Shown: in pieces, positions 1-64,000 of the stretch
How the letters are laid out: the number at the start of each line of letters is the position of its first letter
Position numbering within the stretch: the stretch's first letter is position 1
Assembly: GCA_963799845.1 (NCBI GenBank)
Contig: CAWCYI010000004.1
Span: 1,952,001-2,016,000 of the forward strand
DNA: 64,000 nucleotides
Reading direction: 5' to 3'
Source: an uncultured Nitrososphaerota archaeon
GTDB taxonomy: Archaea > Thermoproteota > Nitrososphaeria > Nitrososphaerales > CADDZS01
The notes under the pieces: model-generated
Databases searched by the model: none
The model's input: the letters and a program-made list of their open reading frames with translations, nothing else
Told to the model about the DNA's origin: nothing
Program-made: the position numbers and the translations under genes

Positions 1-22
1 GCTCTTTGCGACTGGAGTAACT

Positions 23-265
23 GTGCTACTTCTGTATCTCTCGGTAAGGAATCTGAGCAAAAACAGAAAGGCGAGATTAAGGATCCTCCGGAAATGGCAT
101 CAAGAAATATTCTTTGAAAAGACTCAAGTTAACGAATCAGATCAAGCGAAAATGAAAAGGCTAGTTGAGCTCATTCATTTGATGGAAGATAACAGCATAG
201 CAAGAAATCCACACTATGAACAGCTTGATAGCGAGTTCATGAACTTGCTGAAAACAGCCCAATGA
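23..265 (+). CDS. Hypothetical protein, probably the 3' end of a gene starting before the window
   Basis: ORF at the window edge; no recognisable motif. Confidence 0.35.
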   Translation: MLLLYLSVRNLSKNRKARLRILRKWHQEIFFEKTQVNESDQAKMKRLVELIHLMEDNSIARNPHYEQLDSEFMNLLKTAQ

Positions 266-500
266 TCCTCTCATCAACTCACAAATCAAATCTGGTTTCC
301 TCCTAACCAGTTCAAGACATTACCCTAGATTAAATGGAACTAAAGAAGTAAAATCATAATAATTCTAATTCTGATTTCCTCGAAATCTCTTTCGAGAACT
401 CCGCCGAGATCAAGAAATATTCCAAAGTTTCCAAGTGCTTCAGCAAAGGTTCGATGCTGAACCACGTCCAATCAATGCTATCTTGGCATCACACGTATGA

Positions 501-635
501 ATTTACGTAAATCCCGAGTGCCGAGATGTGGGACCCTCGCACGAATTTACTAGTAAAAGTGCCACTGCGTCTGTAAATCCGAAAATCGAGAACAGAGGGT
601 CAGAACCAAGATTCGGACACGAATTTGCTAGTAAG
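501..635 (-). repeat. Palindromic repeat family copy R1 (motif A + spacer + hairpin motif B)
   Basis: Reverse complement reads CTTACTAGCAAATTCGTGTCCGAATC...TTTTACTAGTAAATTCGTGCGAGGGTCCCACATCTCGGCACTCGGGATTTAC, matching 5751-5880. Confidence 0.9.
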
Positions 636-666
636 TCATCAGCATACAAAAGTGGTGAATAAGAGA

Positions 667-1410
667 TCATTTCCATCTCGTGAGTATCTCTTCCCTCTTG
701 AAAGTAGCTGTACTTAGGTAGAAGAGAAGCAGATCCGCTACTAGAAAAATGCCAGAAATGATAAGCAAGTTGGGTGTATTCAATTGAATTACGTCGATCT
801 CGGTGGCCACGTAAATTATGAGAAATGGAAAAAACAAGATCCCGGTGAATTGCTGTACAGTTCGCACATCACTTGCTCGCGCTGACAAAATAACTGTTAA
901 TTGGATAGTGAGTAAACTTGCGAGTGGTGCAAGCACGAGGAGAATTATTGCAAACATCCAATTGGGATAGTAAAGATATCCAAGCGCATCCCGAGTGATG
1001 ATGTCCATCAAGACCATGTAGATCACCGAGCTAATGTAGATCGAAGCAATGGGAGGGACGAATGAAGAGATGCTCTTTCCCAGTAGAATCTCGCTGTCTG
1101 ACATGGGAGTTGCAAGGAGAGGTTCGAGACTCTTTTCGATCTTCTCGCCGACTATGCTGTAAGAAGCGAGTCCACTTGGAAGAGAAGCTGCTCCAATGAC
1201 AAACCAAAAGGAAAATGCGTTCAGAAAAGGTGTAATGGACGCCGAGACTGTGTCTGCACTCGGATAGAAGTGTTGAATTGCAACAATAATCCCGGGGAAT
1301 CCGAAGGCTATTCCAAGCGGGAAAGCTATCGTGGCGTATATACTTCCCCTCCTGCTCTTGAAAGATTCAAAGTCCTTTGATGCGACTGACCAAGCGTTCT
1401 GCAAGTCCAA
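667..1410 (-). CDS. ABC-2 type transporter permease
   Basis: About 6 TM segments; GEKIEKSLEPLLATP motif; adjacent to an ABC ATPase. Confidence 0.9.
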   Translation of the reverse strand: MDLQNAWSVASKDFESFKSRRGSIYATIAFPLGIAFGFPGIIVAIQHFYPSADTVSASITPFLNAFSFWFVIGAASLPSGLASYSIVGEKIEKSLEPLLATPMSDSEILLGKSISSFVPPIASIYISSVIYMVLMDIITRDALGYLYYPNWMFAIILLVLAPLASLLTIQLTVILSARASDVRTVQQFTGILFFPFLIIYVATEIDVIQLNTPNLLIISGIFLVADLLLFYLSTATFKREEILTRWK

Positions 1411-1412
1411 TT

Positions 1413-2333
1413 CTATTCTGAGCTCCTGATCAAATTCAAATACACATCCTCAAGAGTCGAGCTTGCCTCTGTAACGTACTGGATGCGACCGCCCGCTGCC
1501 CCAATCGAGTTCACAATGTCAGGATTTTGTTTCTCGGGATCGCTAACCGTGATTATCAGCTTGTTTTCTGCTACCTCGACATTTGCAACTCCGAGTCTTT
1601 TGACCGCGGATATGATTGCATTGTTGACGGATTGAAGTTGAAAAACCGTCTTCCTTCCCAATATTGACTCTCTGAGCTTTTCCGGTGTTCCGACCGCTAT
1701 GAGTTTAGTTCTTAGTATGCCCACTCTATCGCAGATTCTTTCAGCCTCGTCAAGAAGATGAGTGTTAAGAAAGATTGTTTTTTTCTCTTTCTTGAGATCT
1801 AAGATGAAATCTCTCACTGTTTTCGAAGCTTCGGGATCCAAGTTTGCGGTGGGTTCGTCCAAGAAGAGAACTTTGGGATCGTGAATTAGTGCTCGAGCTA
1901 TCGCAAGTTTTTGCTTCATTCCCTTGGAGAATGTACCAGCCGGAAGATCCCTTTTCTCCCAAAGCTCCATTAGCTTTAGTAAATATTCTATCCTTTCTTT
2001 TCTCTTAATTTCGTCGACCTTGTAGTACCTGCCATAGAAATCCAGGTTCTTGTATGCGTTTAGTTCCTCGTAGAGACCGACGTTATCTGGAATCAGCCCG
2101 ATCATCCCTCTGATCTTTGGTTGATCCGCGCTGTTTCCAATGTCATAATCGCCTATCTTCGCGGTACCACTTGTCTTCGATATGAGGCATGCTAGCATTC
2201 GGATAGAAGTGGTCTTGCCAGCGCCATTGGGACCGAGAAACCCGAAAACTTCACCTTCGGCCACGTGAAGAGTGAGGTCATCGACAGCGGTGAGATCGCC
2301 AAATTTTCTCGTGAGGTTCTCCGCATCTATCAA
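1413..2333 (-). CDS. ABC transporter ATP-binding protein
   Basis: Walker A GPNGAGKT, signature FSKGMKQ, Walker B LFLDEP, H-loop. Confidence 0.95.
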   Translation of the reverse strand: MIDAENLTRKFGDLTAVDDLTLHVAEGEVFGFLGPNGAGKTTSIRMLACLISKTSGTAKIGDYDIGNSADQPKIRGMIGLIPDNVGLYEELNAYKNLDFYGRYYKVDEIKRKERIEYLLKLMELWEKRDLPAGTFSKGMKQKLAIARALIHDPKVLFLDEPTANLDPEASKTVRDFILDLKKEKKTIFLNTHLLDEAERICDRVGILRTKLIAVGTPEKLRESILGRKTVFQLQSVNNAIISAVKRLGVANVEVAENKLIITVSDPEKQNPDIVNSIGAAGGRIQYVTEASSTLEDVYLNLIRSSE

Positions 2334-2935
2334 TTAGGTAAGTCCACGAAGATAACCCATCGTTGGAAATATAAAGCGCCCGCAGCTGTACAATTCTTGT
2401 ACAATGGATTAGACCGATTCGCGGATCGGCAGGTCCTAATCGGGAATATCGTTTCACATTGAGCGCGGACGCGATTCTATCCCCAGAGGAAGTAAAGAGC
2501 ATCGCCCAAAGAGTGCTCGCGATTGAACGGATTTTTCTCAGAAGGGGAGGTTTGTTTGGCATACTTTGTTTAGGTGAGAATGATGTGAATTTCCGACAGT
2601 TTGTGCTTACTAGGTGACATGATCGACCGTATTAAAGGAACGTAAAGCCACAGCCAAGCACATGTACGCAGCAATAGACTTGCACCAAAAAACTGTACAG
2701 TCAGTACTCAAGGATGAAGGGGGAAGGATAGAAAACGAGCTGAAGATCAACAAGGATGCAAAAAGCATACTCGAATTTCTTGATGGTACTGATGCTGAAA
2801 TAGTCATGGAGTCTGGTTACAACCACGAACACATCTATGATCTTCTAAAGGAGGAAGGATACGATGTCAAGGTAGCTCATCCATTGATGGTTAAGGCGAT
2901 CGCATACGCAAAAGTGAAAAATGACAAGGTAGACG

Positions 2936-4883
2936 GCGCGCCAAGGAATCTCTATGACTCGTGGACGTAAGTTCCACTCTGGGAATCGCAGGTTTGCCCA
3001 GATAGATTGGGGCACAGCTAGCGGAGCAATTCGCTGGCTGGAGCTGTCCTCAAATCAAATCCTCAGGCCGCAGCGCAAGCGAACTCGATGTAGCACCGTG
3101 AGGTCGGAGTGGGAAGGCCTAGCAAGTCGTCACTCTGCGAAGGCTAGAACTGCATCATCAGGTGTAATGCCTGTAGCCTGCGAGCATGCAGCTTCCCCGG
3201 TGTTGCAGGGGTGGCATGAGGAGAAAGCCATGGAGCCTAACTTGGGAGACCGGGTAGTGTCCATAGATGCTCTAACAACTAGGGCATCTTTGGTAGTGCT
3301 GCCTATAAGCTCGTTGAGCGAAATGGCGGCCGAAGCGCTGCACGGAGTCGGAAAGGCTAGTAGTATTCATGAGGGTGAGGACAGCACAACCTCGCACGAG
3401 AGAAGGAGCCTTACTTGTGTGCGTGACTGCTCAAAGTTCATGGACGAGTCCATTCTTCGCAAGAAGTAAGAGGTTGAAAGCTCGTAATTTGAAGCCCGTC
3501 GAAGAACTTCGTAGCAGTCTTTACCGAACAGCTGAAGGAGAACAAGGAAAGGAGATTCTACAGTCTAAAAGATAAAATCTGTCGGATCGATGTTTTGGAA
3601 GAAGCTTGGAAAAGAGTCAGAGCAAACAAAGGTGTGGAAGGAATCGACAACGAGACAATCGAGGACATAGAAAGGAGAGGAGTTGATGAATTCCTCTCGC
3701 GGCTACAGCAAGAACTCAAGGACGAAACATACAAAGTTCAGTGCGTCAGGAGAGTTTTCATTCCCAAACCGAATGGGAAGAAAAGACCTCTTGGTATCCC
3801 AACTGTAAGGGACAGGGTAGTTCAACAGGCGGTCAGATTAATCATCGAGCCGATATTCGAAGCTGATTTCCAAGATTTCAGCTACGGATACAGATCGCAC
3901 AGGTCGGCAAGAGATGCAAGCTTGGCAATCTACAGGTGCCTAAACTTCGGTCTTACGAACGTCATCGATGTTGACATCGAAGCGTTCTTCGACCACATAG
4001 ACCATTCAAAACTAATCTCCTTTGTCAAGGAGCGAGTCACAGACGGATACATCATCAAACTCGTCAGGGAATGGCTCAGGGCAGGCGTCGTCTACATGGG
4101 TGAAACGACTTATCCGAATGAGGGGACTCCTCAGGGTGGAGTCATCTCGCCTCTTCTAGCCAACATCTATCTCAACAAACTCGACGCAGCATGGACGGAG
4201 CTGAAGATGAACAGCAGATACAAGTACAATTCTCAGCTCGTTAGATACGCCGATGACATTGTAATCTTCACAGACAGGAGTTATGCAGGAAACATCATGA
4301 GGTTTCTCTCGGAATTTCTTTCCTCATATCTTGGACTCGAGCTGCGCGAGGACAAATCCAGAATCACTACAGCAAAGGAAGGATTTGATTTCCTTGGATT
4401 TCACTTCTTGAGAAGATTTGAGTTCAGGAAGGGGAAGGAAGTAACCAGATTCTTCCCGTCCAAAGCTACCGTGCGAAAGTTCAGGGACAAGGTTAGGGAG
4501 CTAACTGCAAGGGGTGTCACTCACGTCAAGGATGAAAGGCAGCTAGCCAAGGAACTGAACTTGCTCATTGTAGGATGGACTAACTACTTCAACCACTCTA
4601 ATGCCTCAGAAACATACGGAGACTTGCAGCACTACGTCGAATGGAAGTTCAGGCAATTCATACGCTTCAAACATCAGATTCGCAGATTGTCAGCCAGATA
4701 TGATGGCTTCGATCAGCCCTCTCAATTTGGCTTGAAATCTCTAGCGGGTAGAATCTCGTACGTAACTTGGGAGCCGTACGCTCTTCGGTGAAGCACCTCG
4801 GTAAGCTGTGTGAGGGAAAACTTCACGCACAGTTTGATGTGGGAGGGGGAGGATTGAAAACAAAATCCTCTCTTTCACCCAAC
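2936..4883 (+). mobile_element. Group II intron (ribozyme plus RT/maturase ORF)
   Basis: 5' GCGCG (variant of GUGYG), 3' ...CCCAAC; domain V AAGCTGTGTGAGGGAAAACTTCACGCACAGTTT at about 4804-4836 followed by a domain VI hairpin; exact excision restores the transposase frame. Confidence 0.92.
3489..4791 (+). CDS. ltrA: Group II intron reverse transcriptase/maturase without endonuclease domain; N-terminus frameshifted at about 3534
   Basis: RPLGIPTVRDRVVQ, GTPQGGVISPLLANIYL, RYADD, GFDFLGF, domain X GWTNYF; upstream LRSSLYRTA|KENKERRFYSLKDKI joins if one base is removed. Confidence 0.92.
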
Positions 4884-5594
4884 CAAGGACACTTGCAGAT
4901 CTACTGAGACTGGACATGATACCGGAGTGCTACATCCCCAGCCAAGAGATAAGAGAAGTAAGAGACCTGGCAAGGAGGAGACATTATTTCGTCTCGACAA
5001 GAACGATGTTCAAAAACAAAATCCATGCAGAGCTCAGCAGGAGATGGATTGATTACAGTAAAGATCTCTTCACGCAGACTGGGATGGACCATCTAAAATC
5101 GCTTCATATCGCAGCGGTAAATGACTACCTCGACTCAATTCAGTTCCTCGATGAGAAGATACGAGAGCTTGACGGCCAAATCAAGGAAAAGCTCTTGGCG
5201 ACAAATATGCGAAGCTCCTTGTGACGGTGCCAGGAATATCCTACTACGGTGCGCTGCTGATTTCAAGCGAGATTGCAGACATCAACAGATTCCCAGACCC
5301 AGAACACCTGTGCTCCTATGCAAAACTGGCACCCGGAACTCATCAATCGGGAGAGACACAATACCAGAAAGCAGATCGTAACAAGGGCAATCACATGCTC
5401 AACTGGATATTGATCCAGTGTGCTCACATACACGTCCTAAACTGCAACTCGTCGATTACTGGGCATTACAACAGGATCAAGGAAACGAGGGGAAACAAGA
5501 TCGCCATCGTCGCAGCAGCAAGAAAACTGACGTGCGCAATCTACATGATGCTGAAGGAAGAAAGAGCCTTCAGGCTGGACGGCTAAAACCATAA

Positions 5595-5741
5595 ACTGGG
5601 CTCGAGAATTTACTGCATCTTCAGGATGCGTTTACTAGGATGAGCCAAAGGCAATAAGCGAAAGCCACAATGCTCTTTTGGAGCGAATGGGAGTATGCTC
5701 GTCCAGCATGACAAAAGAGATATTAAGAAATGTAGCCCAGT
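5595..5741 (+). ncRNA. Putative bridge RNA/seekRNA of the IS110 element
   Basis: Internal loop with GAATTTACT (5606-5614) and TTTACTAG (5631-5638) around stem GCATC/GATGC matches both strands of the target; second loop carries ATGGGAG (5687-5693), identical to the IS right end. Confidence 0.8.
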
Positions 5742-5750
5742 CGACATGGG

Positions 5751-5880
5751 AGTAAATACGTGTCCGAATCTCGTTACATGACCGAGCTATCATCTTGAAA
5801 ATTTGGAAATAGGGGTTGTATTTTTACTAGTAAATTCGTGCGGGGGTCCCACAACTCGCACTCGGGATTTACTAGTAAAA
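5751..5880 (+). repeat. Palindromic repeat copy R2 (its left part lies at 2606-2613, split off by the IS110)
   Basis: AGTAAATACGTGTCCGAATC...ACCGAGCTATCATCTTGAA...TTTTTACTAGTAAATTCGTGCGGGGGTCCCACAACTCGCACTCGGGATTTACTAGTAAAA. Confidence 0.9.
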
Positions 5881-6017
5881 ACTGAAGCCAAATGCTCAAA
5901 CTTACACAGCAGCTCCCATAACGTTAGCGCGTTCATTTGCTGGCACAATTTACTGGCATCTCGAGGCTCAATTTAACCAATAAATACCTTGAACATGCGT
6001 GAACGACGAGTGCGAAC

Positions 6018-6392
6018 GTGACAAATTCAAAACTCTCGTTCATACATGTCGGTTTACCCTTGGATCACCCATCTATCCCAATCGAAATTCAGAAGGAAGC
6101 GAGCGTGCAGCTCCCAAGGTTGCGCGACCGGATGCAAGCGGAAGGCTATGGATATGAGCTTGTGTTTGCTTCGCCCGAGGATGGCTTAGAGAACTTCAAG
6201 TCGCAGCTAGGGGCACGTGGACCGGATGGCGTCGTCATAGGCGGAGGAGTGGTAGGCAATCCTCAAATGCGCTTCTTCATGGAGCAGATCATTGATGTAA
6301 TACGAACCTCTGCACCTAAAAGCAAAATCCTTCTAATTGGCAGGCCAGAGGAAGCGCCAGCCGCTGTTGCGCGATGGTTCCCAAAGGCCTAG
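6018..6392 (+). CDS. Hypothetical alpha/beta protein
   Basis: Plausible ORF with a DGVVIGGGV Rossmann-like segment. Confidence 0.6.
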   Translation: MTNSKLSFIHVGLPLDHPSIPIEIQKEASVQLPRLRDRMQAEGYGYELVFASPEDGLENFKSQLGARGPDGVVIGGGVVGNPQMRFFMEQIIDVIRTSAPKSKILLIGRPEEAPAAVARWFPKA

Positions 6393-6507
6393 GTTGTTCC
6401 AAGTAATGCGAGACACCTGCGAGCGCACTTGATCTATCTCATCCTGAAACGCCCTAATCCTGCCACTCTTACTGTAGTCTTCTAGACCCAAACGGAAGGA
6501 GGTCTGA

Positions 6508-6963
6508 TTGATAGTGCAGAAACCCCGGCTCAAGCTGCCTCGCGAGCTTCGCTCACTAGAGAAGCTCATTGGGAATTGGGGTGTTACGATTCGATGGTCC
6601 GAAGAGACACACAAACTGGTCGGTGGACCAAAAGAAGTGAAAGCTGAAGCAAAGATTTCCCTGATGAAAGAAGGAGGTTTTCTCCATTATCAGATGGGAC
6701 CCTCGCACTGGATAATCGGGAGAGATGAAAGCGCTCCAGAGTTTGCTGTTCTCTATAGCGATGAACGTCTGATTGCACGCGTATATCGAATGAGTTTCAC
6801 TCATGGGGTCTGGAAGCTTTGGAGAGATGCGCCCAAATTTCACCAGCGATTTGAGGGACACCTCAGATCTAATAAACGAAGAATAGATGCTTACTGGGAC
6901 AAATCAGAAGATGGGAAGTCCTGGATTCGCGACTTCGACATGATCTTTGTTCGTTCTGACTAA
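6508..6963 (+). CDS. DUF1579-like beta-barrel protein
   Basis: LEKLIGNW start, YSDER..RVY.M, W.KSEDG.SW..DFD end. Confidence 0.55.
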   Translation: MIVQKPRLKLPRELRSLEKLIGNWGVTIRWSEETHKLVGGPKEVKAEAKISLMKEGGFLHYQMGPSHWIIGRDESAPEFAVLYSDERLIARVYRMSFTHGVWKLWRDAPKFHQRFEGHLRSNKRRIDAYWDKSEDGKSWIRDFDMIFVRSD

Positions 6964-7001
6964 TGCCTGGAATCCTTAGATTTGCAAAAAAAAGAAAAAT
7001 C

Positions 7002-8403
7002 GTAACCGTTTAGCTTTTTGAAGCTGGATTTAGATAGTTCATGGCATAATCGTAAAAGTTCAATCCTCTCAGCCTGCACGTCTCTTTCACGCTCATCAAC
7101 ACTTTGTGTGCATCTGCTCCTTCCATCGATTGGTTGCCGTAGGTTATCTTTCTAATGACAACGCTTGGTCTTATTGCTCTCTCCGCTGTATTGTTGTTCC
7201 AGTCAACTCCAAGCTCTTCAAGGAACGTGAACAGCATTCCCTTCTCTCTTCTCAGACGCTTGACAAACCGCATGCAGTTTGTCTCATCCACGGTCGAATA
7301 CGATGCGTTAATTTTCTCGACCCTCGCTTCAAACCTCTTCTTGGCTCTTAGGCGATCCCTCTTTCCATTCACGCTCTTTCCAACTTTTATCGCGTCATTC
7401 AGTATGCGTTTGAGTTTCTTTGAAAACGGTGTGAATTCTTTTCCCGGTCTCTTATAGATCTGGGTGTCTTCTATATCACGGAGGTAGTGCAGAAGGCATC
7501 TCTGATGTTTTGTTCCAACGTAGTTCCATGCCGGCCATGAATCGCTTATCACGGTCCCAGCGTAGTCTCTACCAAGTACCTTTATGGGAACCTCGCTGCC
7601 TCGAGATCTTGCCACCTCGTAGATAACCGACCATTTGCCCACAAACGTCCAGAGCCAGTGGTTCTTTCCCTTGATCCTCCAGCTTGTTTCATCGCCATGC
7701 AGACTCTTTTCATTTCTCACTTCTGAGATGAGATCACTGTAACGCGGACCGAATGCTTCTGCAACCTTCATCACAGAGTGCTCCACCGAAGCCTCACTCA
7801 TCTCAAGATTGAAGATGAGCTTGAATAGTGAGGTGATTTTTGCGTACGACAGCCCCAGCAATTTGAGCGAAACTATAAGGAGCATCAGTCTGAGCCCGAA
7901 TCGCTCGTTGCTGAGGACATTGGGCACTTCAGGAGAGATCTGTCTCCTGCATCCGCAGCAATATCTCCTCTTAATTACGTATCTTGTTACAACCAATCTT
8001 GCGGGAACGACATCTTCGACAAATCTTTCGTATTTGTCTGTAGGTTTTTCTGAGAGGACTCCTCCGCATTTGGGGCATACAGTTTGATCCAGTTCCATCG
8101 TATGATCAACGTGGTCTGGCTTTCTTCTCGTCCCGCCTTCGTGACCTTTTCTTCTCCCAGATTTCTTGTGGTACTTTCTGTTATCGGAGGTGGTTGTAGT
8201 AAAGGTCGCGGGAGTGTCCTTCTTTGCGTTTATGCTCCTTGCAACAACTGCCCCAAGCGTTGTCTTGAGGGAGGCAAGCTCCTCCTTGAGCTGTTTATTC
8301 TCCTCCTTCAGGAGTCTGTTTTGTTCTTCAAGTTCATCGATTTGACTTTGGTAGTATTCGGGAAGATTACTTGGTTCATCGTCAATCGAAGACAAAGGCT
8401 TAC
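7002..8403 (-). mobile_element. IS66-family element, single-ORF (ISBst12-like)
   Basis: Ends GTAACCGTTTAGCT and reverse-complement GTAAGCCTTTGTCT (GTAA termini, 10/14 match); flanking 8-mers match only 5/8, so no clean TSD. Confidence 0.8.
7010..8395 (-). CDS. tnpC: IS66 transposase
   Basis: Coiled coil, CPKCG zinc finger, HGDETSW, ISD, QRCLLHYLR, NNNTAERAIRP. Confidence 0.93.
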   Translation of the reverse strand: MSSIDDEPSNLPEYYQSQIDELEEQNRLLKEENKQLKEELASLKTTLGAVVARSINAKKDTPATFTTTTSDNRKYHKKSGRRKGHEGGTRRKPDHVDHTMELDQTVCPKCGGVLSEKPTDKYERFVEDVVPARLVVTRYVIKRRYCCGCRRQISPEVPNVLSNERFGLRLMLLIVSLKLLGLSYAKITSLFKLIFNLEMSEASVEHSVMKVAEAFGPRYSDLISEVRNEKSLHGDETSWRIKGKNHWLWTFVGKWSVIYEVARSRGSEVPIKVLGRDYAGTVISDSWPAWNYVGTKHQRCLLHYLRDIEDTQIYKRPGKEFTPFSKKLKRILNDAIKVGKSVNGKRDRLRAKKRFEARVEKINASYSTVDETNCMRFVKRLRREKGMLFTFLEELGVDWNNNTAERAIRPSVVIRKITYGNQSMEGADAHKVLMSVKETCRLRGLNFYDYAMNYLNPASKS

Positions 8404-8508
8404 GGAAAGTTCAATGGAGAATCTTGGCCAAATAGCTTTCGGCCGATTACTTCAAAACGCTAAATGGATACGAAAAATCAATTCTGGGAGAGATGAAGGA
8501 AAGAGAAC

Positions 8509-8940
8509 ATGGCTAAGCGTATCTCGCGCGAGTCTGGAGCTAAAGGCGTAGATGACTATATTGCAAAATGTCCAAAAGACTTGCAGAGAAAACTAAAGAA
8601 GATCAGAGCGGCAATAAGACAGGTTGCGCGTGACGCTAATGAGACCACCAGTTACTTCGACATGCCAGGATGTTACTATCCCGGTTATGACTATAATGGA
8701 ATGTTCGCATGGTTCGGTCTCCAGAAATCATACGTTAGCCTCTTGCTGTGCCCTCCGACAATACAGACTTTTGAAAAACAACTCGCAGGCTACACTACAA
8801 CCAAAGCGGCTGTACACTTTCCATTGGATAGACCCGTACCTGTATCTCTGGTGAAAAAGTTGGTGAAGACAAGTTTGGCGTTAATGAAAACCAAGCCAAT
8901 GAAAGGTACCGTGAATCGAAAGCCAGCTCATGGGAGTTAA
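8509..8940 (+). CDS. DUF1801/YdhG-like protein
   Basis: VDDYIA...LKKIRAAIR...SY.MP...TTKAAVHFPLDRPVPVSLVKKLV. Confidence 0.8.
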   Translation: MAKRISRESGAKGVDDYIAKCPKDLQRKLKKIRAAIRQVARDANETTSYFDMPGCYYPGYDYNGMFAWFGLQKSYVSLLLCPPTIQTFEKQLAGYTTTKAAVHFPLDRPVPVSLVKKLVKTSLALMKTKPMKGTVNRKPAHGS

Positions 8941-8983
8941 GGGATCGGATGGAAGTCCTAGCCACCATAAACTTACCTCGGGA

Positions 8984-9028
8984 CACTCGGGCGTTAATTT
9001 TTACTAGTAAAGAGCGTAAATTTACGAG
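8984..9028 (+). repeat. Degenerate palindromic repeat copy R3
   Basis: CACTCGGG...TTTTTACTAGTAAA. Confidence 0.55.
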
Positions 9029-9262
9029 CTTTAGAAAAAACGCTTATTGAATTCCGAAGAAGCGGCAGTGAAAGGACACTCGGAATGTTTCTAATTCTTT
9101 TGAATCCGCGTGCTAGTTCACTTTTCGGATCGCACCGGATACGAGGTTTTCTGTGCTCGAATAACGCCCTTTGGTTTAGATTGGATTTTGATTTACTACT
9201 AAATTATACACATGAATCACTATTGCTCGCGAAATGCCAATCATCTCTCGTCCCCAAATTCT

Positions 9263-10378
9263 CTAATGACTTGCATAGAAATTTGCTACAGCTCTGAAAG
9301 ATTCTTTTGGTTCCCAAGGCATGTCGGGATAAGTTACACCATGCCTTCCTTTGGAATACGTCTTGACCAGACTCATGCTAGCCATGTCAAGATCATACCT
9401 TGGATTCTCATCATAGGGATGAATCTGGGAAACGAAGACAGAGACGAAAGCACCATAAATACCCGCCTTGTCGAGAACACTCAATTGATCTTCAAGTTCA
9501 CGCGTCTGCAATCCCTCGTCTCTGATGTGATTTCCATCTTTCAATTTGGGTCGAATGAACATACCGAACAAGGGCAACAGATAATGGAGAGCTTGGGACT
9601 TGTTGTCTATGATATTTCCGCCCAGACCAGCTCCATTGATTTCGGCTCCTTGGTAAGTTGGCATTCCAAACTCCGTAACTACAACTGGCTTTCCGATCTC
9701 AAATGCCGGCTTTAGCATATCTGCGTATTGATCTTTGATCCTTTCAGCACGATAATGGTCTACGCCGACATAATCGAAGAGATTCCAATCCACAGATTCC
9801 CACAAAAGAGAAGCGTAGGTTATTTTTCCATGAAAAACTTCTTTCACTGAAGCGACAGTTTTTTGGAGGTATGCGCGAAGTATTTTGTTGTGCTCGCCAT
9901 TTCGGATACGTGAAATTGCTTCAACAGAGTTCGTTTGCCCTGTAGAATTTTCCTGCTGCTTGTATTTTGTCATTAGTTTCGTCATTCTTTCCACTACGTT
10001 TTTGCCCTCAACAATGCCATTCATGAAAAGCGTGAGTTCGCCTCCAACGACTAACACAAGGCTTTCTGGATATTCTCGCCGTAATTTTTCGGCTGATTCA
10101 GCGACCCTTTGGGTGTATGCCTGTGTTTGATCTTGTTTCTTATTCCACATCGTTGGACAAAGCCATACTTCAAGACCTTTCTTTAGAGCAATTTCAGTGG
10201 CAACAACGAGCCTTTTGATATCGAGACCAGTGATTCTTATCGCGTTGCAATGCAGATCATTTTTGATTATCTCGATTTCACGGCTTACAGTCTTGGGATC
10301 AAAGTCAGGTCGCCAGTTGAAATACATCACGCTTCCTGCGTCGTAGTTGACTCCCTTTAGTTTCATCTTTCCCACCAT
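9263..10378 (-). CDS. TIM-barrel glycoside-hydrolase-like protein (family often labelled 'abortive infection protein')
   Basis: GVNYD, DLHCNAIRITG, GLEVW, ELTLF, VGVDHY, PVVVTEFG, WEPKESF. Confidence 0.6.
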   Translation of the reverse strand: MVGKMKLKGVNYDAGSVMYFNWRPDFDPKTVSREIEIIKNDLHCNAIRITGLDIKRLVVATEIALKKGLEVWLCPTMWNKKQDQTQAYTQRVAESAEKLRREYPESLVLVVGGELTLFMNGIVEGKNVVERMTKLMTKYKQQENSTGQTNSVEAISRIRNGEHNKILRAYLQKTVASVKEVFHGKITYASLLWESVDWNLFDYVGVDHYRAERIKDQYADMLKPAFEIGKPVVVTEFGMPTYQGAEINGAGLGGNIIDNKSQALHYLLPLFGMFIRPKLKDGNHIRDEGLQTRELEDQLSVLDKAGIYGAFVSVFVSQIHPYDENPRYDLDMASMSLVKTYSKGRHGVTYPDMPWEPKESFRAVANFYASH

Positions 10379-10422
10379 TCTATCTTCTGTCAGGCTTCAA
10401 CATCCGGAATATGATATCCGGA

Positions 10423-10989
10423 TCAGGATAGCTCTCGCTTCAGCTTCCCTGGATCGGAGTACGCCATTCTTTTCCATAGTCCTTCAATGCAAGCCATGAC
10501 TGCTTCTAGCAATTGATCTGGATTATCCTTTGCAATCTCTCCAGTTTTCTGCCCCTCGACTATCAGCCGCCGCATTTCGTTTAGAAAGATCTTACCATGC
10601 CTTGTCATCCTTTCTTTAAGCTCAGCAGGTAGCGAATCATCAGCTAGTATCTGATAGAGAAATTGGTAGTATCCTGACTGTTCTCTTCTTCGTTCTATTA
10701 GTCTAGTTACAATAGTGTGGAGTTTCTCTACCGGAGTTCCAGGTAGCTTTTTCATCATCTTATCATATTCTTCTGCAGATTGTAGTGAATGTTTCAGCAG
10801 GGTTTTGAAAATCTCATCCTTGCTTTCGAAGTATCTGTAGGCAAGCCCTTGGCTGATTCCAGCTTCTGATGCAATGTCCGCCATGGTAGCCGAACTACCT
10901 TTTCGCCCGAATACCTTCTCGGCGGATTTCAGAATATTCTCGGGTTGATCTATTCCCAATCGTTCAATTGATGTTTGAGGCCTAGTCAT
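10423..10989 (-). CDS. TetR/AcrR family regulator
   Basis: ATMADIASEAGISQGLAYRYFESKDEI HTH. Confidence 0.92.
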   Translation of the reverse strand: MTRPQTSIERLGIDQPENILKSAEKVFGRKGSSATMADIASEAGISQGLAYRYFESKDEIFKTLLKHSLQSAEEYDKMMKKLPGTPVEKLHTIVTRLIERRREQSGYYQFLYQILADDSLPAELKERMTRHGKIFLNEMRRLIVEGQKTGEIAKDNPDQLLEAVMACIEGLWKRMAYSDPGKLKRELS

Positions 10990-11064
10990 TGGTTAGTCAT
11001 ATACATAAATGAATTATTCATTTATCATATAAAGATTGATTCGAGTCGAGCCCAGAAATTCAAA

Positions 11065-11216
11065 TTTTACTAGTAAATTCGTGCGCGAATCCGTTACCTA
11101 ACCGAGCTATCATCTTGAAGAGTTACAATAGGGCTTGGATTTTTACTAGTAAATTGGTGCGGGGGTCCCACATTCCGCGCTTGGAATTATCTGTCGGTTG
11201 GTTTTTACTAGTAAAT
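11065..11216 (+). repeat. Palindromic repeat copy R4 (three TTTTACTAGTAAA cores)
   Basis: Colinear with R2, including the spacer ACCGAGCTATCATCTTGAA and GTGCGGGGGTCCCACA. Confidence 0.9.
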
Positions 11217-11310
11217 CGTATCTCCTGATGGATCAGGGCTGCTTACAAAGGACCGTTTCTTAACAGATCTCGAGCATAGAAGAAACAAGTTCCAAATTTC
11301 GATTAGGCCT

Positions 11311-11895
11311 TTACCCCGCTTCCGGCTGCCATTGGCTCAGCGGTGTGAGTTTTATCTGAATCGATAGGTTGTACGCAACCGAAACCTCGCTGGCGTTTTG
11401 GACGAGCACTCGTCCGATGAGAGCCACCTTGCTATCCGGCGAAGTTATCTGCGTCACTCCATTTGGAACCGTTCCCTGCCAGCCGGGTCCGCTTATGAGG
11501 AAGTTGCCGGCCTGACCCCCAGTGGTGCGAGTACCAACGTAGGCAAAGTCATCGCCCCGCGAATCGACGAGCAGTATGTCATAGTATCTCCCGCCCATAT
11601 TAGGTACGCTCAGAATCTCTGGCCCCGTGCTGAGGTCGAGGACACCTGCAGTATAGAGTGTGGGTCCTTCACCCCTCACATATTGGTTTGAATTTGTGGA
11701 ATTGGGGCCGAAAAGGTCAGGCTGCGTGGAGAGAGTGTTGACAGGGAAGGGTCCCGCTCCGATGCCTTTCTGCATTACCCCCTGCTCCCATCCGTTATAG
11801 ATCAAAAGTGGAATTTCGTAGATGTAGATGAAGGTGCCTATTCCAAAGGTCAGGAGCAATACCACTGAGAAGACGAAGAGATTCTTGTGCTTCAT
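11311..11895 (-). CDS. DUF1254 domain membrane-anchored protein (start moved to MKHKNLF)
   Basis: TLYTAGVLDLSTGPEILSVP.MGGRYY, YVGTRTTG, GPGWQG; N-terminal TM. Confidence 0.8.
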   Translation of the reverse strand: MKHKNLFVFSVVLLLTFGIGTFIYIYEIPLLIYNGWEQGVMQKGIGAGPFPVNTLSTQPDLFGPNSTNSNQYVRGEGPTLYTAGVLDLSTGPEILSVPNMGGRYYDILLVDSRGDDFAYVGTRTTGGQAGNFLISGPGWQGTVPNGVTQITSPDSKVALIGRVLVQNASEVSVAYNLSIQIKLTPLSQWQPEAG

Positions 11896-11897
11896 GT

Positions 11898-12488
11898 TCA
11901 GCTCACCTCGACAACGGGCGGCGGCTTGTAGGAACCGTTCAGAATCGCCGGGCCGGGCAGGTAGACACGGAGAAATAGCAAGAAATCGCCGGTCGGCGCC
12001 GGCAGCCAATTCGATTCGTTGCCCGCCGGGGAAGTGTTCTGGATGTATATGTCGACGGATCCGTTGGCATTCGGTACGAGGCCAGAAGTACCGCTGACAT
12101 CATAGCGGTTGATGGAATTGTTCACGAGGGTTATATTGACGTGGTACATGGTAACAGCCCAAAAGGCGCTGTTAGGCGGCAGCTCTCCAGGCGGGAACTG
12201 TAGAATGTAGTCGTGCTGGCCGGTCAGCCTGTGACCTGAGCCATCGAAATATGCCTCCCAGTACACAGCTTCTTGAGGCACGTTGGCGCCTGGGAGAGCA
12301 GCGGCGCACACTGCCTGTTCAAGGATGTTGATCCCAACCTTCCCGCATTCCGTATAGGTGAACCAGCCATTGGATTTTGTCTGCATGGCAGAAGATTCCA
12401 ATGTGACGAGAGTACCACCGATTAAGAGTGCGAGCACCGCACCCACCGCGATTCCGGCCACACCCGATAAGATTGTTTTTCCTCGCAT
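11898..12488 (-). CDS. DUF1214 domain membrane-anchored protein
   Basis: EAVY...DGSG..LTG..Y.L.F..G.LPP..AFW.VTMY, NWLPAP.G.F.L.LRVY.P. Confidence 0.85.
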   Translation of the reverse strand: MRGKTILSGVAGIAVGAVLALLIGGTLVTLESSAMQTKSNGWFTYTECGKVGINILEQAVCAAALPGANVPQEAVYWEAYFDGSGHRLTGQHDYILQFPPGELPPNSAFWAVTMYHVNITLVNNSINRYDVSGTSGLVPNANGSVDIYIQNTSPAGNESNWLPAPTGDFLLFLRVYLPGPAILNGSYKPPPVVEVS

Positions 12489-12672
12489 GATTTGCGATCA
12501 TATTCTCCTATTAGCAAGACGTGTTTTCCTCTCATCTACATATAACAGGGGACATAATTCTCAAAAATGAGAACGGCATTTCCGGGGCACCCACTAAAGT
12601 AATGATTGTTCTTCCGCGCAATGAAATCGATCACATTCGGGATTGATAAGAAATCATCTGAGTTTCGTTCTG

Positions 12673-12807
12673 TTAAGATTCATCGGATTTTTTCGGTAGA
12701 TTTATCAATTTTCGGCCTGTCAGGGTGCGTACTGCGACTACTACGACTATTACAATTACAGTAAGTACAACGATTAAGATGATTCTACTTTGGGGAATCG
12801 TCGTCAA
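12673..12807 (-). CDS. 44-aa single-TM microprotein (not in ORF track)
   Basis: TTG start preceded by AGGAGAATG; IILIVVLTVIVIVVVVAV. Confidence 0.4.
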   Translation of the reverse strand: MTTIPQSRIILIVVLTVIVIVVVVAVRTLTGRKLINLPKKSDES

Positions 12808-13066
12808 CTCACATTCTCCTATCTAACAGAACATATATTGATCAAAAATTGTATTCTAAAAAGAAGTTCTAAACGTACAAATTCTGTACCTTTGTGGACA
12901 ACGTAGAATCCAATAAATTCGTGCCAATTATGCCCTAATTTTACTTCTAAGGCGAGAATCAATCGAATTTACCCGACTCTTTGTCGACTAGCTTTTAATC
13001 AAAAACTGGAAAAGAGCCTGCGGTGGAAGCCGCATAGAGTCTGAGAAAAAGGCCGAGCGTCGTCGT

Positions 13067-14863
13067 GTGGAGCGCTTTCTCAATCGCAGTTATCTTGGAA
13101 AATGGGCCTTCATCGGTACGCTTATCGGACTCGTAGCGGGTTTTGGTGCTACAGTATTTTACTTTGCGATCCAAATAGTCTCCAACACGATGTTAGGCGG
13201 GATAACGGGGTTTTATCCTCCCAATCCCGTGGGAGAAGCGCCGGCTCCTATTTCAGTAAACCCGCATTTCTTGCTTATTCCAATTTCAACGGCTATCGGT
13301 GGATTGATCGCAGGGCTGCTAGTTTTTGGTTTGGCGCCCGAAGCGGAAGGGCATGGAACCGATGCTGCAATTGATGCATATCACAATAAGGGCGGTATCA
13401 TTCGGCGACGTGTTCCGATCATAAAGACGATTGCGTCAGCGTTCACAATAGGCAGTGGGGGAAGTGCGGGAAGGGAGGGCCCTACCGCGCAGATTGCTGC
13501 TGGCTTTGGTTCGATGATCGGAGAGATTTTTGGATTATCTGCTAAGGACAGGAGGATCGCTCTAGCTGCGGGAATTGGGGCAGGCATCGGATCGATTTTC
13601 AAATCTCCGTTTGGCGGAGCGATACTGAGTGCGGAAATTCTGTACAGCGGCGGCGACATCGAGGCAGAAACTTTGATTCCAGCTTTCATCGCAACCCCGA
13701 TAGGTTACGTCATTTTTGGGTCATTCACCGGATTCACTCCGATATTCGGGACTGGAATTACATACAATTTTACTCATCCTTTCAACCTGATTTTCTACGC
13801 GATACTCGGTGTACTTTGCGCAGGAGTGGGAAGGTTCTACACTTTGACCTTCTACACCGTCAAAAATTTTTTTGATGTGTCGAAGATTCCGAAGTACGTA
13901 AGACCGATGATCGGTGCAGCAATTTGCGGAATAATTGGAATTTTCTTTCCAGAGGTAATCGGGTTGGGTTACGGATTTTTGCAATTTGCTATTGACGGGA
14001 ACTTTAGTTCGATTACAACCAACTACGTTGCATTACCAGTCATCCTCGTTTTGCTGCTCGTCGTATTCTTGAAAATTTTTGCTACTTCTTTCACGGTGGG
14101 TTCTGGAGGAAGTGGAGGAGTGTTCGCTCCCTCTCTCGCAATTGGGGGATTCCTAGGCGCAGCTATGTGGATGGTTGTTCAGAATTTCTTTCCGAATCTT
14201 ATTCCAATCCCAGCTCCTCTTGTCATCGTCGGAATGATGGCTCTCTTTGCAGGAGTAGGCCGAGTTCCCATCGCCGTAATTCTAATGGTCAGCGAAATGA
14301 CAGGTAACCTATCGCTGCTGGCTCCTTCGATGATTGCAGTTGTGACCTCATACTATTTGACTGGCTCAAAATACACCATTTATCACAGCCAGGTCGAGAC
14401 GAGGGCGGACTCACCCGCACACATGGGAGAGTACAATGTTCCGCTGATGACTAGGATATTTGTTTCCGAGGCTATGAACAAGGATGTACAGAGTCTGAAC
14501 GAAGATGATTCTGTTCAAAGAGCTAATCAGCTGATTCTTGAAAAAGGCTTCAAGGGAATTCCTATAGTATCCAAAGAAGGGAAAGTTACGGGCATGGTCA
14601 CGCTGAAAGATGTGGAACGCATCCCAAGAGAAAAATCTGCTTCAACAAAACTTGCAGAAATAATGACTCAAAACGTCATATCGGTCGGACAGAACGAAAC
14701 ACTCCTTGATGCTATGAGGAAAATGACGATAAATGAAGTGGGTCAGCTTCCCGTTGTCGACAAATCGACTGGAGCACTTTTAGGAATAATAAGCCGGACC
14801 GATCTTTTGCGAGCTTACGATAAAAGAATCTCCGTCGATGATGAATCGACTGCTCGTAAATGA
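13067..14863 (+). CDS. ClC chloride channel or H+/Cl- antiporter with CBS pair
   Basis: GSAGREGP, GGVFAP, many TMs, two C-terminal CBS domains. Confidence 0.93.
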   Translation: MERFLNRSYLGKWAFIGTLIGLVAGFGATVFYFAIQIVSNTMLGGITGFYPPNPVGEAPAPISVNPHFLLIPISTAIGGLIAGLLVFGLAPEAEGHGTDAAIDAYHNKGGIIRRRVPIIKTIASAFTIGSGGSAGREGPTAQIAAGFGSMIGEIFGLSAKDRRIALAAGIGAGIGSIFKSPFGGAILSAEILYSGGDIEAETLIPAFIATPIGYVIFGSFTGFTPIFGTGITYNFTHPFNLIFYAILGVLCAGVGRFYTLTFYTVKNFFDVSKIPKYVRPMIGAAICGIIGIFFPEVIGLGYGFLQFAIDGNFSSITTNYVALPVILVLLLVVFLKIFATSFTVGSGGSGGVFAPSLAIGGFLGAAMWMVVQNFFPNLIPIPAPLVIVGMMALFAGVGRVPIAVILMVSEMTGNLSLLAPSMIAVVTSYYLTGSKYTIYHSQVETRADSPAHMGEYNVPLMTRIFVSEAMNKDVQSLNEDDSVQRANQLILEKGFKGIPIVSKEGKVTGMVTLKDVERIPREKSASTKLAEIMTQNVISVGQNETLLDAMRKMTINEVGQLPVVDKSTGALLGIISRTDLLRAYDKRISVDDESTARK

Positions 14864-14979
14864 GATTAAAATGGCAACATGCTGGAGGGCTGATGTCAAC
14901 TTGCGAACCTTATGATTCCGTCCGAGCTCGGGGATACGGTTTTGAATAATAGAAACTAGCAGGTCGTACAGAAGCCAAC

Positions 14980-17487
14980 TTGGGTAGTATCACTCCTTCC
15001 GAGGGGAAGGATCTTCCTGTCGCAGAACTGCTCAAGAGACTTGCAACGACCGAAAAGGGGCTCTCCTCTTCAGAAGCAGTCAAAAGGCTCCAGCAATATG
15101 GAGCGAACGAGATAGTTGAAAAGAAGCGCTCCGCGATACTCATTTTCCTACGCTATTTTTGGGGACCCATTCCCTGGATGATAGAAGCGGCAGCGATCAT
15201 CTCGGCATTCTTGCAGAACTGGGACGACCTAGTTATCATCACCGCGCTCTTGGTGGTAAATGTCATTGTTAGGACGTGGCAGGAGAACAAGGCCAGCAAT
15301 GCAATCGAGCTGCTGAAACAGAGGCTTGCCCTTAGGGCGAAAGTACTGCGGGATGGAAAGTGGGCTGATCTTCCTGCAAAAGAGCTCGTTCCCGGAGATA
15401 TAGTACGTCTACGCCTCGGGAATATTGTTCCCGCAGACACAAAGCTTGTTGACGGTACATATCTTCAGATCGACGAATCAGCTTTAACCGGAGAATCTCT
15501 GCCCGTGGAGAAGCATCCGGGCGATGTTGCCTTCTCATCCTCTATTGTTCGACAGGGTGAGATGAACGCTCTTGTGGTTACGACGGGGATGAACACCTAC
15601 TTTGGACGGACCACCAAGCTGGTTGAGGAAGCTCAAACAAAAAGCCATTTCCAAGGAGCGGTGGTGAAGATCGGTGACTATCTTATCGCGCTTGCCGCAG
15701 TCATGGTAACGATAACGTCAATCGTCGGTCTCATCCGTCAGCAGGGACCTCTCGAAATCCTTCAGTTCGGACTCGTCCTGATCATTGCAGCAATCCCGGC
15801 GGCGATGCCGGCCGTCCTCTCTGTTTGCATGACGGTGGGAGCATCGGCATTAGCGAAGAAAGATGCCATAGTCAGCAAGCTGGTTGCCATAGACGAGATG
15901 GCGGGCGTGGATATTCTATGCGCGGACAAGACAGGCACTATCACGAAGAACGCGCTTACTGTAAGCGAAACGAAGACCTTCAAAAAATATACGGAAAACG
16001 ATATCCTGCTTTTTGCAACCCTTGCCTCAAGGGAGGAAGACAACGATCCTATCGACGACACGATCATAATGAAAGCCAAGAGATTGAACGAGATGCCCGC
16101 GTCGATAGCAAGTTACAAAGTTTCGTCCTTCAAGCCGTTCGACCCCGTGTCAAAACGAACGGAGGCCACGGTGGAAGGCAAAGACGGCAATGTCTTTCAG
16201 ATTACAAAGGGAGCACCCCAAGTGGTTTTGTCTCTCGTCCATGACAAAGACATCGAGGGAGTCGTGAACGAGGATGTCAACAGCTTCGCCGAGAAGGGAT
16301 ATCGCGCCCTAGGTGTGGCAAGAACCGACGGCGAGAAGAACTGGCAATTTGTCGGGCTTATAGCGCTCTCCGATCCCCCGCGGGAAGATTCGGCCGCCAC
16401 GATAAAGACTGCACAATCGATGGGAATAGATGTGAAAATGGTCACAGGCGACCACATGGCCATAGCCAAGGAAGTCTCACAGCAAGTGGGGCTGGGAACA
16501 AATATTGTCACATCGTCGTCTATCCTAGACAAATCAGACAGTGAAGCAGAATCAGTGGTAGAGAAAGCCGATGGTTTCGCGGAGGTTTTTCCAGAGCACA
16601 AGTATCGCATCGTCGACCTTCTGCAGAAGAAAGGGCACATCGTCTGCATGACCGGGGACGGCGTCAACGATGCTCCCGCCCTAAAGAAGGCTGATTGCGG
16701 GATAGCAGTGGCCGGGGCTACTGACGCTGCAAAGTCTGCCGCTGCCGTAGTCTTGACGAAGCCCGGTCTCTCCGTGATCATCGATGCCGTGACGGGGAGT
16801 CGGGAGATATTCCAGCGAATGACTAACTATACGATCTATCGCATTAACGAAACATTCCGGGTACTATTCTTCATTTCACTTTCAATCATCGTGTTCAAGC
16901 TCTACCCGGTCACTGCGTTGATGATTGTTCTACTTGCTCTCCTCAACGACATGCCTATCATGACGATAGCCTATGACAATGTCAAGATCTCCCAAAAGCC
17001 AGAGAAGTGGAACATGCGTACATTGTTGGGAATCTCATCATTTCTGGGAATTATCGGGACAGCATCGTCCTTCGGAATGCTCATTATCGGGCTTGAAGTT
17101 CTGCACTTGAATCCGCTGGTTCTCCAGTCGTTCATATATCTCAAGCTGTCCGTGGCGGGGCACCTTGCGCTGTTTGTGGCTCGGACAAAGGGACCATTTT
17201 GGTCTGTGAAACCTTCAAGATCGTTGCTCCTCGCTGTCATATTGACTCAGCTGACGGCGACACTGATCACAGTTTATGGCATTCTTTTGCCCGCCATGGG
17301 GTGGGAGCTATCAGCAATTGTCTGGGGATACGCATTGGCATTCTTTTTTGTTCAAGATTTCCTCAAGGTTCGATTCTACAAGTTACTTAATCACGAAGGA
17401 GGATTCTTTCAAATGAAGAAAATTGAATTACAATTGAGTTCTCAGCTTATGGGAATTCATTTCTTTCTGAGGAATTTCTTCAGATGA
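14980..17487 (+). CDS. Plasma-membrane proton-efflux P-type ATPase (type IIIA)
   Basis: TGES, IPAAMP, DKTGT, PFDPVSKRT, MTGDGVNDAPALKKA, ALLND. Confidence 0.93.
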   Translation: MGSITPSEGKDLPVAELLKRLATTEKGLSSSEAVKRLQQYGANEIVEKKRSAILIFLRYFWGPIPWMIEAAAIISAFLQNWDDLVIITALLVVNVIVRTWQENKASNAIELLKQRLALRAKVLRDGKWADLPAKELVPGDIVRLRLGNIVPADTKLVDGTYLQIDESALTGESLPVEKHPGDVAFSSSIVRQGEMNALVVTTGMNTYFGRTTKLVEEAQTKSHFQGAVVKIGDYLIALAAVMVTITSIVGLIRQQGPLEILQFGLVLIIAAIPAAMPAVLSVCMTVGASALAKKDAIVSKLVAIDEMAGVDILCADKTGTITKNALTVSETKTFKKYTENDILLFATLASREEDNDPIDDTIIMKAKRLNEMPASIASYKVSSFKPFDPVSKRTEATVEGKDGNVFQITKGAPQVVLSLVHDKDIEGVVNEDVNSFAEKGYRALGVARTDGEKNWQFVGLIALSDPPREDSAATIKTAQSMGIDVKMVTGDHMAIAKEVSQQVGLGTNIVTSSSILDKSDSEAESVVEKADGFAEVFPEHKYRIVDLLQKKGHIVCMTGDGVNDAPALKKADCGIAVAGATDAAKSAAAVVLTKPGLSVIIDAVTGSREIFQRMTNYTIYRINETFRVLFFISLSIIVFKLYPVTALMIVLLALLNDMPIMTIAYDNVKISQKPEKWNMRTLLGISSFLGIIGTASSFGMLIIGLEVLHLNPLVLQSFIYLKLSVAGHLALFVARTKGPFWSVKPSRSLLLAVILTQLTATLITVYGILLPAMGWELSAIVWGYALAFFFVQDFLKVRFYKLLNHEGGFFQMKKIELQLSSQLMGIHFFLRNFFR

Positions 17488-17606
17488 CCAAGCACCCTCC
17501 AACTAGAGAATCCTTCGCTCGGGACCGACTATCCCAACTATAACCTGTGACCAGAGAGCTGAAGTGTCAGCACCTCGAAGAAGCGACTCAAAGAGGCTCC
17601 GGGATG

Positions 17607-17855
17607 TTAGCAGTCAGTCGACCATCCCCACTTATCTGTTTGAACGCTGAGAAAATTGGTAGTTGCGTGAACTTCCCCAAAACCGAATACTTGGCACGAT
17701 AATGAGACTGTCGCATTTACACCAACTAATCCGAAATAATTCACATTAGTTACCTGAACGATAGGAACAAGAAAAAAGAATCCAAGAAGTAAAATAAAAA
17801 CTCCAGCAATCGCAATATTTCTTGCGGCATGAGATTTTGGCTTTGGGGTGTCCAT
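17607..17855 (-). CDS. Small membrane-anchored protein
   Basis: TM followed by FFLVPIV...SLSCQVFGFG; resembles the ORFs at about 62.1 and 62.6 kb. Confidence 0.55.
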   Translation of the reverse strand: MDTPKPKSHAARNIAIAGVFILLLGFFFLVPIVQVTNVNYFGLVGVNATVSLSCQVFGFGEVHATTNFLSVQTDKWGWSTDC

Positions 17856-17986
17856 TACTCCCAGCTTAGATTTACACTATGAACAGTCCTTTCGCAATAA
17901 AGAATTTTCCATCCCTGATCGCCAGAAAATTGAATGTCACAGCAGGCTGTATATTCATAACCGATTTTAGATACCTGCCATAACAG

Positions 17987-18154
17987 TTGAACTCGGACGT
18001 TAGAAATGGTCTAGTGCTTATTCTGCTATCGGTCGTCATTTACATCTTAGACCGTGAGTATTTTGCATTTCTCAGTGCCGTATTATTTTTGGTTGGAATA
18101 ATGTTCATGATCGGCGGTTTTTGGCAAAACTCTGGAAAAAAGCGAACTTCCTGA
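17987..18154 (+). CDS. 55-aa two-TM microprotein (not in ORF track)
   Basis: TTG start with AT-rich TATA-like element about 30 bp upstream; two hydrophobic segments and a basic tail. Confidence 0.45.
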   Translation: MNSDVRNGLVLILLSVVIYILDREYFAFLSAVLFLVGIMFMIGGFWQNSGKKRTS

Positions 18155-18312
18155 CTGTTCCTGTCAGTCTATTAATTATTTTTAAGACGCTCAGTTGTCG
18201 CTTTCGAAGGTTAATGATTCGGAGGCTTAAGAGAGGAATATTCCGTTATCATTCTTGATAATTGTATTCGTACCTTAAGTAACAACATACGCCTTCGTCA
18301 CGATGAACAGAA

Positions 18313-18837
18313 TTGATGGTCGATTCTACCGAAAAAGCAGGAACAAAACGTGCAATAGTAATCTTCACTAGCAGATATGGTAACACGGAAAAGGTCGCGA
18401 GATCCTTTGAAAGGGGACTCGAAGAAGCAGGTATTGAAACCGTTTGTGTCAATGCAATCGACGCGCCAGTCGATTCGCTAACAGAGTTCGATCTGATTTG
18501 TTTAGGTGCTCCGACGGAGTGGCACTCGGCTTCAAAACCAATGAAAGCTTTTCTTGAAAATCTCAAGAACGTTGATCTTAATGGAAAGTTTGGCTTCGCC
18601 TTCGATACGAGATTTGAGGCCCCTCTCTCCGGAAGTGCAGCGAAGGGGATTGAAAAGGAACTTGACCGTTGCGGTCTGGAGATGATCGCTCCCCGCGAAT
18701 CAGCCCTTATCCTCGGCAGACAGAAGGGCGAAAAGGGGAATGTGAAACTAAAGGATGGAGAAGATGAACGATTTGAGCAGATCGGCCATCAGGTTGGAAC
18801 CATGCTTGCGGCAAAGGAAAAGACGATCCCGGCATGA
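18313..18837 (+). CDS. Flavodoxin family protein
   Basis: FTSRYGNTEKVA, LGAPT, FAFDTR. Confidence 0.88.
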   Translation: MMVDSTEKAGTKRAIVIFTSRYGNTEKVARSFERGLEEAGIETVCVNAIDAPVDSLTEFDLICLGAPTEWHSASKPMKAFLENLKNVDLNGKFGFAFDTRFEAPLSGSAAKGIEKELDRCGLEMIAPRESALILGRQKGEKGNVKLKDGEDERFEQIGHQVGTMLAAKEKTIPA

Positions 18838-19637
18838 TTAAAGAACAGGTCACGAGTACCGAAGCTGCAGACTCAGCTTGGGGAGAGCTTTACGAAATCG
18901 GCGGATATGCCGCCCTAATGGCTCTCGCGGTCGTATTGATCGAGGGTCTCATAGTCGTTATCATCCAAGATGTCTGGTTGCATTCGGGGCAGTTCGGCGC
19001 GAGTTTCGGTGACCAACCCAGCACAGTAATTGGGTGGTTCGAGCTGTTTCAGAGTAATCGACTCATCGGACTCCTCGACGATGCTATCCTGGACATTGCC
19101 GTTGTCGCCCTACTGGGCCCGGTGTTTCTTGCCCTCTTTGCCGCGCTGAGGCGAACCAATCAATCTTGGATGGTAGTCGCAACACCCCTTGCGTTCGCAG
19201 GCATAGCAGCTTACGTAGCAACTAATACGAGCCTCTCTTTACTTTACGTCAGCGACCAATATGCAGCTGCAACAACGGAGGCACAGAAGTCTCTCCTGCT
19301 TGCAGCTGGTCAGGCGACAATTGCTGTGGGCGGGGGCGGCCTGTTTTGGAGTACAGGATTCATTTTAGTGGCGGTTGCGGGACTGATCGTCGCAGCAGTC
19401 ATGCGCAGAGGCAAGCTCTTCGGCATAGCAACCGCTTGGGTGGGAATCCTCGCAAATGGATTATTTCTAGTCAATTACATCGCCTCCGTCTTTGTGTCAG
19501 CTACATCCAATGTGTCAACAATCCTCGTCGGTTGTGCCACGATTTTGATGTTCGTCTGGTGGATCCTGATTGCGAGAAAGTTATTCCAGCTTGGGCGAAA
19601 CGCCCCGATGGTAACCGAAACAGATCCAAGAATTTAG
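18834..19637 (+). CDS. DUF4386-like multi-pass membrane protein
   Basis: About 6 TMs; WFELFQSN..IGL, LS.QYAAATTEAQ. Confidence 0.6.
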   Translation: MIKEQVTSTEAADSAWGELYEIGGYAALMALAVVLIEGLIVVIIQDVWLHSGQFGASFGDQPSTVIGWFELFQSNRLIGLLDDAILDIAVVALLGPVFLALFAALRRTNQSWMVVATPLAFAGIAAYVATNTSLSLLYVSDQYAAATTEAQKSLLLAAGQATIAVGGGGLFWSTGFILVAVAGLIVAAVMRRGKLFGIATAWVGILANGLFLVNYIASVFVSATSNVSTILVGCATILMFVWWILIARKLFQLGRNAPMVTETDPRI

Positions 19638-19721
19638 AACGTGCGCCAGTCCCTATCAGGGGGATTTCCGCTTCCTAACCGACATGGAACGTGAAGTCCA
19701 TTTCTTGTTTCACTTGTATTA

Positions 19722-19767
19722 TGCTAGTAAATTCGTGCGGGGTCTCCATCTCGCACTCGGGATTTAC
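19722..19767 (+). repeat. Palindromic repeat copy R5 (motif B)
   Basis: TGCTAGTAAATTCGTGCGGGGTCTCCATCTCGCACTCGGGATTTAC. Confidence 0.85.
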
Positions 19768-19969
19768 CGCTTTTCTTGTTCGAACCCCGTTCGGAACCGA
19801 CGATTTCGCTAGATGCTTTGTTTCTCTTATTATTTGCCTAAACCAATATTCTGACAAGAGCTCAAGTTCGCCGATCTTGTGGAATATCTGAGGGTTCAAA
19901 GTCCGTTGGATATATCCTGATTTCGGTTCGACTTTGTTCTTCACTTACGAGAAGCTCGCTGATAATTAA

Positions 19970-20459
19970 CTATGCAGTATTACTGGGTTGTTTAATGGGG
20001 AAGAACTTTCTGTAAGGTAGGAGCAAACCAACAACCAGGATTGCGGCGATCATGATAGAACCATAGTCCACGTATCTAAGAACACGATAGTCATTTGCAA
20101 AATCCAGAAGGAAGAGCACGGGCACAAACCCACGTCAAGTACCATGCCCACACCTCACCATTCCTATAAGCCGTCGCTGAAACAATCATGATGAAGGCCC
20201 CGAGGCCCGCGCTGAAGATCGCAAGGATCGTGATTAGATAGTAAATGTAATTGGCTACACCTGGACTCGACACGGCTAGCTGAGAAAATGGGGCGCCAGT
20301 CAGGGTCTCGACGGCATTTTCCGCGCCAGTGAGGATTCCAGGAGATAGGATTGTGGCGGACATGGAGAGCAGGAAGAATAGACCCATCACGAATGGAATT
20401 ATCCACGCATACTTTTCATACGCTTTCTCCCTTCGAATTACAGCCATGAAACTTAGCAA
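19970..20459 (-). pseudogene. Membrane protein, frameshifted at about 20130
   Basis: AYRNGEVWAWY continues in another frame as LFLLDF...LLLPYRKFFP. Confidence 0.55.
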
Positions 20460-20491
20460 CTGATGATCGTTATTTTATCCTTTGGCAAGAT

Positions 20492-21037
20492 TTGCCGCGA
20501 CAAAGGGACTGCTTAAAGCCGAGAGCCATTAGCTTCGTAGTAATGCCAAGTGAAGGAATAGAATCCATCAACGAAGAGAACGCGCATTTGGTTGTACCCA
20601 AAATAAAAATGGGTGCGATATGTCAGATTGGAATCGTTGTCAGGGATTTGCAAAAGGCGGTGGACAATTATTGGGAGAAATTGGGAATCGGCCCTTGGAT
20701 GACAGTCAGAATCGAGCCACCGCTCCTCAGGGATGTGAGCTTGCGGGGGAAACCCGTTGAGGCCTCAATGATGGCGGCAATTGCACAGAGTGGTAGCATC
20801 CAGCTGGAACTGATACAGCCCCTTGAAGGCCCAAACATCTGGAAGGAGTTCCTGGAGGAACGGGGTGGGGGCCTCCATCACGTCCAGTCGCTTGATCAGG
20901 ACGCTAATGCGGCGCTCGCCACGTTTAGAGAAATGGGAGTCGACGTGCTCATGAGTGGCAGGATTGGTGACAACATATTCTACTACATGGATACTGAGCC
21001 GCTTCTGGGAACCATCTATGAGTTCATAGGACACTGA
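20492..21037 (+). CDS. VOC family (methylmalonyl-CoA epimerase/glyoxalase-like) protein
   Basis: QIGIVVRDL, LGIGPW, QLELIQPLEG, EFLEERGGGLHHV. Confidence 0.88.
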   Translation: MPRQRDCLKPRAISFVVMPSEGIESINEENAHLVVPKIKMGAICQIGIVVRDLQKAVDNYWEKLGIGPWMTVRIEPPLLRDVSLRGKPVEASMMAAIAQSGSIQLELIQPLEGPNIWKEFLEERGGGLHHVQSLDQDANAALATFREMGVDVLMSGRIGDNIFYYMDTEPLLGTIYEFIGH

Positions 21038-21163
21038 TTTGCGAGGGTTATGATCGAATCTAGGGCGACTCGCATGTAACCTAGAATACGCCAAGATCTT
21101 TTGGGGTAACAAAGGCCTATCTCCATTAAGGAGAGCTTCCTAGAGGTATGCGGGTTTGCCAAC

Positions 21164-21212
21164 GGGGTTGCATTTTTACTAGTAAATTCGTGCGGGGGTC
21201 CCACCCTCCGCA
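21164..21212 (+). repeat. Palindromic repeat copy R6, 3'-truncated, just upstream of the integrase
   Basis: GGGGTTGCATTTTTACTAGTAAATTCGTGCGGGGGTCCCAC, nearly identical to 5812-5852. Confidence 0.9.
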
Positions 21213-21273
21213 TCTATATACATGCTGAGGACAGCAAATATTATCAATTCATAACGCTTGGCTCTGCAACGAT

Positions 21274-22554
21274 TTGTCAAAGCCATCAGAAAAGCTACGT
21301 GGAAAATCGCTGAGGCCGTACTTGGCGAGCTTCAAGAGTGAGCAAACAAAGGAAAGCTACTGCGGCAAGCTGCGCCTATTCTTGGAAAAAAGCGACCTGG
21401 AATTGGATGAGCTTGTTGAACTTGCGAGATCGCAGCCGAGCAAAGTAGAGGATCTCTTTTTCGATTTCATTGAGACTCGGAAGAAAGAGGGAGTCGGTGG
21501 ATCTACGATTCATATGGCGAGGGACGCTGTGAAACTTCTTCTCGAAATGAATGACATTGAAAAGGTGAACTGGAAGAAAATCGACCGCTTGATTCCACGC
21601 GCAAGAAGGCATGGCTCAGACAGGCCGCCCAGCTCCGAGGAGATCCGAAGGCTTCTGCTTCACGCGGACCTGAAAATGAAGTGCATTATTTTGCTGCTTG
21701 TCAGCTCCGGCATCAGGATCGGCGCACTAGAGTATCTTACCTGGGGCGATCTGGAACCGATCAAAGCGGCGGGATTTCAATTTGCCAAGCTGAGGGTGTA
21801 CTCGGGTGAGCCAGAGGAATACACAACCTTTGTGTCGCCAGAGTGCCATGAAGCTCTCCTAGAATACAGAAAGGCACGAGAAGATGTGGGCGAAAAGATC
21901 ACCAGGAAAAGTCCTCTTATCTCGATTCAACTTAATGAGAGAAAGATTGCAGAGGGCGCACCCGCAACTGCGAGAGTGGTCAAGTCCAGAGTAATCGCCA
22001 ACAAACTTGGACTTTTGTGGAAAGAAATGGGGCTGAGAGAAACTGTCGTCGGGGAAGGAAAAGCCATCAGGCAAAAAGCCATCAGGCACGAGTTCAAGCA
22101 AGCTCATGGTTTTCGCAAATTCTTCAAAGTCGAATGTGAGCGATTTACAAAATCTCTTTTCGTGGAGATATTCATGGGACATGCGACCGGAGTTACGGCA
22201 AGTTACATGAAGCCGCCAATCGAGAACATGATCGAGGAATATGTGAAAGCCATTCCTGGGATCACGATAATGACGAGTCGTGAAATCAAAAGCGAGCGCG
22301 AAATGAGAATGACGTTTCTTTTGCTAAGCGGCAAGTTCACGAAACAAGAAATCGAAGAAAAGCGCTTCGCCGATCTTCCTTACCTAGAACTTCAAAAGGT
22401 GATGGTAGAACGTCTCGAAGATGAAAAGGAGAAAGCTAGTAAGAGTAAGGGGCAGATCGTAGTACCCGTGAGCGAGGTTAAGAATTATCTTGCACAGGGA
22501 TACGACTTGATCGCCCCTTTAGGAAATGGAGAAGCCGTTCTCAAACCCATCTGA
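21274..22554 (+). CDS. Tyrosine recombinase/integrase
   Basis: SSGIRIGAL (R), HGFRK (HxxR), FMGH, SY (catalytic Y). Confidence 0.92.
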   Translation: MSKPSEKLRGKSLRPYLASFKSEQTKESYCGKLRLFLEKSDLELDELVELARSQPSKVEDLFFDFIETRKKEGVGGSTIHMARDAVKLLLEMNDIEKVNWKKIDRLIPRARRHGSDRPPSSEEIRRLLLHADLKMKCIILLLVSSGIRIGALEYLTWGDLEPIKAAGFQFAKLRVYSGEPEEYTTFVSPECHEALLEYRKAREDVGEKITRKSPLISIQLNERKIAEGAPATARVVKSRVIANKLGLLWKEMGLRETVVGEGKAIRQKAIRHEFKQAHGFRKFFKVECERFTKSLFVEIFMGHATGVTASYMKPPIENMIEEYVKAIPGITIMTSREIKSEREMRMTFLLLSGKFTKQEIEEKRFADLPYLELQKVMVERLEDEKEKASKSKGQIVVPVSEVKNYLAQGYDLIAPLGNGEAVLKPI

Positions 22555-22959
22555 GGCCAAGCACCACGGATTTCGATGGTCGGGGGGAGTGTCTTTCCCC
22601 TCGGCGGCCCCACGGATCCTCTTTCCTTTTTCTCTGGCGCGGATCTCATCCAGGCGCGGTTTCTTCCTCGCTTCCCGTATCAGGCTCCCTTTTAGCCTGG
22701 AAGCCATTGTATCGGGAGTGATACTTTTCTGACACGAATTTGCTGTCGATGACGAGCTGGATCGCAAACCATTTTCCAGTCTCACAGAGCAGCGAAACGT
22801 ACTCTTTTGCCAGCTCTTCCGTGTCGGGGCGGGAGAGGAAGCGCGCGCGCCGTTCTTTGAATTCTTTACACCTTTTTTCAGGCCACCGATCTACATAGCG
22901 ACCTGCATTGTTGGCGCTACATTATTACCACTCATTAAGTTTTCTCCATAGTTTCCTTA

Positions 22960-23217
22960 ATGGCCCAGATCCTCATCCACATCTCCGCCCGACAAAACCT
23001 GGCCTACGTCAAAAAAGAGATCACAAACGCGCTCGGTTACGAGCTGGCAGGATATACTGCTGGCCTGGCGTTGATCCTAGTCCCGTCGCAGAAAGGTACC
23101 GACGAGGAAATCATTCAGAGCATTGATCTAGCAACACAAGAGCTCAAGTTTGAACTGGGGAGAAGCATCCGCCCTAAAACGCGGTCCGAGCCGCACAGGA
23201 AATCTGGGGGTTCGTAA
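22960..23217 (+). CDS. Hypothetical protein
   Basis: ORF in the co-oriented run after the integrase. Confidence 0.5.
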   Translation: MAQILIHISARQNLAYVKKEITNALGYELAGYTAGLALILVPSQKGTDEEIIQSIDLATQELKFELGRSIRPKTRSEPHRKSGGS

Positions 23218-23452
23218 TTTGCCACGCAAAATCGGAAATCCGAAAGCGGCCGATTTTAAACCTTCGTCGCCTAAAGTCATCTCCCTGAAACCCCTCAAGA
23301 GCTTCTCGATGCAGGATCGTCCTGATTCACTATTTACAAAAGTCATCTTGCAGGAACCAGACGAGATTTCTGAGGCAGATTTCAAAGCCAAACTTTCAGC
23401 ATGGTTTTCGATCCTGGAAATAGAAAGCCACGAACAACGAGTCATGCCCTAA
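23150..23452 (+). CDS. Small hypothetical protein (EPDEISEADFKAKL type)
   Basis: Has a paralog at 31224-31411. Confidence 0.6.
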   Translation: MNWGEASALKRGPSRTGNLGVRNLPRKIGNPKAADFKPSSPKVISLKPLKSFSMQDRPDSLFTKVILQEPDEISEADFKAKLSAWFSILEIESHEQRVMP

Positions 23453-23629
23453 CATTTCTCGCAGGCGCACAAGAACAATGAGAAATAAGAGAAACGCGAC
23501 TGTCGGTTTCCAAGCCCCCAGGTCGCGTTGTCCTAATCCAACGGTATTTTGGACTGATCGACAATGACTGACACCCATTCCTTCCGTATAACAATTTCGA
23601 CGAAATCGCTTCGCGAGGATTGATGATCG

Positions 23630-24685
23630 ATGGTAGATTCACCAGACCTCAAACCGACAAGCGAAGCGGAGACCGCAACGCGCAGGGAGCTGACCATCCG
23701 ACACAGGAAGATTCTTTCTTCCGAATGGACCTCGCCGCAGATCCAATCCAAGCTCCCGATTCTCTGGACGGCAATTACTTTCCTCGCCAGTTTGAGGATG
23801 AACTACGTCGAGGACGAGAAAAAGAAATCCTGCCCCATCTTCCTGATTACGCTCTACGGGATTGCATACACTCGGCCTGCTTACCTCAGAGTTCGCGAGA
23901 ATCCAAATTGGGGGCGCACTCTGCTCGCCAGGCGAAAACATGCAATCGAGATGAACATCGTCCGAGGGAAGAAAGGGCAGCAGCTAACCCCGCTTGAGAT
24001 CGAACTATTCGAGATCATGGACGCTGCCAAACAATTCGTACCCTTTGACATGATCTTGAAGCTGGATTCGATCATGCGGGCTGCCGAAGGGGTACCCGCG
24101 CCAGCAAAGTCGAGCGAAGTACCGGATTCACTGCGCGGCGATCTTCGCGCCTATCAAACGGTCTCAGAAGAAGAAGAAAAGCAACTGCGCGTTGATCCCG
24201 AGGAAGAAGAACGTCTGCGGAAAAGATCCGAGAAGGAACGCGACGAAAAGAAACGCGATCTCCGAAGCAAAATAGTCCACTACAAAGAGGTCGCGAAAAA
24301 CTGCATGAACCATCTCGCAGACGGCGATTCGGTTGAGGCATATGAGCGCAATTTGGCGGACACTCGACTAAAGCTGGCGAAGCATCGCTCAGATCTCAAA
24401 GAGCTCATGGCCCAGGATGGGGAAAAAATCCACGAAAACGACCCGACGTTCAAAGACGACGATCCTTACCAGGAAAATATCCTCTCGGCGCAAGAGGCTG
24501 TCCAGAACGCGACAAAATCCGAGGAAATTTTCAATCACATAGTTGAGATTCAACAACGCCTCAACGGAAATCGCGAAGCAATTCTCAATCCAGCGCAACG
24601 GAAAATACTGGAAGCTGAATTCAGAGCTCAGGTCGCAAATTTCCAGAAGCTCGGCGGCGACGTGAAAAGGTTGGACAAGATTTGA
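23630..24685 (+). CDS. Hypothetical coiled-coil protein
   Basis: Long charged ORF, coupled to the next gene. Confidence 0.7.
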   Translation: MVDSPDLKPTSEAETATRRELTIRHRKILSSEWTSPQIQSKLPILWTAITFLASLRMNYVEDEKKKSCPIFLITLYGIAYTRPAYLRVRENPNWGRTLLARRKHAIEMNIVRGKKGQQLTPLEIELFEIMDAAKQFVPFDMILKLDSIMRAAEGVPAPAKSSEVPDSLRGDLRAYQTVSEEEEKQLRVDPEEEERLRKRSEKERDEKKRDLRSKIVHYKEVAKNCMNHLADGDSVEAYERNLADTRLKLAKHRSDLKELMAQDGEKIHENDPTFKDDDPYQENILSAQEAVQNATKSEEIFNHIVEIQQRLNGNREAILNPAQRKILEAEFRAQVANFQKLGGDVKRLDKI

Positions 24686-25152
24686 GCCAAGTCCAGACCA
24701 AGCAGAAACGAAAGTTGAGGGATAAAATCCTCGACTATTCAAACGAGGGCAAATCGGTCGTCGAGGATGCAACCGTCGCGAGAATCCCGATGGATTCCAA
24801 ATCGGAGAGCCGCCTCGGTCATTATGCTGACACAAAGCAGATCATAACAAAACGCCTAACGCGGCGGGAAGTTATCACGGGACAACTCGCCATCCAGTTA
24901 GGTGAAAGCGAGGACATTGCAAAAATGGTCGCTGCCGATCTCAGGCATCAACGCCTGGGCGTTCCGCGCGTAGAGACTCCGAAGGAACGAAGCCTGCGGG
25001 AGTGGCAAAATCTTGAGCGAGGGATGGACACGCAATTTGGATCTCCCAAGCCGACAAGTTTCTGGAAGAAAATTGAGGCGATGCCAGAGAAACAAATCGT
25101 AGAGGAACAATTCGCTGAGGGTGAGCCTCAACGGAACAACATTACGGAATGA
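24682..25152 (+). CDS. Hypothetical protein
   Basis: Start overlaps the previous stop codon. Confidence 0.6.
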   Translation: MSQVQTKQKRKLRDKILDYSNEGKSVVEDATVARIPMDSKSESRLGHYADTKQIITKRLTRREVITGQLAIQLGESEDIAKMVAADLRHQRLGVPRVETPKERSLREWQNLERGMDTQFGSPKPTSFWKKIEAMPEKQIVEEQFAEGEPQRNNITE

Positions 25153-25187
25153 GGCGGTTCGGAGATGAAATTTGCGTTTTATAATTC

Positions 25188-25514
25188 ATGGGTGTCTGCG
25201 GTTCATGTCTCGCGCACGCGAGAAGTTTTTTCCCCACTAACAACGAAGCCGAGGTCCAGATCGTCGCCAGCTCTACGATCATGGCTCTACACCATCATCG
25301 CTGCGACTATGAAAAGTGCAAGTGTCAGTGTAACTATCCCCGTCGCATGTGCGCCAATCTCAATCTTGCTCGGGAACGAGTGTTGAAATTACTTGAGTGC
25401 TTCGCGGGCAATCCAAACGGACAAGCGTGGAGTCCGAATGGTCGAGGTGTTATGCCCCTGCCCGTGCCGGCACAAATTCATGGTTCCAATCCCAAGCAAA
25501 AATTCCGCAAATGA
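25188..25514 (+). CDS. Cys/His-rich putative zinc-binding protein
   Basis: CGSC...HRC...CKCQC...C. Confidence 0.4.
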   Translation: MGVCGSCLAHARSFFPTNNEAEVQIVASSTIMALHHHRCDYEKCKCQCNYPRRMCANLNLARERVLKLLECFAGNPNGQAWSPNGRGVMPLPVPAQIHGSNPKQKFRK

Positions 25515-25995
25515 CGGAGCTTACTACGCGCCTAACATCAAGAAACTGGCGCGGTTTCATCAAAGAATCCTTCAAGTGTTGCGTACCGCGAAAGATTCGC
25601 AATGCAGCGGGCTTCGGAATCTCGAAATCCAAAGTCTAGTGAACGCCCTTTGCAGGACGAACCAAGAACCACCGTTTAGTCCAAACGGGTTTTCTGGACG
25701 ACTAGCCGAGTTAAGAGGACTCGAACTAATCTTAGGCGGTTCCAGCAAACCAGCTATCTCGGGAGATCAGGAAGATCCACCCGAATCCTATCAATGGCGT
25801 TTCTCTGAGAAGGACCGTGAGGACATTCAACGTTGGGCGATCACGCGGAAGGGAATTGTGGCTTTGGAAGAAGGGCCCTGGAAGGAAACCGTTGATGAGG
25901 CATACACACACGAGCAAGAGCGAACCCACGAGATCGCGAGCGAATTTTTCTCGACGCAGAAGGTTCTCGAACCACCCCCGCCCCCAGAGGAATGA
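25393..25995 (+). CDS. Zn-ribbon plus winged-helix-like protein
   Basis: CPCPC; SGRLAELRGLELI...RWAITR, similar to 27290-27550. Confidence 0.55.
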   Translation: MSASRAIQTDKRGVRMVEVLCPCPCRHKFMVPIPSKNSANDGAYYAPNIKKLARFHQRILQVLRTAKDSQCSGLRNLEIQSLVNALCRTNQEPPFSPNGFSGRLAELRGLELILGGSSKPAISGDQEDPPESYQWRFSEKDREDIQRWAITRKGIVALEEGPWKETVDEAYTHEQERTHEIASEFFSTQKVLEPPPPPEE

Positions 25996-27293
25996 AAGTC
26001 ACGCAGCAAGAAAAGACCGAGCCGCAGAGGACCGAGGTACTAATCTCGGAAATCAACATCGGCAACCGGATCCGGAAGGACTTTGGCGATATTGAAAGCC
26101 TCGCCAATTCCATAATGGAAATCGGGCTGCTGCATCCCGTCGTAGTCCGTCTCGAAAATAACGAACTGAATTTAATGTCAGGCCGCCGTCGACTGGCTGC
26201 CTATCAACATCTCGGATTCGCGAAGATCCCCATCTACATCACAACAACTGCAACCGAAGCCATTGAGATCGAGATTCACGAGAATCTTGAGCGAAAAGAT
26301 TTCTCCGTTACTGAAATGGTTGAGGTCGATTCATGGCTGCGCCCCAGGCTTGAGGAAGAAGCCAAAGAGCGCATGAAGGCTGGCGCGAAGAAAGGTGGCG
26401 AGTCCAAAGGTAAGAAGGGAAAAGCCGCCACTAGAAAAGCGGAACAACGCACGAGAGACGCAATAGCAAAGGTCGTCGGAAAAAGCGGTCGTACGATCGA
26501 CAAAGCAAAGAGACTCGTGGAAGCTGCAAAGGCAAATCCTGAGATCTTCCGACCACTGCTCTCCAAAGTGGAGATGGGGCAGCTCTCTATCGACCGAGCT
26601 CTTGACCAAGTGAAGCACATCGAGAAGGTTCAGGAATCCGAGAGGATTATCGCAAAGTTGCCCGCTGAACTCGACGACAAGATCATCCACGGAGATTTTA
26701 CTAAGGTCTGCAAGACACTCAAAATGAATTCGATCAAGCTGATTTTTACAGACCCGCCGTACGGAAGGGACGGCCTGCCGGTGATCAAAGAACTCGCCAA
26801 CATATCTTTCACGCTCTTGAAGAACGGCGGCTATCTGGCGTTTTACTCGGGTCAAGAATTCCTTCCCGAAGTGTTCGAGATTTTCCGCGATTTCCTAAAG
26901 GACGGCTCTTTGAAATGGGTGTGGCCGGGCGCGGTCTTTCACGAGAGCGAGCAGCCAGGTTACAATCTCTTTGGAAAGAAAATCACGGTTACGAATCGCT
27001 GGAAGCCGATCCTGATTTTCGTGAAGGGCGAACCCGAGGGAGATAACATCGGGTTTGTCGATTTCCTGACTGGCGAGAAAGGGCGGAAAGAGGATCATGA
27101 GTGGGCGCAGGGCGAATCAGAGGCGCGGTACTTTATCGAGAAACTGACCAAGCCAGGCGAGTATGTTTTGGATCCAATGCTCGGCTGTGGTACTACATTG
27201 AGGGCAGCGAAGGATCTGAAACGTCGCGGGATTGGGATCGAGATTAATGAGGACAGTTACAAGATCGCGGTTGCGAAAGTGTCAGCGAAATGA
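25992..27293 (+). CDS. ParB-like N-terminal domain fused to an amino-DNA methyltransferase
   Basis: LANSIMEIGLLHPVVV, GRRRL, ENLERKD; FTDPPY; VLDPMLGCGTT. Confidence 0.9.
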   Translation: MKVTQQEKTEPQRTEVLISEINIGNRIRKDFGDIESLANSIMEIGLLHPVVVRLENNELNLMSGRRRLAAYQHLGFAKIPIYITTTATEAIEIEIHENLERKDFSVTEMVEVDSWLRPRLEEEAKERMKAGAKKGGESKGKKGKAATRKAEQRTRDAIAKVVGKSGRTIDKAKRLVEAAKANPEIFRPLLSKVEMGQLSIDRALDQVKHIEKVQESERIIAKLPAELDDKIIHGDFTKVCKTLKMNSIKLIFTDPPYGRDGLPVIKELANISFTLLKNGGYLAFYSGQEFLPEVFEIFRDFLKDGSLKWVWPGAVFHESEQPGYNLFGKKITVTNRWKPILIFVKGEPEGDNIGFVDFLTGEKGRKEDHEWAQGESEARYFIEKLTKPGEYVLDPMLGCGTTLRAAKDLKRRGIGIEINEDSYKIAVAKVSAK

Positions 27294-27550
27294 TGAGTGG
27301 TAGCAAGACAAGAATGCGGATCAGGCAGCTTAGTCGAGGACACAGACTTTTGCTCACCGTCTTGAAAGCCAACAGCAAGCTGACGATGTGGCAGGCGTAC
27401 CAAAAACAAATGGAGCTCACAAGAGGAACCCAGGAAAAAGGTCTGATGCCGTGGTCCGTTGCGGGGAGATTGTCAGAAATGAAAACCATTGGGCTTGTAG
27501 TGAACAGAGACGGTCGTTGGGCGATCACCAGGCTGGTCAGACCGCGTTAG
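27290..27550 (+). CDS. Small winged-helix-like protein
   Basis: SVAGRLSEMKTIGLV...RWAITR. Confidence 0.55.
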   Translation: MMSGSKTRMRIRQLSRGHRLLLTVLKANSKLTMWQAYQKQMELTRGTQEKGLMPWSVAGRLSEMKTIGLVVNRDGRWAITRLVRPR

Positions 27551-27566
27551 TGAATGGGAATATAGA

Positions 27567-27764
27567 ATGAAAATTGTGATCTCCCAAGACAGTGAAAAAG
27601 AGAGGAACACAGACCTGATGATAATCGGCGCGGTTTCGTTTGCCCTGCGAGAAATTCCAAAATCACAACAGGCTAATCCTCTAATCGAGATGTTCAGAGA
27701 ATCTATCCAGTCTGCGATCAAAGACGACGCAGAGTGCCGCGCTAGATTGGGGCTGGCGAAATGA
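27567..27764 (+). CDS. Hypothetical protein
   Basis: Coupled to the MTase start (ATGA overlap). Confidence 0.5.
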   Translation: MKIVISQDSEKERNTDLMIIGAVSFALREIPKSQQANPLIEMFRESIQSAIKDDAECRARLGLAK

Positions 27765-28627
27765 ACGGACAAGACCGCCAGCTCTTGATGTTCAAGACCG
27801 CAGACAAAGGCTTCAAAGCTGAGAAGATTGGGAACGCGCAGCTGATCTTGGGCGACGCTATGGACTTCATGGCGAACCTTCCTGACAAGTGCATTGACGC
27901 AGTTGTTACATCGCCGCCGTTTCGGATTGAAGATCTAATTGGACGTGGGGATTATCGCGACCGCGATTACGACTACTATCTAGCATTGACGAAGTACCTC
28001 GTAGAGATTGAGAGGGTTACAATCGACACTGCCCTTATCTTCAATTCGAGCGTCAATCTCCCTTCACTTGCGTACAGGTTCTACGGAAATCGCAGCCCCG
28101 AGGATAACAACGGTCTTAACCTAAAGCGGATTTTGATCTGGGACAAATTCCGTGGGATGGAACCTTTCCGGTACGAGCCGATCCTAGCCTTCCAGTTTTC
28201 CACGGCCCGATACAATCTGAACTCGTCGGTTTTTACGGACTGTTACCACTGCCCTAGTGTTCCCAAGCAAGATATGATCCACGACTATCAGAATCCTATC
28301 AGGATCCAAGAGCGTTGGCTGCTCAAAATTCTGCAACATCGCAACGCCAAGAAATTCACGAAAGTTGTGTACGACCCATTCATGGGCAGTGGCAGTATAC
28401 TAGCTGCGGGCCTAAGCTTCCCAGGAATTAGGACAATCGGCACAGAGATCGACCCCATGAGTTTCGAGGGCGCGAAAATGAGTGCCGCTTTGAAGAAACA
28501 GCTCTTTGCGGACCGCCCCAAGAGCGATTTAGAGAATTTGATCGAGGGCCGATTTGAAACGGAGCTGTCGAAGATCTACTTTGCCAAGTTTCCAGAGAGG
28601 CGGAAATTACGGGTATCAGGGAAATGA
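27761..28627 (+). CDS. Site-specific DNA methyltransferase (beta class, N4-C/N6-A)
   Basis: VVTSPPF; VYDPFMGSGS; GTEID. Confidence 0.88.
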   Translation: MNGQDRQLLMFKTADKGFKAEKIGNAQLILGDAMDFMANLPDKCIDAVVTSPPFRIEDLIGRGDYRDRDYDYYLALTKYLVEIERVTIDTALIFNSSVNLPSLAYRFYGNRSPEDNNGLNLKRILIWDKFRGMEPFRYEPILAFQFSTARYNLNSSVFTDCYHCPSVPKQDMIHDYQNPIRIQERWLLKILQHRNAKKFTKVVYDPFMGSGSILAAGLSFPGIRTIGTEIDPMSFEGAKMSAALKKQLFADRPKSDLENLIEGRFETELSKIYFAKFPERRKLRVSGK

Positions 28628-28648
28628 GTTACCAAATGGTGAAAGGAA

Positions 28649-29785
28649 TTGAGTAAGCAGCAGACTGTACAGCAACAAGAAACGATCTCACAAGAGCTCG
28701 CTCTGACCGAGGACGATCAGTATGGAATTATGGATACCTTAGACGACGACATTATTCGCCTAGAACTAGGCGGTATCCTAGTCAGCGAGCTCATCTACGA
28801 GTTCGATATGGCGACGAAACCGAATCCGACTCACGTAATTGGATTGACCGTTCACGGCGCGAATGAGATGGCACGTCTCGCTCTGAGAAAGCTCGATGTG
28901 GATATTCTCTGCGAAATGCCGATCACGGTAGAACGTCCTAACAGTTTCAAATCCTTTTGCAAAATAGCAATAGTCGAGCCAACTGGACGGCGTTTCGAGG
29001 TTTGGGGAGAGAAGATCCAACCGAAAAGCATCATCCGAAAAGATGGATCAGTAGCGAAGGAAAACGATCCCAACGCCGAGGTTATCTCGGACATGAAGGC
29101 ACAACGAAATGCGATACTCAAAATATTTCCACCCAAAACTTCCGCAACGATATTGAAACAGATCGAGTCGGACGGCGCGGATCCAAAAACAAAGACTATC
29201 AAGAAGCTCTCACCCGACGAGGTTCAGGCTGCTGCTAGAAAAGCAAGAGGCGTTGGCCGTGCCCTCGCGGTGGACAATGCGCCAGCCAAAAAAATCGAAA
29301 CCCAAGCCCAAGAGAAGCCTTCCGACAGTGTAGCTACTCAGTCTAACAAGCCCGCAACCACGACAGAGCCAGCCGAGAAGAAACCTAGCAATGGCAACGG
29401 TTCAACTTCTGCATCGGCCTTTGATGTTTCGGCAGTAAAGACACCTAGCAAGCAGATCACTGAAAAGGATCAGCAGAGGTTCCAGCAAATCATCGACGAA
29501 AACAAAATCCGTTTTCGGGTCTATGGACCTGGCAACACGAAGGAATGGATCGCAGACGATCCGAATTCAGAGGACGAGACGAAGCGATACGAGAAATATG
29601 CAGCACTTCGCCCCGTGAAAGGCAGTGGCGCAGAGATCCCAGGGTTCAACGATCTTGCAGCTTTTCTCACAGAGTTTGGCGGCACTTTCATCGAACCGCC
29701 TAACTCCCTGACGGGCAAGCCAGGCTTCATCTACGTCCTCGCGGAAAAGCTCGGAGAGACTGTAATTCAGCGCAAGATACAATGA
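28649..29785 (+). CDS. Hypothetical protein, possibly a phage-type single-strand annealing protein
   Basis: GLTVHGANEMAR...KAQRNAILKIFP core followed by a low-complexity linker; functional guess only. Confidence 0.45.
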   Translation: MSKQQTVQQQETISQELALTEDDQYGIMDTLDDDIIRLELGGILVSELIYEFDMATKPNPTHVIGLTVHGANEMARLALRKLDVDILCEMPITVERPNSFKSFCKIAIVEPTGRRFEVWGEKIQPKSIIRKDGSVAKENDPNAEVISDMKAQRNAILKIFPPKTSATILKQIESDGADPKTKTIKKLSPDEVQAAARKARGVGRALAVDNAPAKKIETQAQEKPSDSVATQSNKPATTTEPAEKKPSNGNGSTSASAFDVSAVKTPSKQITEKDQQRFQQIIDENKIRFRVYGPGNTKEWIADDPNSEDETKRYEKYAALRPVKGSGAEIPGFNDLAAFLTEFGGTFIEPPNSLTGKPGFIYVLAEKLGETVIQRKIQ

Positions 29786-31221
29786 GTTTGGCAACAATGA
29801 TCGCGGAACGGTCGATAACAAGTTGGTTTGAAGGTAGACCCTGCCCCCGATGCAACAAGAGCAAGACTGTCTGTGAAAACGGGCAGTTCATCTGCTCTGG
29901 CTGCGGCGCGGTTCTGAAAGAAGAATTCGAGCCAGAGACAGGCCCCCGTGCGCGGGTTAATTCCAAATCAATCTCGCCAAAGCTGGATCGCCTCTCGCGT
30001 CGCACGTTCATCGGAAGGTCAGACGCGATGGCCATGAAGCTGCCGACCATCCCGCTACAACGTCTGGATTACGACACCCAGAAAAGCGCGCAGTTCAACG
30101 ATTACCTGATTCGGACGGCAGACTACGTGGATAAGCTTGGCCTCGGAACCACGGTCTATGAGGAAGCGTACGGGATTTTGATTAAGGCGCGTGATAAGGT
30201 GCTTGTCCGCCGCTATGAACTGGCAACGGTCGCGAGCATTTACCTCGCTTGCAGAAAGCTGCAAATTTCCAGATCGCTTGAGGACATTTGTACGGTACTC
30301 CCCCAGTACGACCGCTGGAAGGCGTTGAAGGTCTATCGAAAATTGTGTGATGGGCTGAACGAGAAACCGCCGTCAGAAAATCTGGGTGGACTCCTGGCGG
30401 GGATCGCTGCGAGAGCCGGAGTACCGGAACCTGTAACTCGGACCGCGCTCAAGATGATGCAGAATTTAGCAGGGAAACAACTGTTCGCAGGATCTACACC
30501 AAGAGGTTTCTGCGCTGGATTACTCTGCGAGGCTGCGACGACCCACCATTACAAATTGCAGATGCCCGTTATCGCCAAAGCGTCCCACGCCAGCAACGAA
30601 ACCATTAGGCGACACTCGAAAAATATCCGCGTCGCGCTAGGCGGCAGAACTCGAATTAGAGCTGACGAAGAAAGAAAAAGAAATCCACACTCGGAATTTG
30701 ATGTTTCTCATTGCGGAAACGAATCGTCGTCTCAGGCAGCGACCATTTTCATTTTCAACAGGTTGATCGTTTTGAGTTTGGTATCACGCGACAACACTTC
30801 CACAAAGCAAAGTGCCTGGCAACTGCACCCTGACATTCAGGGCCACGCAATTTGGCACTATCACTGCAAACTCGTCAATCGTGTGAACGCGCTGATCCAC
30901 CTTTCCGAGCTCGCCGTGATCCCGATCATCCTCGTCAAAGTATCCTGCAAAAATTGTGGGAAAAAGCCAGAGCCTTTCCGACTCACAAACAAATGGAATA
31001 CCACTTGCCCTAAGTGCAAGTCTGATAACATCACCTTCACTACTGACGTTATGTATCAGGTCGTCTATCAGGATGGAGAACCCGAGAAGGATACCGAGAC
31101 CGAATTCTCCTATGCAGATTTCGAGAACCACGAGGAATTTGTCAAGTTCATCATGTTCCTGAACCAAGAGCGCGAGAAGGCTGGCAATCCTTTGATCGAG
31201 CCGTTTCCAATGAGGTACTAG
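29782..31221 (+). CDS. tfb: Divergent transcription initiation factor IIB (TFB) with C-terminal extension
   Basis: CPRC...ICSGCGAVL zinc ribbon, GP B-reader remnant, ASIYLACRKLQISRSLEDI cyclin fold, second repeat GSTPRGFCAG, IAKASHASNETIRRH HTH; extra CKNC/CPKC domain. Confidence 0.85.
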   Translation: MSLATMIAERSITSWFEGRPCPRCNKSKTVCENGQFICSGCGAVLKEEFEPETGPRARVNSKSISPKLDRLSRRTFIGRSDAMAMKLPTIPLQRLDYDTQKSAQFNDYLIRTADYVDKLGLGTTVYEEAYGILIKARDKVLVRRYELATVASIYLACRKLQISRSLEDICTVLPQYDRWKALKVYRKLCDGLNEKPPSENLGGLLAGIAARAGVPEPVTRTALKMMQNLAGKQLFAGSTPRGFCAGLLCEAATTHHYKLQMPVIAKASHASNETIRRHSKNIRVALGGRTRIRADEERKRNPHSEFDVSHCGNESSSQAATIFIFNRLIVLSLVSRDNTSTKQSAWQLHPDIQGHAIWHYHCKLVNRVNALIHLSELAVIPIILVKVSCKNCGKKPEPFRLTNKWNTTCPKCKSDNITFTTDVMYQVVYQDGEPEKDTETEFSYADFENHEEFVKFIMFLNQEREKAGNPLIEPFPMRY

Positions 31222-31223
31222 AC

Positions 31224-31411
31224 ATGGTTTCATTGAAAGCGACAAGAGATACGCGCTGAAGAATAATCCTGGCGGATTGTTTGCACAGGTCACCGCGGCG
31301 GAACCCAACGAGATCCCCGAGGCAGATTTCAGAGCCAAGCTTCCAGTCTGGTTTTCGATTCTCAAAATTGAGGAAGAAGGCTCGAGAAATTGCAAGCAAG
31401 TCTCACTCTGA
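31224..31411 (+). pseudogene. Frameshifted paralog of 23150-23452
   Basis: MVSLK|..YALKNNPGGLFAQVTAAEPNEIPEADFRAKLPVWFSILKIE. Confidence 0.65.
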
Positions 31412-31427
31412 TCTCTGAGGTTTCTGA

Positions 31428-31908
31428 ATGACAGTCCTGTTTCGTTTGGAAGCCTACACTTTCAACAACGCGTACGAAGTCTGGACCATCATGACAGCAT
31501 TGCCCATCCTGGCGATCCTCAGCTTACTACTTCGCCAGCCAGCTAATGTGTCGGCTTCCTTCTGATTTTCACGCTGTACATTTACGAGAAGAAGATATCT
31601 CCCGAGGCCGCAATTCAGGGATTCTTAGCCAGTCTTTTCAGAATGATCGGACTCGACCTGACAGGTGCGCCCTTTGCAGTTCCCTCGATCCTGAGTCTCA
31701 ACGGTCATCTGAATCTCTCGACCATCGCCAATACTGGTACGCGCCCTATGCTGATTTCCAGCTGATCAGCCTTCTCTCAGGTCCCTCGGGGATTGTCAAT
31801 TTCTGGCCTCATTTGTTTGTCCACGTCGCCATTCCAATAATTTTGGTGTCGATTGGTTTCCTGATCGCCCGTCCAAAGATGTTTGTGCAAATCGTCGAGA
31901 GACCCTAG
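31428..31908 (+). pseudogene. Multiply frameshifted membrane protein, paralog of 49702-50752
   Basis: PYADFQLISLLSGPSGIVNFW..FVHVAIPIIL..ARPKMFVQIVER. Confidence 0.65.
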
Positions 31909-32094
31909 ATGAGAAAATCGCTGCGGCAAATGTAGGGATTCCTGATCGCCTTCCTGGGGATCCTCGGCGTTGTTACAACGGGAATCTTCGGGGCCCTGAA
32001 CCATCCGCAGTTTCCAAACGCTCTGATGCCTCTCGCCTTTGCGATCCTCGGGATTGGAATAATTTTCATCGGCATGTACTTGGTGTTAGACTGA
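31909..32094 (+). pseudogene. Two-TM microprotein with an in-frame TAG at 31933
   Basis: MRKSLRQM*GFLIAFLGILGVV...LAFAILGIGIIFIGMYLVLD. Confidence 0.4.
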
Positions 32095-32097
32095 AAC

Positions 32098-32109
32098 TGT
32101 CGTACAATC
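32098..32109 (+). promoter_or_regulatory. TGTCGTACAATC motif upstream of the giant surface protein
   Basis: Starts 42 bp before ATG 32140; recurs before four other structural genes. Confidence 0.6.
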
Positions 32110-32139
32110 TGGCATTTTACTTACGTGAAGCTCGGTTAA

Positions 32140-35100
32140 ATGAGACTTAGCAAGCAAAATAAGCACGAGCAAAATCGGCGCAGGCTGATCATCGGACTAC
32201 TCGGCGCACTTTTCGCGCTGTCGATCCTTTCCTCGCTCAGTTCACTGGCCATTCAGAACGCTCTACCTTCGAGCGTTCAAAGCGTTCCTTCATCTGCACC
32301 GAACCGAAATTTCCTTTCGGACATTACATCATCAGTGTCAAATTTTCTAAGTGGAGCTGGGAAATCTATTGGGCAATTTATCGTAGCCAATTTCCCTCAT
32401 GCGAAGAATGTTTTCGCGAGTGGACCAACTTATGACTATTCAATGGATCAGGCGTGTGTAGCGTCGGGGTGTACTGGTTACACTGGTTCGAGTGCGTTTC
32501 CGACGGTTACGGCAGGCGATACCATAATTGTAACTGCTGATAGTGTTTCGAGTGCAATCAGTTCTTGCACGATTTCAGATAGCAGTTCAAGATTAACCTG
32601 GACGAGTCTAGGGATTTTACTATCAGCTCCGTACGGCGGGAACGGCGGCGGGGATTGGACGTGGGTGGGCGTTGCTACCTCGACTGGTTCAACAACTGTG
32701 AACGTGGCGAATTGCGTCGGCGGCAGCATAATACAATACATCGGTGAGCAATTTACTGGATTAGGCGCATACTCCACTGACCATACGGCCGAGAACTCGG
32801 GTTCACCCGTATCTGTTGGTTCGTTCACGCCGACGACAGGGCAGACGGTATATGCCTTTGGCACTTTTTACAATGTTAAAGGTGCGACAGTAGCATCAAC
32901 GGGCGGCGCAGTTTATTCAAACATCATCAATGGCATATCTGGATATGCGTCAAATCCTTCATCTGGATCTTGTGCTGGAATCTGTCAAGAAGTTGGAGAC
33001 ATGTATGGTCAGACTACGAGTGCTACTACTGCTAGTATGAGTTGCACGGGTGCAACAGGCGGAGACGAATCTGGCGGCGTATGTAGTCTTGGGGCAGAGC
33101 TTGTTTTAGTCTTTAACGCACCCACAATCATTCAGCCAATCCAATGCACGATGCAATCAGGATCGCAGCATCAGGCGACAATAACAATCTCAGGCGGCTC
33201 GCCATCTCCGTCGCCCTCGACCGTTTTATGCGATGGATCATCTCACAACGTTGCTGTTCAGGGCAGCATCACTCTAACAGCAACCGAGCCTGCTGATGGG
33301 ACGTGTGGAACATCATGCCGAGATCGATTCAGCGTTTCAAGTGCAGCAAGTACCACGATAACTGTTACATCATCAACATCAACTTGGTCCATCACTAATT
33401 ATGAACAATTAAGCAACACGTACCAGGTTACTGCGGAAGCTCAGACGGATTTTGACGCGAGCATGTCTTGGACGGTTACTGGAACGTTTCTCGGAGTTGT
33501 GGGTACCACAATTTGTACGATCTCATCCACGGTTGCGACGACCGATTCTTGCGCGGGTTACGCCGATTCTGATGTGGCAGTTACGATCCCTCAAGCCGCT
33601 ACTAGCCCACCTACAAATACAAGATGGCAATCGAGCGCGGCGTGTTCATCGACCGTAACAACGGGCGGGAACAGCGAGAACTGCAATTCGTATAAGCAAC
33701 TGGATAACACTTACCAAGCTTCCACGAATGGTCAGGGTCCGCCAACTTGGGATTCTGGATTAAGCGCAGTAGTTACAGGATCTCTTTATGGATCCACGGG
33801 TCAGAGCATTTGCACTATCAATCCATCATCGGGAACGACTACTACTGCCTCGTGTACTGGTTATGATGACTACGGTGCTGCCGCTACCGAACCCTCTACG
33901 ATGAGTGGAGCTGGATCAAATATCCAATGGAAGATCTATGGAACTGCATCCTGGACTGATACAAGTCCAAGTACTCACACTGGCACGTACTACAAGCAGC
34001 TTCGAAACACGTACCAAGTAACCGCCGAGGCGCAATCAACTTTCGATACCTCGATGAGCTGGACAGTTACAGGAACAGTCGGGGGTACCGGATCTTCAAC
34101 AGTCTGCACAATTTCATCAACCGCCGCTGCAACCGATTCGTGTTCTGGATATGCTGACTACGATCTAGGCGTTACCATTCCGCAGGCCGCGAGCTCACCG
34201 CCCGCGAGTACTCGCTGGCAATCTTCTGCTGCGTGTACATTTACGCAGACCTCTGGGGGAAATACAAACAACTGCAACTCGTACAAACAACTGACCAATA
34301 CGTATCAGGCTTCCACGAATGGGCAGGGTCCGCCAACCTGGGATAGCGGCCTCTCGGCAACTGTAACGGGATCGCTCTATGGAAATACTGGTCAAACGAT
34401 CTGCACCATAAGCCCCAGCTCAGGAACCACCACGACCGCGACATGCTCGAGTTATGCCGATTACGATGCTGCGGTTTCCGAGCCTTCAACGATGAGTGGC
34501 GCGGGATTCAATATTCAATGGAAGATCTATGGAACGTCGAGCTGGACAGACACCACGGGCGGCAACACCCATACGGGTACTTACTACAAACAGCTCTCGA
34601 ACACCTATCAGGAAACTGCGATCACACCGACGACCTTCGATACCAGTATGTCTTGGGCGGTAACTGGAACGGTCGGCGGCGTTGGATCTTCCGGAGTTTG
34701 CACGATTTCTTCGACCGCTGCAACCACAGACAGTTGTACGGCTTATGCTGATTACGATCTAGGCGTTACGATTCCTCAAGCGGCTTCATCTCCGCCTTCC
34801 GGTACACGTTGGCAATCTAGTGCCGCGTGTACTTTCACTCAAACCACAGGTGGGAATACTAACAACTGCAATTCGTACAAGCAGCTCGATAACACTTATG
34901 ACGCTTCTACAAATGGACAGGGGCCGCCAACTTGGGATTCGGGCCTTAGTGCTGCGGTAACTGGCTCGCTCTATGGTGTTACAGGTCAGACGATCTGTAC
35001 GATTAGCCCGAGCTCGGGTACTACCACTACGGCTACATGCTCGGGTTATGCGGACTACGACGGGGCAATTTCAGAACCTTCGACTATGGCGGGAGCTGCC

Positions 35101-38100
35101 AGCGGGATCCAGTGGGCGATCACTGGTACTGCATCTTGGACAGATACAACAGCCAGTAACACTCACACGGGAACGTACTACAAACAACTAGACAATACCT
35201 ACGATGCCGTTCCAAATCGGAGAACTACCTTTGATGGAATTTATTCAATCAGCGTCTCTGGTACGATCTTCGGAGTTGGTTCTTCATCAGTCTGCACAAT
35301 CACTACGTCGAACGGCGGGGGAACCGCGTCTTGCAGCGGATATGCAGACTACGATCTTGCGGTTACAGTTGGAACGATCTCGGGTGCGCCTGCATCTACA
35401 CGCTGGACGATAGTTGGCACTTCAACCTTCACAGATACGACCGGATCAAACACCCATTCAGTTGAGTACTACAACGAGATCGATAACACTTACCAGGTTA
35501 CAGCCGAGGCGCAAACTGATTTCGACGCGAGCATGTCTTGGACTGTAACTGGAACGTTGGGCGGTTCATCGGGTTCGACTATCTGCACGATCACGTCCAC
35601 TGTCGCAGCAACAGATTCCTGTTCAGGGTACGCAGATTACGACCAGCCTGTAATTATTCCGCAGGCCGCGTCTAGTCCACCAGCCAATTCAAGATGGCAA
35701 TCGACGGCGGCGTGTACCTCGACCTTAACCACGCCTAGCAACACGGAGAACTGCAACTCGTACAAGCAGTGGACGAACACTTACGAAATGGCGGTCGCGG
35801 GTTCCGTGAGTGGCTTCACTGTTGGCAGCGGCAGTGGAGAATCAATGGTAGTACTCGGCTACCTCTATGGATCCTCTGGACAAACGATCTGCACGGCAAC
35901 GGCTTCAAGTGGTGCGAGCGCGACCTGCTCTGGATATTCTGACAACGCCGAAGCTGCTACACTGCCCCAATTTCTGACAGGCGAGGCAGCAAGTACTCAA
36001 TGGCAGGACAGCAACGGCGGATCGCAATCATCGGGATCGATAACCTCTGGGGCGAACACTATCACGGCTGAGTACTATCTTCAACTCTCGAACACCTATC
36101 AAGCCTCGACAAATGGACAGGGGCCGCCAGATTGGGATTCCGGCCTTAGTGCTACCGCGACAGGAACCTTACTCGGGGTAGCGAGTCAAACCATCTGCAC
36201 GATCTCTCCGAGCTCAGGAACGACGACGACCGCTGGATGCACAGGATACGCGGATTATGATCAGCCAGTTTCCGAGCCAGCTACGATGAGTGGAGCTGGA
36301 TCCAATATCCAATGGAAGCTCTATGGAACGTCGAGTTGGACTGACACCACAGCGGGAAATACTCACACAGGCACATATTACAAGCAGCTTCAAAATACGT
36401 ACCAAGTTTCTTCTCACGCCCAAACCGATTTTGATAATGGCCTCTCGTGGTCTATAACTGGTACGATCGGCGGGGTCGGGAGCTCATCGGTCTGCTCGAT
36501 CTCATCGACCGTTGCCGCAACTGATTCTTGCTCGGGCTATGCTGATTACGATCTCGGGGTAACTATCCCTCAAGGGGCCTCGGGAGCTGCCGCGAATACA
36601 CGTTGGCAATCAACAGCAGCCTGCACTTTCACCCAGACAACAGGTGGGAATACGAACAACTGCAATTCGTACAAGCAACTCACCAATGCTTATGCCGCAA
36701 ATCCCGTTGCCCCAACTACATTTTCAGCGAGTATCACCTTCGCGGTTACAGGATCGCTCTATGGAGTAACTGGACAAGCGATCTGCACCGTATCGGTTCC
36801 AGGCTCTCCGTCCTCGGGTAGCTACAACTGCGCGGGATATGCTGACTATGACGCTGCGGGTTCAATCGCGTCGGCGGCCTCGGGTTCCCCTACAAATCAG
36901 AGATGGGAAGTTTCTGGAACGGATTCGTGGACCGACACCACTGGCGCAAACACGCACACCGCGAATTACTATCTGCAAGACTCGACCACGGTTTCTTACT
37001 CAATCATTGGTGGCGCGGGAGCTTCCTCTGCCCCAACTCTGACGTACACATATCTCGGTACAGCTGGCACTACCTATTCGATGACTGTAACGCCAACAGT
37101 AGTTTGGCAGGACAATGGAAAGACATGGACCGCGACGAATCCTCTGCCTGGATCGGGAGCTAGCGAAAGATGGGATGCCCCCACCGGCTATTCAGGCTCG
37201 TCCACTGCTGGCGAAACTATTGACCCGACGTACTACAATCAATTTGATGTTACAGTTACGATCACTTCGATTGATGGTTCCATTCCTGGGCCGAGCGATC
37301 CCACTTTCAGTTACTCGCAATTCGGCAGCCCAGCTACCCTGACAGTAGCGACCTCGCAGACAACTTGGGCAGATGATTCTCAGGCATGGAGTATCACAAA
37401 TCCAATTTCAATTTCCAGCACGGAAAGATTCGATTCGCCATCGACGACCAGCGGCACGATCAGCGCGGCCTCGACCTTCCCCATCACGTACTACCATCAG
37501 TACAAGCAGGGATTTGAGTACAGCGTCGTCGGTATCAGTACCGGATCATCTCCGCCAACTTTCAAATTCTTCTACGAGGGAACGGTGAACAGCACCACGC
37601 TTTCAACGTCGCCAGCTCAACTCTGGCTCGACGCAAACCCCGCAGTTTGGAATTCCACGAATCCGCTGACGGGTTCAAATTCAACCGTGAGTTGGATGAC
37701 GGGAACGCCGACTGGCTCTACGTCAAGCGGTGGAGGAACAACGAACATTGTCTACGATCTAGCCTATGCGGTCATCACACTGTTCAATCCCGACTCGCTG
37801 ACCATCCAGTTCACAAACTCGACAGGTAGCTACACTAGTACGACTTCGCCCCTGAACATCTCGCCTGGCTCTACTTTCACGGTCGTTGGATCCAATTTCA
37901 ACGGCCTCTTTGAAATATCCACTAACGGCTCAACGATCTATCAGGTACCAGCAGGCTTCGGAAATGGAATCCAAGTCTTAAGCTCGGTCAGACTAAATCT
38001 TTTCAATTTCACGGCGGGAGGCACAAATCCATTCTTGAACATGACTGGAACGAGCGCAACGGTGATCGTACTAGATCCAGTTCCAGCAACAGGACTTTCG

Positions 38101-38775
38101 TACGTCTCGACCACGGTAGCGGGATCCTCTTACTCGCCGACTTTCTCACAGAGCAAAACGGTCATTCAGGTTACAACGACAGGAACACAAAATATTCTGA
38201 TGAATTTTGTCGTCGCGGGCCCAGAGACACAAACGCAATGCGTCGGTCCAAGCTGCGGCGGCGGAAGCACTACCGTAACTGCAACGGGAGAGGCTGGCGG
38301 CACAAGTACACTCATCCAGAATGGACAGGTGAGTGTAGAAGCTGGAAGCCCATCGAACCGAACGATCTCGCTGGTTTTGGACAACACCCAATCATCCGCG
38401 ATTACGGAACTGACCCAGCTCAGTTTCTCTAGCATGAGCAATGTTCAGGTGGTCTACAATCCGAGCGAGCTACCGATCAATGTTGGCAGTGGCGATACGG
38501 GTAGTGTTCCAGTCCAAGTACAATACAGCAGCCTAACTCCTGGTTCTTACGTCATCAACGGAACGGCGACCTTCACCCAGTACAGCAGCCAGACCAATTC
38601 GTACGTAACTCTGCACAGCGGATTCACGATCACGCTGTTCGTTCAGGCCCTAACTGGAAAGAGTGATGGATTCAATTTCGCGGCATTTCTAACAGCCTAT
38701 TGGTGGGTTTTCATCAGCGCGGCAATCCTCGCGGTAATTGGTATTGGTTTATTCATTAGAAAGACTGGACGTTAG
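32140..38775 (+). CDS. 2211-aa Ser/Thr/Cys-rich surface or adhesin protein with about 12 tandem ~100-aa repeats and a C-terminal TM anchor
   Basis: N-terminal basic+hydrophobic signal; repeats begin QLxNTYQ; C-terminal TM followed by RKTGR. Confidence 0.9.
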   Translation: MRLSKQNKHEQNRRRLIIGLLGALFALSILSSLSSLAIQNALPSSVQSVPSSAPNRNFLSDITSSVSNFLSGAGKSIGQFIVANFPHAKNVFASGPTYDYSMDQACVASGCTGYTGSSAFPTVTAGDTIIVTADSVSSAISSCTISDSSSRLTWTSLGILLSAPYGGNGGGDWTWVGVATSTGSTTVNVANCVGGSIIQYIGEQFTGLGAYSTDHTAENSGSPVSVGSFTPTTGQTVYAFGTFYNVKGATVASTGGAVYSNIINGISGYASNPSSGSCAGICQEVGDMYGQTTSATTASMSCTGATGGDESGGVCSLGAELVLVFNAPTIIQPIQCTMQSGSQHQATITISGGSPSPSPSTVLCDGSSHNVAVQGSITLTATEPADGTCGTSCRDRFSVSSAASTTITVTSSTSTWSITNYEQLSNTYQVTAEAQTDFDASMSWTVTGTFLGVVGTTICTISSTVATTDSCAGYADSDVAVTIPQAATSPPTNTRWQSSAACSSTVTTGGNSENCNSYKQLDNTYQASTNGQGPPTWDSGLSAVVTGSLYGSTGQSICTINPSSGTTTTASCTGYDDYGAAATEPSTMSGAGSNIQWKIYGTASWTDTSPSTHTGTYYKQLRNTYQVTAEAQSTFDTSMSWTVTGTVGGTGSSTVCTISSTAAATDSCSGYADYDLGVTIPQAASSPPASTRWQSSAACTFTQTSGGNTNNCNSYKQLTNTYQASTNGQGPPTWDSGLSATVTGSLYGNTGQTICTISPSSGTTTTATCSSYADYDAAVSEPSTMSGAGFNIQWKIYGTSSWTDTTGGNTHTGTYYKQLSNTYQETAITPTTFDTSMSWAVTGTVGGVGSSGVCTISSTAATTDSCTAYADYDLGVTIPQAASSPPSGTRWQSSAACTFTQTTGGNTNNCNSYKQLDNTYDASTNGQGPPTWDSGLSAAVTGSLYGVTGQTICTISPSSGTTTTATCSGYADYDGAISEPSTMAGAASGIQWAITGTASWTDTTASNTHTGTYYKQLDNTYDAVPNRRTTFDGIYSISVSGTIFGVGSSSVCTITTSNGGGTASCSGYADYDLAVTVGTISGAPASTRWTIVGTSTFTDTTGSNTHSVEYYNEIDNTYQVTAEAQTDFDASMSWTVTGTLGGSSGSTICTITSTVAATDSCSGYADYDQPVIIPQAASSPPANSRWQSTAACTSTLTTPSNTENCNSYKQWTNTYEMAVAGSVSGFTVGSGSGESMVVLGYLYGSSGQTICTATASSGASATCSGYSDNAEAATLPQFLTGEAASTQWQDSNGGSQSSGSITSGANTITAEYYLQLSNTYQASTNGQGPPDWDSGLSATATGTLLGVASQTICTISPSSGTTTTAGCTGYADYDQPVSEPATMSGAGSNIQWKLYGTSSWTDTTAGNTHTGTYYKQLQNTYQVSSHAQTDFDNGLSWSITGTIGGVGSSSVCSISSTVAATDSCSGYADYDLGVTIPQGASGAAANTRWQSTAACTFTQTTGGNTNNCNSYKQLTNAYAANPVAPTTFSASITFAVTGSLYGVTGQAICTVSVPGSPSSGSYNCAGYADYDAAGSIASAASGSPTNQRWEVSGTDSWTDTTGANTHTANYYLQDSTTVSYSIIGGAGASSAPTLTYTYLGTAGTTYSMTVTPTVVWQDNGKTWTATNPLPGSGASERWDAPTGYSGSSTAGETIDPTYYNQFDVTVTITSIDGSIPGPSDPTFSYSQFGSPATLTVATSQTTWADDSQAWSITNPISISSTERFDSPSTTSGTISAASTFPITYYHQYKQGFEYSVVGISTGSSPPTFKFFYEGTVNSTTLSTSPAQLWLDANPAVWNSTNPLTGSNSTVSWMTGTPTGSTSSGGGTTNIVYDLAYAVITLFNPDSLTIQFTNSTGSYTSTTSPLNISPGSTFTVVGSNFNGLFEISTNGSTIYQVPAGFGNGIQVLSSVRLNLFNFTAGGTNPFLNMTGTSATVIVLDPVPATGLSYVSTTVAGSSYSPTFSQSKTVIQVTTTGTQNILMNFVVAGPETQTQCVGPSCGGGSTTVTATGEAGGTSTLIQNGQVSVEAGSPSNRTISLVLDNTQSSAITELTQLSFSSMSNVQVVYNPSELPINVGSGDTGSVPVQVQYSSLTPGSYVINGTATFTQYSSQTNSYVTLHSGFTITLFVQALTGKSDGFNFAAFLTAYWWVFISAAILAVIGIGLFIRKTGR
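33406..36975 (+). repeat. Intragenic ~300-bp repeats of alternating subtypes
   Basis: A type VTAEAQTDFDASMSWTVTG, B type ASTNGQGPPTWDSGL; conserved CTI...CxGYAD. Confidence 0.9.
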
Positions 38776-39006
38776 ATCACAGAATCTTCGGGATATTTTT
38801 GCCTCGTCTGCGAAATTCGATTTAGGCCGTCTGCTTTCCCCGAGGCGCAAAAGAAAGGACTGATGCCCTGCTATTTCACTGTCCATAGATGCTCTCACAG
38901 TGCCGTCCTGGATAACTTCCGCTCTGAGAAAAATACTGTCTGGGCCGCGTCTCGTTGCCCTGCCTGCAAGTTTGACTGGCTCTCCAATAAACATCTCACC
39001 AGGAGC

Positions 39007-40254
39007 CTATTCTCCCGAGGGAGCTATATCTACGACTTCTCTGGTTGCAAAATCAGCGGGATTTTTCTTGACCAATAGCAGTATCGGCAGAAGAACAATC
39101 GTAAAGACACCCGTGAGAACCCATGCAAAAGTGTAACCCGAAGACACTGATAGTATACCGAAGATCGTAAGGAAGACAGTTGCAGATCCATACTGAAATG
39201 TGCTGATAATTCCGATTGCGAGCGTCACTCCTTCGCCTTGAGTCTCTGGAAGATAAGATGGAATGAGATATGCGAGAGAGAAAGCAGCTCCAGCTAAAGT
39301 GCCTCCAATCGCATATAGACACCAGATTATCTGCCATGAAACGTATGGGACTAGTATCATAACAAGTCCAAGACAAAATGCGAAAGCTATGACCAAAAGT
39401 CTCTTGTCGATTTTCTTGTTTGCCAACCACGCTACCAAAAGACCACCGAAAGTAACGGCACCTAATCCCGTAGCTAGAATGTACGATGCGATACTGATTC
39501 CCCAATTTGGATGAACCTGACTGACATATTGAATAAAATAATCACTTGCTACGGAAGCCGCAGCTCCAAAACCCAATAATCCAATTGAAAGACTCCAAAT
39601 CGAACGGGATGTTAGGATCTTCTTCACATGTCTCTGAATTTGGAAGTCTTGCGATTTTGGTTCTTTTTCAATTATGGTCGACGGTAGAATAAATAACGAG
39701 ATTGTCGATACTCCGATTATGGTTGCTCCTAGTAAAGTATAGGGCACCGTCCAATTGAAAGTTGATCCTAGGGCTGTGCTCAAGGGGAGCCCAACCACAC
39801 CTCCTACTCCGTTTGTTATTCCATAGAACAGACCAAACCATTTACCCCTCTGATTTTCTGGATAGTAACGAGCAAGAAGATTGTAAACACTTCCATTTGT
39901 TATGCCCCATCCAGACCCAGCTAAGAAACGCAGAAAGGCGAGATCAATAAGGCTGCTGGAAAGTCCAGATACGACAGTAGTTAATCCAGCAAGAAATATG
40001 CCCAGAAGATAAACTCTGCGCGCGCCTATTCTTAGGGCAAGGAAACCAGCAGGAATTTGAAATATCGCAAATCCGAATACGAAGGCACTGAGTACTAGAC
40101 CTAACTCTGAGTTGTTAGCATGAAAAGCTGCACCGACCATCGGAAGAGTTCCAGGTACAACTACACTCACGAAAGTTAGCAGAGATACACCGAGGAGTAA
40201 TATTGCAGTTGAAGTTTTAAGGCGAAGCGAGTTCGTGGATCCGACACTTTCCAA
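39007..40254 (-). CDS. MFS transporter
   Basis: About 12 TMs; GFLALRIGARR motif A; RFLAG. Confidence 0.9.
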   Translation of the reverse strand: MESVGSTNSLRLKTSTAILLLGVSLLTFVSVVVPGTLPMVGAAFHANNSELGLVLSAFVFGFAIFQIPAGFLALRIGARRVYLLGIFLAGLTTVVSGLSSSLIDLAFLRFLAGSGWGITNGSVYNLLARYYPENQRGKWFGLFYGITNGVGGVVGLPLSTALGSTFNWTVPYTLLGATIIGVSTISLFILPSTIIEKEPKSQDFQIQRHVKKILTSRSIWSLSIGLLGFGAAASVASDYFIQYVSQVHPNWGISIASYILATGLGAVTFGGLLVAWLANKKIDKRLLVIAFAFCLGLVMILVPYVSWQIIWCLYAIGGTLAGAAFSLAYLIPSYLPETQGEGVTLAIGIISTFQYGSATVFLTIFGILSVSSGYTFAWVLTGVFTIVLLPILLLVKKNPADFATREVVDIAPSGE

Positions 40255-40362
40255 AATATGAAAATCCTTGGCCGAAAGTCAATCCTGTTCGACTGGTCTC
40301 AGGTTTCCAATCCGACCCATGATCAAAGCAGCATTCGGTTATTATGAGACCCGAGCTTCTAA

Positions 40363-41391
40363 TCAGCTGGAATTAGAGGTTGCAACATAAGCTGACGCAT
40401 TTTTCATTGCTTCCCCAGCTTGATTAACGAGTGTCGTCATGATTTCCGCAGCAGTAGGAAGGTTCGAGATCAATCCTACACTCTGGCCAGCCAACATCAT
40501 GAGACCTTCAATGTCTCCTTCCATCCCAGGAAAAGGATCTTCCATATCGTAATAGTGAATCTTCTTGCCGTCGCGTGTAGTTGCTACTGTCTCGCCTTCT
40601 TTCGGACGCTTCCCTCGGGGTGGTCTCCCTGCTTTCTCCCAGTCTTCAATGGTTTTGTTCCTTAGTGCTCGATGCGGTGCATTCTCCCAATCCGAGTCAA
40701 ACAATATGGTATATTCAGTATCTGTCTCCTCGGCTTTCAAGATCCGCTCTTTGTAAATTTGGTGAAACGGAGACTCCTTGCTCGCAACGAACCGAGTTCC
40801 TAGCCATGCACCCGATGCCCCAAGCATCAATGCGGCTGCGATTCCCCGTCCATCACCGATTCCACCCGCTGAAACGACTGGTTTTGGATATACTGCATCG
40901 ACGACGCATGGGGTAAGCGGCATGGTAGCAACCGTCCCCCACACATGTCCGCCCGCTTCCCACCCTTGGGCAACGATTACATCTACGCCGCTATCGGATA
41001 CTTTTCGCGCTTCCGATGCGCTTGCAACTGTTGATGCAACGATTGCACCAGCGTCATGTAAGGTCTTGATGTAAGGAGATGGATCGCCCCAAAAGAACGA
41101 GACGATTGGTACGCTTTCGTCCAAGCAGGTCTTTAGGTTCTCGTCTGGAGGCCATTGAGGTCTCGATAAGATAAGATTTACCCCGAAGGGTTTGTCGGTA
41201 AGTTTCTTGATTTCGCGAATATTCTTTCTGACTTCGTCTGGGCCTGAATACGTAGGAAGCATCCCGAGACCGCCTGCGTTGGACACTGCTGCAACGAGTC
41301 TGGGGCTTTCAACTATCGGCGCTTCGATTATGGGAACCTCGATATGCAAAAGGTCGCAAAGTTTTGTGTGAAGATTGTATTTCGAGTTCAA
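40363..41391 (-). CDS. Nitronate monooxygenase/2-nitropropane dioxygenase family flavoprotein
   Basis: AAVSNAGGLG, PFGVNL, QGWEAGGH, AGGIGDGRG, GTRF, AGQSVG. Confidence 0.92.
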   Translation of the reverse strand: MNSKYNLHTKLCDLLHIEVPIIEAPIVESPRLVAAVSNAGGLGMLPTYSGPDEVRKNIREIKKLTDKPFGVNLILSRPQWPPDENLKTCLDESVPIVSFFWGDPSPYIKTLHDAGAIVASTVASASEARKVSDSGVDVIVAQGWEAGGHVWGTVATMPLTPCVVDAVYPKPVVSAGGIGDGRGIAAALMLGASGAWLGTRFVASKESPFHQIYKERILKAEETDTEYTILFDSDWENAPHRALRNKTIEDWEKAGRPPRGKRPKEGETVATTRDGKKIHYYDMEDPFPGMEGDIEGLMMLAGQSVGLISNLPTAAEIMTTLVNQAGEAMKNASAYVATSNSS

Positions 41392-41635
41392 AAATAGTAT
41401 TCACCCAGCTGCTGTTCAGTAACGGTGCGTTTGGACATTGTCGGTCAGACCACAGATAACTACTATTAAGTTTGTGAAATTTCAGGAATCTCAGAGATGA
41501 ACATTTCTTCCGTCCGCCGAGCCTAATAGGAGGGATAAAATTATCCCTTGATAGAATGAGATCAGAAACGAACCAGCTTCGGTTCCGAACGGTATTCGGA
41601 CGCGTATTTACCAATAATGGAAGATTTACAAATGA

Positions 41636-44012
41636 TCAGTCCGCGTCGGGAAAACCAACCTTCTTTAGAAATGCCTGAAACCTGGGATCTGAGCGAAAGT
41701 CATCGAAACTAGAATCGGTGTTGATGCCGATGAGATAACCCGCATGTCTTTGGTAGGCCTTCTCCAGCCACTACATCGCTTTGTCCTTTTCACCTAGGCT
41801 CACGTAAACCCCAGCAATTTCTGTTTCTGACATCTGGCTTTGTTCCCTCATCCTCAGCAGATCGGCAAGAATGTTCCTGACCTCATTGACATTTCCCGCT
41901 CAGGCGTAGGCGTACGCGAGATCACTCTTGAAACTCGCGATTTTTCCACTCGAGATTTCTACGGCTGCTTTTAGTTCAGAAATTCCTTTCTCAATCATTC
42001 CCTTCATGACGTATGCCATGCCCAGATTGTCATGCACTAAAGCTGAATTCGGATCCAGTACGATAGCATTTCTCAACACTTCTATAGCTTCGTCAACTCG
42101 TTGAAAATTCATAAGAAGAATACCAGCAAGCACAAATGTCAAGCTTGACAGAGGATCTAATTCCAAAGCACGTTGGCTTTCCAAAAGGCCTTCGTCAAAT
42201 CTTCTTAAATGCATGAGGCAATTCGCGAGTGCCGAGTGACCACCCGCCAGATTGGGACTAAGTTCAAGCGCTCGTCTCGTTTCTATTTCAGCACCTCGAA
42301 AATCCCACTTATGATAAAGCATAACCTGACCGAGTGCAACATGAGATTCAGGAATGGAAGGATCCAATTGTATTGCCTTTTCAGCAAACTTCTCGGCCCG
42401 TAAGAAGGCTTCATCTGAGGGAAGCATTTCTAAGAAACCAATTTGAGTGTAACACCAGGCAATCCCAGCGTAGGCTTGCGCATAATTCGGATCCTTTTGG
42501 ATCGCCTGCTCGTAATAATCTATCGTTTTCTTGAATGATTCAAGAGTGAACTGGCGACCGTAAGTGCGACCCTTTAGATACAGAATGTAAGCTTCCATGT
42601 TCTGGGTTGGTTTCTTTCCTAACTCCTTACTTTCCTTCGATAGGATAGTAACTTGAAGAGAATCAGCCACCTTTTGGGCGATCTCCTTTTGCAACGAAAA
42701 CACGTTCTCGAATTTTCTGTCGTAATCCTGAGACCACAAGTGCTCGTCGCTATCAACGTCGATCAGCTGCGCCGTAATTCGCAGATCGTCGCCTGCTTTT
42801 CTTACACTTCCTTCCAGCACTGCACCGACATTCAGTTCCTTTGCAATTTCAGAGAGATGCTTGCTCGTTTGCTTATAGCCCAACACAGAAGTGCGGGAGA
42901 TGACTCTCAGACCACGAATTTTAGATAGTGTCGAGATGAGTTCCTCGGTCATGCCATCCGCAAAATACTCGTCTTTTGGATCAGGACTTATGTTTGCGAA
43001 AGGTAGGACTGCAATACGGTTTTTACCAGAGATGGTTTCGATCGCACGCTTTTCTTCAAGTTTAGAGGTCTCTAGTTTTGAGCTTGCGGGTTTGGGTACA
43101 ACTTGGTCGTCTTCTAATCTTACGAACGTATTGACAAATTCGTTTCGTAGCGATCCAGCTCTAACCCAAAATTCCTTGTTTTCGGGATCTCCAGCATCGA
43201 AAAGATAATCGAACTTGATCCTTTCTTCCCCAGACGGCATCCGTTCGATACAGTGAAATGCTAGATCCCGAATCTGGCGTGCGCTTTTCAATTTCGGATT
43301 TAGTGCAATATAATAGAGAACCAGCTTTTCGACTTCATCGGCCTGCCGTCCCTTTTCGCTAGAAGCTCGCAAGAATTGCGTGGATGCGACTAGTAGCTTG
43401 TCACCCAGAGCTAAACCAGGAATTGATGATTCATTACGGCTTGGGATTCGACTCAAGAGATCAACTCCCTTGGGACGTTTGGCTATCCTTTCCTTCATTT
43501 CCAAAAGGGAATTTCCACCGCTCCCAGCTAGGATGAAACAAGTTCGGATCGTGTTTCTGTCTGGTGGTTCTAGTGATGGAAGAAGATCTTCATACGGCCA
43601 CGATTCTGAAGGTTTCGAATCTACTTCGTCAATGAAACACAAACGAGGTTTGTTAGCTCGCTCGACCTTGGAAAGCTCCATTCTGAATTTCTGCTCACCC
43701 ATTTGAGTCTAGGTTGAGCTCTGTGTACTCTATTTTGTCGCCCAGAGATTTCGCTATCTCCTGAATGAAGAAGCTCTTCCCACTGCCTGGAGGTGCCCAT
43801 ATCAGATAGTTATCTCTACCACGAGTTTGCGAAGTTAGACTGGTTACTATCCTCTGTTTAGTATCTTTGAGGATGTTTCTTGCAGATTCGTCGTACCTTA
43901 CGATTCCGCCGACGACACGGAAATTCGAAAGCTCAATCTCGTGGAGTTCGCGCACTAGACTGATGGCGTCTTGCTCACTAGAGAGAGACCCAGAACGTTT
44001 TGGTTCATCCAA
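41636..44012 (-). pseudogene. AAA ATPase-TolB-like-TPR protein, copy 2
   Basis: Paralog of 44102-46609; frameshift at about 43700; in-frame TGA at 41900 and TAG at about 41771; homology continues to RSDPRF...KVGF. Confidence 0.85.
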
Positions 44013-44101
44013 ATCAATATGCGCGACTTGCTCCCGAAAACTCTGCTGGGAACTATTATGATTTTGGTTCCTTTGAAAGGACTTTTCTTGGTTTCGTATC
44101 C

Positions 44102-46609
44102 TCAATTCATGACTGGTTCAGCATTAGCATTGGACAGAGGATTTACGACACAATAGCTACATAGACAATTGTGCTCCCAAGGAATCGAGATTCTAAAAAA
44201 ACCAAGAAACTGGTTTACTATTCTTAGTGATTTGAGCCCTATCCGCTTTAGTAACGAGCCGAAACGCTCGTCTGAGCGAATATTATCAAGCGGGAAACCT
44301 CCCCTAACAATTATGTACATATACGTAGATCTTTCCGTGTATGCTCGTTCTAACCATTCGAACGCTTTGTCTCTATCACCGAGCGCAGAAAAAGCACATG
44401 CCCAGGTGAACGCGCTAACGTGAGGATAGTTGTTTCTGTCCTGCAGTTCCTCGACAATCTTCCTTCCTTCGGTAACTCGGCCTGCTTTTGTTAGTGCATA
44501 CGCAAGATCTAATTGGCCATATGCGTCCTTCCCATGACTGAGTTCGATAGCCTTCTGAATTTCTGCAATTCCTTCACTAAGCATTCCTTTTTGCACATAC
44601 GTTAATCCAAGATTGTCATGTGCATTTGCGACAGTAGGATCTAGACTTATTACTTTCTTGAATTGTTCTATCGCCTCGTCGTAATGGCCAGCATACATTA
44701 GCGCGTTCGCTGCCACAGTCAGAGTATCTGTTGACAAGGGATCCAATTCTAGAGACCTTTTGATCTCTGTAAATGCTTCAGGAAATCTACTTTCATCGCC
44801 ATGGTAGATTGTCCAAATTGCATGATAGACATATGCCCTTGCAAAATTCGGGTTCAGCTCAATAGACCGACGGAATTCATATTCAGCGGCGTCGAAATCC
44901 CAGTCATAATTCAGATGTATCTGAGCCATCGACAGATGAGCGTCTGGAAGCATATTGTCGATTTCCAATGCTCTGATAGCGAATTGCTTTGCTTTCAGTC
45001 CTGCTTCATCTCTCGTTATGTAACTCCAAGCACCTAAGTACCAATAAGAGTCAGCGAGCCCGACAAATGCCAAAGAGAAGGACGAATCTTGTTCTATCGC
45101 TAGTTGGAAGTATTCTATTGCACTTTCAAATTCCTTTCCAGCCAGTTTGTTGAAATGGAACCTTCCTTTGAGATATAGAGTGTATGCTTCTTGGCTTTTC
45201 GTCGGGACCTTTTCGATGATTTCTTTTTCTTTAGGCAGAAGTCTGATCTTCAATGCCTTTGCAACGCTTGTTGAAATTTCGCTTTGGATTGCGAATACGT
45301 CCTGAAGCTCTCTGTCATAGGTTTCCGACCACATATGTTCATCTGTCTTTGCGTCTATCAATTGAACAGCGATTCTCAACCTATTCCCAACTTTTCGAAC
45401 ACTTCCTTCAAGCAAGTTCTCAGCCTGTAATTCCTGCCCAATCTCTGTAGTATTCTTGCTCGTTGCCTTGTACCGCATGATTGAAGTTCTTGAAATTACT
45501 CTCAGGCCATGTATCTTCGATATTGAAGAGATCAGTTCCTCAGTCATTCCGTCTGCGAAATATTCATCTTTAGGATCGGGGCTGATGTTGGCGAACGGCA
45601 GGACTGCAATTCGGTTTTTCCCAGAGATCGTTTCGATCGCATGCTTTTCTTCAAGTTTAGAAATCTCCAATTTTGCGTTTGATGGTTTGATTACTACTTG
45701 ATCGTCCTCTAATCTAACGAAGCTGTTGACAAACTCGTTTCTCAATGGACCCGTGCTGGTCCAAAACTCCTTGTTCTCAGGATCGCCAGCATCGAACAAG
45801 TAATCGAATTTGACCCTCTCCTCCGCAAGGGGCATGCGTTCAATGCAACGAACGGCGAGCTGACGAATCTGACGCGCACTCTTTAGTTGAGGATTAAGCG
45901 CGACGTAGAATAGTACCAGTTTTTCAACTTCGTCTATCTGACGGCCATATTCCCTCGCTGCATTCAGGAACTGGGTTGATACCACGAGAAGTCTATCGCC
46001 AAGTCCAAGCCCTTCAATTACAAAATCGTTTCTCGGTGGAATCCTGCTCAAGAGATCTATTCCCTTAGGGCGTTTAGCTATGTTCTCTTTCATTCCTGAA
46101 AGGGAATTTCCAGAGCTACCTGCGAGAATGAAGCAAGTTCGGAAAATCTTTCTATTTGCGGGTGGTTCTAGGGAAGGAAGTAGAGCTTCATACGGCCATG
46201 ATTCCGTTGGTTTTGAATCTACCTCATCGATGAAGACCAACCGAGGTTTGTCCAGTTTTTCGATTTCAGATAAAGCTCTGCGAAAATCTTGCTCACTCAT
46301 TTGAGCCAAGTTGAGCTCCATGTAGTGAATATGATCACCCATCGACCTCGCAATTTCTTGGATGAAAAATGACTTCCCGCTGCCTGGAGGCCCCCATATG
46401 AGATAATTATCACATCCAAAAGGTTGCGAACTGAGGCTCGAAACGATTCTTTGTTTCGTATCTTTCATCGAATTTCTTGCGGGCTCATCGAACCTTACGA
46501 ACCCTCCAACAACTCGAAACTTTGGAAGATCAATGCTGTATAATTCACGTACGAGACGAATCGCGTCTTGTTCTGATGAAAGAGATGAAGCAGACTTCGA
46601 TTCTTCCAA
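44102..46609 (-). CDS. AAA ATPase-TolB-like-TPR protein, copy 1
   Basis: GPPGSGKS, VFIDEVD; RIAVLPFANISPDPKDEYFADGMTEELI; multiple TPR repeats. Confidence 0.88.
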   Translation of the reverse strand: MEESKSASSLSSEQDAIRLVRELYSIDLPKFRVVGGFVRFDEPARNSMKDTKQRIVSSLSSQPFGCDNYLIWGPPGSGKSFFIQEIARSMGDHIHYMELNLAQMSEQDFRRALSEIEKLDKPRLVFIDEVDSKPTESWPYEALLPSLEPPANRKIFRTCFILAGSSGNSLSGMKENIAKRPKGIDLLSRIPPRNDFVIEGLGLGDRLLVVSTQFLNAAREYGRQIDEVEKLVLFYVALNPQLKSARQIRQLAVRCIERMPLAEERVKFDYLFDAGDPENKEFWTSTGPLRNEFVNSFVRLEDDQVVIKPSNAKLEISKLEEKHAIETISGKNRIAVLPFANISPDPKDEYFADGMTEELISSISKIHGLRVISRTSIMRYKATSKNTTEIGQELQAENLLEGSVRKVGNRLRIAVQLIDAKTDEHMWSETYDRELQDVFAIQSEISTSVAKALKIRLLPKEKEIIEKVPTKSQEAYTLYLKGRFHFNKLAGKEFESAIEYFQLAIEQDSSFSLAFVGLADSYWYLGAWSYITRDEAGLKAKQFAIRALEIDNMLPDAHLSMAQIHLNYDWDFDAAEYEFRRSIELNPNFARAYVYHAIWTIYHGDESRFPEAFTEIKRSLELDPLSTDTLTVAANALMYAGHYDEAIEQFKKVISLDPTVANAHDNLGLTYVQKGMLSEGIAEIQKAIELSHGKDAYGQLDLAYALTKAGRVTEGRKIVEELQDRNNYPHVSAFTWACAFSALGDRDKAFEWLERAYTERSTYMYIIVRGGFPLDNIRSDERFGSLLKRIGLKSLRIVNQFLGFFRISIPWEHNCLCSYCVVNPLSNANAEPVMN

Positions 46610-46748
46610 TTAAATGAACGCGACTTGAGGACGAAATTTGAGCGTCATCTATTATTATTTTGGTTCCTTTGACAGGGCAAAACCGATCCTAGATCGTTTG
46701 AAATTCTCAGCACTTGAGTTATGAATTCTAGCAGGTCGTCGGGCTCAA

Positions 46749-47213
46749 CTAAGAATCAACTACTTCTGATGCATTCTTGGCGAATAGATGCCCCGTTGTG
46801 TCATCCCTTTCTCGCCATAGAACGTTGATGATTTTCCACTTACCGTTGAACTTGGCTAACCCAATGTAATCGATTCCCCAACTCGCCTCTGTTCTCACTA
46901 TGGCCATGTCCTTATACCGATCAAGAATTGTCATATCTTCCTGGCGCTGAGCAACAGGAGTTCGCTTGACACGAGCTTTCCTATCGCCCCATCCGCCCTG
47001 GGTGTCGCGAATAAGCTTCGAGGCGGTTAACTCGTACATTTTTGTTCGCCCAGTCTTGGGGTCAGTCCAAACCATTCGCTTGACAAGCCTGGGGTGCAAC
47101 GCACGCTTCATACGGGATCCTTCCCACGTGTAACATGATTCGACGTAATCGAGGACTGTCTTTCGTATTGCATATGCTTCGGAGTCCTCCAAAGCGGAAG
47201 AAGTGAGAGCCAT
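46749..47213 (-). CDS. NTF2-like (putative lumazine-binding) protein
   Basis: AIRKTVLDYVE...RMKRALHP.L.KR...DY..LAKFNGKWKIINVLW. Confidence 0.8.
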   Translation of the reverse strand: MALTSSALEDSEAYAIRKTVLDYVESCYTWEGSRMKRALHPRLVKRMVWTDPKTGRTKMYELTASKLIRDTQGGWGDRKARVKRTPVAQRQEDMTILDRYKDMAIVRTEASWGIDYIGLAKFNGKWKIINVLWRERDDTTGHLFAKNASEVVDS

Positions 47214-47397
47214 CGAGACCGCGAATGAGTGCGACTATAAAAAAGATTCCAGAGAAATTGAACTCTTACGAAAGTTGCTGATTGAGGATCGTCACAGAAA
47301 GAAACTCTAGTTAAGCAAGAGCAAGCCCCAGTGCCCAACAATTGTCGTAGCAGAAAGTGAATATCTCGAAGTAGATGTACGATCAGAGAGTTTCCCA

Positions 47398-47535
47398 TTA
47401 GACTTTCTCATGATGCTTGTCCTTCATGTGACCATCCGAGAACATTGGGTTTATCTTGCCTTTACAAAGGCTGCAAACGTAAATGTTCCCATCTCTGCTC
47501 GTGTCAAATAGCTCGAAGTGTTGTTGCAATGACAA
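47398..47535 (-). CDS. 45-aa C2H2 zinc-finger microprotein
   Basis: YVCSLCKGKINPMFSDGHMKDKH; same length as the paralog at 48559-48696. Confidence 0.7.
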   Translation of the reverse strand: MSLQQHFELFDTSRDGNIYVCSLCKGKINPMFSDGHMKDKHHEKV

Positions 47536-47926
47536 GTTCACAACTTCTGTAGCAAGAAATTTCTTTCCTAACTTTGAAAAGCGCTTCTTCGTCTCGAATG
47601 TGCAAATATCCTCCTTGAAAGAACTTGGACGACTCAGAACGATTTTTGGGGATCTTGGTGGAATAAAGAGTTCGTCCAAGGGCTCGGCTCAGAAATTCAC
47701 AGTTTCACGTGTTTTACCAGCTTTGAAAAAAACCGCGTGTACTGATAAGGAAGGATTAGAAACTATCCGGAGATTCATGGATAACCTGGACGAATTTCCA
47801 TTTCTTGTGACAATTGTCAAGGACCAGGTAAACTACATGATTGTCGATGGTGAAAAGCACGCCGTGGCATTCTGTGAACATTCTCGGAAAAAACCAAATG
47901 AGGACGAAATCGTTTTCAGGGCATAA
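47483..47926 (+). CDS. Hypothetical protein (true start probably downstream)
   Basis: YMIVDGEKHAVA, weakly ParB/Srx-like. Confidence 0.35.
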   Translation: MFPSLLVSNSSKCCCNDKFTTSVARNFFPNFEKRFFVSNVQISSLKELGRLRTIFGDLGGIKSSSKGSAQKFTVSRVLPALKKTACTDKEGLETIRRFMDNLDEFPFLVTIVKDQVNYMIVDGEKHAVAFCEHSRKKPNEDEIVFRA

Positions 47927-47967
47927 CTCATTTCTCCAAAGTAAGAGTCACGATGATTTCTAATTTC

Positions 47968-48309
47968 TTACTGGAGAAGGTGATCCGTTTTGGTTGCCAT
48001 GATGAAGTCATTGCGATGCAATCCCTTGATCTTGTGAGTCCACCAAGTAACTGTAACTCTTCCCCATTCTGTTAGTATCGATGGATGATGCCCTTCCTCT
48101 TCTCCTATCTGACCCACCTTGTTTGTAAATGCTAGCGCTTCCGCGAAGTTTTTGAATTTGAACACTTTTTCAAGCCGTTTGATGCCGTCTCTCTCGACTA
48201 TTGACCAACTCACCACCTGTGGCTGAAGCCGAGTGATTTCTTCGGAAGTGACAGTTGGTTCTCCCGCACGACAAGCAGTGCACTTTGTTTGGGAGAGTGG
48301 CTGTTCCAT
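47968..48309 (-). CDS. phhB: Pterin-4-alpha-carbinolamine dehydratase
   Basis: FKFKNF..ALAF.N.VG...[23 protein letters not shown]. Confidence 0.93.
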
Positions 48310-48558
48310 CGGAGAATAATCCTTCTAAAATAATCATCTTTGGTGCAATTATTAGTTATTCTGGGAAGAATGGTCGATTCTTGACGGTTATCCGCCAGAA
48401 CTCGGGGTCTTTGTCCGTGGAAAACAGATCACTTATCTTCGATATTCCTTAAGGCGATGCCCCGAGGTCCAACTTGACCGTTGTCTTCCAGACTGCTCTC
48501 GCGATGGGAACTAACAAGTCGAGATTTAAGAAAAGCGATCTATGCGAAAATGGTTCCG

Positions 48559-48696
48559 TTAAACTCTATCGGGATGATTCTCCTTCATGTGCTCATCCCA
48601 AAACATGGGGTTTATCCTTCCTTGGCATAGGCTGCAAACGTAATAATCGCTCGGACCACTTGTATCAAAACGCTCAACGTATTTTGGTAAAGACAA
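48559..48696 (-). CDS. 45-aa C2H2 zinc-finger microprotein (not in ORF track)
   Basis: MSLPKYVERFDTSGPSDYYVCSLCQGRINPMFWDEHMKENHPDRV; starts about 12 bp after the Ku-like gene. Confidence 0.75.
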   Translation of the reverse strand: MSLPKYVERFDTSGPSDYYVCSLCQGRINPMFWDEHMKENHPDRV

Positions 48697-48708
48697 ATTA
48701 CTACAGTC

Positions 48709-49632
48709 TTACTTTGAAATGTTGACCTTCGGTTTTCTTGCGACTACAATCGTTGGGACTGGCGGCTCTTCATTTTTCACTGGTGTTTCTTCCAATGATG
48801 AACCTGAATCCAACTGAAGGACACCCTCGCTCATTCCCATAAGCAGCCATAACTTCCCATCTTTTCTTTCGTAAGGATAAATGACCGCAGTGTAGTACTG
48901 GTATCCTCTACCCCACGAGAAAAACGCAACTAAAGCGGTCTGCTTTTCGAGAAGATTTCTAGCGAACTTGTTGACTCTGTTTTTTGATTCACGGACTTTC
49001 TTATCTGGATCAGCTGCGAGCATGTAAACCTCTTTGAAACTGTATTCTGGCACGCGTTCTAATGAAAGATGAGCGTCTTCAGAAACTTCGATCTCGGTAG
49101 TTCGATCGAACGGCTCTATGGCTTCGTCATCTTGCTTGTCAACCACTTGGCTGACTGGAACTTCAGTAAATTTTCCGTTGATCTCCAGGTCATCTCTGAG
49201 AAAGTATCTCCTCTCGGTCTTCGCAAAAACGAGATATTCATTGTCTTTATCGAAACGCACCTTATCCTTCACTTCCTCGTACGGAATCTCTTTGACATCA
49301 AGGCGCTCGCCATTCGGTCCCAAATGATAAGCGAACAACTTCGGAACGTCTTTTGCGATCACTTCGTTTCCAGATTCCTTGTCGACTCTCTTGTACTGGA
49401 CTGGCGTTTGATCGCCATGAATCTTCGCTGCCCTTAGATGATATTGTAACGAGCCTAATCCAAGCTCGGGAACGTTCAAAGTCAAGACACCGCGCCACAA
49501 TGCTCGCGTTGTGACTTTGGCGGAAGCCTTCTCGACTTCAGCGAATACGTCGGTCTGCAAGACTGGAACTGTTACTGTTAGATCTTCTGCGAAATTTAAG
49601 TCGGCCCGTGGACTGTTTCTATCGGAATGCAA
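48709..49632 (-). CDS. Divergent prokaryotic Ku-like DNA end-binding protein
   Basis: RALWRG..LGL; VQYKRVDKESG.EV; EIPYEEV; T.EIEV; F..VYML; ALVAFF; AVIYP follow the bacterial Ku core pattern. Confidence 0.6.
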   Translation of the reverse strand: MHSDRNSPRADLNFAEDLTVTVPVLQTDVFAEVEKASAKVTTRALWRGVLTLNVPELGLGSLQYHLRAAKIHGDQTPVQYKRVDKESGNEVIAKDVPKLFAYHLGPNGERLDVKEIPYEEVKDKVRFDKDNEYLVFAKTERRYFLRDDLEINGKFTEVPVSQVVDKQDDEAIEPFDRTTEIEVSEDAHLSLERVPEYSFKEVYMLAADPDKKVRESKNRVNKFARNLLEKQTALVAFFSWGRGYQYYTAVIYPYERKDGKLWLLMGMSEGVLQLDSGSSLEETPVKNEEPPVPTIVVARKPKVNISK

Positions 49633-49701
49633 TCATAGGTAAAACAAACTAGACCCTCTTCTTTCAGGCCAAGTTAACGAGAACAGACTAGCTGGTTTCG
49701 T

Positions 49702-50752
49702 TTAGAACCCATCTGCGTCTCGCTCAACGATTGCGAGGAACCACTTCGGCTTTGCCAGGACGAGGGCAATCGTAAGCAGTATGATCGGAATTATGACGTG
49801 GGCGGAGAAATCGATCCAGAATGTTACGAGGCCCGAGGATCCAGCTAGGGCGCGAATAACCTGAAAATCCCCGAATGGTGAAAGTGCTGGATTAGATACA
49901 AGTGTGAATCTGCCGCCAAGCGTCAGGATGCTGTACATGGAGTACGGAAGGGCGATCACATCTCCACCGATTAGAGCGAGGACCGAAGCTATGGATCCTC
50001 TTATCGCAGCGTCGAAAGTATCACTCTGCTTGTAGATCGTGTACGCAAAGAGAAAGAGGAACAGGTCGTACACTGTTTGAGTTACGTAGTAGAGGATGAA
50101 GGTCAGGATCGGGTTTGTCGCGGAAGCACTCCAAGCCTCATATTGATTGTTCAGTAAGTCAGCTCCATATCGCTGCCATAATCAAGACGACTAGGAGAAG
50201 GTACGCTTTCAGTTGGTCTTGACGCTTTGAGGAATATCCGCCGACGATCTCTATGAACCAATGCGGCTCTGCGATAACTAGGGCCGCGCCCAAGAGTAAA
50301 ATTGGAAAGATCACCTGACTTCCAAAATCATTCCAGAAAGTTACCACGCCAGACGGACCCGCGATGAATCGGATCAACTGATAACCGCCGAAAGGGGTCA
50401 GCAGCGGATTGGGAACGAGTATCAGGGTTCCGCCAAAACTCAGGATGCTGCTGGTTACGTGTGGCAGCGACATAACATCAAGACCAACGAGGGCGAGAAT
50501 CGAGGCAATCGTTCCCCGAATTGCAGATCCTAGAGACTTGTCAGATTTGTACACGTTGTACGCGAACAGGAAGATGAAAAGATCGTAGAGGGGCTGACCG
50601 AAATAATACGCGAGGACAATCAGGATCGAGTTTGTACTTGGAAGCGCACTCCAAAGGACGTAATCATTGTTCAGGACGTACGCAAGAATCGCGGCAGCGA
50701 TGAAGTTCGCGAGAACGAGATAGGCTTTCGCCGCTGTCCTGTTGAACGCCAC
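49702..50752 (-). CDS. Tandem duplicated multi-TM protein (two homologous units joined by a frameshift at about 50160)
   Basis: Both units contain KAYL.L...LNN.Y..WSA, YDLF.FLFAY, AIRG.IAS.LAL.G.DV, PFG..Q.IR..AG.SG.VTFW. Confidence 0.7.
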
Positions 50753-50776
50753 AAGATCAAAAACGCTTTTTCTTCC

Positions 50777-51160
50777 ATGCCGAGGAAGCGGGCGCGGTAT
50801 CGTCTTATCGATAGCAAAAGGAACGTTGCGATCCTCTGTGCAATCATCGTCGTAGCAGCGATAGTTGTCTCACTGGCATTTTTCCGAGTCTCATCAACGA
50901 ACAGCTCAAATTGTCAGGTCGAGATTTCGGTCAGCCCTTCCAGTGGCGGATCGGTTAGCTCAGCATCAAGTTTCGCTTGCATCTCGGGCGGAACACCGCA
51001 GAGTCTAGCGATGAGAGCAACGCCGAATCCTGGATATGGATTTCAGAGCTGGACCGTTTCAGGTGGTTATGCCGATTGCGCGACATGCGCCTCGACATAC
51101 GTTTGGGCGGATTCCGGTACGACTGTTATCCAGATGACCGCGAATTTCGCGCCTAACTAG
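50777..51160 (+). CDS. Membrane-anchored protein with an InlB-B-repeat-like domain
   Basis: N-terminal TM; SP..GGSV...ATPNPGYGFQSW...TANF. Confidence 0.7.
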   Translation: MPRKRARYRLIDSKRNVAILCAIIVVAAIVVSLAFFRVSSTNSSNCQVEISVSPSSGGSVSSASSFACISGGTPQSLAMRATPNPGYGFQSWTVSGGYADCATCASTYVWADSGTTVIQMTANFAPN

Positions 51161-51576
51161 CCTTTCCAGAATCCCAAAGCTATCCCGACGAAAAAGAACA
51201 AACCTTCAATCGGGATTAGGATCGAAAAGTCATTGATGATTGTTTGAAGCCCAGAGATTCCAAAACCGAGTAACTGACTGAAAGCCGTTGGGATTGCCAG
51301 TCCAGTAATCAAAATGATCACCACAATTATCACTCCGAAAATTATCAGAGTGATACCTTTCTTCAAGAGGACACCAAAGAAAAGTCCGATTAGGAACGCG
51401 ACGAGGATGGACGCGGCCCACTCTGGAATTGGAATATGCGGCAGCTTCCCCGCCCAAGACGTGAACCAATTTGTGAGCCACTGAATTGCAGTATTGGAGA
51501 TGATGGAGGAACCCGAACTACTCGTCGATGTGCTGGTGCTGTTCGTCGTAGCCACTAGGAAAATTTGGCCGATCAT
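51157..51576 (-). CDS. FUN14-like membrane protein
   Basis: FLIGLFFGVLLKKG...FFVGIALGFWKG. Confidence 0.55.
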   Translation of the reverse strand: MIGQIFLVATTNSTSTSTSSSGSSIISNTAIQWLTNWFTSWAGKLPHIPIPEWAASILVAFLIGLFFGVLLKKGITLIIFGVIIVVIILITGLAIPTAFSQLLGFGISGLQTIINDFSILIPIEGLFFFVGIALGFWKG

Positions 51577-51992
51577 GAATGGATCACTGGAAGGAAGCGA
51601 GCCATCAGGTCCGCTATCAAAGCAAAATTATTGTTCAACACTAAAATCGATAGTCCATTAACAAAAATCAAAACTCCTAGAGCTGCCTCATCATCAGTCA
51701 GACTGTACGGCGTGAGGGCAACGACCGCCCAAGTGATGAAAGCGACCGCACCGATTTCCAGGGACTTAATTCCAATGAGTGTCAAAGCCAATCCGTACTT
51801 CGGGATCAGCCACTCCAGCAAAGGATTCGCCTCTTTGAAACCTGATTGAGTAAGAGCGAAAGCAGTTGTCAATAGGTCGAGGAGCTGCAAAGCGATGAAA
51901 ATTCCGAGGACCAACGAGAGGCTGATTTGCAACTCTTTCCTCTCGGATCTGGCTGGCTTTCGATGGCGGGAGCTCTGGAATTGCCGTGGCAC
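51573..51992 (-). CDS. DUF5658-like membrane protein
   Basis: LQLLDLLTT...GFKEANPLL...K...NN. Confidence 0.7.
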   Translation of the reverse strand: MPRQFQSSRHRKPARSERKELQISLSLVLGIFIALQLLDLLTTAFALTQSGFKEANPLLEWLIPKYGLALTLIGIKSLEIGAVAFITWAVVALTPYSLTDDEAALGVLIFVNGLSILVLNNNFALIADLMARFLPVIHS

Positions 51993-52013
51993 AATCTAAA
52001 AACTCAAAAATTG

Positions 52014-52025
52014 TGTCGGACAATC
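52014..52025. promoter_or_regulatory. TGTCGGACAATC motif (palindromic TGTC-G-GACA) between divergent genes
   Basis: 37 bp before ATG 52051 and about 30 bp before the minus-strand start at 51992. Confidence 0.55.
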
Positions 52026-52050
52026 CGAAAAAGACTTTTTTCAGTTAAGT

Positions 52051-53145
52051 ATGCCCTACAAGAAGCAGTATCATCTAGCTTCCAGTAAGAGAACAATGGC
52101 GGTCATCACAATCGGTGTAGTCGCGATTGCAATAATTGTAGCCTCGCTTTTCTTTTTCATTGCCCCGAATGGAGACTGTACATTGGCGTTGAGCGCGAAT
52201 CCCAGATCGGGAAATGCGCCACTTGTCGTTACTATCGTACTGACTGAGCAAACGTGTAACGGTGGAAATGAGCTCCCGATTACTTTCAAGCTGAATACCA
52301 ATATGATATTCGACACCTCTCAGAGCGAATTCGTAGCTCAGCCTGGCAATCAATTCATCGAGCAGACTGTAAGTGCGGCCTCGGCCACTTTCCAAGTAAC
52401 ACTTTCGACAGCGCAGACATGGAACCCCGTGGGCATGTCGACTGATAACGGCGGTAGAGTAGCCAACGTTGAAGGCGGAACGATTCAGGTCGGGTCCACA
52501 TCCACATCAAGCACAACATCTGTATCGAGTTCGTCGTCTGCCGCTGTATCATCGTCATCGTCATCGTCATCGGCAGCGTCCAGTCAAACTCAGGGCTTGT
52601 CGATCACTTCACTTAGCCCTAATGGAATTGGCGGAACATCCAGTTTTCCAGTGGGATCTACAGTCTCATTTGGAGTAACAGTTAGCGGCGGGCAACAGCC
52701 TTACTCGTACGCATGGAGCTTCGGTTATGGAGGTACTTCGGCTACGGCCCAGAGCCCAACATTTTCCTATCCATCGCCAGGAACGTTCACAGCTCAGGTG
52801 ATTGTTACAGACGCTACGGGAAAAGCGGTTGCTGCGACTGAGACATTCGACGTAACACCGACAGGCGCGGCCTCGACCGTGAGCCAGCAGCAGATTGTTT
52901 CCTCAACGCAAAGCACACAATCAGTAACAACAATCGTGATGACTGTTTCGAGCAACGTAACGAGCGTCATTAGCTCTAATGGACAACAGCAGACAATCAC
53001 TTATGGCACAACTTACGTAACATCTTCGACCTCGCAGATCTCACAGGGAATCGCAGCGGGTACCGAGTCGTTGATCGCCTTCCTCGTAGTGGTTTTCGCA
53101 GCAGTTATCGGCGCGACGATTCTTTCTAGGCGGAAGAAATTCTAG
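52051..53145 (+). CDS. PKD-domain surface protein with N- and C-terminal TM
   Basis: GGQQPYSYAWSFG...PGTF...VTD; Ser/Thr linkers; TM followed by RRKKF. Confidence 0.85.
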   Translation: MPYKKQYHLASSKRTMAVITIGVVAIAIIVASLFFFIAPNGDCTLALSANPRSGNAPLVVTIVLTEQTCNGGNELPITFKLNTNMIFDTSQSEFVAQPGNQFIEQTVSAASATFQVTLSTAQTWNPVGMSTDNGGRVANVEGGTIQVGSTSTSSTTSVSSSSSAAVSSSSSSSSAASSQTQGLSITSLSPNGIGGTSSFPVGSTVSFGVTVSGGQQPYSYAWSFGYGGTSATAQSPTFSYPSPGTFTAQVIVTDATGKAVAATETFDVTPTGAASTVSQQQIVSSTQSTQSVTTIVMTVSSNVTSVISSNGQQQTITYGTTYVTSSTSQISQGIAAGTESLIAFLVVVFAAVIGATILSRRKKF

Positions 53146-53146
53146 G

Positions 53147-54025
53147 TTGCCCAAGAACTACTTTCTCGAACCTCGCCATAGACGAATGATCATTGTCATA
53201 GTGATCGTGGCAGCGATCCTGATCGGTGGGATCGCGATTGGTAGTTTCCTGATAGTGAACGCGAGCTGGCAATGCGGCCAAGTTCAGCAGGGCAATTTCA
53301 ACGTAGCCTGCACATCCAACCCAACGGGAACTGCGCCGTTCTCTTATGTCTGGAATTTCGGAGATGGATCGGCACTTTCATATTTGCAGAATCCGACTCA
53401 CCAATATTCCTCAGCGGGAACGTACACGATTACCTTACAGATCACTGACGGCAGCGATGCGATCTACAAGAATTCGCAGAGCCTCTGCGTCGCTGATTCA
53501 AACGGGAATTGTCCAACGGTTAGAAGCACGAGCCCTAGTTACTCTGCGACAATCAGCGCGTCCAGCATGAATCCAGTCGTCGGCAGTTTCGTGAATTTCG
53601 ACGCGAACATTCAGGGTGGAGTTTCGCCTTACCTGTACGCCTGGAACATCGCGGGGTCAGCTTCCTCACTTCCAAGCCCGAGTTACCAATTCCAGAATCC
53701 CGGATCTTATCCGGTACAGCTGACTATCGTAGACTCGAAAGGCAATCAGATCAGCAGCAACATCATCTACGTCCTAGTTGGGTCCAGCTCGACCACCTCG
53801 GGACAGAGCTTCCAAGCCAGCACAAGTTCGACAACGAGTTACAACAGCTTCTACCTGACTTCATCAAGCAGCCAGTCCACACAAATCACGACCAGTACGA
53901 CTCAGAGCGTTGCAAGCACCACGAGTACATCTGGCATCAGCAGCGAGGAATTGTTCATAGCTCTATTCGCGGTCGTAATCGGATCTGCCCTCGCCGTGGG
54001 GATAGTGGCGAGCAGAAAACACTAA
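53147..54025 (+). CDS. Two-PKD-domain surface protein with N- and C-terminal TM
   Basis: YVWNFGDGS...NPTHQY...GTYTITL; TM followed by RKH. Confidence 0.88.
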   Translation: MPKNYFLEPRHRRMIIVIVIVAAILIGGIAIGSFLIVNASWQCGQVQQGNFNVACTSNPTGTAPFSYVWNFGDGSALSYLQNPTHQYSSAGTYTITLQITDGSDAIYKNSQSLCVADSNGNCPTVRSTSPSYSATISASSMNPVVGSFVNFDANIQGGVSPYLYAWNIAGSASSLPSPSYQFQNPGSYPVQLTIVDSKGNQISSNIIYVLVGSSSTTSGQSFQASTSSTTSYNSFYLTSSSSQSTQITTSTTQSVASTTSTSGISSEELFIALFAVVIGSALAVGIVASRKH

Positions 54026-54055
54026 GCCGAAATACCGCCAATTTGAGCGCGGATT

Positions 54056-54067
54056 TGTCGTACAAAT
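54056..54067 (+). promoter_or_regulatory. TGTCGTACAAAT motif upstream of the pilin-like gene
   Basis: 43 bp before ATG 54099; intergenic. Confidence 0.6.
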
Positions 54068-54098
54068 TCAGAGATTTGCTTTGTTTTCTGACGGTCAG

Positions 54099-55247
54099 AT
54101 GGAATCAGACCAAAATTTACGCCCAAAAACTAACGTCGCGCAAAAGATCGTAGAAGCCCGCAACAGCGGCAGAGGCCAGAAAGCGGTTACGCCGATAGTA
54201 GCGGCGGTCATCGCTATCGTGATCACCCTGTTGATTGTTGGAGCTGTCGTCTACGTCGCTTACGTGATGCCAAGTTCAGCCAACCTCGTCTCAACCAGCA
54301 CATCATCATCCAGCAGCACAACTTCGTACACTTCTGCGTGTACCAGCGGGACACCTTACTACTGCGGAACACTAAGCTTTACCGCAAGTGGTCAGGATCA
54401 CTTCTCGTCCACGACAGCATACACCACGGCGAGTAACATCGCAGTAACCCTGTTCACGAATCCAACTGGAAACGCTTTCCAAAGCTTAGGGTCGGTCCCT
54501 AGCGGCGGAACGCTTTCAGCGAACCTCGCACCCAACGCCAACGGAATCATCTACGCAGAAGTTGGTCCACAGTCAGGACAAAGCTTGTACGTAGATACAG
54601 CCCTCACGATGGCGCGGAACACGCCTTACATACAGGGATGGACTTACCAGCCAGTCGACAACACGAACACGAACCACTTTGTGTTCAAGCTGAATACCGC
54701 TGGAATCCCGGTAGCGTCAGGAATCACGCCGACCTTCACCTTCTACCCATACTTCATTGCATACAGCGCAGTAACGCTCTCCACACCCACGAACATCACA
54801 GATGTTGGAACCTCGTCAGTGAACGAATTTGTCCAATGGACAACTAGCCTGGCGACCGTGAACACTGGTGCAGAGATCACAGAGGCGATCCTTACAGTCA
54901 ATAACACCAACCCCGCAGTTGCACAGCCACTCTACTTGAATAACCCGACAGTTGGGGCAACAGGAACGATCCCACTCTCGGCGATGACAAGTACTCTACT
55001 GAGCAGCAGCTACCAGTACAGCTACTACTTCACGACAAGCAAGACCACGACTGACCTGAGCTCAGGCGCGTTTGTAACTTACGGACAAAACGCTCTAAAC
55101 TCAGCAGCATGGACATTCGCATACACTAACAACTTTGGGGCATGTACAGTTGCCTGCGGCGGAGTCGCCATAACTTTGCAGCTCTACGTGCTGCAACCAG
55201 CGGGAACACCCGTTGTAGTGCAAACTCAATGGACCGCGAGCAAGTAA
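54099..55247 (+). CDS. Secreted protein with class III (pilin/archaellin-type) signal peptide
   Basis: RGQKA|VTPIVAAVIAIVITLLIVGAVVYV; beta-rich Thr/Ser body; no C-terminal anchor. Confidence 0.75.
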   Translation: MESDQNLRPKTNVAQKIVEARNSGRGQKAVTPIVAAVIAIVITLLIVGAVVYVAYVMPSSANLVSTSTSSSSSTTSYTSACTSGTPYYCGTLSFTASGQDHFSSTTAYTTASNIAVTLFTNPTGNAFQSLGSVPSGGTLSANLAPNANGIIYAEVGPQSGQSLYVDTALTMARNTPYIQGWTYQPVDNTNTNHFVFKLNTAGIPVASGITPTFTFYPYFIAYSAVTLSTPTNITDVGTSSVNEFVQWTTSLATVNTGAEITEAILTVNNTNPAVAQPLYLNNPTVGATGTIPLSAMTSTLLSSSYQYSYYFTTSKTTTDLSSGAFVTYGQNALNSAAWTFAYTNNFGACTVACGGVAITLQLYVLQPAGTPVVVQTQWTASK

Positions 55248-55320
55248 AATCTTGTGAGGATTACAGGGCGTAACAAATCAATCCCACTAACGAAATAATC
55301 TGCGCCCACAGCGCAGACCC

Positions 55321-55342
55321 CCTTCTTTTTTCTTTTTATTTT
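55321..55342 (+). terminator. Archaeal oligo-T terminator
   Basis: CCTTCTTTTTTCTTTTTATTTT downstream of the pilin-like gene. Confidence 0.55.
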
Positions 55343-55355
55343 GAGCTGAAATTCT

Positions 55356-55592
55356 TTGCAGAGATCTCGGACCAAAATCTTCGCGCAAGATCGCGAGGAT
55401 AGTACCGGCGGCCTCATTACTTGGATGCTCGTTTCTGCCGTTGTCGATATTCTGCTGATTCTGCTTTCGCTTGCAGAGGGAACCGAGGACACCGCCTTTG
55501 CGTTCCTGATAATGGGACTGATCGCTTTCGTTCCTCTAATGCTGCTACGTTTTGAAGCTGAAGAAACCGATCAGCGAGCCAGTCTATTTTGA
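55356..55592 (+). CDS. Small two-TM protein
   Basis: Two hydrophobic segments; coupled to the protease gene. Confidence 0.5.
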   Translation: MQRSRTKIFAQDREDSTGGLITWMLVSAVVDILLILLSLAEGTEDTAFAFLIMGLIAFVPLMLLRFEAEETDQRASLF

Positions 55593-56503
55593 GAAACGAG
55601 CTTTCTTGGTGGGATCTGCTTATCGGATTTCTGACGGGCGAGCTCGTCTTGGCGGCGAACATTATCGCCGTTTCTTACGATCTGCTGAGTGGAAAATTCG
55701 ATCTAGTACCGTCGAATGTTCTGCCATCGGTCGCGTACAATTCCATTCTTTACGTGCCGCAGTTTTTCACGATCCCCTCGGCGTTCTTTAACGTGATAAT
55801 TAATTCCGTGAGCCAGTACGTTTTCACGGCTTGGGGAGAGGAACTGATGAAAGCAGCCGCGATCTACGGACTGTATCGCCTGACGAAGAACGGCCCAGTC
55901 TCAGTTGCAGTGGCGATTGGTGTCTGGGCGGGAGCTCACACAATTCTTGCGGGTTTCAGTCTTTTCGAGGTCATGCTGGCCGCCTTCTCGGGAGTCGCTT
56001 TCTTTTTCGCGTGGGCCCTGACTGGAAATCTGATCACCGCGATTCTGGCGCATGGAACATACAACGCCTCGATCACGATCCTCTCGGCAGCTCTCGTTCC
56101 TAGTGCAAGTGGGTTCATCGTACCTTTGCTCGCGTACAACGTGATTACGGGTGCAGCGATCTATTTCGTCGTGTGGAAGCTATCAGGCATGTCGTACATC
56201 CGCAGTTTTGGGTTTTTAGGATATGGCCAGCAGGGCAGCGGTAGCGGCGGCACTACTCATCAGCGTCATAATTTTAGTGTCAGTTTTCATCGTGATCATT
56301 CCGTCGATTCAATCAGGAACCTTTTCGATAGGATTGCCAAAAGGGGCAAGTCTAATCGGACAAGCTCCGATCTCAGTAACGGGAATCAGTCTCTCACAGG
56401 GCGGGTCGATCCAAAATCAGTACCTCATCAACACGTATTGGGACGTGGCTCTATCCGTACGTGGTTTAACAAGCACAGCCTTTCTCAAGTTTGGTCCTGG
56501 TAA
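55589..56503 (+). CDS. CPBP/PrsW-type intramembrane glutamic protease (C-terminal tail overlapping the next gene may be artefactual)
   Basis: EELMK, WAGAH, AILAHGTYN motifs in a multi-TM protein. Confidence 0.8.
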   Translation: MRNELSWWDLLIGFLTGELVLAANIIAVSYDLLSGKFDLVPSNVLPSVAYNSILYVPQFFTIPSAFFNVIINSVSQYVFTAWGEELMKAAAIYGLYRLTKNGPVSVAVAIGVWAGAHTILAGFSLFEVMLAAFSGVAFFFAWALTGNLITAILAHGTYNASITILSAALVPSASGFIVPLLAYNVITGAAIYFVVWKLSGMSYIRSFGFLGYGQQGSGSGGTTHQRHNFSVSFHRDHSVDSIRNLFDRIAKRGKSNRTSSDLSNGNQSLTGRVDPKSVPHQHVLGRGSIRTWFNKHSLSQVWSW

Positions 56504-58452
56504 CGCCAGCGCATCGGTCAGCCTCGGGAACGGCGGCACGGCTACTCCCCAATCGCAGATCTATGTTAGGATAGATCCTGGAACGCCGTACGCCCAAGTT
56601 GCCCTAAGGCCGATCAATATCGAGTGGTCGCCAGCTTCCTCGGGATGGGGAGATCCGAGCAAAGGCGTGTTCTGCGGTGTAGTTCTCCAATTCACAGGTT
56701 GCTTCCAGTACACATATCACTCCAATCCAGCACAGACGACTACCTTCTACGTTCCAGCGCAACAGTACCTGGACGTTCCACTATCCAATGACGATCACCG
56801 TTCAGAAAGTTGGTGGAACCAATCCCTTCACAGAGAGCCAGAAAATTGACGCTGTAAGCCAGAACAGTGTTACAATCGGTGCGCCCAATGATCCCGATGA
56901 GAATGTAACGATTAATCAGCTCGGATTTAATGCGGGTGCTTTGAGTCAGGTACCCGTCGGCACTCCAATCTTCTTCAATGGCGGTTCAGTTTGCGGTACG
57001 GCCAATCTCTGCGGCTTTGCTGGCGATGCACAATCCCAGATCCAGAATTACGCGCAGTATTGGTACGGCAGCGAGACAACATGGCCTTCTCTCGGTTACA
57101 ACATCTGCAACTGCTCGACCCCAGGACAGAATTTAGGCAACACGCAAGATAATCCAGTTCAAGCGTACTACCCCGGCCATCCAGGCTGGAAACAAATCGA
57201 GACTTACAACAACGGACAGACCCAGTACACGTACCAACCCATTGCCCCAAGTCTTACCACAAATACGCCAGGCTTGACCAGCAATCTGATCTACAACGGC
57301 TACACGAGCAGCGGTGGAATTGGACAGGGAGACAGCGAGAAGAATTCCACTCAAGCGGGCCTCTCATTTCTGAACTGGATGTACGCCCAAGCTCCGAAAG
57401 TTATCGGCGGCGCGGTCGACCCTTCACTAACGGCGTACTCAAATCCTTACGGGAATTCAAATCCGTGGTCAGTCTCGACGCAGCAGCTTACCATAGATCT
57501 TTCTGGATCGGGTTCGCTTCTTTCCAGCGTGATCATTCCCCAGACGCAGCTTTTGGTTAGCACGAGTCTTGCAGACACAGTGGTAAATCAGGTGAATTCC
57601 GCACCGTTCACCATCACTCAGATCGCTGCAACATCAAGCACACTCGGCGGCGGTCAGATTACAAACCTCGGGGTTACGGTCCAGAACACGGGCAGCTATC
57701 CTGGAAGCGCGACCCTATCATTTTCGCAAAGCGGTGATTTGATTAGCCTCTCGCCACCAGCCGCGACCTTCACATTGAATAATGGCGCGAGTCAAACTTT
57801 CAACTTTGCAGCAACGGGACTGTACACCACAACGCCAACTTCCGACCAACTGACTTTCTTCGTGATGAATTCCGCAGGATTGGTTACGGATTCCAAAACT
57901 TTTACGTTCACCGTCCAACCGCCACCCCAAGCTGGATCCACTGAGTTTAAGATCACAAATGTTTCGCTTCCTAAATCCGTGGCCGTTGGGGCGCAAGTGT
58001 CAATGACGGTCGACATTCAATCAATCGGCATAGCTGGAACCGCGTTCATCACTGCCACATCAGCCTCGAATCAGATCGCCAGCGTGAACCCGACCCACAT
58101 CAATCAAACAATGGGATCTGGAAACACGGTACCTGTTGGATTTACTGTCGTCGGAGTTGCGCTGCCCACGGGAGTTACACAACAGAGTGTTACCATCGAC
58201 GTTCAGGTTTCAAATGGATCCGCGATCTCGGAATCAATGGTGTCCATTCTCGTAACTTCAACGGGCGGAGTTCCGTGCATAATCAACTGCAACAACAATA
58301 ATTCTAGCGGCATATCTCTGACCGAAATCATCGCGATCATACTTGTGGTAGTAGCTGCGGGCGCGGGAATCGTCGCAGTAGTGAAACGGAAGAAAGGGCC
58401 GTTCAAAAATCCGATAAAAAGAAGAAAATCGCCCTTCAAGAGAAAACGCTGA
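56223..58452 (+). CDS. Large surface/envelope protein (~740 aa) with Ig/CARDB-like domains; frameshift at about 56768
   Basis: N-terminal TM in 56223-56849; WTFHYP|MTITVQK continues in 56788-58452; VTVQNTG; C-terminal TM and highly basic tail. Confidence 0.75.
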
Positions 58453-58453
58453 C

Positions 58454-58945
58454 TTGCACCGCCGAGCCCGCTTCTTCGTTGCGACCCTAGTTACTTTGGT
58501 ACTGCTAACTCTCGTCGCGGTCTTGCTGCCGATTTCAAAAGCTCAGGCGGCGCAAGAGTACTCGCAGCTCCAGACCCAACTCGCCAATCCCACCCTTCTC
58601 TCGATCTTCATCAACAACTTTGGGATCGCAATCATCGGGTTCTTGCCTTTCGTCGGGGCGATCTACGAAGGGTTCGTGCTGTTCAATACGGGCCTCGCGG
58701 TCGCAGCCATCGGAACGACGAAAGGAGTTCCGGCCACGTATCTTCTAGCTGTCTCAATGACCACGCCTTTCTTCTGGATGGAGTACGTCTCTTACAGCAT
58801 CGCGATCAGCGCGGCAGCTTTCCTGATTGTGTCGATTCAGCAACGCCGCTTCCGAATGGAATTCAAATACTTCCTCTTGCAGATCGCCCTCGTCGCGGGG
58901 CTGCTCTTGGCGGCTGTCTTCATCGAAATAGCCTATGTGGCCTGA
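58454..58945 (+). CDS. SpoIIM-like membrane protein
   Basis: IFINN...PF.G...NTG...P...E...Y.IA...LL.A..IE. Confidence 0.75.
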   Translation: MHRRARFFVATLVTLVLLTLVAVLLPISKAQAAQEYSQLQTQLANPTLLSIFINNFGIAIIGFLPFVGAIYEGFVLFNTGLAVAAIGTTKGVPATYLLAVSMTTPFFWMEYVSYSIAISAAAFLIVSIQQRRFRMEFKYFLLQIALVAGLLLAAVFIEIAYVA

Positions 58946-58964
58946 GAAATCGCCTTTTTGGAAT

Positions 58965-59105
58965 ATGGGATACATCAGAGACAGGCTGGATGCAATCGAC
59001 AAGAAACATGCCCACCGTTTCACCAGGAAGAACGCTGTCATCATAACATCGATCCTGATAGCAGTAGTAGTGGTTCTGGAAATCATCGTCGTACAGATCC
59101 ACTAA
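58965..59105 (+). CDS. 46-aa single-TM microprotein (not in ORF track)
   Basis: MGYIRDRLDAIDKKHAHRFTRKNAVIITSILIAVVVVLEIIVVQIH. Confidence 0.45.
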   Translation: MGYIRDRLDAIDKKHAHRFTRKNAVIITSILIAVVVVLEIIVVQIH

Positions 59106-59121
59106 ATCTTCTTTTTCTTGC

Positions 59122-60559
59122 ATGAACGCCTCGAAAGTTCTGGCGATTCTCTTTGTGGTCCTTATCGCCAGCGGATTCCTAGTCTACTTTTTCACGCCGA
59201 TCTCATCTGCGGCTACGAATATTTGGTGCTTCCCGCAGAATCCATTAGCGAGTTGCAGTACAAGCTCTTCCTCGGGAACGACTACCATCTCGACTAGTAC
59301 GCAGCAAACTACCCAAACTGGAACGACCGTTTCCAGTTCAAACAATGCCATTAGTTTGAGTGTTGGGAACAGGAATCCCCAGATCTCAATCGGCGGCAGC
59401 AGCAACGATCCCTTCACAGTTACGACTAGAATACCGTTGAACATCACGGCCATCGCGCCCTCGGGATTTGTGGTTACTCCTAGTCCAAAGGCGATCTCTA
59501 CAAGTTCGCCAACAACGGTTGGCTCGGTTTCGATCTATGTGCCTAACTCGATCACGTATGGGAATTATGTAGTAACTTTAGAGGCGGTTTCAGGTCCGAT
59601 CACAATCGTTACTCAGACGATCACGGTTACAGCTACAACGCCAACTCCTATCGAGACGCAGTATTACTACGGGGTCGTTTCGCAGTTCAGTTTGAACATC
59701 ACCAGGGCTTTCGTCGGCGAGGATGGAAAGCTGACAGGAAGCGTGAGATTGGATGAGCTATTCGGCGCGGGCGGCGGTGGCGGCAGCGTAACCACGAATT
59801 CCAATGGACAGGTTTCAAACAGCGGAATTTATCCTGCAATTCCCACGGTCGGTTTTACAAAGTACTGGGTTACAATTACCTCGACGGCTGCACCAACAGC
59901 ACCTAGTACGTCGTACTTTCTCGCGAGCTTTGAAGTGTTCGGTACCCTCAACAATCCGAATGAGATCGCGAATACTGCTGGCTCGACAGTCTACACCGCG
60001 AATGGGTGGGGAATCTATCTCTACTCTCAGCAAATTCCTCTCTCGGGTGGGAGCTTTTCCGTGCAGTTCAATAACACTGCTCTAATTGATGGAGAGTTCA
60101 ACGCACAGGCCGATTTGCTTGGTCAAGCACAGATACCAGGAAATATGGCAAACATACTGACAGCGTATCGGGATCCCAGTGAGTGAAGGTCAGGGCTATG
60201 CGGGGGTCATCAGTACCGTTCAGATCAACGACTATCGCAACGTGCTGGACAATATCGAGACAGTGAACGATATTTTGCAAATTCCTTCGACACCAAATCC
60301 GCTTAATCCCGCCTTGTCCACTTCGACCACTAGCACGGTAACAAGCGTCTGTCTCGGGGACAGGCCCCAAGTCTGCTCGCTTTCGCTGCTGCAAAATGGA
60401 TTCGCGTTGAATCTCGCGGGAAGTGCCTCGGGCGGCCCTGGCATAACTTCGTTCTGGACCGTTGCGACAGGAACTCTGTGGCTTGTTGGGGGAGCTGGGA
60501 TGATCGGCGTTCTGGTCTACTCGCTGCGCGGACGCAAACAAGGAAAATGGCACTATTGA
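59122..60559 (+). CDS. Surface protein(s): 59122-60186 plus 60179-60559, possibly one frameshifted gene with N- and C-terminal TM
   Basis: N-terminal TM in the first ORF; C-terminal TM and RGRK in the second; 8-bp overlap. Confidence 0.7.
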
Positions 60560-60781
60560 TTTTGGCACGGCAACTCTAGCGGACTGGTGACAAACCAGCT
60601 ACAATCTTGCAATACTACACGAAGTTGAGACCGCCTTTGATAAGACAAGAGGTGAACGGGAGCTCCTATAAAATAGTGTAAATAAAAAACAATGAGAGAT
60701 GCTAAGTGTGTAGATAGGGAGCGGGAATGGTAAGTAAGTTGTCCATAAGGGAGAAAATTACGCGCGGGACGGCGCGACAAA

Positions 60782-61108
60782 TTACTTCTGGATTGTTTCC
60801 GCGTCTTGAGGCGTGGCGTAGGCTTCTTTCTGAGTCAAAGTTTGTTCCTTTGGCTGAGGTTTGGCTTTCGTTTTCAGGATTGCGAGAGCATAGATTAGAG
60901 AGGCAATTCCTATGACGATGAATGCTAGTCCTAAGATTTGTATAATAGGGCTGGTCGAGTAGATTTCTGTTTCGTATGCGTGGTTGCCTATTTGGTATTG
61001 GTCGGTGCCCGCTGGGAATTGTGCGCCAGTTAATAGAATAAAGAATCCGCCAGCCGCTGCGACAACTCCGAATATCACGAAGGCGTAGCGTAGCGTTGTC
61101 GCTTTCAT
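60782..61108 (-). CDS. Two-TM membrane protein
   Basis: Two hydrophobic segments; TATA-like TTTATA about 25 bp upstream. Confidence 0.65.
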   Translation of the reverse strand: MKATTLRYAFVIFGVVAAAGGFFILLTGAQFPAGTDQYQIGNHAYETEIYSTSPIIQILGLAFIVIGIASLIYALAILKTKAKPQPKEQTLTQKEAYATPQDAETIQK

Positions 61109-61271
61109 TAGTGAACGACTTGCGAATTTAGTATAAAGTAACTATGGATTTGTGGTTCAGATTGCGTAAGGAGTTTGTGATTGTGATGAAATACCTTTTG
61201 CGTGTGCATTAACGAAATATTGTTCTCGCAATTTACTAAACAGTGATATATCGAAACAACTGTTCAATAAC

Positions 61272-61907
61272 TTAAGGATAATAATTTGAGAAAGACAACA
61301 AATTCCCCACTACCAAGTAATAGTCTAAGGTACACGTATACGGGGCCGAACTGAATGTCCAAGCGAGATTGAAATTGTAAGTTCCGTTGGAAATCGGTCT
61401 TGAATGAATAAGAAAAGTAATGACTAAACCTTCTCTTGCGTCTTCAGTATTTCCAATTGTTAGGTTCTGTGATGACGAGATTAGGGAAAAATTCGCCAGT
61501 GCGTTATCACTAGACGCTGAGTTATTTATCCTACCAGATAAGGAAATGTAATTGAGAGGATCTATCGTTATCGGTGCTGTCTCGTTATAATAGTAAAATG
61601 CAACACAAGCATACATCGAAGAGTTCTCATTCAAATGGAAAGATATCGGCTGCACTCCTTCTCCATAAGGATAAGGAGAACTGGCGTTCAATTCTGGGGA
61701 TGAACTTGGACAAAGTGAAGATAGATTTGTCGGAATTTGAGTCGCAAACGAAGATGTCATCGAAACCGTGCTGAACACTGTGGATGTCGTGGTCAGGGCT
61801 TGGGTCGTAGTTTCTGTTCTCCCAAACACAAGAGAGGCTGCTGTGAATCCGATAACCAACATCACTACTCCCACAGCGACGATTTGAACTACTGTCGATT
61901 TGTTCAT
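61272..61907 (-). CDS. Membrane-anchored Ser/Thr-rich secreted protein
   Basis: N-terminal TM, T-rich linker, many NxS/T sequons. Confidence 0.7.
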   Translation of the reverse strand: MNKSTVVQIVAVGVVMLVIGFTAASLVFGRTETTTQALTTTSTVFSTVSMTSSFATQIPTNLSSLCPSSSPELNASSPYPYGEGVQPISFHLNENSSMYACVAFYYYNETAPITIDPLNYISLSGRINNSASSDNALANFSLISSSQNLTIGNTEDAREGLVITFLIHSRPISNGTYNFNLAWTFSSAPYTCTLDYYLVVGNLLSFSNYYP

Positions 61908-62122
61908 CTAGATCTGTCTACTCGAAGGCGTACTATAAGGTTCTAGCCTTAAGAACAGAAGGGGTGGTGACTGACCCAAAGTCAAAAATCCTAATCTACT
62001 AAATGTCGTGTTGATACTTTTCAAAACATAATCGGTTGCGATGCACAAATGCCTTCATTCAAAGGATTAACAAGACCTAAATCTTAGAATATTCCCTTTC
62101 TGTTATTTGGTAGCAAGAAGAA

Positions 62123-62386
62123 GATGAGGAAAAAATCGGCAATTGTTTTCTCAATTTGTCTGATTACCGCTGCCCTCTTCGTACTCTTGGTGCCTGTTGT
62201 TCCAATGGGCTTGGGGTTATACAACCCGTATCCCAATGTAACCGAAGCAACTCCGATGAACGGTCTTTGAGTATCTATTTTGCTCATTTTGGCGGGCAGT
62301 TGTATTTCTACAATAATACTCAAATGGTCTATATTTTCGGAATGTTGAACGTTCCTAGAAGTGGGCCTTCAATGACTCGAAACTGA
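62123..62386 (+). pseudogene. Small membrane-anchored protein, frameshifted
   Basis: MRKKSAIVFSICLITAALFVLLVPVVP...|SLSIYFAHFGG. Confidence 0.4.
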
Positions 62387-62455
62387 TAACTCCTTAGAGG
62401 AATTTTTCTCGGTTTCTTTCGTGCGCTCTCTTGCTTCCTTTGGCGAAAGGAGTTA
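62387..62455. repeat. Hairpin repeat family 2, copy 1
   Basis: TAACTCCTT...AAGGAGTTA inverted ends; similar to 63458-63525. Confidence 0.75.
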
Positions 62456-62594
62456 AGCGGGCTTGCAGGAAAAGGAAATGGCGTTCGCTTGCGTTAGCAA
62501 AATGGTAAAAAAAACATGGGAGCAGAGAGACAAACTACAGAGAGATACTTTCGAAGTTTGTGTGTCTCGTGGTTAGTGGGAGAGGTGAACGCTA

Positions 62595-62996
62595 TTGACA
62601 AAGCGTAAATCCAAAAATCTTGCATTTGAAGGGACGATGAAATACATCCGAATACTCGTGCCAATAATTTCATTCGCATTTCTGTTTGTGTTTTTCCTGC
62701 CGATTATTCATTACACGACGCCTTGCTTTGGTAGTTCGTTTCCTTCATGTAGCGGATACGAATCTATTGGATGGGCGGTGGTCGGCTGGGGCGCATATAC
62801 AATCGCGAACACTGCCATTTATTCGCCTCCGTATATCGCGTTAAGTCCAAGTTATCAATTCACTTCAATTGGCGCGTTGCTTTTTGCTGCTCTTCCAATT
62901 TTTCTGATAGGCATTGCATTCCTATTTGCTGAACTGAAGAAGATAGTAAAGAGCCGACAAACTCTTCCAAAGTTAAGCACCGAGTCGAAATTATGA
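62595..62996 (+). CDS. Two-TM membrane protein
   Basis: FFLPII...ESIGWAVVGWG; second TM. Confidence 0.6.
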   Translation: MTKRKSKNLAFEGTMKYIRILVPIISFAFLFVFFLPIIHYTTPCFGSSFPSCSGYESIGWAVVGWGAYTIANTAIYSPPYIALSPSYQFTSIGALLFAALPIFLIGIAFLFAELKKIVKSRQTLPKLSTESKL

Positions 62997-63001
62997 TAGA
63001 A

Positions 63002-63274
63002 TCACAAAGGTTGCATTTCCATAATCGTCTTTATTTCTTCAACAATGGCGTAACGCTCGGATTTTGTTAATGGGTCTGCCTCCATTGTAGTTTTGTTTTT
63101 CTTGGTTGCGGTTTGACCAAAGAGAAAGACCATTAGCGAGACAATAAGAAATCCAATCCCGACCACAATGATAGTATTCCCTGTCGGAGTGATGTAGATA
63201 TTCGTGTTTTGAAATGTATGAGCACATGACGCCTGTCCAGTGGGAGATATTGCACAACCCCCAAAATCAAGCAT
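63002..63274 (-). CDS. Small membrane protein (5' part probably frameshifted)
   Basis: TM IIVVGIGFLIVSLMVFLFG. Confidence 0.45.
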   Translation of the reverse strand: MLDFGGCAISPTGQASCAHTFQNTNIYITPTGNTIIVVGIGFLIVSLMVFLFGQTATKKNKTTMEADPLTKSERYAIVEEIKTIMEMQPL

Positions 63275-63457
63275 TCTAATGTAGAGACCAGAGAAAACTA
63301 GGATTTATTCCGATAGCAGATAAGCAGATGATTATTTTTGGATGCTTCAACGATGAGAATATTTCCTCCTGTTTCCTGTCTTATCTTGCTTCAGGATTTG
63401 TGAAGCAGATATTTGAGACTATACAATCGCATGCCCGTTCTGGCAAACGGAACAAAG

Positions 63458-63525
63458 GTTAATCCTTAGGGGAATTTTTTCTCGCTCTCTTCGTGTCTGC
63501 GCTTGCTTCCCTTGGCGAAGGTAAC
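63458..63525. repeat. Hairpin repeat family 2, copy 2
   Basis: TCCTTAGGGGAATTTTTTCTCG...TTCGTG...CTTGCTTCCCTTGGCGAAGG. Confidence 0.75.
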
Positions 63526-63564
63526 AAGGAATAATTATTTGATTGTGCCTGAGTAGTATTTAGG

Positions 63565-64000
63565 ATGCGTAAAATCGTAATCTCGCTTGGCATGTTAGTG
63601 TTTGTGATGGCAATAATTATAGTCGTCACATTTTTTGGGTCACTGATAATTCCAAGTCTCCTGCACCGCTCTCCACCCGTAACTACGAATACCACGACCA
63701 CTTGCACAGAACAATTTGACAATCAATGCATCGGAAACTGGACTGCCTACTTTTCAATATCAGTAAACTACACGAGCGAATGGAAGGTTTCTTACAATGC
63801 AACTGGCACTATTATCAATAATTTTAGTGGAAACTACACGGGGACAGGTGACAATTCTACCCAAATAGTTGTGGATGCATACGGTGTTGTGGTGATTATG
63901 TTTTGCGCTACAGCGCAGAAAATGGATTCATCAAACTCTACGCTTTCTCTTACCGTTAATTTCGCTGGAACAGGAGACCCAAGCACTTCGCTTCCTTTTG
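63565..64000 (+). CDS. Membrane-anchored secreted protein, truncated by the window end
   Basis: MRKIVISLGMLVFVMAIIIVVTFFG..., open to the end. Confidence 0.6.
   Translation, partial: MRKIVISLGMLVFVMAIIIVVTFFGSLIIPSLLHRSPPVTTNTTTTCTEQFDNQCIGNWTAYFSISVNYTSEWKVSYNATGTIINNFSGNYTGTGDNSTQIVVDAYGVVVIMFCATAQKMDSSNSTLSLTVNFAGTGDPSTSLPF

Follow-up and report, generated by a model that had tools for sequence, protein, structure and literature searches.

A dispersed archaeal repeat family that joins a palindrome to a tRNA 3'-end-like core, and its possible use as integrase attachment sites

Integrons comprise IntI, attI and Pc, and their attC sites carry R and L boxes and have a conserved fold and a variable sequence; the cassettes are co-oriented and mostly promoterless. 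In CIME/ICE accretion in streptococci, integrase-less elements bounded by att sites lie beside an integrative element. REPs are natural targets of IS110-family bridge-RNA recombinases. For Thaumarchaeota, parts of one report describe short att cores and tRNA targets (PMC6563490), and parts of another treat tRNA fragments as integration scars (PMC9897764).

In this study, we analysed a 64,000-nt stretch of DNA, here called the window, from an uncultured soil archaeon. The genome is a MAG (87% complete, 4.9% contamination), and some of the "paralogues" mentioned below may therefore be strain variants. The repeats in the window are like the attL/attR partial tRNA duplicates and att arrays of archaea in having a tRNA 3'-end core, an adjoining integrase, and co-oriented copies around accessory DNA. 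Unlike those, the family has 55 copies, most of them far from a tRNA gene or an integrase. The cores of its B-type units have diverged from all tRNAs that the genome was found to contain, and the units carry a conserved palindrome and form A + spacer + B composites. Direct repeats at both ends of the integrase-bearing window element were not found. As in CIME/ICE accretion, recombinase-free blocks bounded by att-like repeats stand in tandem with an integrase-bearing element, which could act in trans. CIME/ICE accretion uses one chromosomal att site, whereas here many islands carry an att module with its own palindromic arms, and mobilisation is putative.

Unit anatomy and genomic distribution

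A unit begins with the palindrome TTTACTAGTAAA, continues with a core resembling the final 18-28 nt of tRNA genes (T-loop through acceptor end), and is often closed by a second palindrome. Over 17-18 nt, A-unit cores are identical to the 3' end of one tRNA (C7:113855-113947). B cores follow the pattern TTCGTG..CCCAC + 7 nt + A, like the 3' ends of tRNA-Leu/Ser, with a different acceptor; the most frequent core, GTGCGGGGGTCCCAC, no longer has the T-loop. Whole tRNA genes and split tRNA halves were considered and rejected. Real tRNAs have a 5' acceptor partner, but none was found within 260 nt of any unit, and therefore no unit is a whole tRNA gene. A tRNA origin does not account for the palindrome. 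Units are 57-80 nt long, A + spacer + B composites measure roughly 135-160 nt (for example 610-636 followed by 501-559 on the minus strand), and subfamilies share common extensions. The features of the window are listed in Table 1.

Table 1. Repeat units and associated mobile features in the window
Feature	Coordinates	Strand	Description	Evidence
B unit, nearly full	501..559	-	palindrome, core TTCGTGCGAGGGTCCCAC ATCTCGGCA, right palindrome degraded	nhmmer model positions 5-64, E=4e-14
A unit	610..636	-	palindrome-like TTACTAGCAAAT plus TCGTGTCCGAATC	nhmmer weak, E=0.07; composite alignment
A-unit palindrome, left half (..TTACTAG)	2600..2613	+	cut from right half by IS110	flanks, three IS110 copies
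IS110-family insertion sequence	2614..5752	+	at palindrome centre	PF01548, PF02371; NCBIfam IS110 family RNA-guided transposase
Split A unit, right part	5753..5790	+	TAAATACGTGTCCGAATCTCGTTAC..	flank comparison, alignment
B unit, full short form	5819..5883	+	palindrome, core, palindrome; best copy in the window	nhmmer E=2e-20
Remnant, right-arm-like	8995..9030	+	..CACTCGGGCGTTAATTTTTACTAGTAAAG, one exact palindrome	
A unit	11063..11092	+	palindrome + TTCGTGCGCGAATCCGTTACC	nhmmer E=1e-4
B unit, long form	11139..11216	+	right palindrome ~17 nt further out, 11204-11215	
B unit, both palindromes truncated	19723..19767	+		nhmmer match
B-unit left half	21172..21213	+	joined after GGTCCCAC to another tRNA-like acceptor end (CCTCCGCA)	
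Probable cryptic integrated element	21214..38800	+	integrase, ParB-methylase, methylase, TFIIB-like protein, 2211-aa repeat protein; putative right end	
Tyrosine recombinase (integrase)	21274..22554	+	conserved R148, H278, R281, H303, Y311	

Exact TTTACTAGTAAA occurs 8 times in the window against 0.12 expected; nine matches are found when up to one mismatch is allowed (8 of them exact), a number attained by 0/100 shuffles. One palindrome with a single mismatch lies at 9192-9203, near the remnant at 8995-9030. A preliminary description of this DNA had listed six copy sites, and pattern and nhmmer profile searches found copies at all of them. The site it gave at 2606 is correct and is the left half of a palindrome split by IS110. 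It was also right that the last copy lacks its right arm, ending 60 nt before ORF 21274-22554, and that the window holds no copy past 21213 (pattern, repeat and profile searches). Across the genome there are 40 exact occurrences of TTTACTAGTAAA and, by nhmmer profile search at E<=1e-3, 55 unit copies rather than six. The copies are clustered, with 49/55 having a neighbour within 30 kb compared to a mean of 27 under random placement. Adjacent copies share the same orientation in 34/37 cases (p=1e-7). In our own reading, replication-linked polarity is ruled out as an explanation of this orientation, which flips too often along contigs C4 and C6.

The full copy 5819-5883, folded as single-stranded DNA, forms a hairpin of -16.1 kcal/mol (z = -7.0), mostly through pairing between its two palindromic arms, which bears out the hairpin drawn earlier for the B motif. 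The inner stem is 79% paired across the 18 full copies. Covariation across the same copies is weak, the observed measures being attained by 18 to 39 of 500 shuffles. The aligned units have a mean column identity of 72%, and AAC/GTT boxes are absent. The units are conserved in sequence rather than in structure alone. When the 21 classifiable copies among the 55 were sorted by loop and right-arm class, all four combinations were found (v1/Ra 9, v1/Rb 4, v2/Ra 4, v2/Rb 4), and the two classes assort independently. Gene conversion between repeats could also be a source of such mosaic units.

Most units are intergenic (41/55 lie outside crude ORFs). They favour gene 3' ends and the spacers of convergent genes, with 24 convergent and 8 divergent settings counted over the 55 copies. 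Among 219 neighbour ORFs, cyclase-TPR proteins (17 ORFs), ABC ATPases (9) and IS110 (9) are enriched, and no dedicated recombinase or transposase recurrently adjoins the units. A membrane-protein gene family (18834-19637 in the window and its paralogues) repeatedly has a unit directly downstream. An Rfam search returned no family matching the units, its sole match being a group II intron, and two scans of viral contigs for units gave 0 matches. The repeats are conserved over two genera that belong to an uncultured family of soil archaea; in the sister genus, units flank ordinary metabolic genes and a recombinase is absent.

These settings would suit a passive regulatory or terminator module. 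In this account the palindrome would bind a dimeric protein, act as an oligo-T terminator in both directions, or do both, and the units would spread only through duplication of adjoining genes. The motif TTTTTACTAGTAAAAA provides T-runs on both strands, and convergent spacers and the position downstream of the membrane-protein genes are where a terminator may be expected. Expansion by gene duplication is described for related soil lineages in parts of a published report (PMC10640624). However, a terminator or operator needs no conserved 30-nt tRNA-like core.

IS110 insertion and breakpoints within the units

The IS110 transposase gene of the window is in two pieces, 2662-2970 and 4916-5586, split by an intron (about 2936-4883) that matches Rfam models of group II introns and contains an RT/maturase (3595-4791; RVT_1, GIIM). 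A copy without the intron is found at C6:903701-904902 with 99-100% identity. The DEDD transposase domains and the single specific insertion sequence of the element fit an IS110 assignment, and a bridge RNA is putative. The 166-nt right end of the element (5587-5752) contains ATTTACTG and GTTTACTAGG.

The same insertion point in the palindrome was used by 3/3 full copies, by one partial copy, and by one copy in the sister genome G004. In the ortholog of unit 19723-19767 in a same-genus genome, IS110 sits at the left palindrome. IS110 homes to the palindrome centre, TTTACT^AGTAAA, with the core CT/AG. A second IS110 family, represented by 4 copies, does not use the palindrome. This homing and the tRNA 3'-end mimicry of the core both go beyond the preliminary description.

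Homology between loci and between strains breaks off within the core. In the last copy of the window, it ends after GGTCCCAC. Between C4:1372043 and C7:22260 the left flanks are 99% identical, and homology stops after GAATCCCGT. In a metagenome contig, L078, the left flank of the C4:1743k unit leads, by way of TTCGTGCGCGAATCCC, into the right part of the units at 11.06-11.27 kb in the window and their flank. L078 is one clean recombinant contig, with its exchange point inside the shared core; catalysis by an integrase is putative. Non-trivial homologous flank pairs were one-sided in 19/19 cases, and hence the units were not simply co-duplicated with both neighbours. The terminator account does not expect this one-sidedness, and it leaves both L078 and the co-orientation of the units without an explanation. 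We regard it as quite improbable.

Boundaries without units are also found, and they apply to many duplicated blocks. The blocks 9285-10960 and 12976-17443, each with a counterpart on C7, and 20171-21139, with a counterpart at C4:1364k, have no bounding units. In genome G003, the flavodoxin/membrane-protein block stands in a different context and the unit is absent. Block shuffling at units, for which the preliminary description proposed to look in relatives, was not borne out. The blocks (1-20 kb) are on separate contigs in those genomes, and units were not found at the junctions in G003:C147, the sole contig examined in detail. In G002, one gene that lies between two units has the opposite orientation to that in G000; the breakpoints of this inversion are not placeable because homology spans only the gene. 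Logan contigs mapped to 8500-24500 break at units. Reading their "joints" as rearrangements was rejected, as sides of 20-30 nt represent cross-mapping between units or to the C7 paralogue.

A MITE/REP-like non-autonomous element was also considered. Here a transposase recognising the palindromic termini would move the whole unit or composite, the tRNA likeness would be ancestral, and the integrase and IS110 would have landed there. In favour of this account, the unit has inverted 14-nt arms at its ends and folds into a hairpin; also in its favour are the subfamilies with common extensions, the intergenic position near gene 3' ends, the IS110 targeting, and the sister-genus units among ordinary genes. 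Like REP/BIME sequences that serve as IS110 homing sites, the units are struck repeatedly at one position, and they resemble short intergenic palindromic repeats. They differ from REP/BIME in having far fewer copies, a longer unit, a tRNA-like core, core breakpoints, and an archaeal host. The REP/BIME idea put forward earlier holds for behaviour and fails on the link to a Y1/RAYT gene, since the two Y1 transposase genes (PF01797; C4:750843 and C6:729242) have no unit beside them among the nhmmer matches, the nearest on C4 being about 15 kb away. No target-site duplication was visible at the full copies, and no empty/filled site pair was found in the comparisons made, which were few and drew on fragmentary assemblies. 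Transposition would not be expected to yield half-units broken in the core together with strong local co-orientation, and a recurrently adjacent transposase is lacking. Overall, we consider a MITE/REP-like element unlikely.

The integrase at the end of the window array

ORF 21274-22554 encodes a tyrosine recombinase of a thaumarchaeal family. The five residues given in Table 1 are invariant across 28 sequences, and 514 homologues were found, many with PF00589. The protein's own Pfam match reaches only E=0.07. Profile matches were obtained to archaeal XerA 5hxy (E=5.5e-6) and to a PHROG integrase (E=5e-9), and the only NCBIfam match, recomb_XerA_Arch, scored 42.5 bits where the cut-off is 220. 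Members of the family usually lie 40-150 nt downstream of tRNA 3' ends. Paralogues or homologues lie directly downstream of such ends in 5/9 loci examined, 2 of those 5 being in the unpublished genome G001. The family also adjoins tRNA-Ala on C3 and a tRNA on C8; one paralogue lies at C8:6583-7767. Before the window integrase, the position of the tRNA is filled by a half-unit whose end is CCCACCCTCCGCA.

The preliminary description had offered three readings, and the third, in which an integrase-bearing element has integrated into one copy of the repeat, fits best with the tRNA-adjacent integrase family and the half-unit at this position. The right arm that it proposed to look for at the far end of the element was not found. 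No convincing right-hand att site emerged past 21213 from a search for repeats, from three 20-nt patterns or from a profile search at maximal sensitivity, the best candidate being 59451-59469 (E=0.41). The probable element has a G+C content of 0.50-0.53.

A dedicated integron-like gene-capture platform would make the units attC-like folded sites, the blocks their cassettes, and the 21274 integrase their own recombinase. As with attC cassettes, hairpin-forming, co-oriented sites lie downstream of genes and bracket small blocks, the hairpin potential is real, and the window array ends at an integrase. Some single genes also have a right-half unit on one side and a left-half unit on the other (C7:24683 and C7:26233, for instance). 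Unlike in integrons, IntI and the R/L boxes are absent, and conservation lies in the sequence and not in the structure. The integrase is not IntI-like, with its weak XerA-only match, and no close orthologue was found in 12 family genomes, though those carry units. The 55 units are dispersed over several islands, most with no integrase nearby, and breakpoints fall in the core or loop and not at the hairpin base. Gene orientation between the window copies is mixed, the blocks holding one to several genes and also IS elements; this confirms for the window an objection to a classical integron that had already been raised. In the form first stated, the platform is not upheld, and we judge it very improbable.

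We favour the reading that the repeats are orphan attachment sites that mimic tRNAs and on which integrases act in trans; in our estimate it has about an even chance of being correct. On this reading they would form a lineage-specific family of att-site modules, neither integron nor classical REP. The attachment-site reading is favoured because of the tRNA mimicry, the integrase position, the breaks in the core, the one-sided flanks, the independent assortment of loop and right arm, the distribution of the units, and the IS110 homing. The core copies the tRNA 3' end, and it is beside this sequence that tyrosine integrases targeting tRNA genes occur in these archaea. In the proposed mechanism, integrated elements, such as the one carrying 21274-22554, would supply integrases in trans, and these may recombine DNA at the T-arm-like core, the palindrome having a putative role for the integrases. 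Repeated integration, accretion and exchange would then lead to co-oriented arrays, half-units and mosaic accessory islands, and the homing of IS110 to the palindrome centre, which is shown, is a separate process. Against the attachment-site reading stand the small number of integrase-family genes in the genome (only about six), the arrays that mostly lack one, the missing right att site, and the duplicated blocks free of units. The G003 block in its other context, the sister-genus units beside metabolic genes, the commonest core with its missing T-loop, the palindrome that a tRNA origin does not account for, and the chance of gene conversion or of strain variants in the MAG also count against it. 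A wider proposal is that non-ammonia-oxidising soil Thaumarchaeota have a system for shuffling genes on the chromosome. The units would be its working sites, at which tRNA-targeting integrases would capture, excise, duplicate and re-sort single genes or small blocks in trans; we think it unlikely.

Meaning for soil archaeal genomes

Fragments of tRNA genes as integration scars and REP-like repeats as IS110 targets are already known, and the family described here joins both. Its units are self-contained, mimic a tRNA, have palindromic arms and occur in many copies. The units sit at meeting points of paralogous and strain-specific segments. If integrases do not act on them, they would be a new but ordinary repeat family. 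If integrases do act in trans, the units would offer a concrete, testable mechanism by which genes are shuffled and duplicated in the large genomes of soil archaea, and also a natural target-site set for an archaeal IS110 recombinase. Should the gene-shuffling proposal be true, the system would be, in function, the archaeal equivalent of integron cassettes or accretion arrays, and it would be a driver of the duplication-led genome expansion of which parts of the report on related lineages speak.

Repeat units and their distribution

The preliminary description reported a dispersed palindromic repeat family in the window, and this observation was confirmed. The repeat was present at all six places described, and the TTCGTG extension was visible in the sequences. 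With at most one mismatch allowed, the palindrome TTTACTAGTAAA had nine matches in the window (eight exact) against 0.12 expected, a number reached in none of 100 shuffles of the window. The full form of the unit (57-65 nt) was found at 5819-5883, and the single-stranded DNA fold of this copy had an energy of -16.1 kcal/mol (z = -7.0). As described, the last copy (21172-21213) is truncated and lies 60 nt from the ORF at 21274-22554. Pattern, repeat, and profile searches found no further copy to its right in the window.

For a unit profile, 13 full genomic copies were used, and longer stretches were aligned afterwards. Two kinds of unit, A and B, were distinguished by the profile and the long alignment. 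The B unit reads TTTTTACTAGTAAAT - TCGTGCGGGGGTCCCAC ATCTCGC A - CTCGGG - ATTTACTAGTAAAA, and in its long form the right palindrome lies about 17 nt farther outward. The loops of the B units fall into GTGCGGGGGTCCCAC, GGGGTTCAAATCCCAC, and intermediates such as GTGCTCAAATCCCAT. In the A unit, the same palindrome is followed by (A/T)CGTG(C/T)(G/C)CGAATCCCGT(T)ACC.... In a frequent composite, A comes first and is separated from B by a roughly 50-nt spacer; it was found in the window (see the table) and at seven further loci of the long alignment. The reverse order, with A directly after B, also occurred, and left-only or right-only half units were common.

Positions of features in the window
Feature	Position	Basis
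A+B composite (minus strand)	501-636	long alignment
A+B composite	5753-5883	long alignment
A+B composite	11063-11216	long alignment
IS110-family insertion sequence	2614-5752	domain and family searches
RT/maturase ORF of the group II intron	3595-4791	
Cyclase/TPR family member	41900-43702	
Cyclase/TPR family member	44102-46609	
Palindrome break against C6:900486	19767	
Palindrome break against C6:1747335	left end of 5747-6437	

The source genome is a MAG of 4.6 Mb in 9 contigs (87% complete, 4.9% contamination; contigs are cited as C1 to C8). It contained 40 exact palindromes against about 0.4 expected by arithmetic from base composition, and the profile search gave 55 distinct units at E<=1e-3. 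Outside ORFs lay 41 of the 55 units, with crude ORF calls covering 80% of the genome. By a manual table count on these crude ORFs, the surrounding genes were convergent for 24 units, divergent for 8, and tandem for 23, with five of the copies in a single intergenic spacer. Another copy was located within 30 kb of 49 of the 55 units; random placement averaged 27 and never exceeded 40 in 500 trials. Neighbouring copies were co-oriented in 34 of 37 cases (p = 1e-7), one run comprising 11 copies at C6:900-947 kb. The commonest neighbours of the units were adenylate/guanylate cyclase and TPR proteins, a large paralogous family (17 of 219 neighbour ORFs).

The unit was found in four of six same-genus and four of five sister-genus genomes, and the 28 other genomes of the order gave just one weak 24-nt match. 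It was also present in two further species-collection genomes (titles: Thaumarchaeota and Nitrososphaerales archaeon) and on 15 metagenome contigs; the viral contigs scanned had no match. One named relative is among the "heterotrophic terrestrial Thaumarchaeota" (PMC10640624), and the main text of that paper does not contain the words repeat, mobile, transposase, or integrase.

Resemblance to tRNA 3' ends and breaks of homology

The unit cores resemble tRNA gene 3' ends. In A units, CGAATCCCGTACCTCGCA agrees exactly over 17-18 nt with the terminal sequence of the tRNA at C7:113855-113947, and the B-unit pattern is that of tRNA-Leu/Ser ends, ..GGGGTTCGTGGGTTC(A/G)AATCCCAC followed by 7 nt and A. 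A complementary 5' acceptor strand, which real tRNAs have, was found within 260 nt of none of the units. Therefore, tRNA genes were ruled out, and the units are 3' fragments. An Rfam search returned no family for them. The tRNA-Ser gene at C6:376385-376551 is followed, 2.4 kb downstream and after two cyclase/TPR genes, by a diverged A+B composite. The intron hairpin of this tRNA (ACTAGTAA..10 nt..TTACTAGT) is made of the same word as the unit palindrome, and no other of the 29 tRNA candidates contained ACTAGT. Nearly all tRNA genes of this genome were intron-bearing: the ARAGORN count rose from 9 to 35 candidates when introns were searched for, 29 of the 35 being <=300 nt, and Rfam recovered only 12 tRNAs, whose lengths were 66-141 nt. 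A separate repeat, AATCCCAT GAGATGA A, possibly another tRNA-like or IS-end family, was observed at nine loci (e.g., C4:738557 and C6:598234). The setting was identical in all nine: its own reverse complement precedes it by exactly 96 nt.

We give about an even chance to the reading that the units are tRNA-derived attachment sites, multiplied and orphaned, with a palindromic arm added. When the flanks of all 55 units were compared, homology was found in 25 pairs. Apart from five overlapping neighbours and one C7/C8 duplicate with 100% identity, these were one-sided without exception (19 pairs). The left flanks of C4:1372043 and C7:22260 were 99% identical through the A-unit GAATCCCGT and diverged thereafter. 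Up to TTCGTGCGCGAATCCC, metagenome contig L078 matched the left side of the C4:1743k unit, with its flank at 94% identity; from there it matched the window instead, running from the right part of the A unit through the spacer and the B unit into the flank 11216-11267. At C4:1743k itself, a B-type right half follows at this point. The L078 junction is the pattern that a crossover within a 16-nt core would leave. All four combinations of loop and right-arm classes were present (9/4/4/4; 21 of 55 units classifiable), the four of v2/Rb including the C7/C8 duplicate as two copies. Two breaks occurred at the palindrome instead of the core. The mosaics could also arise via gene conversion, and some of the paralogues may be strain variants, the source being a MAG.

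The integrase and the DNA beyond the last unit

The Pfam match of the ORF at 21274-22554 was non-significant (E = 0.07). The ORF had 514 homologues, many with PF00589, named site-specific integrase (Nitrosopumilus or Nitrososphaerales). R148, H278, R281, H303, and Y311 were invariant in a 28-sequence alignment, and the integrase profile matched archaeal XerA (5hxy, E = 5.5e-6) and a PHROG integrase. Paralogues in the same genome lie just downstream of a tRNA 3' end (tRNA-Ala on C3, a tRNA on C8), and a tRNA end was located 40-150 nt upstream at five of nine homologue loci, two of the five in an unpublished genome. In the window, this position is occupied by TTTTTACTAGTAAATTCGTGCGGGGGTCCCAC/CCTCCGCA, a left B-unit half fused, past the T-stem, to a tRNA-Leu-like acceptor end.

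The DNA from the last unit to about 38.8 kb has raised G+C and contains genes for a ParB-methylase, a methylase, and a TFIIB-like protein. It probably represents a cryptic integrated element, whose far end the repeat, pattern, and profile searches of the window beyond 21213 did not locate. Since 12 family genomes had no close orthologue of the integrase, the element is a recent arrival. Within it, a 2211-aa ORF (32140-38775) contains internal repeats, each about 300 nt long and at intervals of 591-594 nt, and matched no Pfam, NCBIfam, or PHROG family.

Among the readings of the preliminary description, an element integrated into one copy was the best supported. Its integron reading was unsupported: the integrase type, the attC features, and the cassette orientation all differ from those of integrons, and we regard an integron-like platform as very improbable. 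A passive regulatory or terminator module is considered improbable. Several findings also stand against multiplied attachment sites. Most unit arrays lack an integrase, several duplicated blocks terminate away from any unit, and a relative's genome (G003) has one block elsewhere with no unit there. Sister-genus units adjoin ordinary genes, and the T-loop is missing from the commonest B core.

Near-identical segments of about 5 kb, mutually inverted, were observed at C7:8850-14310 and C8:2310-7767, each carrying a unit and an integrase. The integrase is full-length by an intact tRNA on C8 and fragmentary by a tRNA 3' fragment on C7; the duplication is either genuine or an artefact of assembly. 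In the window, DUF1254 and DUF1214, usually one protein, were found in two overlapping ORFs (11311-12009 and 11898-12488), which may be a frameshifted gene.

IS110 insertion into the palindrome

The transposase gene of the IS110-family element is split by a group II intron at 2936-4883 (Rfam D1-D4 and D5/D6 models). Comparison with an intron-less copy (C6:903701-904902, 99-100% identical) showed that the intron is inserted between 2935 and 4884. The flanks ..TTACTAG / IS / TAAA.. were found in all three full copies and in one partial copy on C1, so that the insertion point is the centre of the unit palindrome, with the dinucleotide AG at both junctions (CT on the complementary strand). In a same-genus genome (G004), the orthologue of unit 19723 carries the same IS, reversed, at TTTTTACT/CCCATG. 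The 166-nt non-coding right end (5587-5752) holds ATTTACTG and GTTTACTAGG, which match the two halves of the palindromic target and, judged by sequence, may be bridge-RNA guide segments.

A second IS110 family of about 1545 nt, whose left end begins GAATCCCC, did not use the palindrome as target in the four copies compared (C4:1234362, C6:928296, C6:960040, and C6:1073169). Two of its left flanks end ..GTGC or ..GTGCGCC, resembling the A-unit core, and one copy has a unit 35 nt past its right end. An IS66-family element (6975-8479; transposase 7010-8395), with three more copies on C6 at 99-100% identity and remoter ones at 73%, splits a block whose counterpart at C6:1747335-1748218 is uninterrupted.

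IS110 elements exploit REPs, and the palindromic arm of the units is exploited in the same way. The RAYT test for REPs was negative. We consider a MITE- or REP-like nature of the units unlikely.

Follow-up and report, generated by a model that had tools for sequence, protein, structure and literature searches.

The bridge RNA or seekRNA mechanism of IS110-family insertion sequences was described in 2024 (Durrant, PMC11208160; Siddiquee, PMC11187229), archaeal recombinases of this family have already been surveyed, and archaeal insertion sequences are included in the published sets. Elements of the IS1111 group (ISEc11, ISPa11, ISKpn4; PMC11187229, PMC11208160) combine a DEDD transposase of 330-350 aa that contains an L-P----SG motif with a long non-coding region behind its gene, sub-terminal inverted repeats (7-17 bp) with short terminal extensions, and a repeated palindrome as the target. 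In the IS1111 seekRNAs, as the same source describes them, the match to the top strand lies 5' of the match to the bottom strand, and part of the target is covered by both (PMC11187229). The RNA of IS621 (Durrant 2024; Hiraizumi 2024) also has two loops with two arms each on opposite strands and a common core dinucleotide, but it is encoded in front of the gene, within the left end, and its arm order is reversed. ISPpu9 of Pseudomonas putida, with its small RNA Ssr9, is a bacterial member of the IS110 family that inserts in repetitive extragenic palindromes; its downstream RNA module can reportedly multiply by itself, and Ssr9 was reported to be dispensable for transposition (PMC12288879).

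Here we analyzed a window of 64,000 nucleotides from the genome of a Nitrososphaerales archaeon and found that positions 2614-5752 (+ strand) are occupied by an IS110-family insertion sequence with the IS1111-type layout (hereinafter copy c1), which measures 3139 nt with a group II intron and approximately 1.19 kb without it. From left to right, the element consists of a left end of 48 nt (2614-2661), the gene for a DEDD transposase and, on the 3' side, 166 nt of non-coding sequence; a long stretch of this kind behind the gene is a trait of the IS1111 group. Both the protein domains and these unequal ends agree with the family and layout assigned in the preliminary description, every motif of which was recovered at its position. 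At the left junction, CTTACT-AG (2606-2613, + strand), which comprises the left target half plus the core, is followed by GTGACATG from 2614, and at the right junction, CATGGG-AG with the core AG at 5751-5752 is followed by the right target half TAAATACGTGTCCGAATC (5753-5770, + strand). Terminal inverted repeats are lacking, the proposed AG core, present at both junctions, is the only sequence common to them, and insertion is site-specific, all of which are traits of the IS110 family. The sub-terminal inverted repeats, CATGATCGAC at 2618-2627 and GTCGACATG at 5740-5748 (the latter followed by GG and the core within the right end, 5740-5752, + strand), both begin at position 5 from their own end. 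Aligned as CATGATCGAC versus CATG-TCGAC, they match at 9 of 10 positions with a gap, although 80 of 2000 shuffles scored equally high, and their ATG.TCG core recurs in homologues. The left end additionally contains the motif AAAGCCACAG (2644-2653) and an A/T box, TATTAAA (2630-2636), which may be TATA-like.

The locus resembles the IS1111-group elements in its transposase type, L-P----SG motif, downstream non-coding region, candidate sub-terminal repeats with short extensions and repeated palindromic target. It differs from them in its archaeal host, a transposase that at 325 aa is just below the size range of the group, a short and imperfect inverted repeat (9/10, with a gap) and the lack of an Rfam match to its RNA; the likeness is one of layout. 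The AG core corresponds to CT on the other strand, comparable to IS621, but the likeness to the IS621 protein is distant and limited to the N-terminal part (phmmer, E = 4.7e-8), and a search of the Protein Data Bank sequences returned nothing closer than remote matches to ISCro4 and IS621, confined to the N-terminal part. The closest named insertion sequence that we found is the likewise archaeal ISHvo9 family (Haloferax volcanii plasmid pHV4, haloarchaea), with 36% amino acid identity over the whole transposase; no consensus target is reported for Hvo9 (Siddiquee et al., PMC11187229).

Exon 1 of the transposase gene (2662-2935, + strand) encodes the DEDD/RuvC-like domain (Pfam PF01548, E = 1.4e-6; 28.6 bits on this fragment versus a cut-off of 29), and exon 2 (4884-5586, + strand) encodes a coiled coil and the Transposase_20 domain (PF02371, E = 8.4e-18), in which KLAPGTHQSG corresponds to the IS1111 motif GL-P----S(t)G. 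The intact 325-aa orthologue from the same genus (G063) scores 214 bits against NF033542, 'IS110 family RNA-guided transposase' (cut-off 140). The gene is split, as had been recognized, by a group II intron of 1948 nt (2936-4883, + strand), with ribozyme matches to Rfam RF02003 (2959-3078) and RF00029 (4801-4883) and an open reading frame for a reverse transcriptase/maturase (3595-4791) that contains the RVT_1 and GIIM domains (TIGR04416, 398.6 bits, cut-off 300). The intron boundaries are set by intron-less copies and by the joint 2935->4884 in contigs from two (X1 and X4) of four sequencing runs on DNA from one soil study. A tblastn search with the G063 orthologue revealed a 1-nt frameshift in exon 2 of the assembly, in a run of A at 5187-5190. 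A contig from run X1 has one extra A behind 5186 and is otherwise identical over 826 nt, so that the reading frame of the transposase in c1 and its near-identical copy c2 is restored; the frame lesion that the preliminary description had implied is probably a homopolymer error of the assembly.

The genome contains two intron-less copies, both on contig C6, that are 99-100% (c2) and 85% (c3) identical to c1, as well as one left-end fragment of the element on contig C1. All related junctions that we found represent one common site: the left junctions read TTACTAG| in five of five cases (c1, c2, c3, the C1 fragment and G063) and the right junctions read AG|(T/C)AAA in five of five (c1, c2, c3, L177 and the L185 remnant). 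Sister copies therefore share the site, the pattern that the preliminary description had proposed to look for. Scanning the genome with an 18-nt right-end pattern produced 28 stretches, among which L177 and the L185 remnant are related and the rest are chance matches; in the metagenome, the same pattern produced 40 stretches, with no true relatives. The site is embedded in a palindromic multicopy repeat, as claimed: the 12-mer TTTACTAGTAAA is present in 40 exact copies in the genome, versus 0.41 expected from composition, and with at most one mismatch it occurs nine times in the window, versus 0.12 expected (0 of 100 shuffles reached nine). The rebuilt empty site also shows the predicted likeness to 610-635, differing from its reverse complement at only 2 of 26 positions. 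An unoccupied paralogue of the c1 site at 11065-11124 (+ strand) is closer to it than 610-635; there, repeat family D2 corresponds to 11065-11092, and family D4 aligns 5772-5804 with 11092-11124 (88%). Unoccupied perfect targets are found 71 nt from the element (TTTACTAGTAAATTC, 5823-5837, + strand) and at 11066-11080 and 21175-21189. In the whole genome, there are 14 perfect 15-nt targets, seven in each orientation, and three copies of the element. IS621 is likewise said to target repeats, namely REP.

The 3' non-coding region contains a predicted bridge/seekRNA with a conserved core at 5595-5710 (+ strand; the span of our covariance model R1, 115.5 bits). In the predicted target-binding loop (5599-5646, + strand), the outer stem GGCTC (5599-5603)/GAGCC (5642-5646) encloses a 5' arm (5604-5614), a hairpin (5615-5629) with the inner stem GCATC (5615-5619)/GATGC (5625-5629), and a 3' arm (5630-5641). 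The guide GAATTTACT in the 5' arm (5606-5614) is complementary to the top strand AG+TAAATTC, and the guide TTTACTAG in the 3' arm (5631-5638) is identical in sequence to the top strand TTTACT+AG, so that the arms do spell both strands of TTTACT-AG-TAAATTC, as had been read from this region, overlapping at the core and perfectly matching the c3 site. As in the IS1111 seekRNAs (PMC11187229), the top-strand match comes first, on the 5' side, and its footprint on the target overlaps that of the bottom-strand match. By our own estimate, chance is very unlikely to account for two words of 8 and 9 nt that jointly spell the target and flank a single hairpin within 166 nt; the point is settled by comparison across the family, namely, the structure counts and the permutation of guides against flanks.

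A search with model R1 produced 34 matches, of which 28 are distinct. In the resulting alignment, which was fitted to this very structure, 90.3% of the cells pair and 13 of the 17 base pairs show compensatory changes on both sides; none of 500 shuffles reached these values, and slid controls paired in 24-44% of the cells. Furthermore, 21 of 465 cells are G-U or U-G pairs that would be A-C mismatches on the opposite strand, which indicates that the RNA is read on the + strand. Single-sequence folding gave weak z-scores without strand preference (-2.36 on the + strand, -2.55 on the - strand), and comparison of the 3' region with Rfam yielded no family either at the gathering threshold or at E values up to 10. 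Among 32 other IS110-family loci from bacteria and other thaumarchaeal subfamilies, R1 detected only two weak matches (L006, 26.1 bits; L005, 21.9 bits), and on the ISHvo9 locus it found nothing convincing, the best hit (9.9 bits) lying before the gene and on the other strand.

The arms of the loop vary from element to element in step with the flanks of the insertion concerned. In a permutation test on the 7 nt beside the core, left guides matched cognate flanks at 4.63 of 7 positions versus 2.20 for non-cognate flanks (8 guide classes, p about 8e-5) and right guides matched at 4.69 versus 3.46 (16 guide classes, p about 1.3e-4), which gives p of about 1e-4 on each side for the covariation across homologues that the preliminary description had put forward as a check. 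These classes come from 32 rows, with guide classes for which the automatic finder returned no end motif or left end dropped; for c1, G072 and one G230 copy, the left flank was read by eye and is not part of the test table. Some cognate matches are poor (right guides of G142, 1/7, G320, 3/7, and G094B2, 3/7; left guide of G287, 3/7), and the core complement in the 5' arm takes two registers, adjoining the hairpin in c1, G287 and G039a and lying 1 nt off in most others. Natural guide programmes in the family include TTTACTAG, TTTGACAG, AATTATAG and CATCTGTAG.

The predicted donor-binding loop (5664-5693, + strand) has a parallel organization around a hairpin at 5672-5684 (inner stem GCTC 5672-5675/GAGC 5681-5684). 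Within its 3' arm GAATGGGAG (5685-5693), ATGGGAG (5687-5693) is identical to the end of the element (5746-5752), as previously noticed, and one position covaries across the family: the arm GAAT(G/A)GGAG changes with CAT(G/A)GGAG at the right end, and in each of the three elements whose arm has A, the end has A as well. The 5' arm GCCACAAT (5664-5671), which includes GCCAC (5664-5668), is the weak partner that it had been taken for, only its CAC being pairable with GTG of the left end in c1. GCCAC is invariant across the family and left ends vary (GTGAC, GTGGG, GTGCA, GTGAA); at most 3-4 nt are pairable and the core is unmatched. The right-donor pairing of IS621 is similarly weak or discontiguous (Durrant 2024; Hiraizumi 2024). 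In G230, the unit that extends from just after GGAACAG, at the 3' end of its own transposase gene, to the right end is present as three tandem repeats, and GGAACAG matches the 8-letter 3' guide of that element without its first letter. This triple module is comparable to the self-multiplying RNA module reported for ISPpu9 (PMC12288879).

Given the observed anatomy of the element, its site specificity, the conserved RNA structure and the covariation of guides with flanks, we consider it highly probable that the 3' region encodes a bridge/seekRNA that guides insertion into TTTACT-AG-TAAAT. Such an RNA would comprise roughly 100-160 nt on the transposase strand; the two arms of its target loop would pair with the target, overlapping at the AG core, and the 3' arm of the donor loop, AAUGGGAG, would pair likewise with the right end and core of the circularized element. 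The 5' arm of the donor loop would pair only with GTG of the left end, so that end recognition probably also involves the protein and the sub-terminal inverted repeats. By analogy with IS621 and ISEc11, the RNA would be expressed, processed and bound by the recombinase, and the DEDD enzyme would exchange strands at AG via a circular intermediate, bringing the element into TTTACT-AG-TAAAT inside the multicopy palindromic repeat.

A possible but rather doubtful reading is that the guided system functioned in an ancestor and that the three copies in this genome are immobile fossils. Compared with the intact G063 orthologue of 325 aa, all three assembled copies carry transposase lesions (one frameshift in c2, the same frameshift plus the intron in c1, and three frameshifts in c3), the genome offers 14 perfect targets for only three copies, and no joint between right end and left end is reported in the contigs of the four runs, although contigs are not expected to show one. 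However, the frameshift common to c1 and c2 falls in a four-A run and the frame is restored in the X1 contig, splicing can remove the group II intron from RNA, and c1 and c2 occupy different sites with 99-100% identity between them, which implies recent movement. Moreover, the loops are visibly constrained: c1 and c3 differ by approximately 15% in the coding sequence, but their loops are nearly identical and include a compensatory change, GCTC/GAGC -> GTTC/GAAC.

The fold of the guide RNA is a separate question. The preliminary description had suggested that ACTGGGCT (5595-5602) and AGCCCAGT (5734-5741) close the whole RNA; both words are present, but the helix is not conserved across the family and competes with the target-loop outer stem, the two being mutually exclusive because 5599-5602 is common to both. 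The minimum-energy fold of the 166 nt lacks the outer stem and pairs 5595-5602 with 5734-5741 and 5638-5645 with 5697-5704. Under the corresponding alternative, the RNA and its function are the same but the arms lie in a multi-branch loop, which the first helix closes while the second encloses the donor module, or else the RNA switches between the folds. This arrangement is favored by energy (-45.6 versus -39.8 kcal/mol with the outer stem forced, in c1), by RNAalifold, which chose the enclosing helix for 11 sequences, and by the pairing of that helix in 90.3% of the cells of a MAFFT alignment (A3), with two pairs changed on both sides. We nevertheless regard it as unlikely: the closing helix pairs in only 69% of the cells of A3 and, when read by eye, has no counterpart in G230, G218, G094 and G199, and the enclosing helix is poorly formed in G094 and missing from G199. 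In a wider alignment, the two segments of the enclosing helix pair at 72% and 90%, and three of its eight pairs show two-sided changes, compared with 90% pairing and two-sided changes in 5 of 5 pairs for the internal-loop stem, to which that alignment was fitted. In addition, the first 56 nt alone fold into the internal loop.

Helix 5638-5645/5697-5704 does covary in part of the family. It is conceivable, albeit improbable, that the Nitrososphaerales elements form a clade of compact bridge recombinases (about 325 aa) whose RNA is a two-state switch: strand 5642-5645, which covaries with both alternatives, would either close the target loop with 5600-5603 or, as part of the helix 5638-5645/5697-5704, enclose the donor module; if so, switching between the two folds could order donor versus target loading. 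The motif AAAGCCACA is found in the RNA and also between the TATA-like box and the transposase start codon, and might link the RNA or the protein to regulation of the promoter within the element.

Finally, it is very improbable that the site is read by protein or DNA-DNA contacts, with the target-like words of the 3' region a by-product such as captured pieces of target: although the guide RNA is here a prediction from DNA sequence, short matches are easier to find because the target is a palindrome, and the downstream Ssr9 of ISPpu9 is reportedly dispensable for transposition (PMC12288879), the arms vary between elements and follow their own flanks, they lie at fixed places in a structure maintained by compensatory changes and one-strand G-U pairs, and the same design was shown experimentally to guide IS621 and four IS1111-type elements (PMC11208160; PMC11187229).

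With insertion guided by the predicted RNA as the preferred reading, the element appears to be a further example of the recently discovered RNA-guided DNA recombinases rather than a separate type. Archaeal bridge RNAs or ISHvo9 may already be included in Supplementary Table 5 and Data 2 of Durrant, or in the supplementary figures of Siddiquee. The general picture of how IS110 elements work is unchanged. To our knowledge, all bridge/seekRNA recombinases tested so far are bacterial. The present family provides at least 28 distinct predicted RNAs in one archaeal order, with directly readable guides and a small recombinase, and would supply archaeal material on the relationship between IS110 recombinases and archaeal Nop5. 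Because we know of no genetic tools for ammonia-oxidizing and related Nitrososphaerales, a programmable recombinase native to these organisms would be of interest in practical terms.

The mobile element spans positions 2614-5752 of the window, beginning with GTGACATG directly 3' of CTTACT-AG and terminating in CATGGG-AG, which is followed by the flank TAAATACGTGTCCGAATC. Domain matches place the DEDD_Tnp_IS110 N-terminus of the transposase at 2662-2935 and the Transposase_20 C-terminus at 5221-5586. The gene is interrupted by a group II intron (2936-4883; boundaries from two intron-less copies of the element), with Rfam matches to D1-D4 at 2959-3078 and to domains V/VI at 4801-4883, and a reverse transcriptase/maturase ORF at 3595-4791 (RVT_1 and GIIM; TIGR04416 at 398.6 bits). 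The insertion point lies within the codon following KNDKVD, inside the catalytic motif KNDKVD/A, and the joint 2935->4884 is also present in contigs from two soil runs. The 4.6 Mb genome (9 contigs; the partial SSU rRNA on contig C1 is best matched by the archaeal model, at 776 bits, ahead of the rest of the clan's models) contains this intron in a single copy and two additional full copies of the element, both devoid of it, namely c2 (C6:903701-904902), 99-100% identical to the window's copy (c1), and c3 (C6:961379-962589), 82-85% identical to c1, along with one left-end fragment on contig C1. The TIGR04416 family was detected in 13 of the 401 sampled genomes of the order Nitrososphaerales (10 above the cut-off), so such introns are present yet uncommon in this order. 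Among the sampled genomes, the closest copy of the element was found in G063, a member of the same genus, and relatives of the transposase C-terminus in 74 of 401, a count that takes in the unpublished genome G102.

Judged against the intact 325-aa orthologue from G063, c2 carries one frameshift, c1 the same frameshift plus the intron, and c3 three frameshifts. The lesion common to c1 and c2 is located in an A run (5187-5190) that comprises four A in the assembly and five in a contig from the 2024 soil metagenome run X1 (depth 14.8 of 14.8), which is otherwise identical over 826 nt. By our reading, the extra A would bring the frame back to ..IKEKALGDKYAKLLVTVPG.., and the common frameshift thus probably reflects either a polymorphism or an error of the assembly; X1 possibly comes from the same sample as the genome and therefore does not testify independently to the organism. 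Should the missing A be a homopolymer error, false frameshifts may also be present in further genes of the 9-contig assembly and may contribute to its completeness estimate of 86.7%.

The element and its closest kin occupy one common site at 5 of 5 left and 5 of 5 right junctions; sister copies thus sit at the same site and not at unrelated sequences, as the preliminary description implied. The left junctions are GTGCTTACTAG, TCTTTTACTAG, TTATTTACTAG and GAGTTACTAG for the copies and the C1 fragment of this genome and GGGCTTACTAG in G063, each abutting the element. On the right (slash, element edge), the full copies of this genome show AG/TAAATAC, AG/TAAAATC and AG/TAAATTC, locus L177 shows AG/TAAAAAT, and in L185, from another Thaumarchaeota MAG, AG and then CAAATTCGTGCGGGGG adjoin a 20-nt right-end remnant. 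Copy c3 interrupts the canonical repeat (TTTACTAG/TAAATTCGTGCGGGGGTCCCAC). The genome contains 40 occurrences of the 12-mer TTTACTAGTAAA (0.41 expected) and 7 of the full 15-nt target in either orientation, and positions 11065-11124 represent an unoccupied paralogue of the exact site that hosts c1. The repeat unit is about 57 nt long (TTTACTAGTAAA-TTCGTGCGGGGGTCCCAC..CGCACTCGGGA-TTTACTAGTAAA), both ends frequently being formed by the palindrome; it is found in the window at 546-557, 5823-5879, 9000-9011, 11066-11215 and 21175-21186, and genome-wide it is concentrated in a small number of areas on contigs C4, C6 and C7. One variant, GGGGTTCAAATCCCAC, resembles a tRNA T-arm; ARAGORN detected no tRNA gene in the window. 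In L185 (139-200), the remnant is immediately adjacent to CAAATTCGTGCGGGGGTCCCAC, half of the canonical repeat, and the rest of the element is absent; we read this as a trace left by an old insertion, or by a deletion, in another repeat-bearing genome.

The features of a putative bridge RNA that had been listed for the 166-nt stretch 3' of the stop codon were all found in place. The c1 and c3 copies show about 15% divergence in the gene and near-identity across 5595 to ~5710, where one change falls in a hairpin loop and the other is compensatory (GCTC/GAGC to GTTC/GAAC). In closer relatives (54-88% identity), the 3' region has the same build as in c1. From 5' to 3', the first strand of the outer stem leads into a 5' arm of 11 nt, which a hairpin separates from a 3' arm of 9 nt with AG at its end. 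After G(A/T)T comes the second strand of the outer stem, then a small hairpin, the segment ..GCCACA(A/G)T, another hairpin and finally GAAT(G/A)GGAG. A covariance model of the predicted RNA (R1), built from nine of these relatives, yielded 34 matches (28 distinct), in 8 of the 151 sampled genomes of the order and 8 of 10 individually selected genomes. In the alignment of these matches, which is fitted to the model and hence biased toward its structure, 90.3% of the cells are paired over four helices and 13 of the 17 pairs are changed on both sides; none of 500 shuffles equalled these values, and in slid controls the paired fraction was 24-44%. The nine-sequence MAFFT alignment points in the same direction (84.3% paired; 6 pairs changed on both sides vs 2.3 expected). 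The 21 G-U/U-G cells favor a + strand RNA.

The outer stem of the target loop (5599-5603/5642-5646) has a competitor, the helix 5638-5645/5697-5704, which is selected by RNAalifold, is used in the minimum-energy fold of c1 (-45.6 vs -39.8 kcal/mol) and covaries in part of the family. Judged from the aligned sequences, the outer stem is the better-supported helix family-wide, and the first 56 nt of c1 fold into it in isolation. That the RNA works as a switch, or in a multi-loop form, appears rather unlikely. The helix suggested to close the whole RNA (5595-5602 with 5734-5741) also competes with the outer stem: four bases are common to both, so that the two cannot form simultaneously, and inspection by eye revealed no counterpart of this helix in G230, G218, G094 or G199.

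The arms of the outer-stem fold are the most variable portions of the R1 alignment. For each guide class, the guides were compared over the 7 nt beside the core with their own flanks and with those of the other classes. Left guides matched cognate flanks at 4.63/7 and non-cognate ones at 2.20/7 (8 classes; p ~8e-5), and right guides at 4.69/7 and 3.46/7 (16 classes; p ~1.3e-4), with 100,000 permutations each, the right side and its controls being scored as the best of two registers and the test covering classes with an automatically detected end. Guides and targets thus covary across homologues, as anticipated; for example, the 3' arms TTTGACAG, AATTATAG and CATCTGTAG correspond to the left flanks cTTGACAG, tATTATAG and gcTCTGTAG, respectively. 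Poor cognate fits are seen on the right in G142 (1/7), G320 (3/7) and G094B2 (3/7) and on the left in G287 (3/7). The core complement adjoins the hairpin in c1, G287 and G039a and is one nucleotide farther off in most others. In G094, four or more RNA modules are found within ~40 kb (G094:C1, ~704-745 kb; L099, L106, L110, L113), and in one subtype the target arms mismatch their own flank, the right end and flank being identical to those of the other subtype, which suggests chimeras or recombination between elements.

In the donor loop (5664-5693), the 3' arm GAATGGGAG contains the final 7 nt of the element, and an A in this arm (G338, G320, G287) is accompanied by an A in the right end; the single exception to this agreement is the chimeric-looking L106. 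The 5' arm (..GCCACA..) is invariant despite differing left ends, and its pairing with them is limited to CAC:GTG or CCAC:GTGG, with the core unmatched, so that the weak match previously noted for this guide amounts to only 3-4 nt. Sub-terminal repeats may take over part of the end recognition. Durrant et al. (PMC11208160) describe a right-donor pairing that is discontiguous in IS621, as well as multi-loop donor sites for IS1111 elements. The word AAAGCCACA(G/A) is present at 2644-2653, where it separates a TATA-like box in the left end from the start codon, and again at 5661-5670 (donor-loop 5' arm), and is conserved at both positions in all close homologues; both copies run in the same sense and therefore cannot pair with each other, and possibly represent a shared protein-binding word.

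In locus L130 of G230 (1460-1990; G230:C2, ~227.5-228.0 kb), the 177-nt 3' module is repeated three times in tandem. At every junction the right end is followed by ACCTTCAGG, which in the native gene is preceded by GGAACAG, the last 7/8 letters of the element's own 3' guide TGGAACAG. The junctions thus lie exactly at a target look-alike in the element's own gene, GGAACAG/ACCTTC, and the array, which recalls the modular circles of ISPpu9/Ssr9, would have arisen by recombination at a self-target.

The predicted RNA has the same design as the IS621 bridge RNA and is closer to the seekRNA of IS1111-type elements, which are described as having a downstream non-coding region, sub-terminal repeats and the top-strand match 5' of the bottom-strand match (PMC11187229). 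Bridge RNAs have been predicted in 93.0% of the ISfinder IS1111 elements (Durrant et al., PMC11208160); published sets include the archaeal ISHvo10 and Hvo9 (Siddiquee et al., PMC11187229), and a preprint counts 662 archaeal IS110 recombinases (10.1101/2024.06.21.599552). A description of an archaeal bridge RNA was not found in the literature searched on archaeal IS110, including that of haloarchaea and Nitrososphaera, and on archaeal IS1111, the supplements of which may hold predictions. The closest named IS found belongs to the ISHvo9 family (36% identity), and the ISHvo9 locus gave no match to R1. Other IS110-family loci of the order (L072-L087), with transposases 42-47% identical to that of the element, have a different 3' non-coding family, in which two loops are closed by TGAGGG..CCTCG and words like GAATGGGTAA or GTATGGATA reappear, as CACATGG(G/A)TA, where the element ends; R1 does not match this family, which is probably another bridge RNA family. 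The original observation of a putative guided recombinase system is real and was well interpreted. Its kind is already known and will hold little surprise for a specialist; its value lies in providing an archaeal family that is naturally multi-programmed.

Follow-up and report, generated by a model that had tools for sequence, protein, structure and literature searches.

Does the short word TGTCG(T/G)ACA, found in front of several genes of an archaeal accessory region, mark a promoter, and if so, which protein reads it? We addressed this question in a window of 64,000 nucleotides (the whole stretch of DNA that was analysed; positions are counted from its first letter), for which an earlier note had proposed that an element-encoded TFB redirects the host polymerase to late promoters carrying the word. 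To judge from its placement, YGTCGKACA and the T-rich tract 13 nt beyond it probably constitute a directional, island-specific promoter element (we put this at roughly 0.72) serving at least seven units that encode surface or membrane proteins. As to the reader, the TFB is the less likely candidate, and another regulator a tentative first choice.

The five sites from which the proposal started were each found at the claimed coordinate, with correct distances to the start codon:

32098..32106, plus strand: motif TGTCGTACA, 42 nt 5' of ATG 32140, the gene of a 2211-aa surface protein
52014..52022, plus strand: motif TGTCGGACA, 37 nt 5' of ATG 52051
54056..54064, plus strand: motif TGTCGTACA, 43 nt 5' of ATG 54099
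56190..56198, plus strand: motif TGTCGTACA, 33 nt 5' of ATG 56223
59087..59095, plus strand: motif CGTCGTACA, 35 nt 5' of ATG 59122

TGTCGKACA occurs four times in the window, always on the plus strand (32098, 52014, 54056 and 56190), against 0.73 expected, a count reached by one of 100 shuffles. The shorter GTCGKACA occurs nine times against 2.93 expected, and none of 100 shuffles reached nine. Its other copies comprise those at 14963 and 50065, already put down as strays by the earlier note, plus 14684 (G variant) and 28368 on the minus strand. Beyond the window there are three more sites built in the same way (C4:2025724, 2029499 and, on the minus strand, 2062827), and no site precedes the genes at 21274–29782, in agreement with the claim that early genes lack the motif. 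The 52014 site, TGTCGGACA, is a perfect TGTC-N-GACA dyad within the 58-nt gap separating the divergent genes 51992 (minus strand) and 52051 (plus strand). Two copies had been placed inside upstream ORFs; among plus-strand ORFs this holds for 56190 only, which overlaps the doubtful 3' tail of ORF 55589–56503. The alignment of a contig from a diverged strain to the window resumes exactly at the 56190 motif.

The signal of the motif is its position, not its frequency. Across the 4.6-Mb genome, TGTCGKACA occurs 67 times where about 69 are expected (a hand calculation from base composition), i.e., at chance frequency. With gene starts taken from our own ORF calls, seven of these 67 sites lie 28–48 nt 5' of an ATG opening an ORF of at least 100 aa and six lie at this distance from the first ATG of a long ORF, five of the six within the 42 kb of C4:1984098–2025724. 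For 150 composition-matched control words, 46 of 4721 occurrences (0.97%) were so placed, and no control word had more than two such occurrences, either in total or within 50 kb. The supposed privacy of the motif holds: a single accessory region contains it, and no motif cluster was found in 300 other genomes of the order. The submotif TCGTACA is also locally in excess (28 observed, 8.4 expected), partly through coding repeats of the giant gene at 32140.

All eight sites are oriented toward the downstream gene and share seven invariant positions out of nine, while dyad symmetry is perfect in only one. Their flanks do not align with one another, which makes a recent duplication unlikely. The motif starts 33–43 nt before the ATG, and TATA words of the host mostly lie 30–40 nt before it; host upstream regions are enriched for CTTAAATA and TTAAATAA, TATA words that mostly start between -40 and -31. 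The motif itself is G+C-rich and resembles neither a purine-rich BRE nor an AT-rich TATA box. Its spacing to the ATG varies by 10 nt, a spread that would not fit a core-promoter element if the mRNAs were leaderless. No clear TATA box follows the motif, as had been noted before: the best match to TTAAATA has two to three mismatches at all eight sites. None of the eight comes within one mismatch, compared to 144 of 1083 host upstream windows drawn from a crude gene set, a difference that discriminates weakly because the other 939 windows are without a near-consensus TATA too. A second feature recurs at a fixed distance from the motif:

52036..52041, plus strand: T-rich tract at +22..+27 from the start of the 52014 motif
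32120..32125, 54078..54083, 56212..56217 and 59109..59114: matching T-rich tracts at the same offset

In seven sites, 30 of the 42 positions of this window, which was picked post hoc after inspection of the data, are T, whereas host controls gave 11.2 ± 3.0 T and none of 20,000 resamples reached 30. Genome-wide, 10 of 125 YGTCGKACA sites have at least four T in the tract window, and five of these ten lie in the island, 5' of start codons.

The genes behind the motif were claimed to be surface or structural genes without exception. They do form units for membrane or surface proteins, but the viral framing of structural, "late" genes is unsupported. The downstream genes in the window are:

32140..38775, plus strand: giant protein (2211 aa; N-terminal signal anchor, internal repeats), without family match
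52051..53145 and 53147..54025, plus strand: two PKD-domain, Ser/Thr-rich proteins, each with TM segments at both ends, the C-terminal one an anchor with basic tail
54099..55247, plus strand: protein of 382 aa, secreted or anchored, its N-terminal segment hydrophobic
56223..56849 and 56788..58452, plus strand: surface protein, split in the assembly
59122..60186 and 60179..60559, plus strand: surface protein, split in the assembly

Both split genes are restored by a single base: 56223..58452 becomes one ORF of 742 aa when corrected by the one-base difference seen at 56768 in an independent contig, and 59122..60559 one of 478 aa with a one-base difference at 60165 (three contigs from two runs). 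Six of the eight first genes behind a motif carry an N-terminal TM segment, and in a seventh unit the surface protein is the second gene. The motif also precedes the gene of a 156-aa soluble protein (77525) and, at C4:2062827, that of a very basic protein of 84–90 aa. Many other membrane-protein genes of the island (50777, 85999, 88055 and others) are without it. We take the hydrophobic N-terminus of the gene 54099 product to be pilin-signal-like; the single distant homologue of this gene, on a Bathyarchaeota contig, lies inside an operon and has no motif.

One motif-bearing target gene is transcribed in situ. Peat metatranscriptome contigs (two samples of one study) cover only 54098–55285 of the 20 kb compared and comprise gene 54099–55247 alone, beginning at 54098, just 3' of its motif; a hairpin with a T-run follows the gene at 55300–55342. 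None extends upstream across the 54056 motif, bearing in mind that contig ends are not RNA ends.

The region is best explained as a mosaic integrated mobile island of at least 90 kb, resembling a conjugative element, in a probable Nitrososphaerales genome. Besides the TFB, its landmarks are:

21274..22554, plus strand: tyrosine recombinase/integrase
25992..27293, plus strand: ParB_N–DNA methyltransferase fusion
27761..28627, plus strand: second N6/N4 methyltransferase
31546..31908, plus strand: frameshifted and truncated membrane-protein paralogue, kin of 49702..50073 and 50159..50752 (both minus strand)
L002:18686–19726: ParB-family protein, the second in the region

GC-rich blocks are interleaved with blocks of transporter and enzyme genes, and the family of 31546..31908 is the only gene family common to the two GC-rich blocks. 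That 29782–59122 forms one element, as the earlier note had it, is not borne out: four of its five sites fall outside the block of the TFB. Of all eight sites, seven belong to other GC-rich blocks, at a distance of 20–80 kb from the TFB. Rather than a virus, the setting suggests a conjugative or cryptic integrated element. As candidates for the VirB4/TrbE and VirD4/TraG ATPase pair of thaumarchaeal ICEs, two paralogous intein-carrying ORFs (L002:6261–9545 and 10199–13387, minus strand) match phrog_7035, and one of them also matches HerA models (8.9e-6 in NCBIfam, 0.0013 in PDB). Pfam AAA_10 and T4SS-DNA_transf had no match in the island, nor did VirB6, TadC, secretion ATPase, prepilin peptidase or pilins in the scanned ORFs (Pfam, NCBIfam, PHROG); all T2SSE matches lie elsewhere in the genome.

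The following mechanism would accommodate these observations. In front of units for membrane-anchored or secreted proteins, the motif may take the place of the host TATA/BRE, with transcription predicted to start immediately beyond the T-tract, about 30–33 nt from the first position of the motif, leaving leaders of 0–12 nt. Host machinery alone would ignore such promoters, and a DNA-binding factor encoded by the island would recruit TBP, TFB and RNAP to them. We infer positive control because no host-type TATA is present.

For the reader of the motif, a separate regulator is the candidate that we tentatively place first, at somewhat less than even odds: either an activator that binds directly in front of a weak core promoter or a repressor that covers this promoter, with the TFB unrelated or a mere partner. 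An unrecognised small island protein, or a ParB-like protein acting like KorB of IncP plasmids, could fill this role. The word is near-palindromic (TGT-N3-ACA), up to the perfect dyad between the divergent genes, and the region holds two ParB-family proteins. Its presence before the genes of the soluble 156-aa and the basic 84–90-aa proteins would fit autoregulation. Binding upstream of a promoter is known for EarA at the fla promoter. Against a separate regulator, a symmetric dimer would not require the single orientation seen in eight of eight sites, and 9 bp is shorter than parS and KorB sites, which span 13–16 bp. Among the small ORFs of the island, neither the wHTH protein that had been suggested as an alternative reader nor any other DNA-binding family was found at E values up to 10. 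A repressor, moreover, would find no TATA beneath the motif to mask. Archaeal analogues do exist in the A(N)TTTC boxes of the Sulfolobus ups and ced promoters (PMC6101591) and, for recruitment of TFB/TBP, in TFB-RF1 and Ptr2 (PMC5569661).

The original proposal, that the island's TFB paralogue reads the motif as an alternative-sigma-like switch for the surface genes, is in our view unlikely, though not negligibly so. It depends on the following genes:

29782..30766, plus strand: TFB gene encoding a putative Zn ribbon, a pair of cyclin repeats and an HTH that has diverged; its native reading frame, of 327 aa, ends near 30766
30958..31221, plus strand: small CxxC...CxxC Zn-ribbon ORF, joined to the TFB solely by a frameshift

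In the window, the TFB ORF runs on to 31221 via a one-base shift in an A-rich run at about 30667–30685. This +1 frame change gives 479 aa, where TFBs usually measure about 300–330 aa and relatives have 284–327 aa, and the C-terminal tail of relative P0002 equals frame +1 of the window. The divergent TFB of the earlier note is a real TFB with a diverged recognition helix, but the "extra Zn domain" assigned to it results from fusion through a one-base frameshift. For the N-terminal Zn ribbon, the match to PF08271 (24.5 bits) stays under the cut-off of 29; the four cysteines C21, C24, C38 and C41 are invariant in an alignment of five sequences. The cyclin repeats match PF00382 with 37.5 bits (cut-off 23.6), NF001658 matches residues 116–284, and residues 118–282, which span both repeats, align with TFB chains in PDB entries 1AIS and 1D3U (E 2e-8). 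The aligned recognition helix reads ASNETIRRHSKNI, a variant retained in relatives P0002–P0004, compared to VTEVTIRNRYK in five of eight host paralogues.

Under this proposal, YGTCG would serve as a BRE variant and TACAWW as a degenerate form of TATA; alternatively, the word in its entirety would stand in for BRE/TATA. In the block containing the 32098 site, no transcription factor other than the TFB could be recognised, and the proposal would agree with the conserved core, the retained variant helix and a directional motif at the BRE/TATA position. On the other hand, the distance of 20–80 kb to seven of the eight sites speaks against it, as do at least seven other TFB paralogues in the host, several with diverged helices, and a canonical BRE geometry that would put the start after the ATG at three of eight sites (+33, +35, +37). 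The TFB gene is frameshifted in the assembly, perhaps through an assembly error, and none of 300 genomes of the order contained a relative of this TFB with more than 35% identity. The HTH of a TFB reads about 6–7 bp beside a TBP-bent TATA, and we know of no precedent for a TFB reading a GC-rich 9-mer or for TATA-less initiation. Precedent for the genetic setting is better: every thaumarchaeal ICE is reported to carry a TFIIB homologue (Krupovic et al. 2019, PMC6563490), and among the regulators predicted for type IV pilus loci of archaea such homologues are the most frequent (Makarova et al. 2016, PMC4858521).

Finally, a motif without any role in transcription, be it a chance cluster, a duplication relic or a partition or methylation site, is very improbable: the chance frequency genome-wide, the TCGTACA excess stemming partly from coding repeats, the short palindrome GTAC at the core and the island's ParB proteins and two methyltransferases are in its favour, but position, orientation and T-tract register go far beyond the controls, the unalignable flanks speak against a relic, and a centromere or methylation site has no reason to keep a constant orientation or a distance of 33–43 nt from start codons.

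How does the putative element compare to known systems? Like a canonical BRE/TATA, the motif is directional, keeps the same distance to the start codon and has an A/T-rich stretch before the predicted start; unlike it, the word is G+C-rich with seven invariant positions. KorB, a ParB-family protein of IncP conjugative plasmids, binds short palindromes that are scattered across the plasmid, many of them just upstream of transfer-gene promoters. Its OB sites are symmetric, measure 13 bp and repress transcription, whereas the island word, a candidate site, measures 9 bp and always has one orientation. The presence of TFBs on conjugative elements of thaumarchaea and in pilus loci has been published before, with a predicted regulatory role. 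As in these loci, the island's TFB paralogue lies near a ParB-like gene and adjoins surface/membrane protein genes, and the combination of integrase, TFIIB and ParB-like gene described for thaumarchaeal ICEs is present. The island differs in that signatures of VirB4/VirD4, TadC and prepilin peptidase were not detected, and in gene order: its TFB comes two genes after the ParB–methylase fusion, while the TFIIB gene of the ICEs directly precedes ParB. No cis-element for such TFBs appears in the main text of PMC6563490 (where "promoter" occurs 0 times) or in the corresponding portion of PMC4858521. It is doubtful that a mobile-element TFB acts here as a true promoter-specificity factor, its altered HTH reading a G+C-rich replacement of BRE/TATA. 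If it did, TATA-less surface/transfer promoters would fire only when the island TFB is made, in parallel to the alternative sigma factors of bacteria. The TFBs associated with conjugative elements and pilus loci would then have, in this motif, their first defined cis-element.

The Sulfolobus TFB3 system likewise pairs a TFB paralogue with a short box before surface genes. There, genes for pili and DNA transfer are under the control of TFB3, an alternative TFB paralogue. The A(N)TTTC box, which is non-palindromic and has been proposed to be the target of an unknown partner, lies in front of the ups-pilus and ced promoters that UV induces (Schult et al. 2018, PMC6101591, and Le et al. 2017, cited in it). 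TFB3 is without an HTH and works with TFB1 on normal TATA/BRE promoters, whereas the island TFB keeps a diverged HTH. The Sulfolobus box sits 30–80 bp upstream of the start; the island 9-mer occupies the TATA/BRE position itself, with TATA absent. The GTC motif of SIRV1/2, a virus-specific promoter cis-element downstream of a normal TATA box (PMC5569661), is comparable as an extra promoter word specific to a mobile element in archaea. However, the GTC motif adds to TATA, while the island motif would stand in its place.

The nine-base word YGTCGKACA had been placed by the earlier note at 32098, 52014, 54056, 56190 and 59087 in the window, and all five sites were recovered there, with their distances to the following ATG. 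Its main form, TGTCGKACA, occurs four times in the window, always on the + strand, where 0.73 are expected (four were reached in 1 of 100 shuffles), and the shorter GTCGKACA nine times for 2.93 expected (nine were reached in 0 of 100 shuffles). Genome-wide there is no enrichment of TGTCGKACA (67 sites versus approximately 69 expected from base composition, calculated by hand); the signal is one of position and not of frequency. Seven of the 67 sites lie 28–48 nt upstream of an ATG from which an ORF of 100 amino acids or more can be read. In six of these seven the ATG is the first of its ORF, and five of the six fall within C4:1984098-2025724, on the contig that holds the window. The site at 59087, which starts with C, adds one further case of this placement. 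Among 150 composition-matched control words, 46 of 4721 occurrences (0.97%) were placed likewise, and no word had more than two placed copies, in total or per 50 kb. Past the window edge, sites of the same build are found at C4:2025724, C4:2029499 and C4:2062827 (- strand). At 34279-36667, the giant gene starting at 32140 carries at least four repeats encoding ...NCNSYKQ..., the source of part of the local TCGTACA excess.

When eight sites are aligned, seven positions (G, T, C, G, A, C, A) do not vary (8/8), position 1 is T (six sites) or C (two) and position 6 is T (seven) or G (one), and every site is directed at its own gene. A palindrome longer than 9 bp was rejected, as the flanks of the aligned sites carry no information, which also makes a recent duplication of the upstream regions unlikely. 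A T-rich second part lies at +22 to +27 from the motif start: in the seven sites with an ATG, 30 of 42 positions are T, compared with 11.2 ± 3.0 in host upstream controls at equal distances, a count reached in 0 of 20,000 resamples for a counting window that was picked post hoc. The genome contains 125 YGTCGKACA sites, of which ten have at least four T in this tract; five of the ten are located in the island, the accessory region under study, ahead of start codons. Another of the ten (C4:2131602) belongs to a tandem copy at G000:C4:2131574-2131611 (L005 ~11574-11611, - strand), which reads TGTCGTACG then TGTCGTACA followed by a T-rich stretch. Here no ORF of at least 30 amino acids starts from the expected ATG, the next 1.5–2 kb are poor in ORFs, and Rfam gave no matches. 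In a contig from a diverged strain, no alignment is obtained over 56083-56189, and it resumes at 56190, the first base of the motif. Among 300 further genomes of the order no motif cluster was seen; the unpublished G007 and G259, with one isolated match each, are included in this count. Two copies in another genome (G095) that share 13 nt with the site at 52014 were dropped, since they lie in an AT-rich repeat with no ORF after it.

The motif starts 33–43 nt upstream of the ATG, which is the place of the TATA words of the host. There, CTTAAATA and TTAAATAA are enriched in upstream regions, and TATA-type words start mostly 40–31 nt upstream of the ATG (30–38 nt in a stricter set, n = 39). That the motif promoters have no clear TATA box, as previously observed, holds: 0 of 8 come within one mismatch of TTAAATA, a match present in 144 of 1083 host upstream windows and 44 of 2000 random windows. 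On its own this absence is weak evidence, because a near-consensus TATA is also missing from most upstream windows of the crude host set. The ATG of gene 56223, at +33, cannot be replaced by a later start without losing the signal anchor, so that transcription has to start at or before +33; by this geometry the motif would take the place of the TATA box and the T-tract would lie within the melting region. Peat metatranscriptome contigs (two samples of one study, ≥99% identity) cover 54098-55285, the sole stretch covered of the 20 kb compared, although silence of the other parts is not implied. RNA pieces at 52546-52580 were discounted as expression, as they match a Ser-codon repeat with loose ends on both sides. 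The 5'-most contig starts at 54098, one base before the ATG of the surface-protein gene 54099 and 42 nt past the motif start, and a hairpin with a T-run lies 3' of this gene (55300-55342). This pattern is consistent with a monocistronic mRNA that is leaderless or nearly so and has the motif within its promoter, with the contig ends taken as a hint only. We conclude that the motif is a real, island-specific and directional element at promoter position with a T-rich second part, and consider it probable (about 0.72) that it functions as a promoter element.

The lack of a TATA box favors positive control by a factor of the island. A regulator other than the transcription factor B (TFB) encoded there is a plausible reader of the motif, at rather less than even odds; DNA-binding domains were found in none of the small ORFs. 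Candidates for such a regulator include the two ParB-like proteins, a 156-amino-acid product (C4:2029525-2029995) and a small basic protein (C4:2062536-2062808). The TFB is the best named candidate, at lower odds still. Its ORF (29782-31221) combines a TFIIB repeat with a putative Zn ribbon and matches NF001658, and residues 118-282 align with TFB chains in the PDB entries 1AIS and 1D3U. The altered HTH described in the earlier note is supported, with ASNETIRRHSKNI as the aligned recognition helix versus VTEVTIRNRYK in five of eight host paralogues. This variant is kept in the relatives P0002-P0004; diverged helices are also seen among other host TFB paralogues. The extra Zn domain of the same description was, on the other hand, traced to a shift of the reading frame by one base in an A-rich run: a small Zn-ribbon ORF is thereby fused to the TFB, giving a form of 479 amino acids, compared with 327 in the native frame. 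P0002 is near-identical to the window TFB over the first ~304 amino acids, and its tail corresponds exactly to frame +1 of the window. The frameshift is likely an assembly error, given the other indels in the window. A search of 5.8 billion proteins returned only four relatives (271–327 amino acids). The TFB query had no matches in genome contigs or viral contigs and only two in metagenome contigs (2285 and 2489 nt), both without the motif. No TFB match was found in the 12 family genomes (E ≤ 1e-20), and the best among 300 genomes of the order has 35% identity.

The genes behind the motif mostly encode surface proteins. An N-terminal TM segment is present in six of the eight first genes of motif units, and in a seventh unit the surface protein is the second gene. 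The proteins are rich in Ser and Thr; PKD domains occur in two of them, and several have a C-terminal TM anchor with a basic tail. An atlas look-up returned only weak leads, to Ig-like surface proteins, with every score <0.9. Single-base differences between the window and independent short-read contigs lie at 56768 (one contig) and at 60165 (three contigs from two runs and two studies). With these differences applied, 56223 and 56788 merge into one ORF of 742 amino acids, and 59122 and 60179 into one of 478, which implies frameshifts in the assembly or strain and four large anchored proteins as the true targets. Single-base indels relative to independent contigs or near-identical proteins are located at 56768, 60165, 55560, 55598 and ~30667-30685. 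They break at least two surface-protein genes and lengthen the TFB, and have the appearance of errors in long-read assembly or of frameshifts specific to the strain. A homologue of 54099 (32% identity) is found on a Bathyarchaeota MAG contig (L015:4245-6531), followed two genes downstream by a homologue of the Rce1-like CAAX protease 55589, which suggests that surface protein and membrane protease form a conserved pairing. No motif lies upstream of this distant relative, and motif-like words occur on the contig at chance level (15 versus 18.25 expected).

The surroundings of these genes are composed as follows.

Features of the window and its downstream continuation
2959-3078 and 4801-4883: Rfam matches to the group II intron in an IS110 gene
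3595-4791: reverse transcriptase/maturase ORF of the group II intron
7010-8395: IS66 transposase
21-39 kb: integrase, ParB-methylase fusion, second methylase, TFB and giant gene
39-49.6 kb: MFS, NMO, TPR/AAA and pterin dehydratase genes, lower G+C
49.7-60.6 kb: second G+C-rich block, four motif sites
69 to ~113 kb: G+C-rich ORFan DNA resumed, with two intein-bearing HerA/FtsK-like ATPases, ParB, DUF6876 and LPD29

One membrane-protein family is common to the first two G+C-rich blocks, and the paralogue family of gene 50159 turned up in none of the 300 genomes of the order. The block at 39-49.6 kb may be cargo, because its NMO gene was found in none of the 12 family genomes. Inteins interrupt both of the paralogous large ORFs L002:6261-9545 and L002:10199-13387 (both - strand), and one of the two inteins includes a LAGLIDADG domain. 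The exteins match HerA/FtsK-type ATPases weakly, and the pair of ORFs flanks the motif site C4:2025724. A second over-represented word, GGATAGTGCTT, occurs eight times versus 0.47 expected at window coordinates 90395-108470 (L003, L004). Several copies are near the 5' ends of - strand genes. The word may likewise be regulatory, or it may stem from a coding motif conserved at the N-terminus. The single element of the earlier note is not proven for such a mosaic of blocks. An att repeat was not detected: direct repeats shared by the integrase side and the downstream region reach at most 14 nt. No conjugation signatures were detected with the Pfam models tried. A virus is rejected, as PHROGs gave no capsid, portal or tail matches. 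In the head-and-packaging category only two weak matches came up: the terminase-like phrog_2666 to a HerA/FtsK-type ATPase, and the Hoc-like head-decoration family phrog_2973 (E 1.6e-6) to the PKD protein 53147-54025. We regard the island as an integrated region of mosaic make-up, similar to a conjugative element.

The MAG itself (G000), in which the window spans C4:1952001-2016000, is archaeal and probably of the Nitrososphaerales; it comprises 4.6 Mb in nine contigs, with 47.5% G+C, a completeness of 86.7% and a contamination of 4.87%. McrA was not found in it, and it has nine TFB matches, including that of the window, and two full TBPs. Approximately 23 kb upstream of the window (G000:C4:1927711-1929158), a truncated TFB (164-amino-acid frame) adjoins a single-repeat half TBP (122-amino-acid frame); the two may be left over from another element or represent a split pair. 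A stretch with a CLC channel and a P-type ATPase (window 13067-17487) has a copy of ~97% identity at G000:C7:39829-42585; this points either to a large duplication or to a MAG that combines two strains. An IS110-family transposase gene (window 2662-5586) is broken by the group II intron.

TFB paralogues are a hallmark of conjugative elements in thaumarchaea. A non-exhaustive literature search found no cis-element for element-borne TFBs. The locus provides a sharply defined candidate target, in which a 9-bp word plus T-tract takes the TATA position in at least seven promoters with such a TFB adjoining, and thereby opens general speculation on these TFBs to a direct binding and in vitro transcription test; transcripts of one candidate target gene are visible in peat. 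Should the reader of the motif be another regulator, the locus would still be a clean case, from an uncultured soil archaeon, of a regulon confined to a mobile element. TFIIB is encoded by every thaumarchaeal ICE, usually next to ParB (PMC6563490, in whose main text the word 'promoter' does not occur), and among the regulators predicted for archaeal type IV pilus loci, TFIIB homologues are the most frequent (PMC4858521). In Sulfolobus, the ups and ced genes are controlled by TFB3 and an A(N)TTTC box (PMC6101591). Archaeal viruses use normal TATA/BRE promoters, to which SIRV adds a GTC word (PMC5569661). If the island promoters are truly TATA-independent, they would also show how strictly archaea require TBP/TATA.
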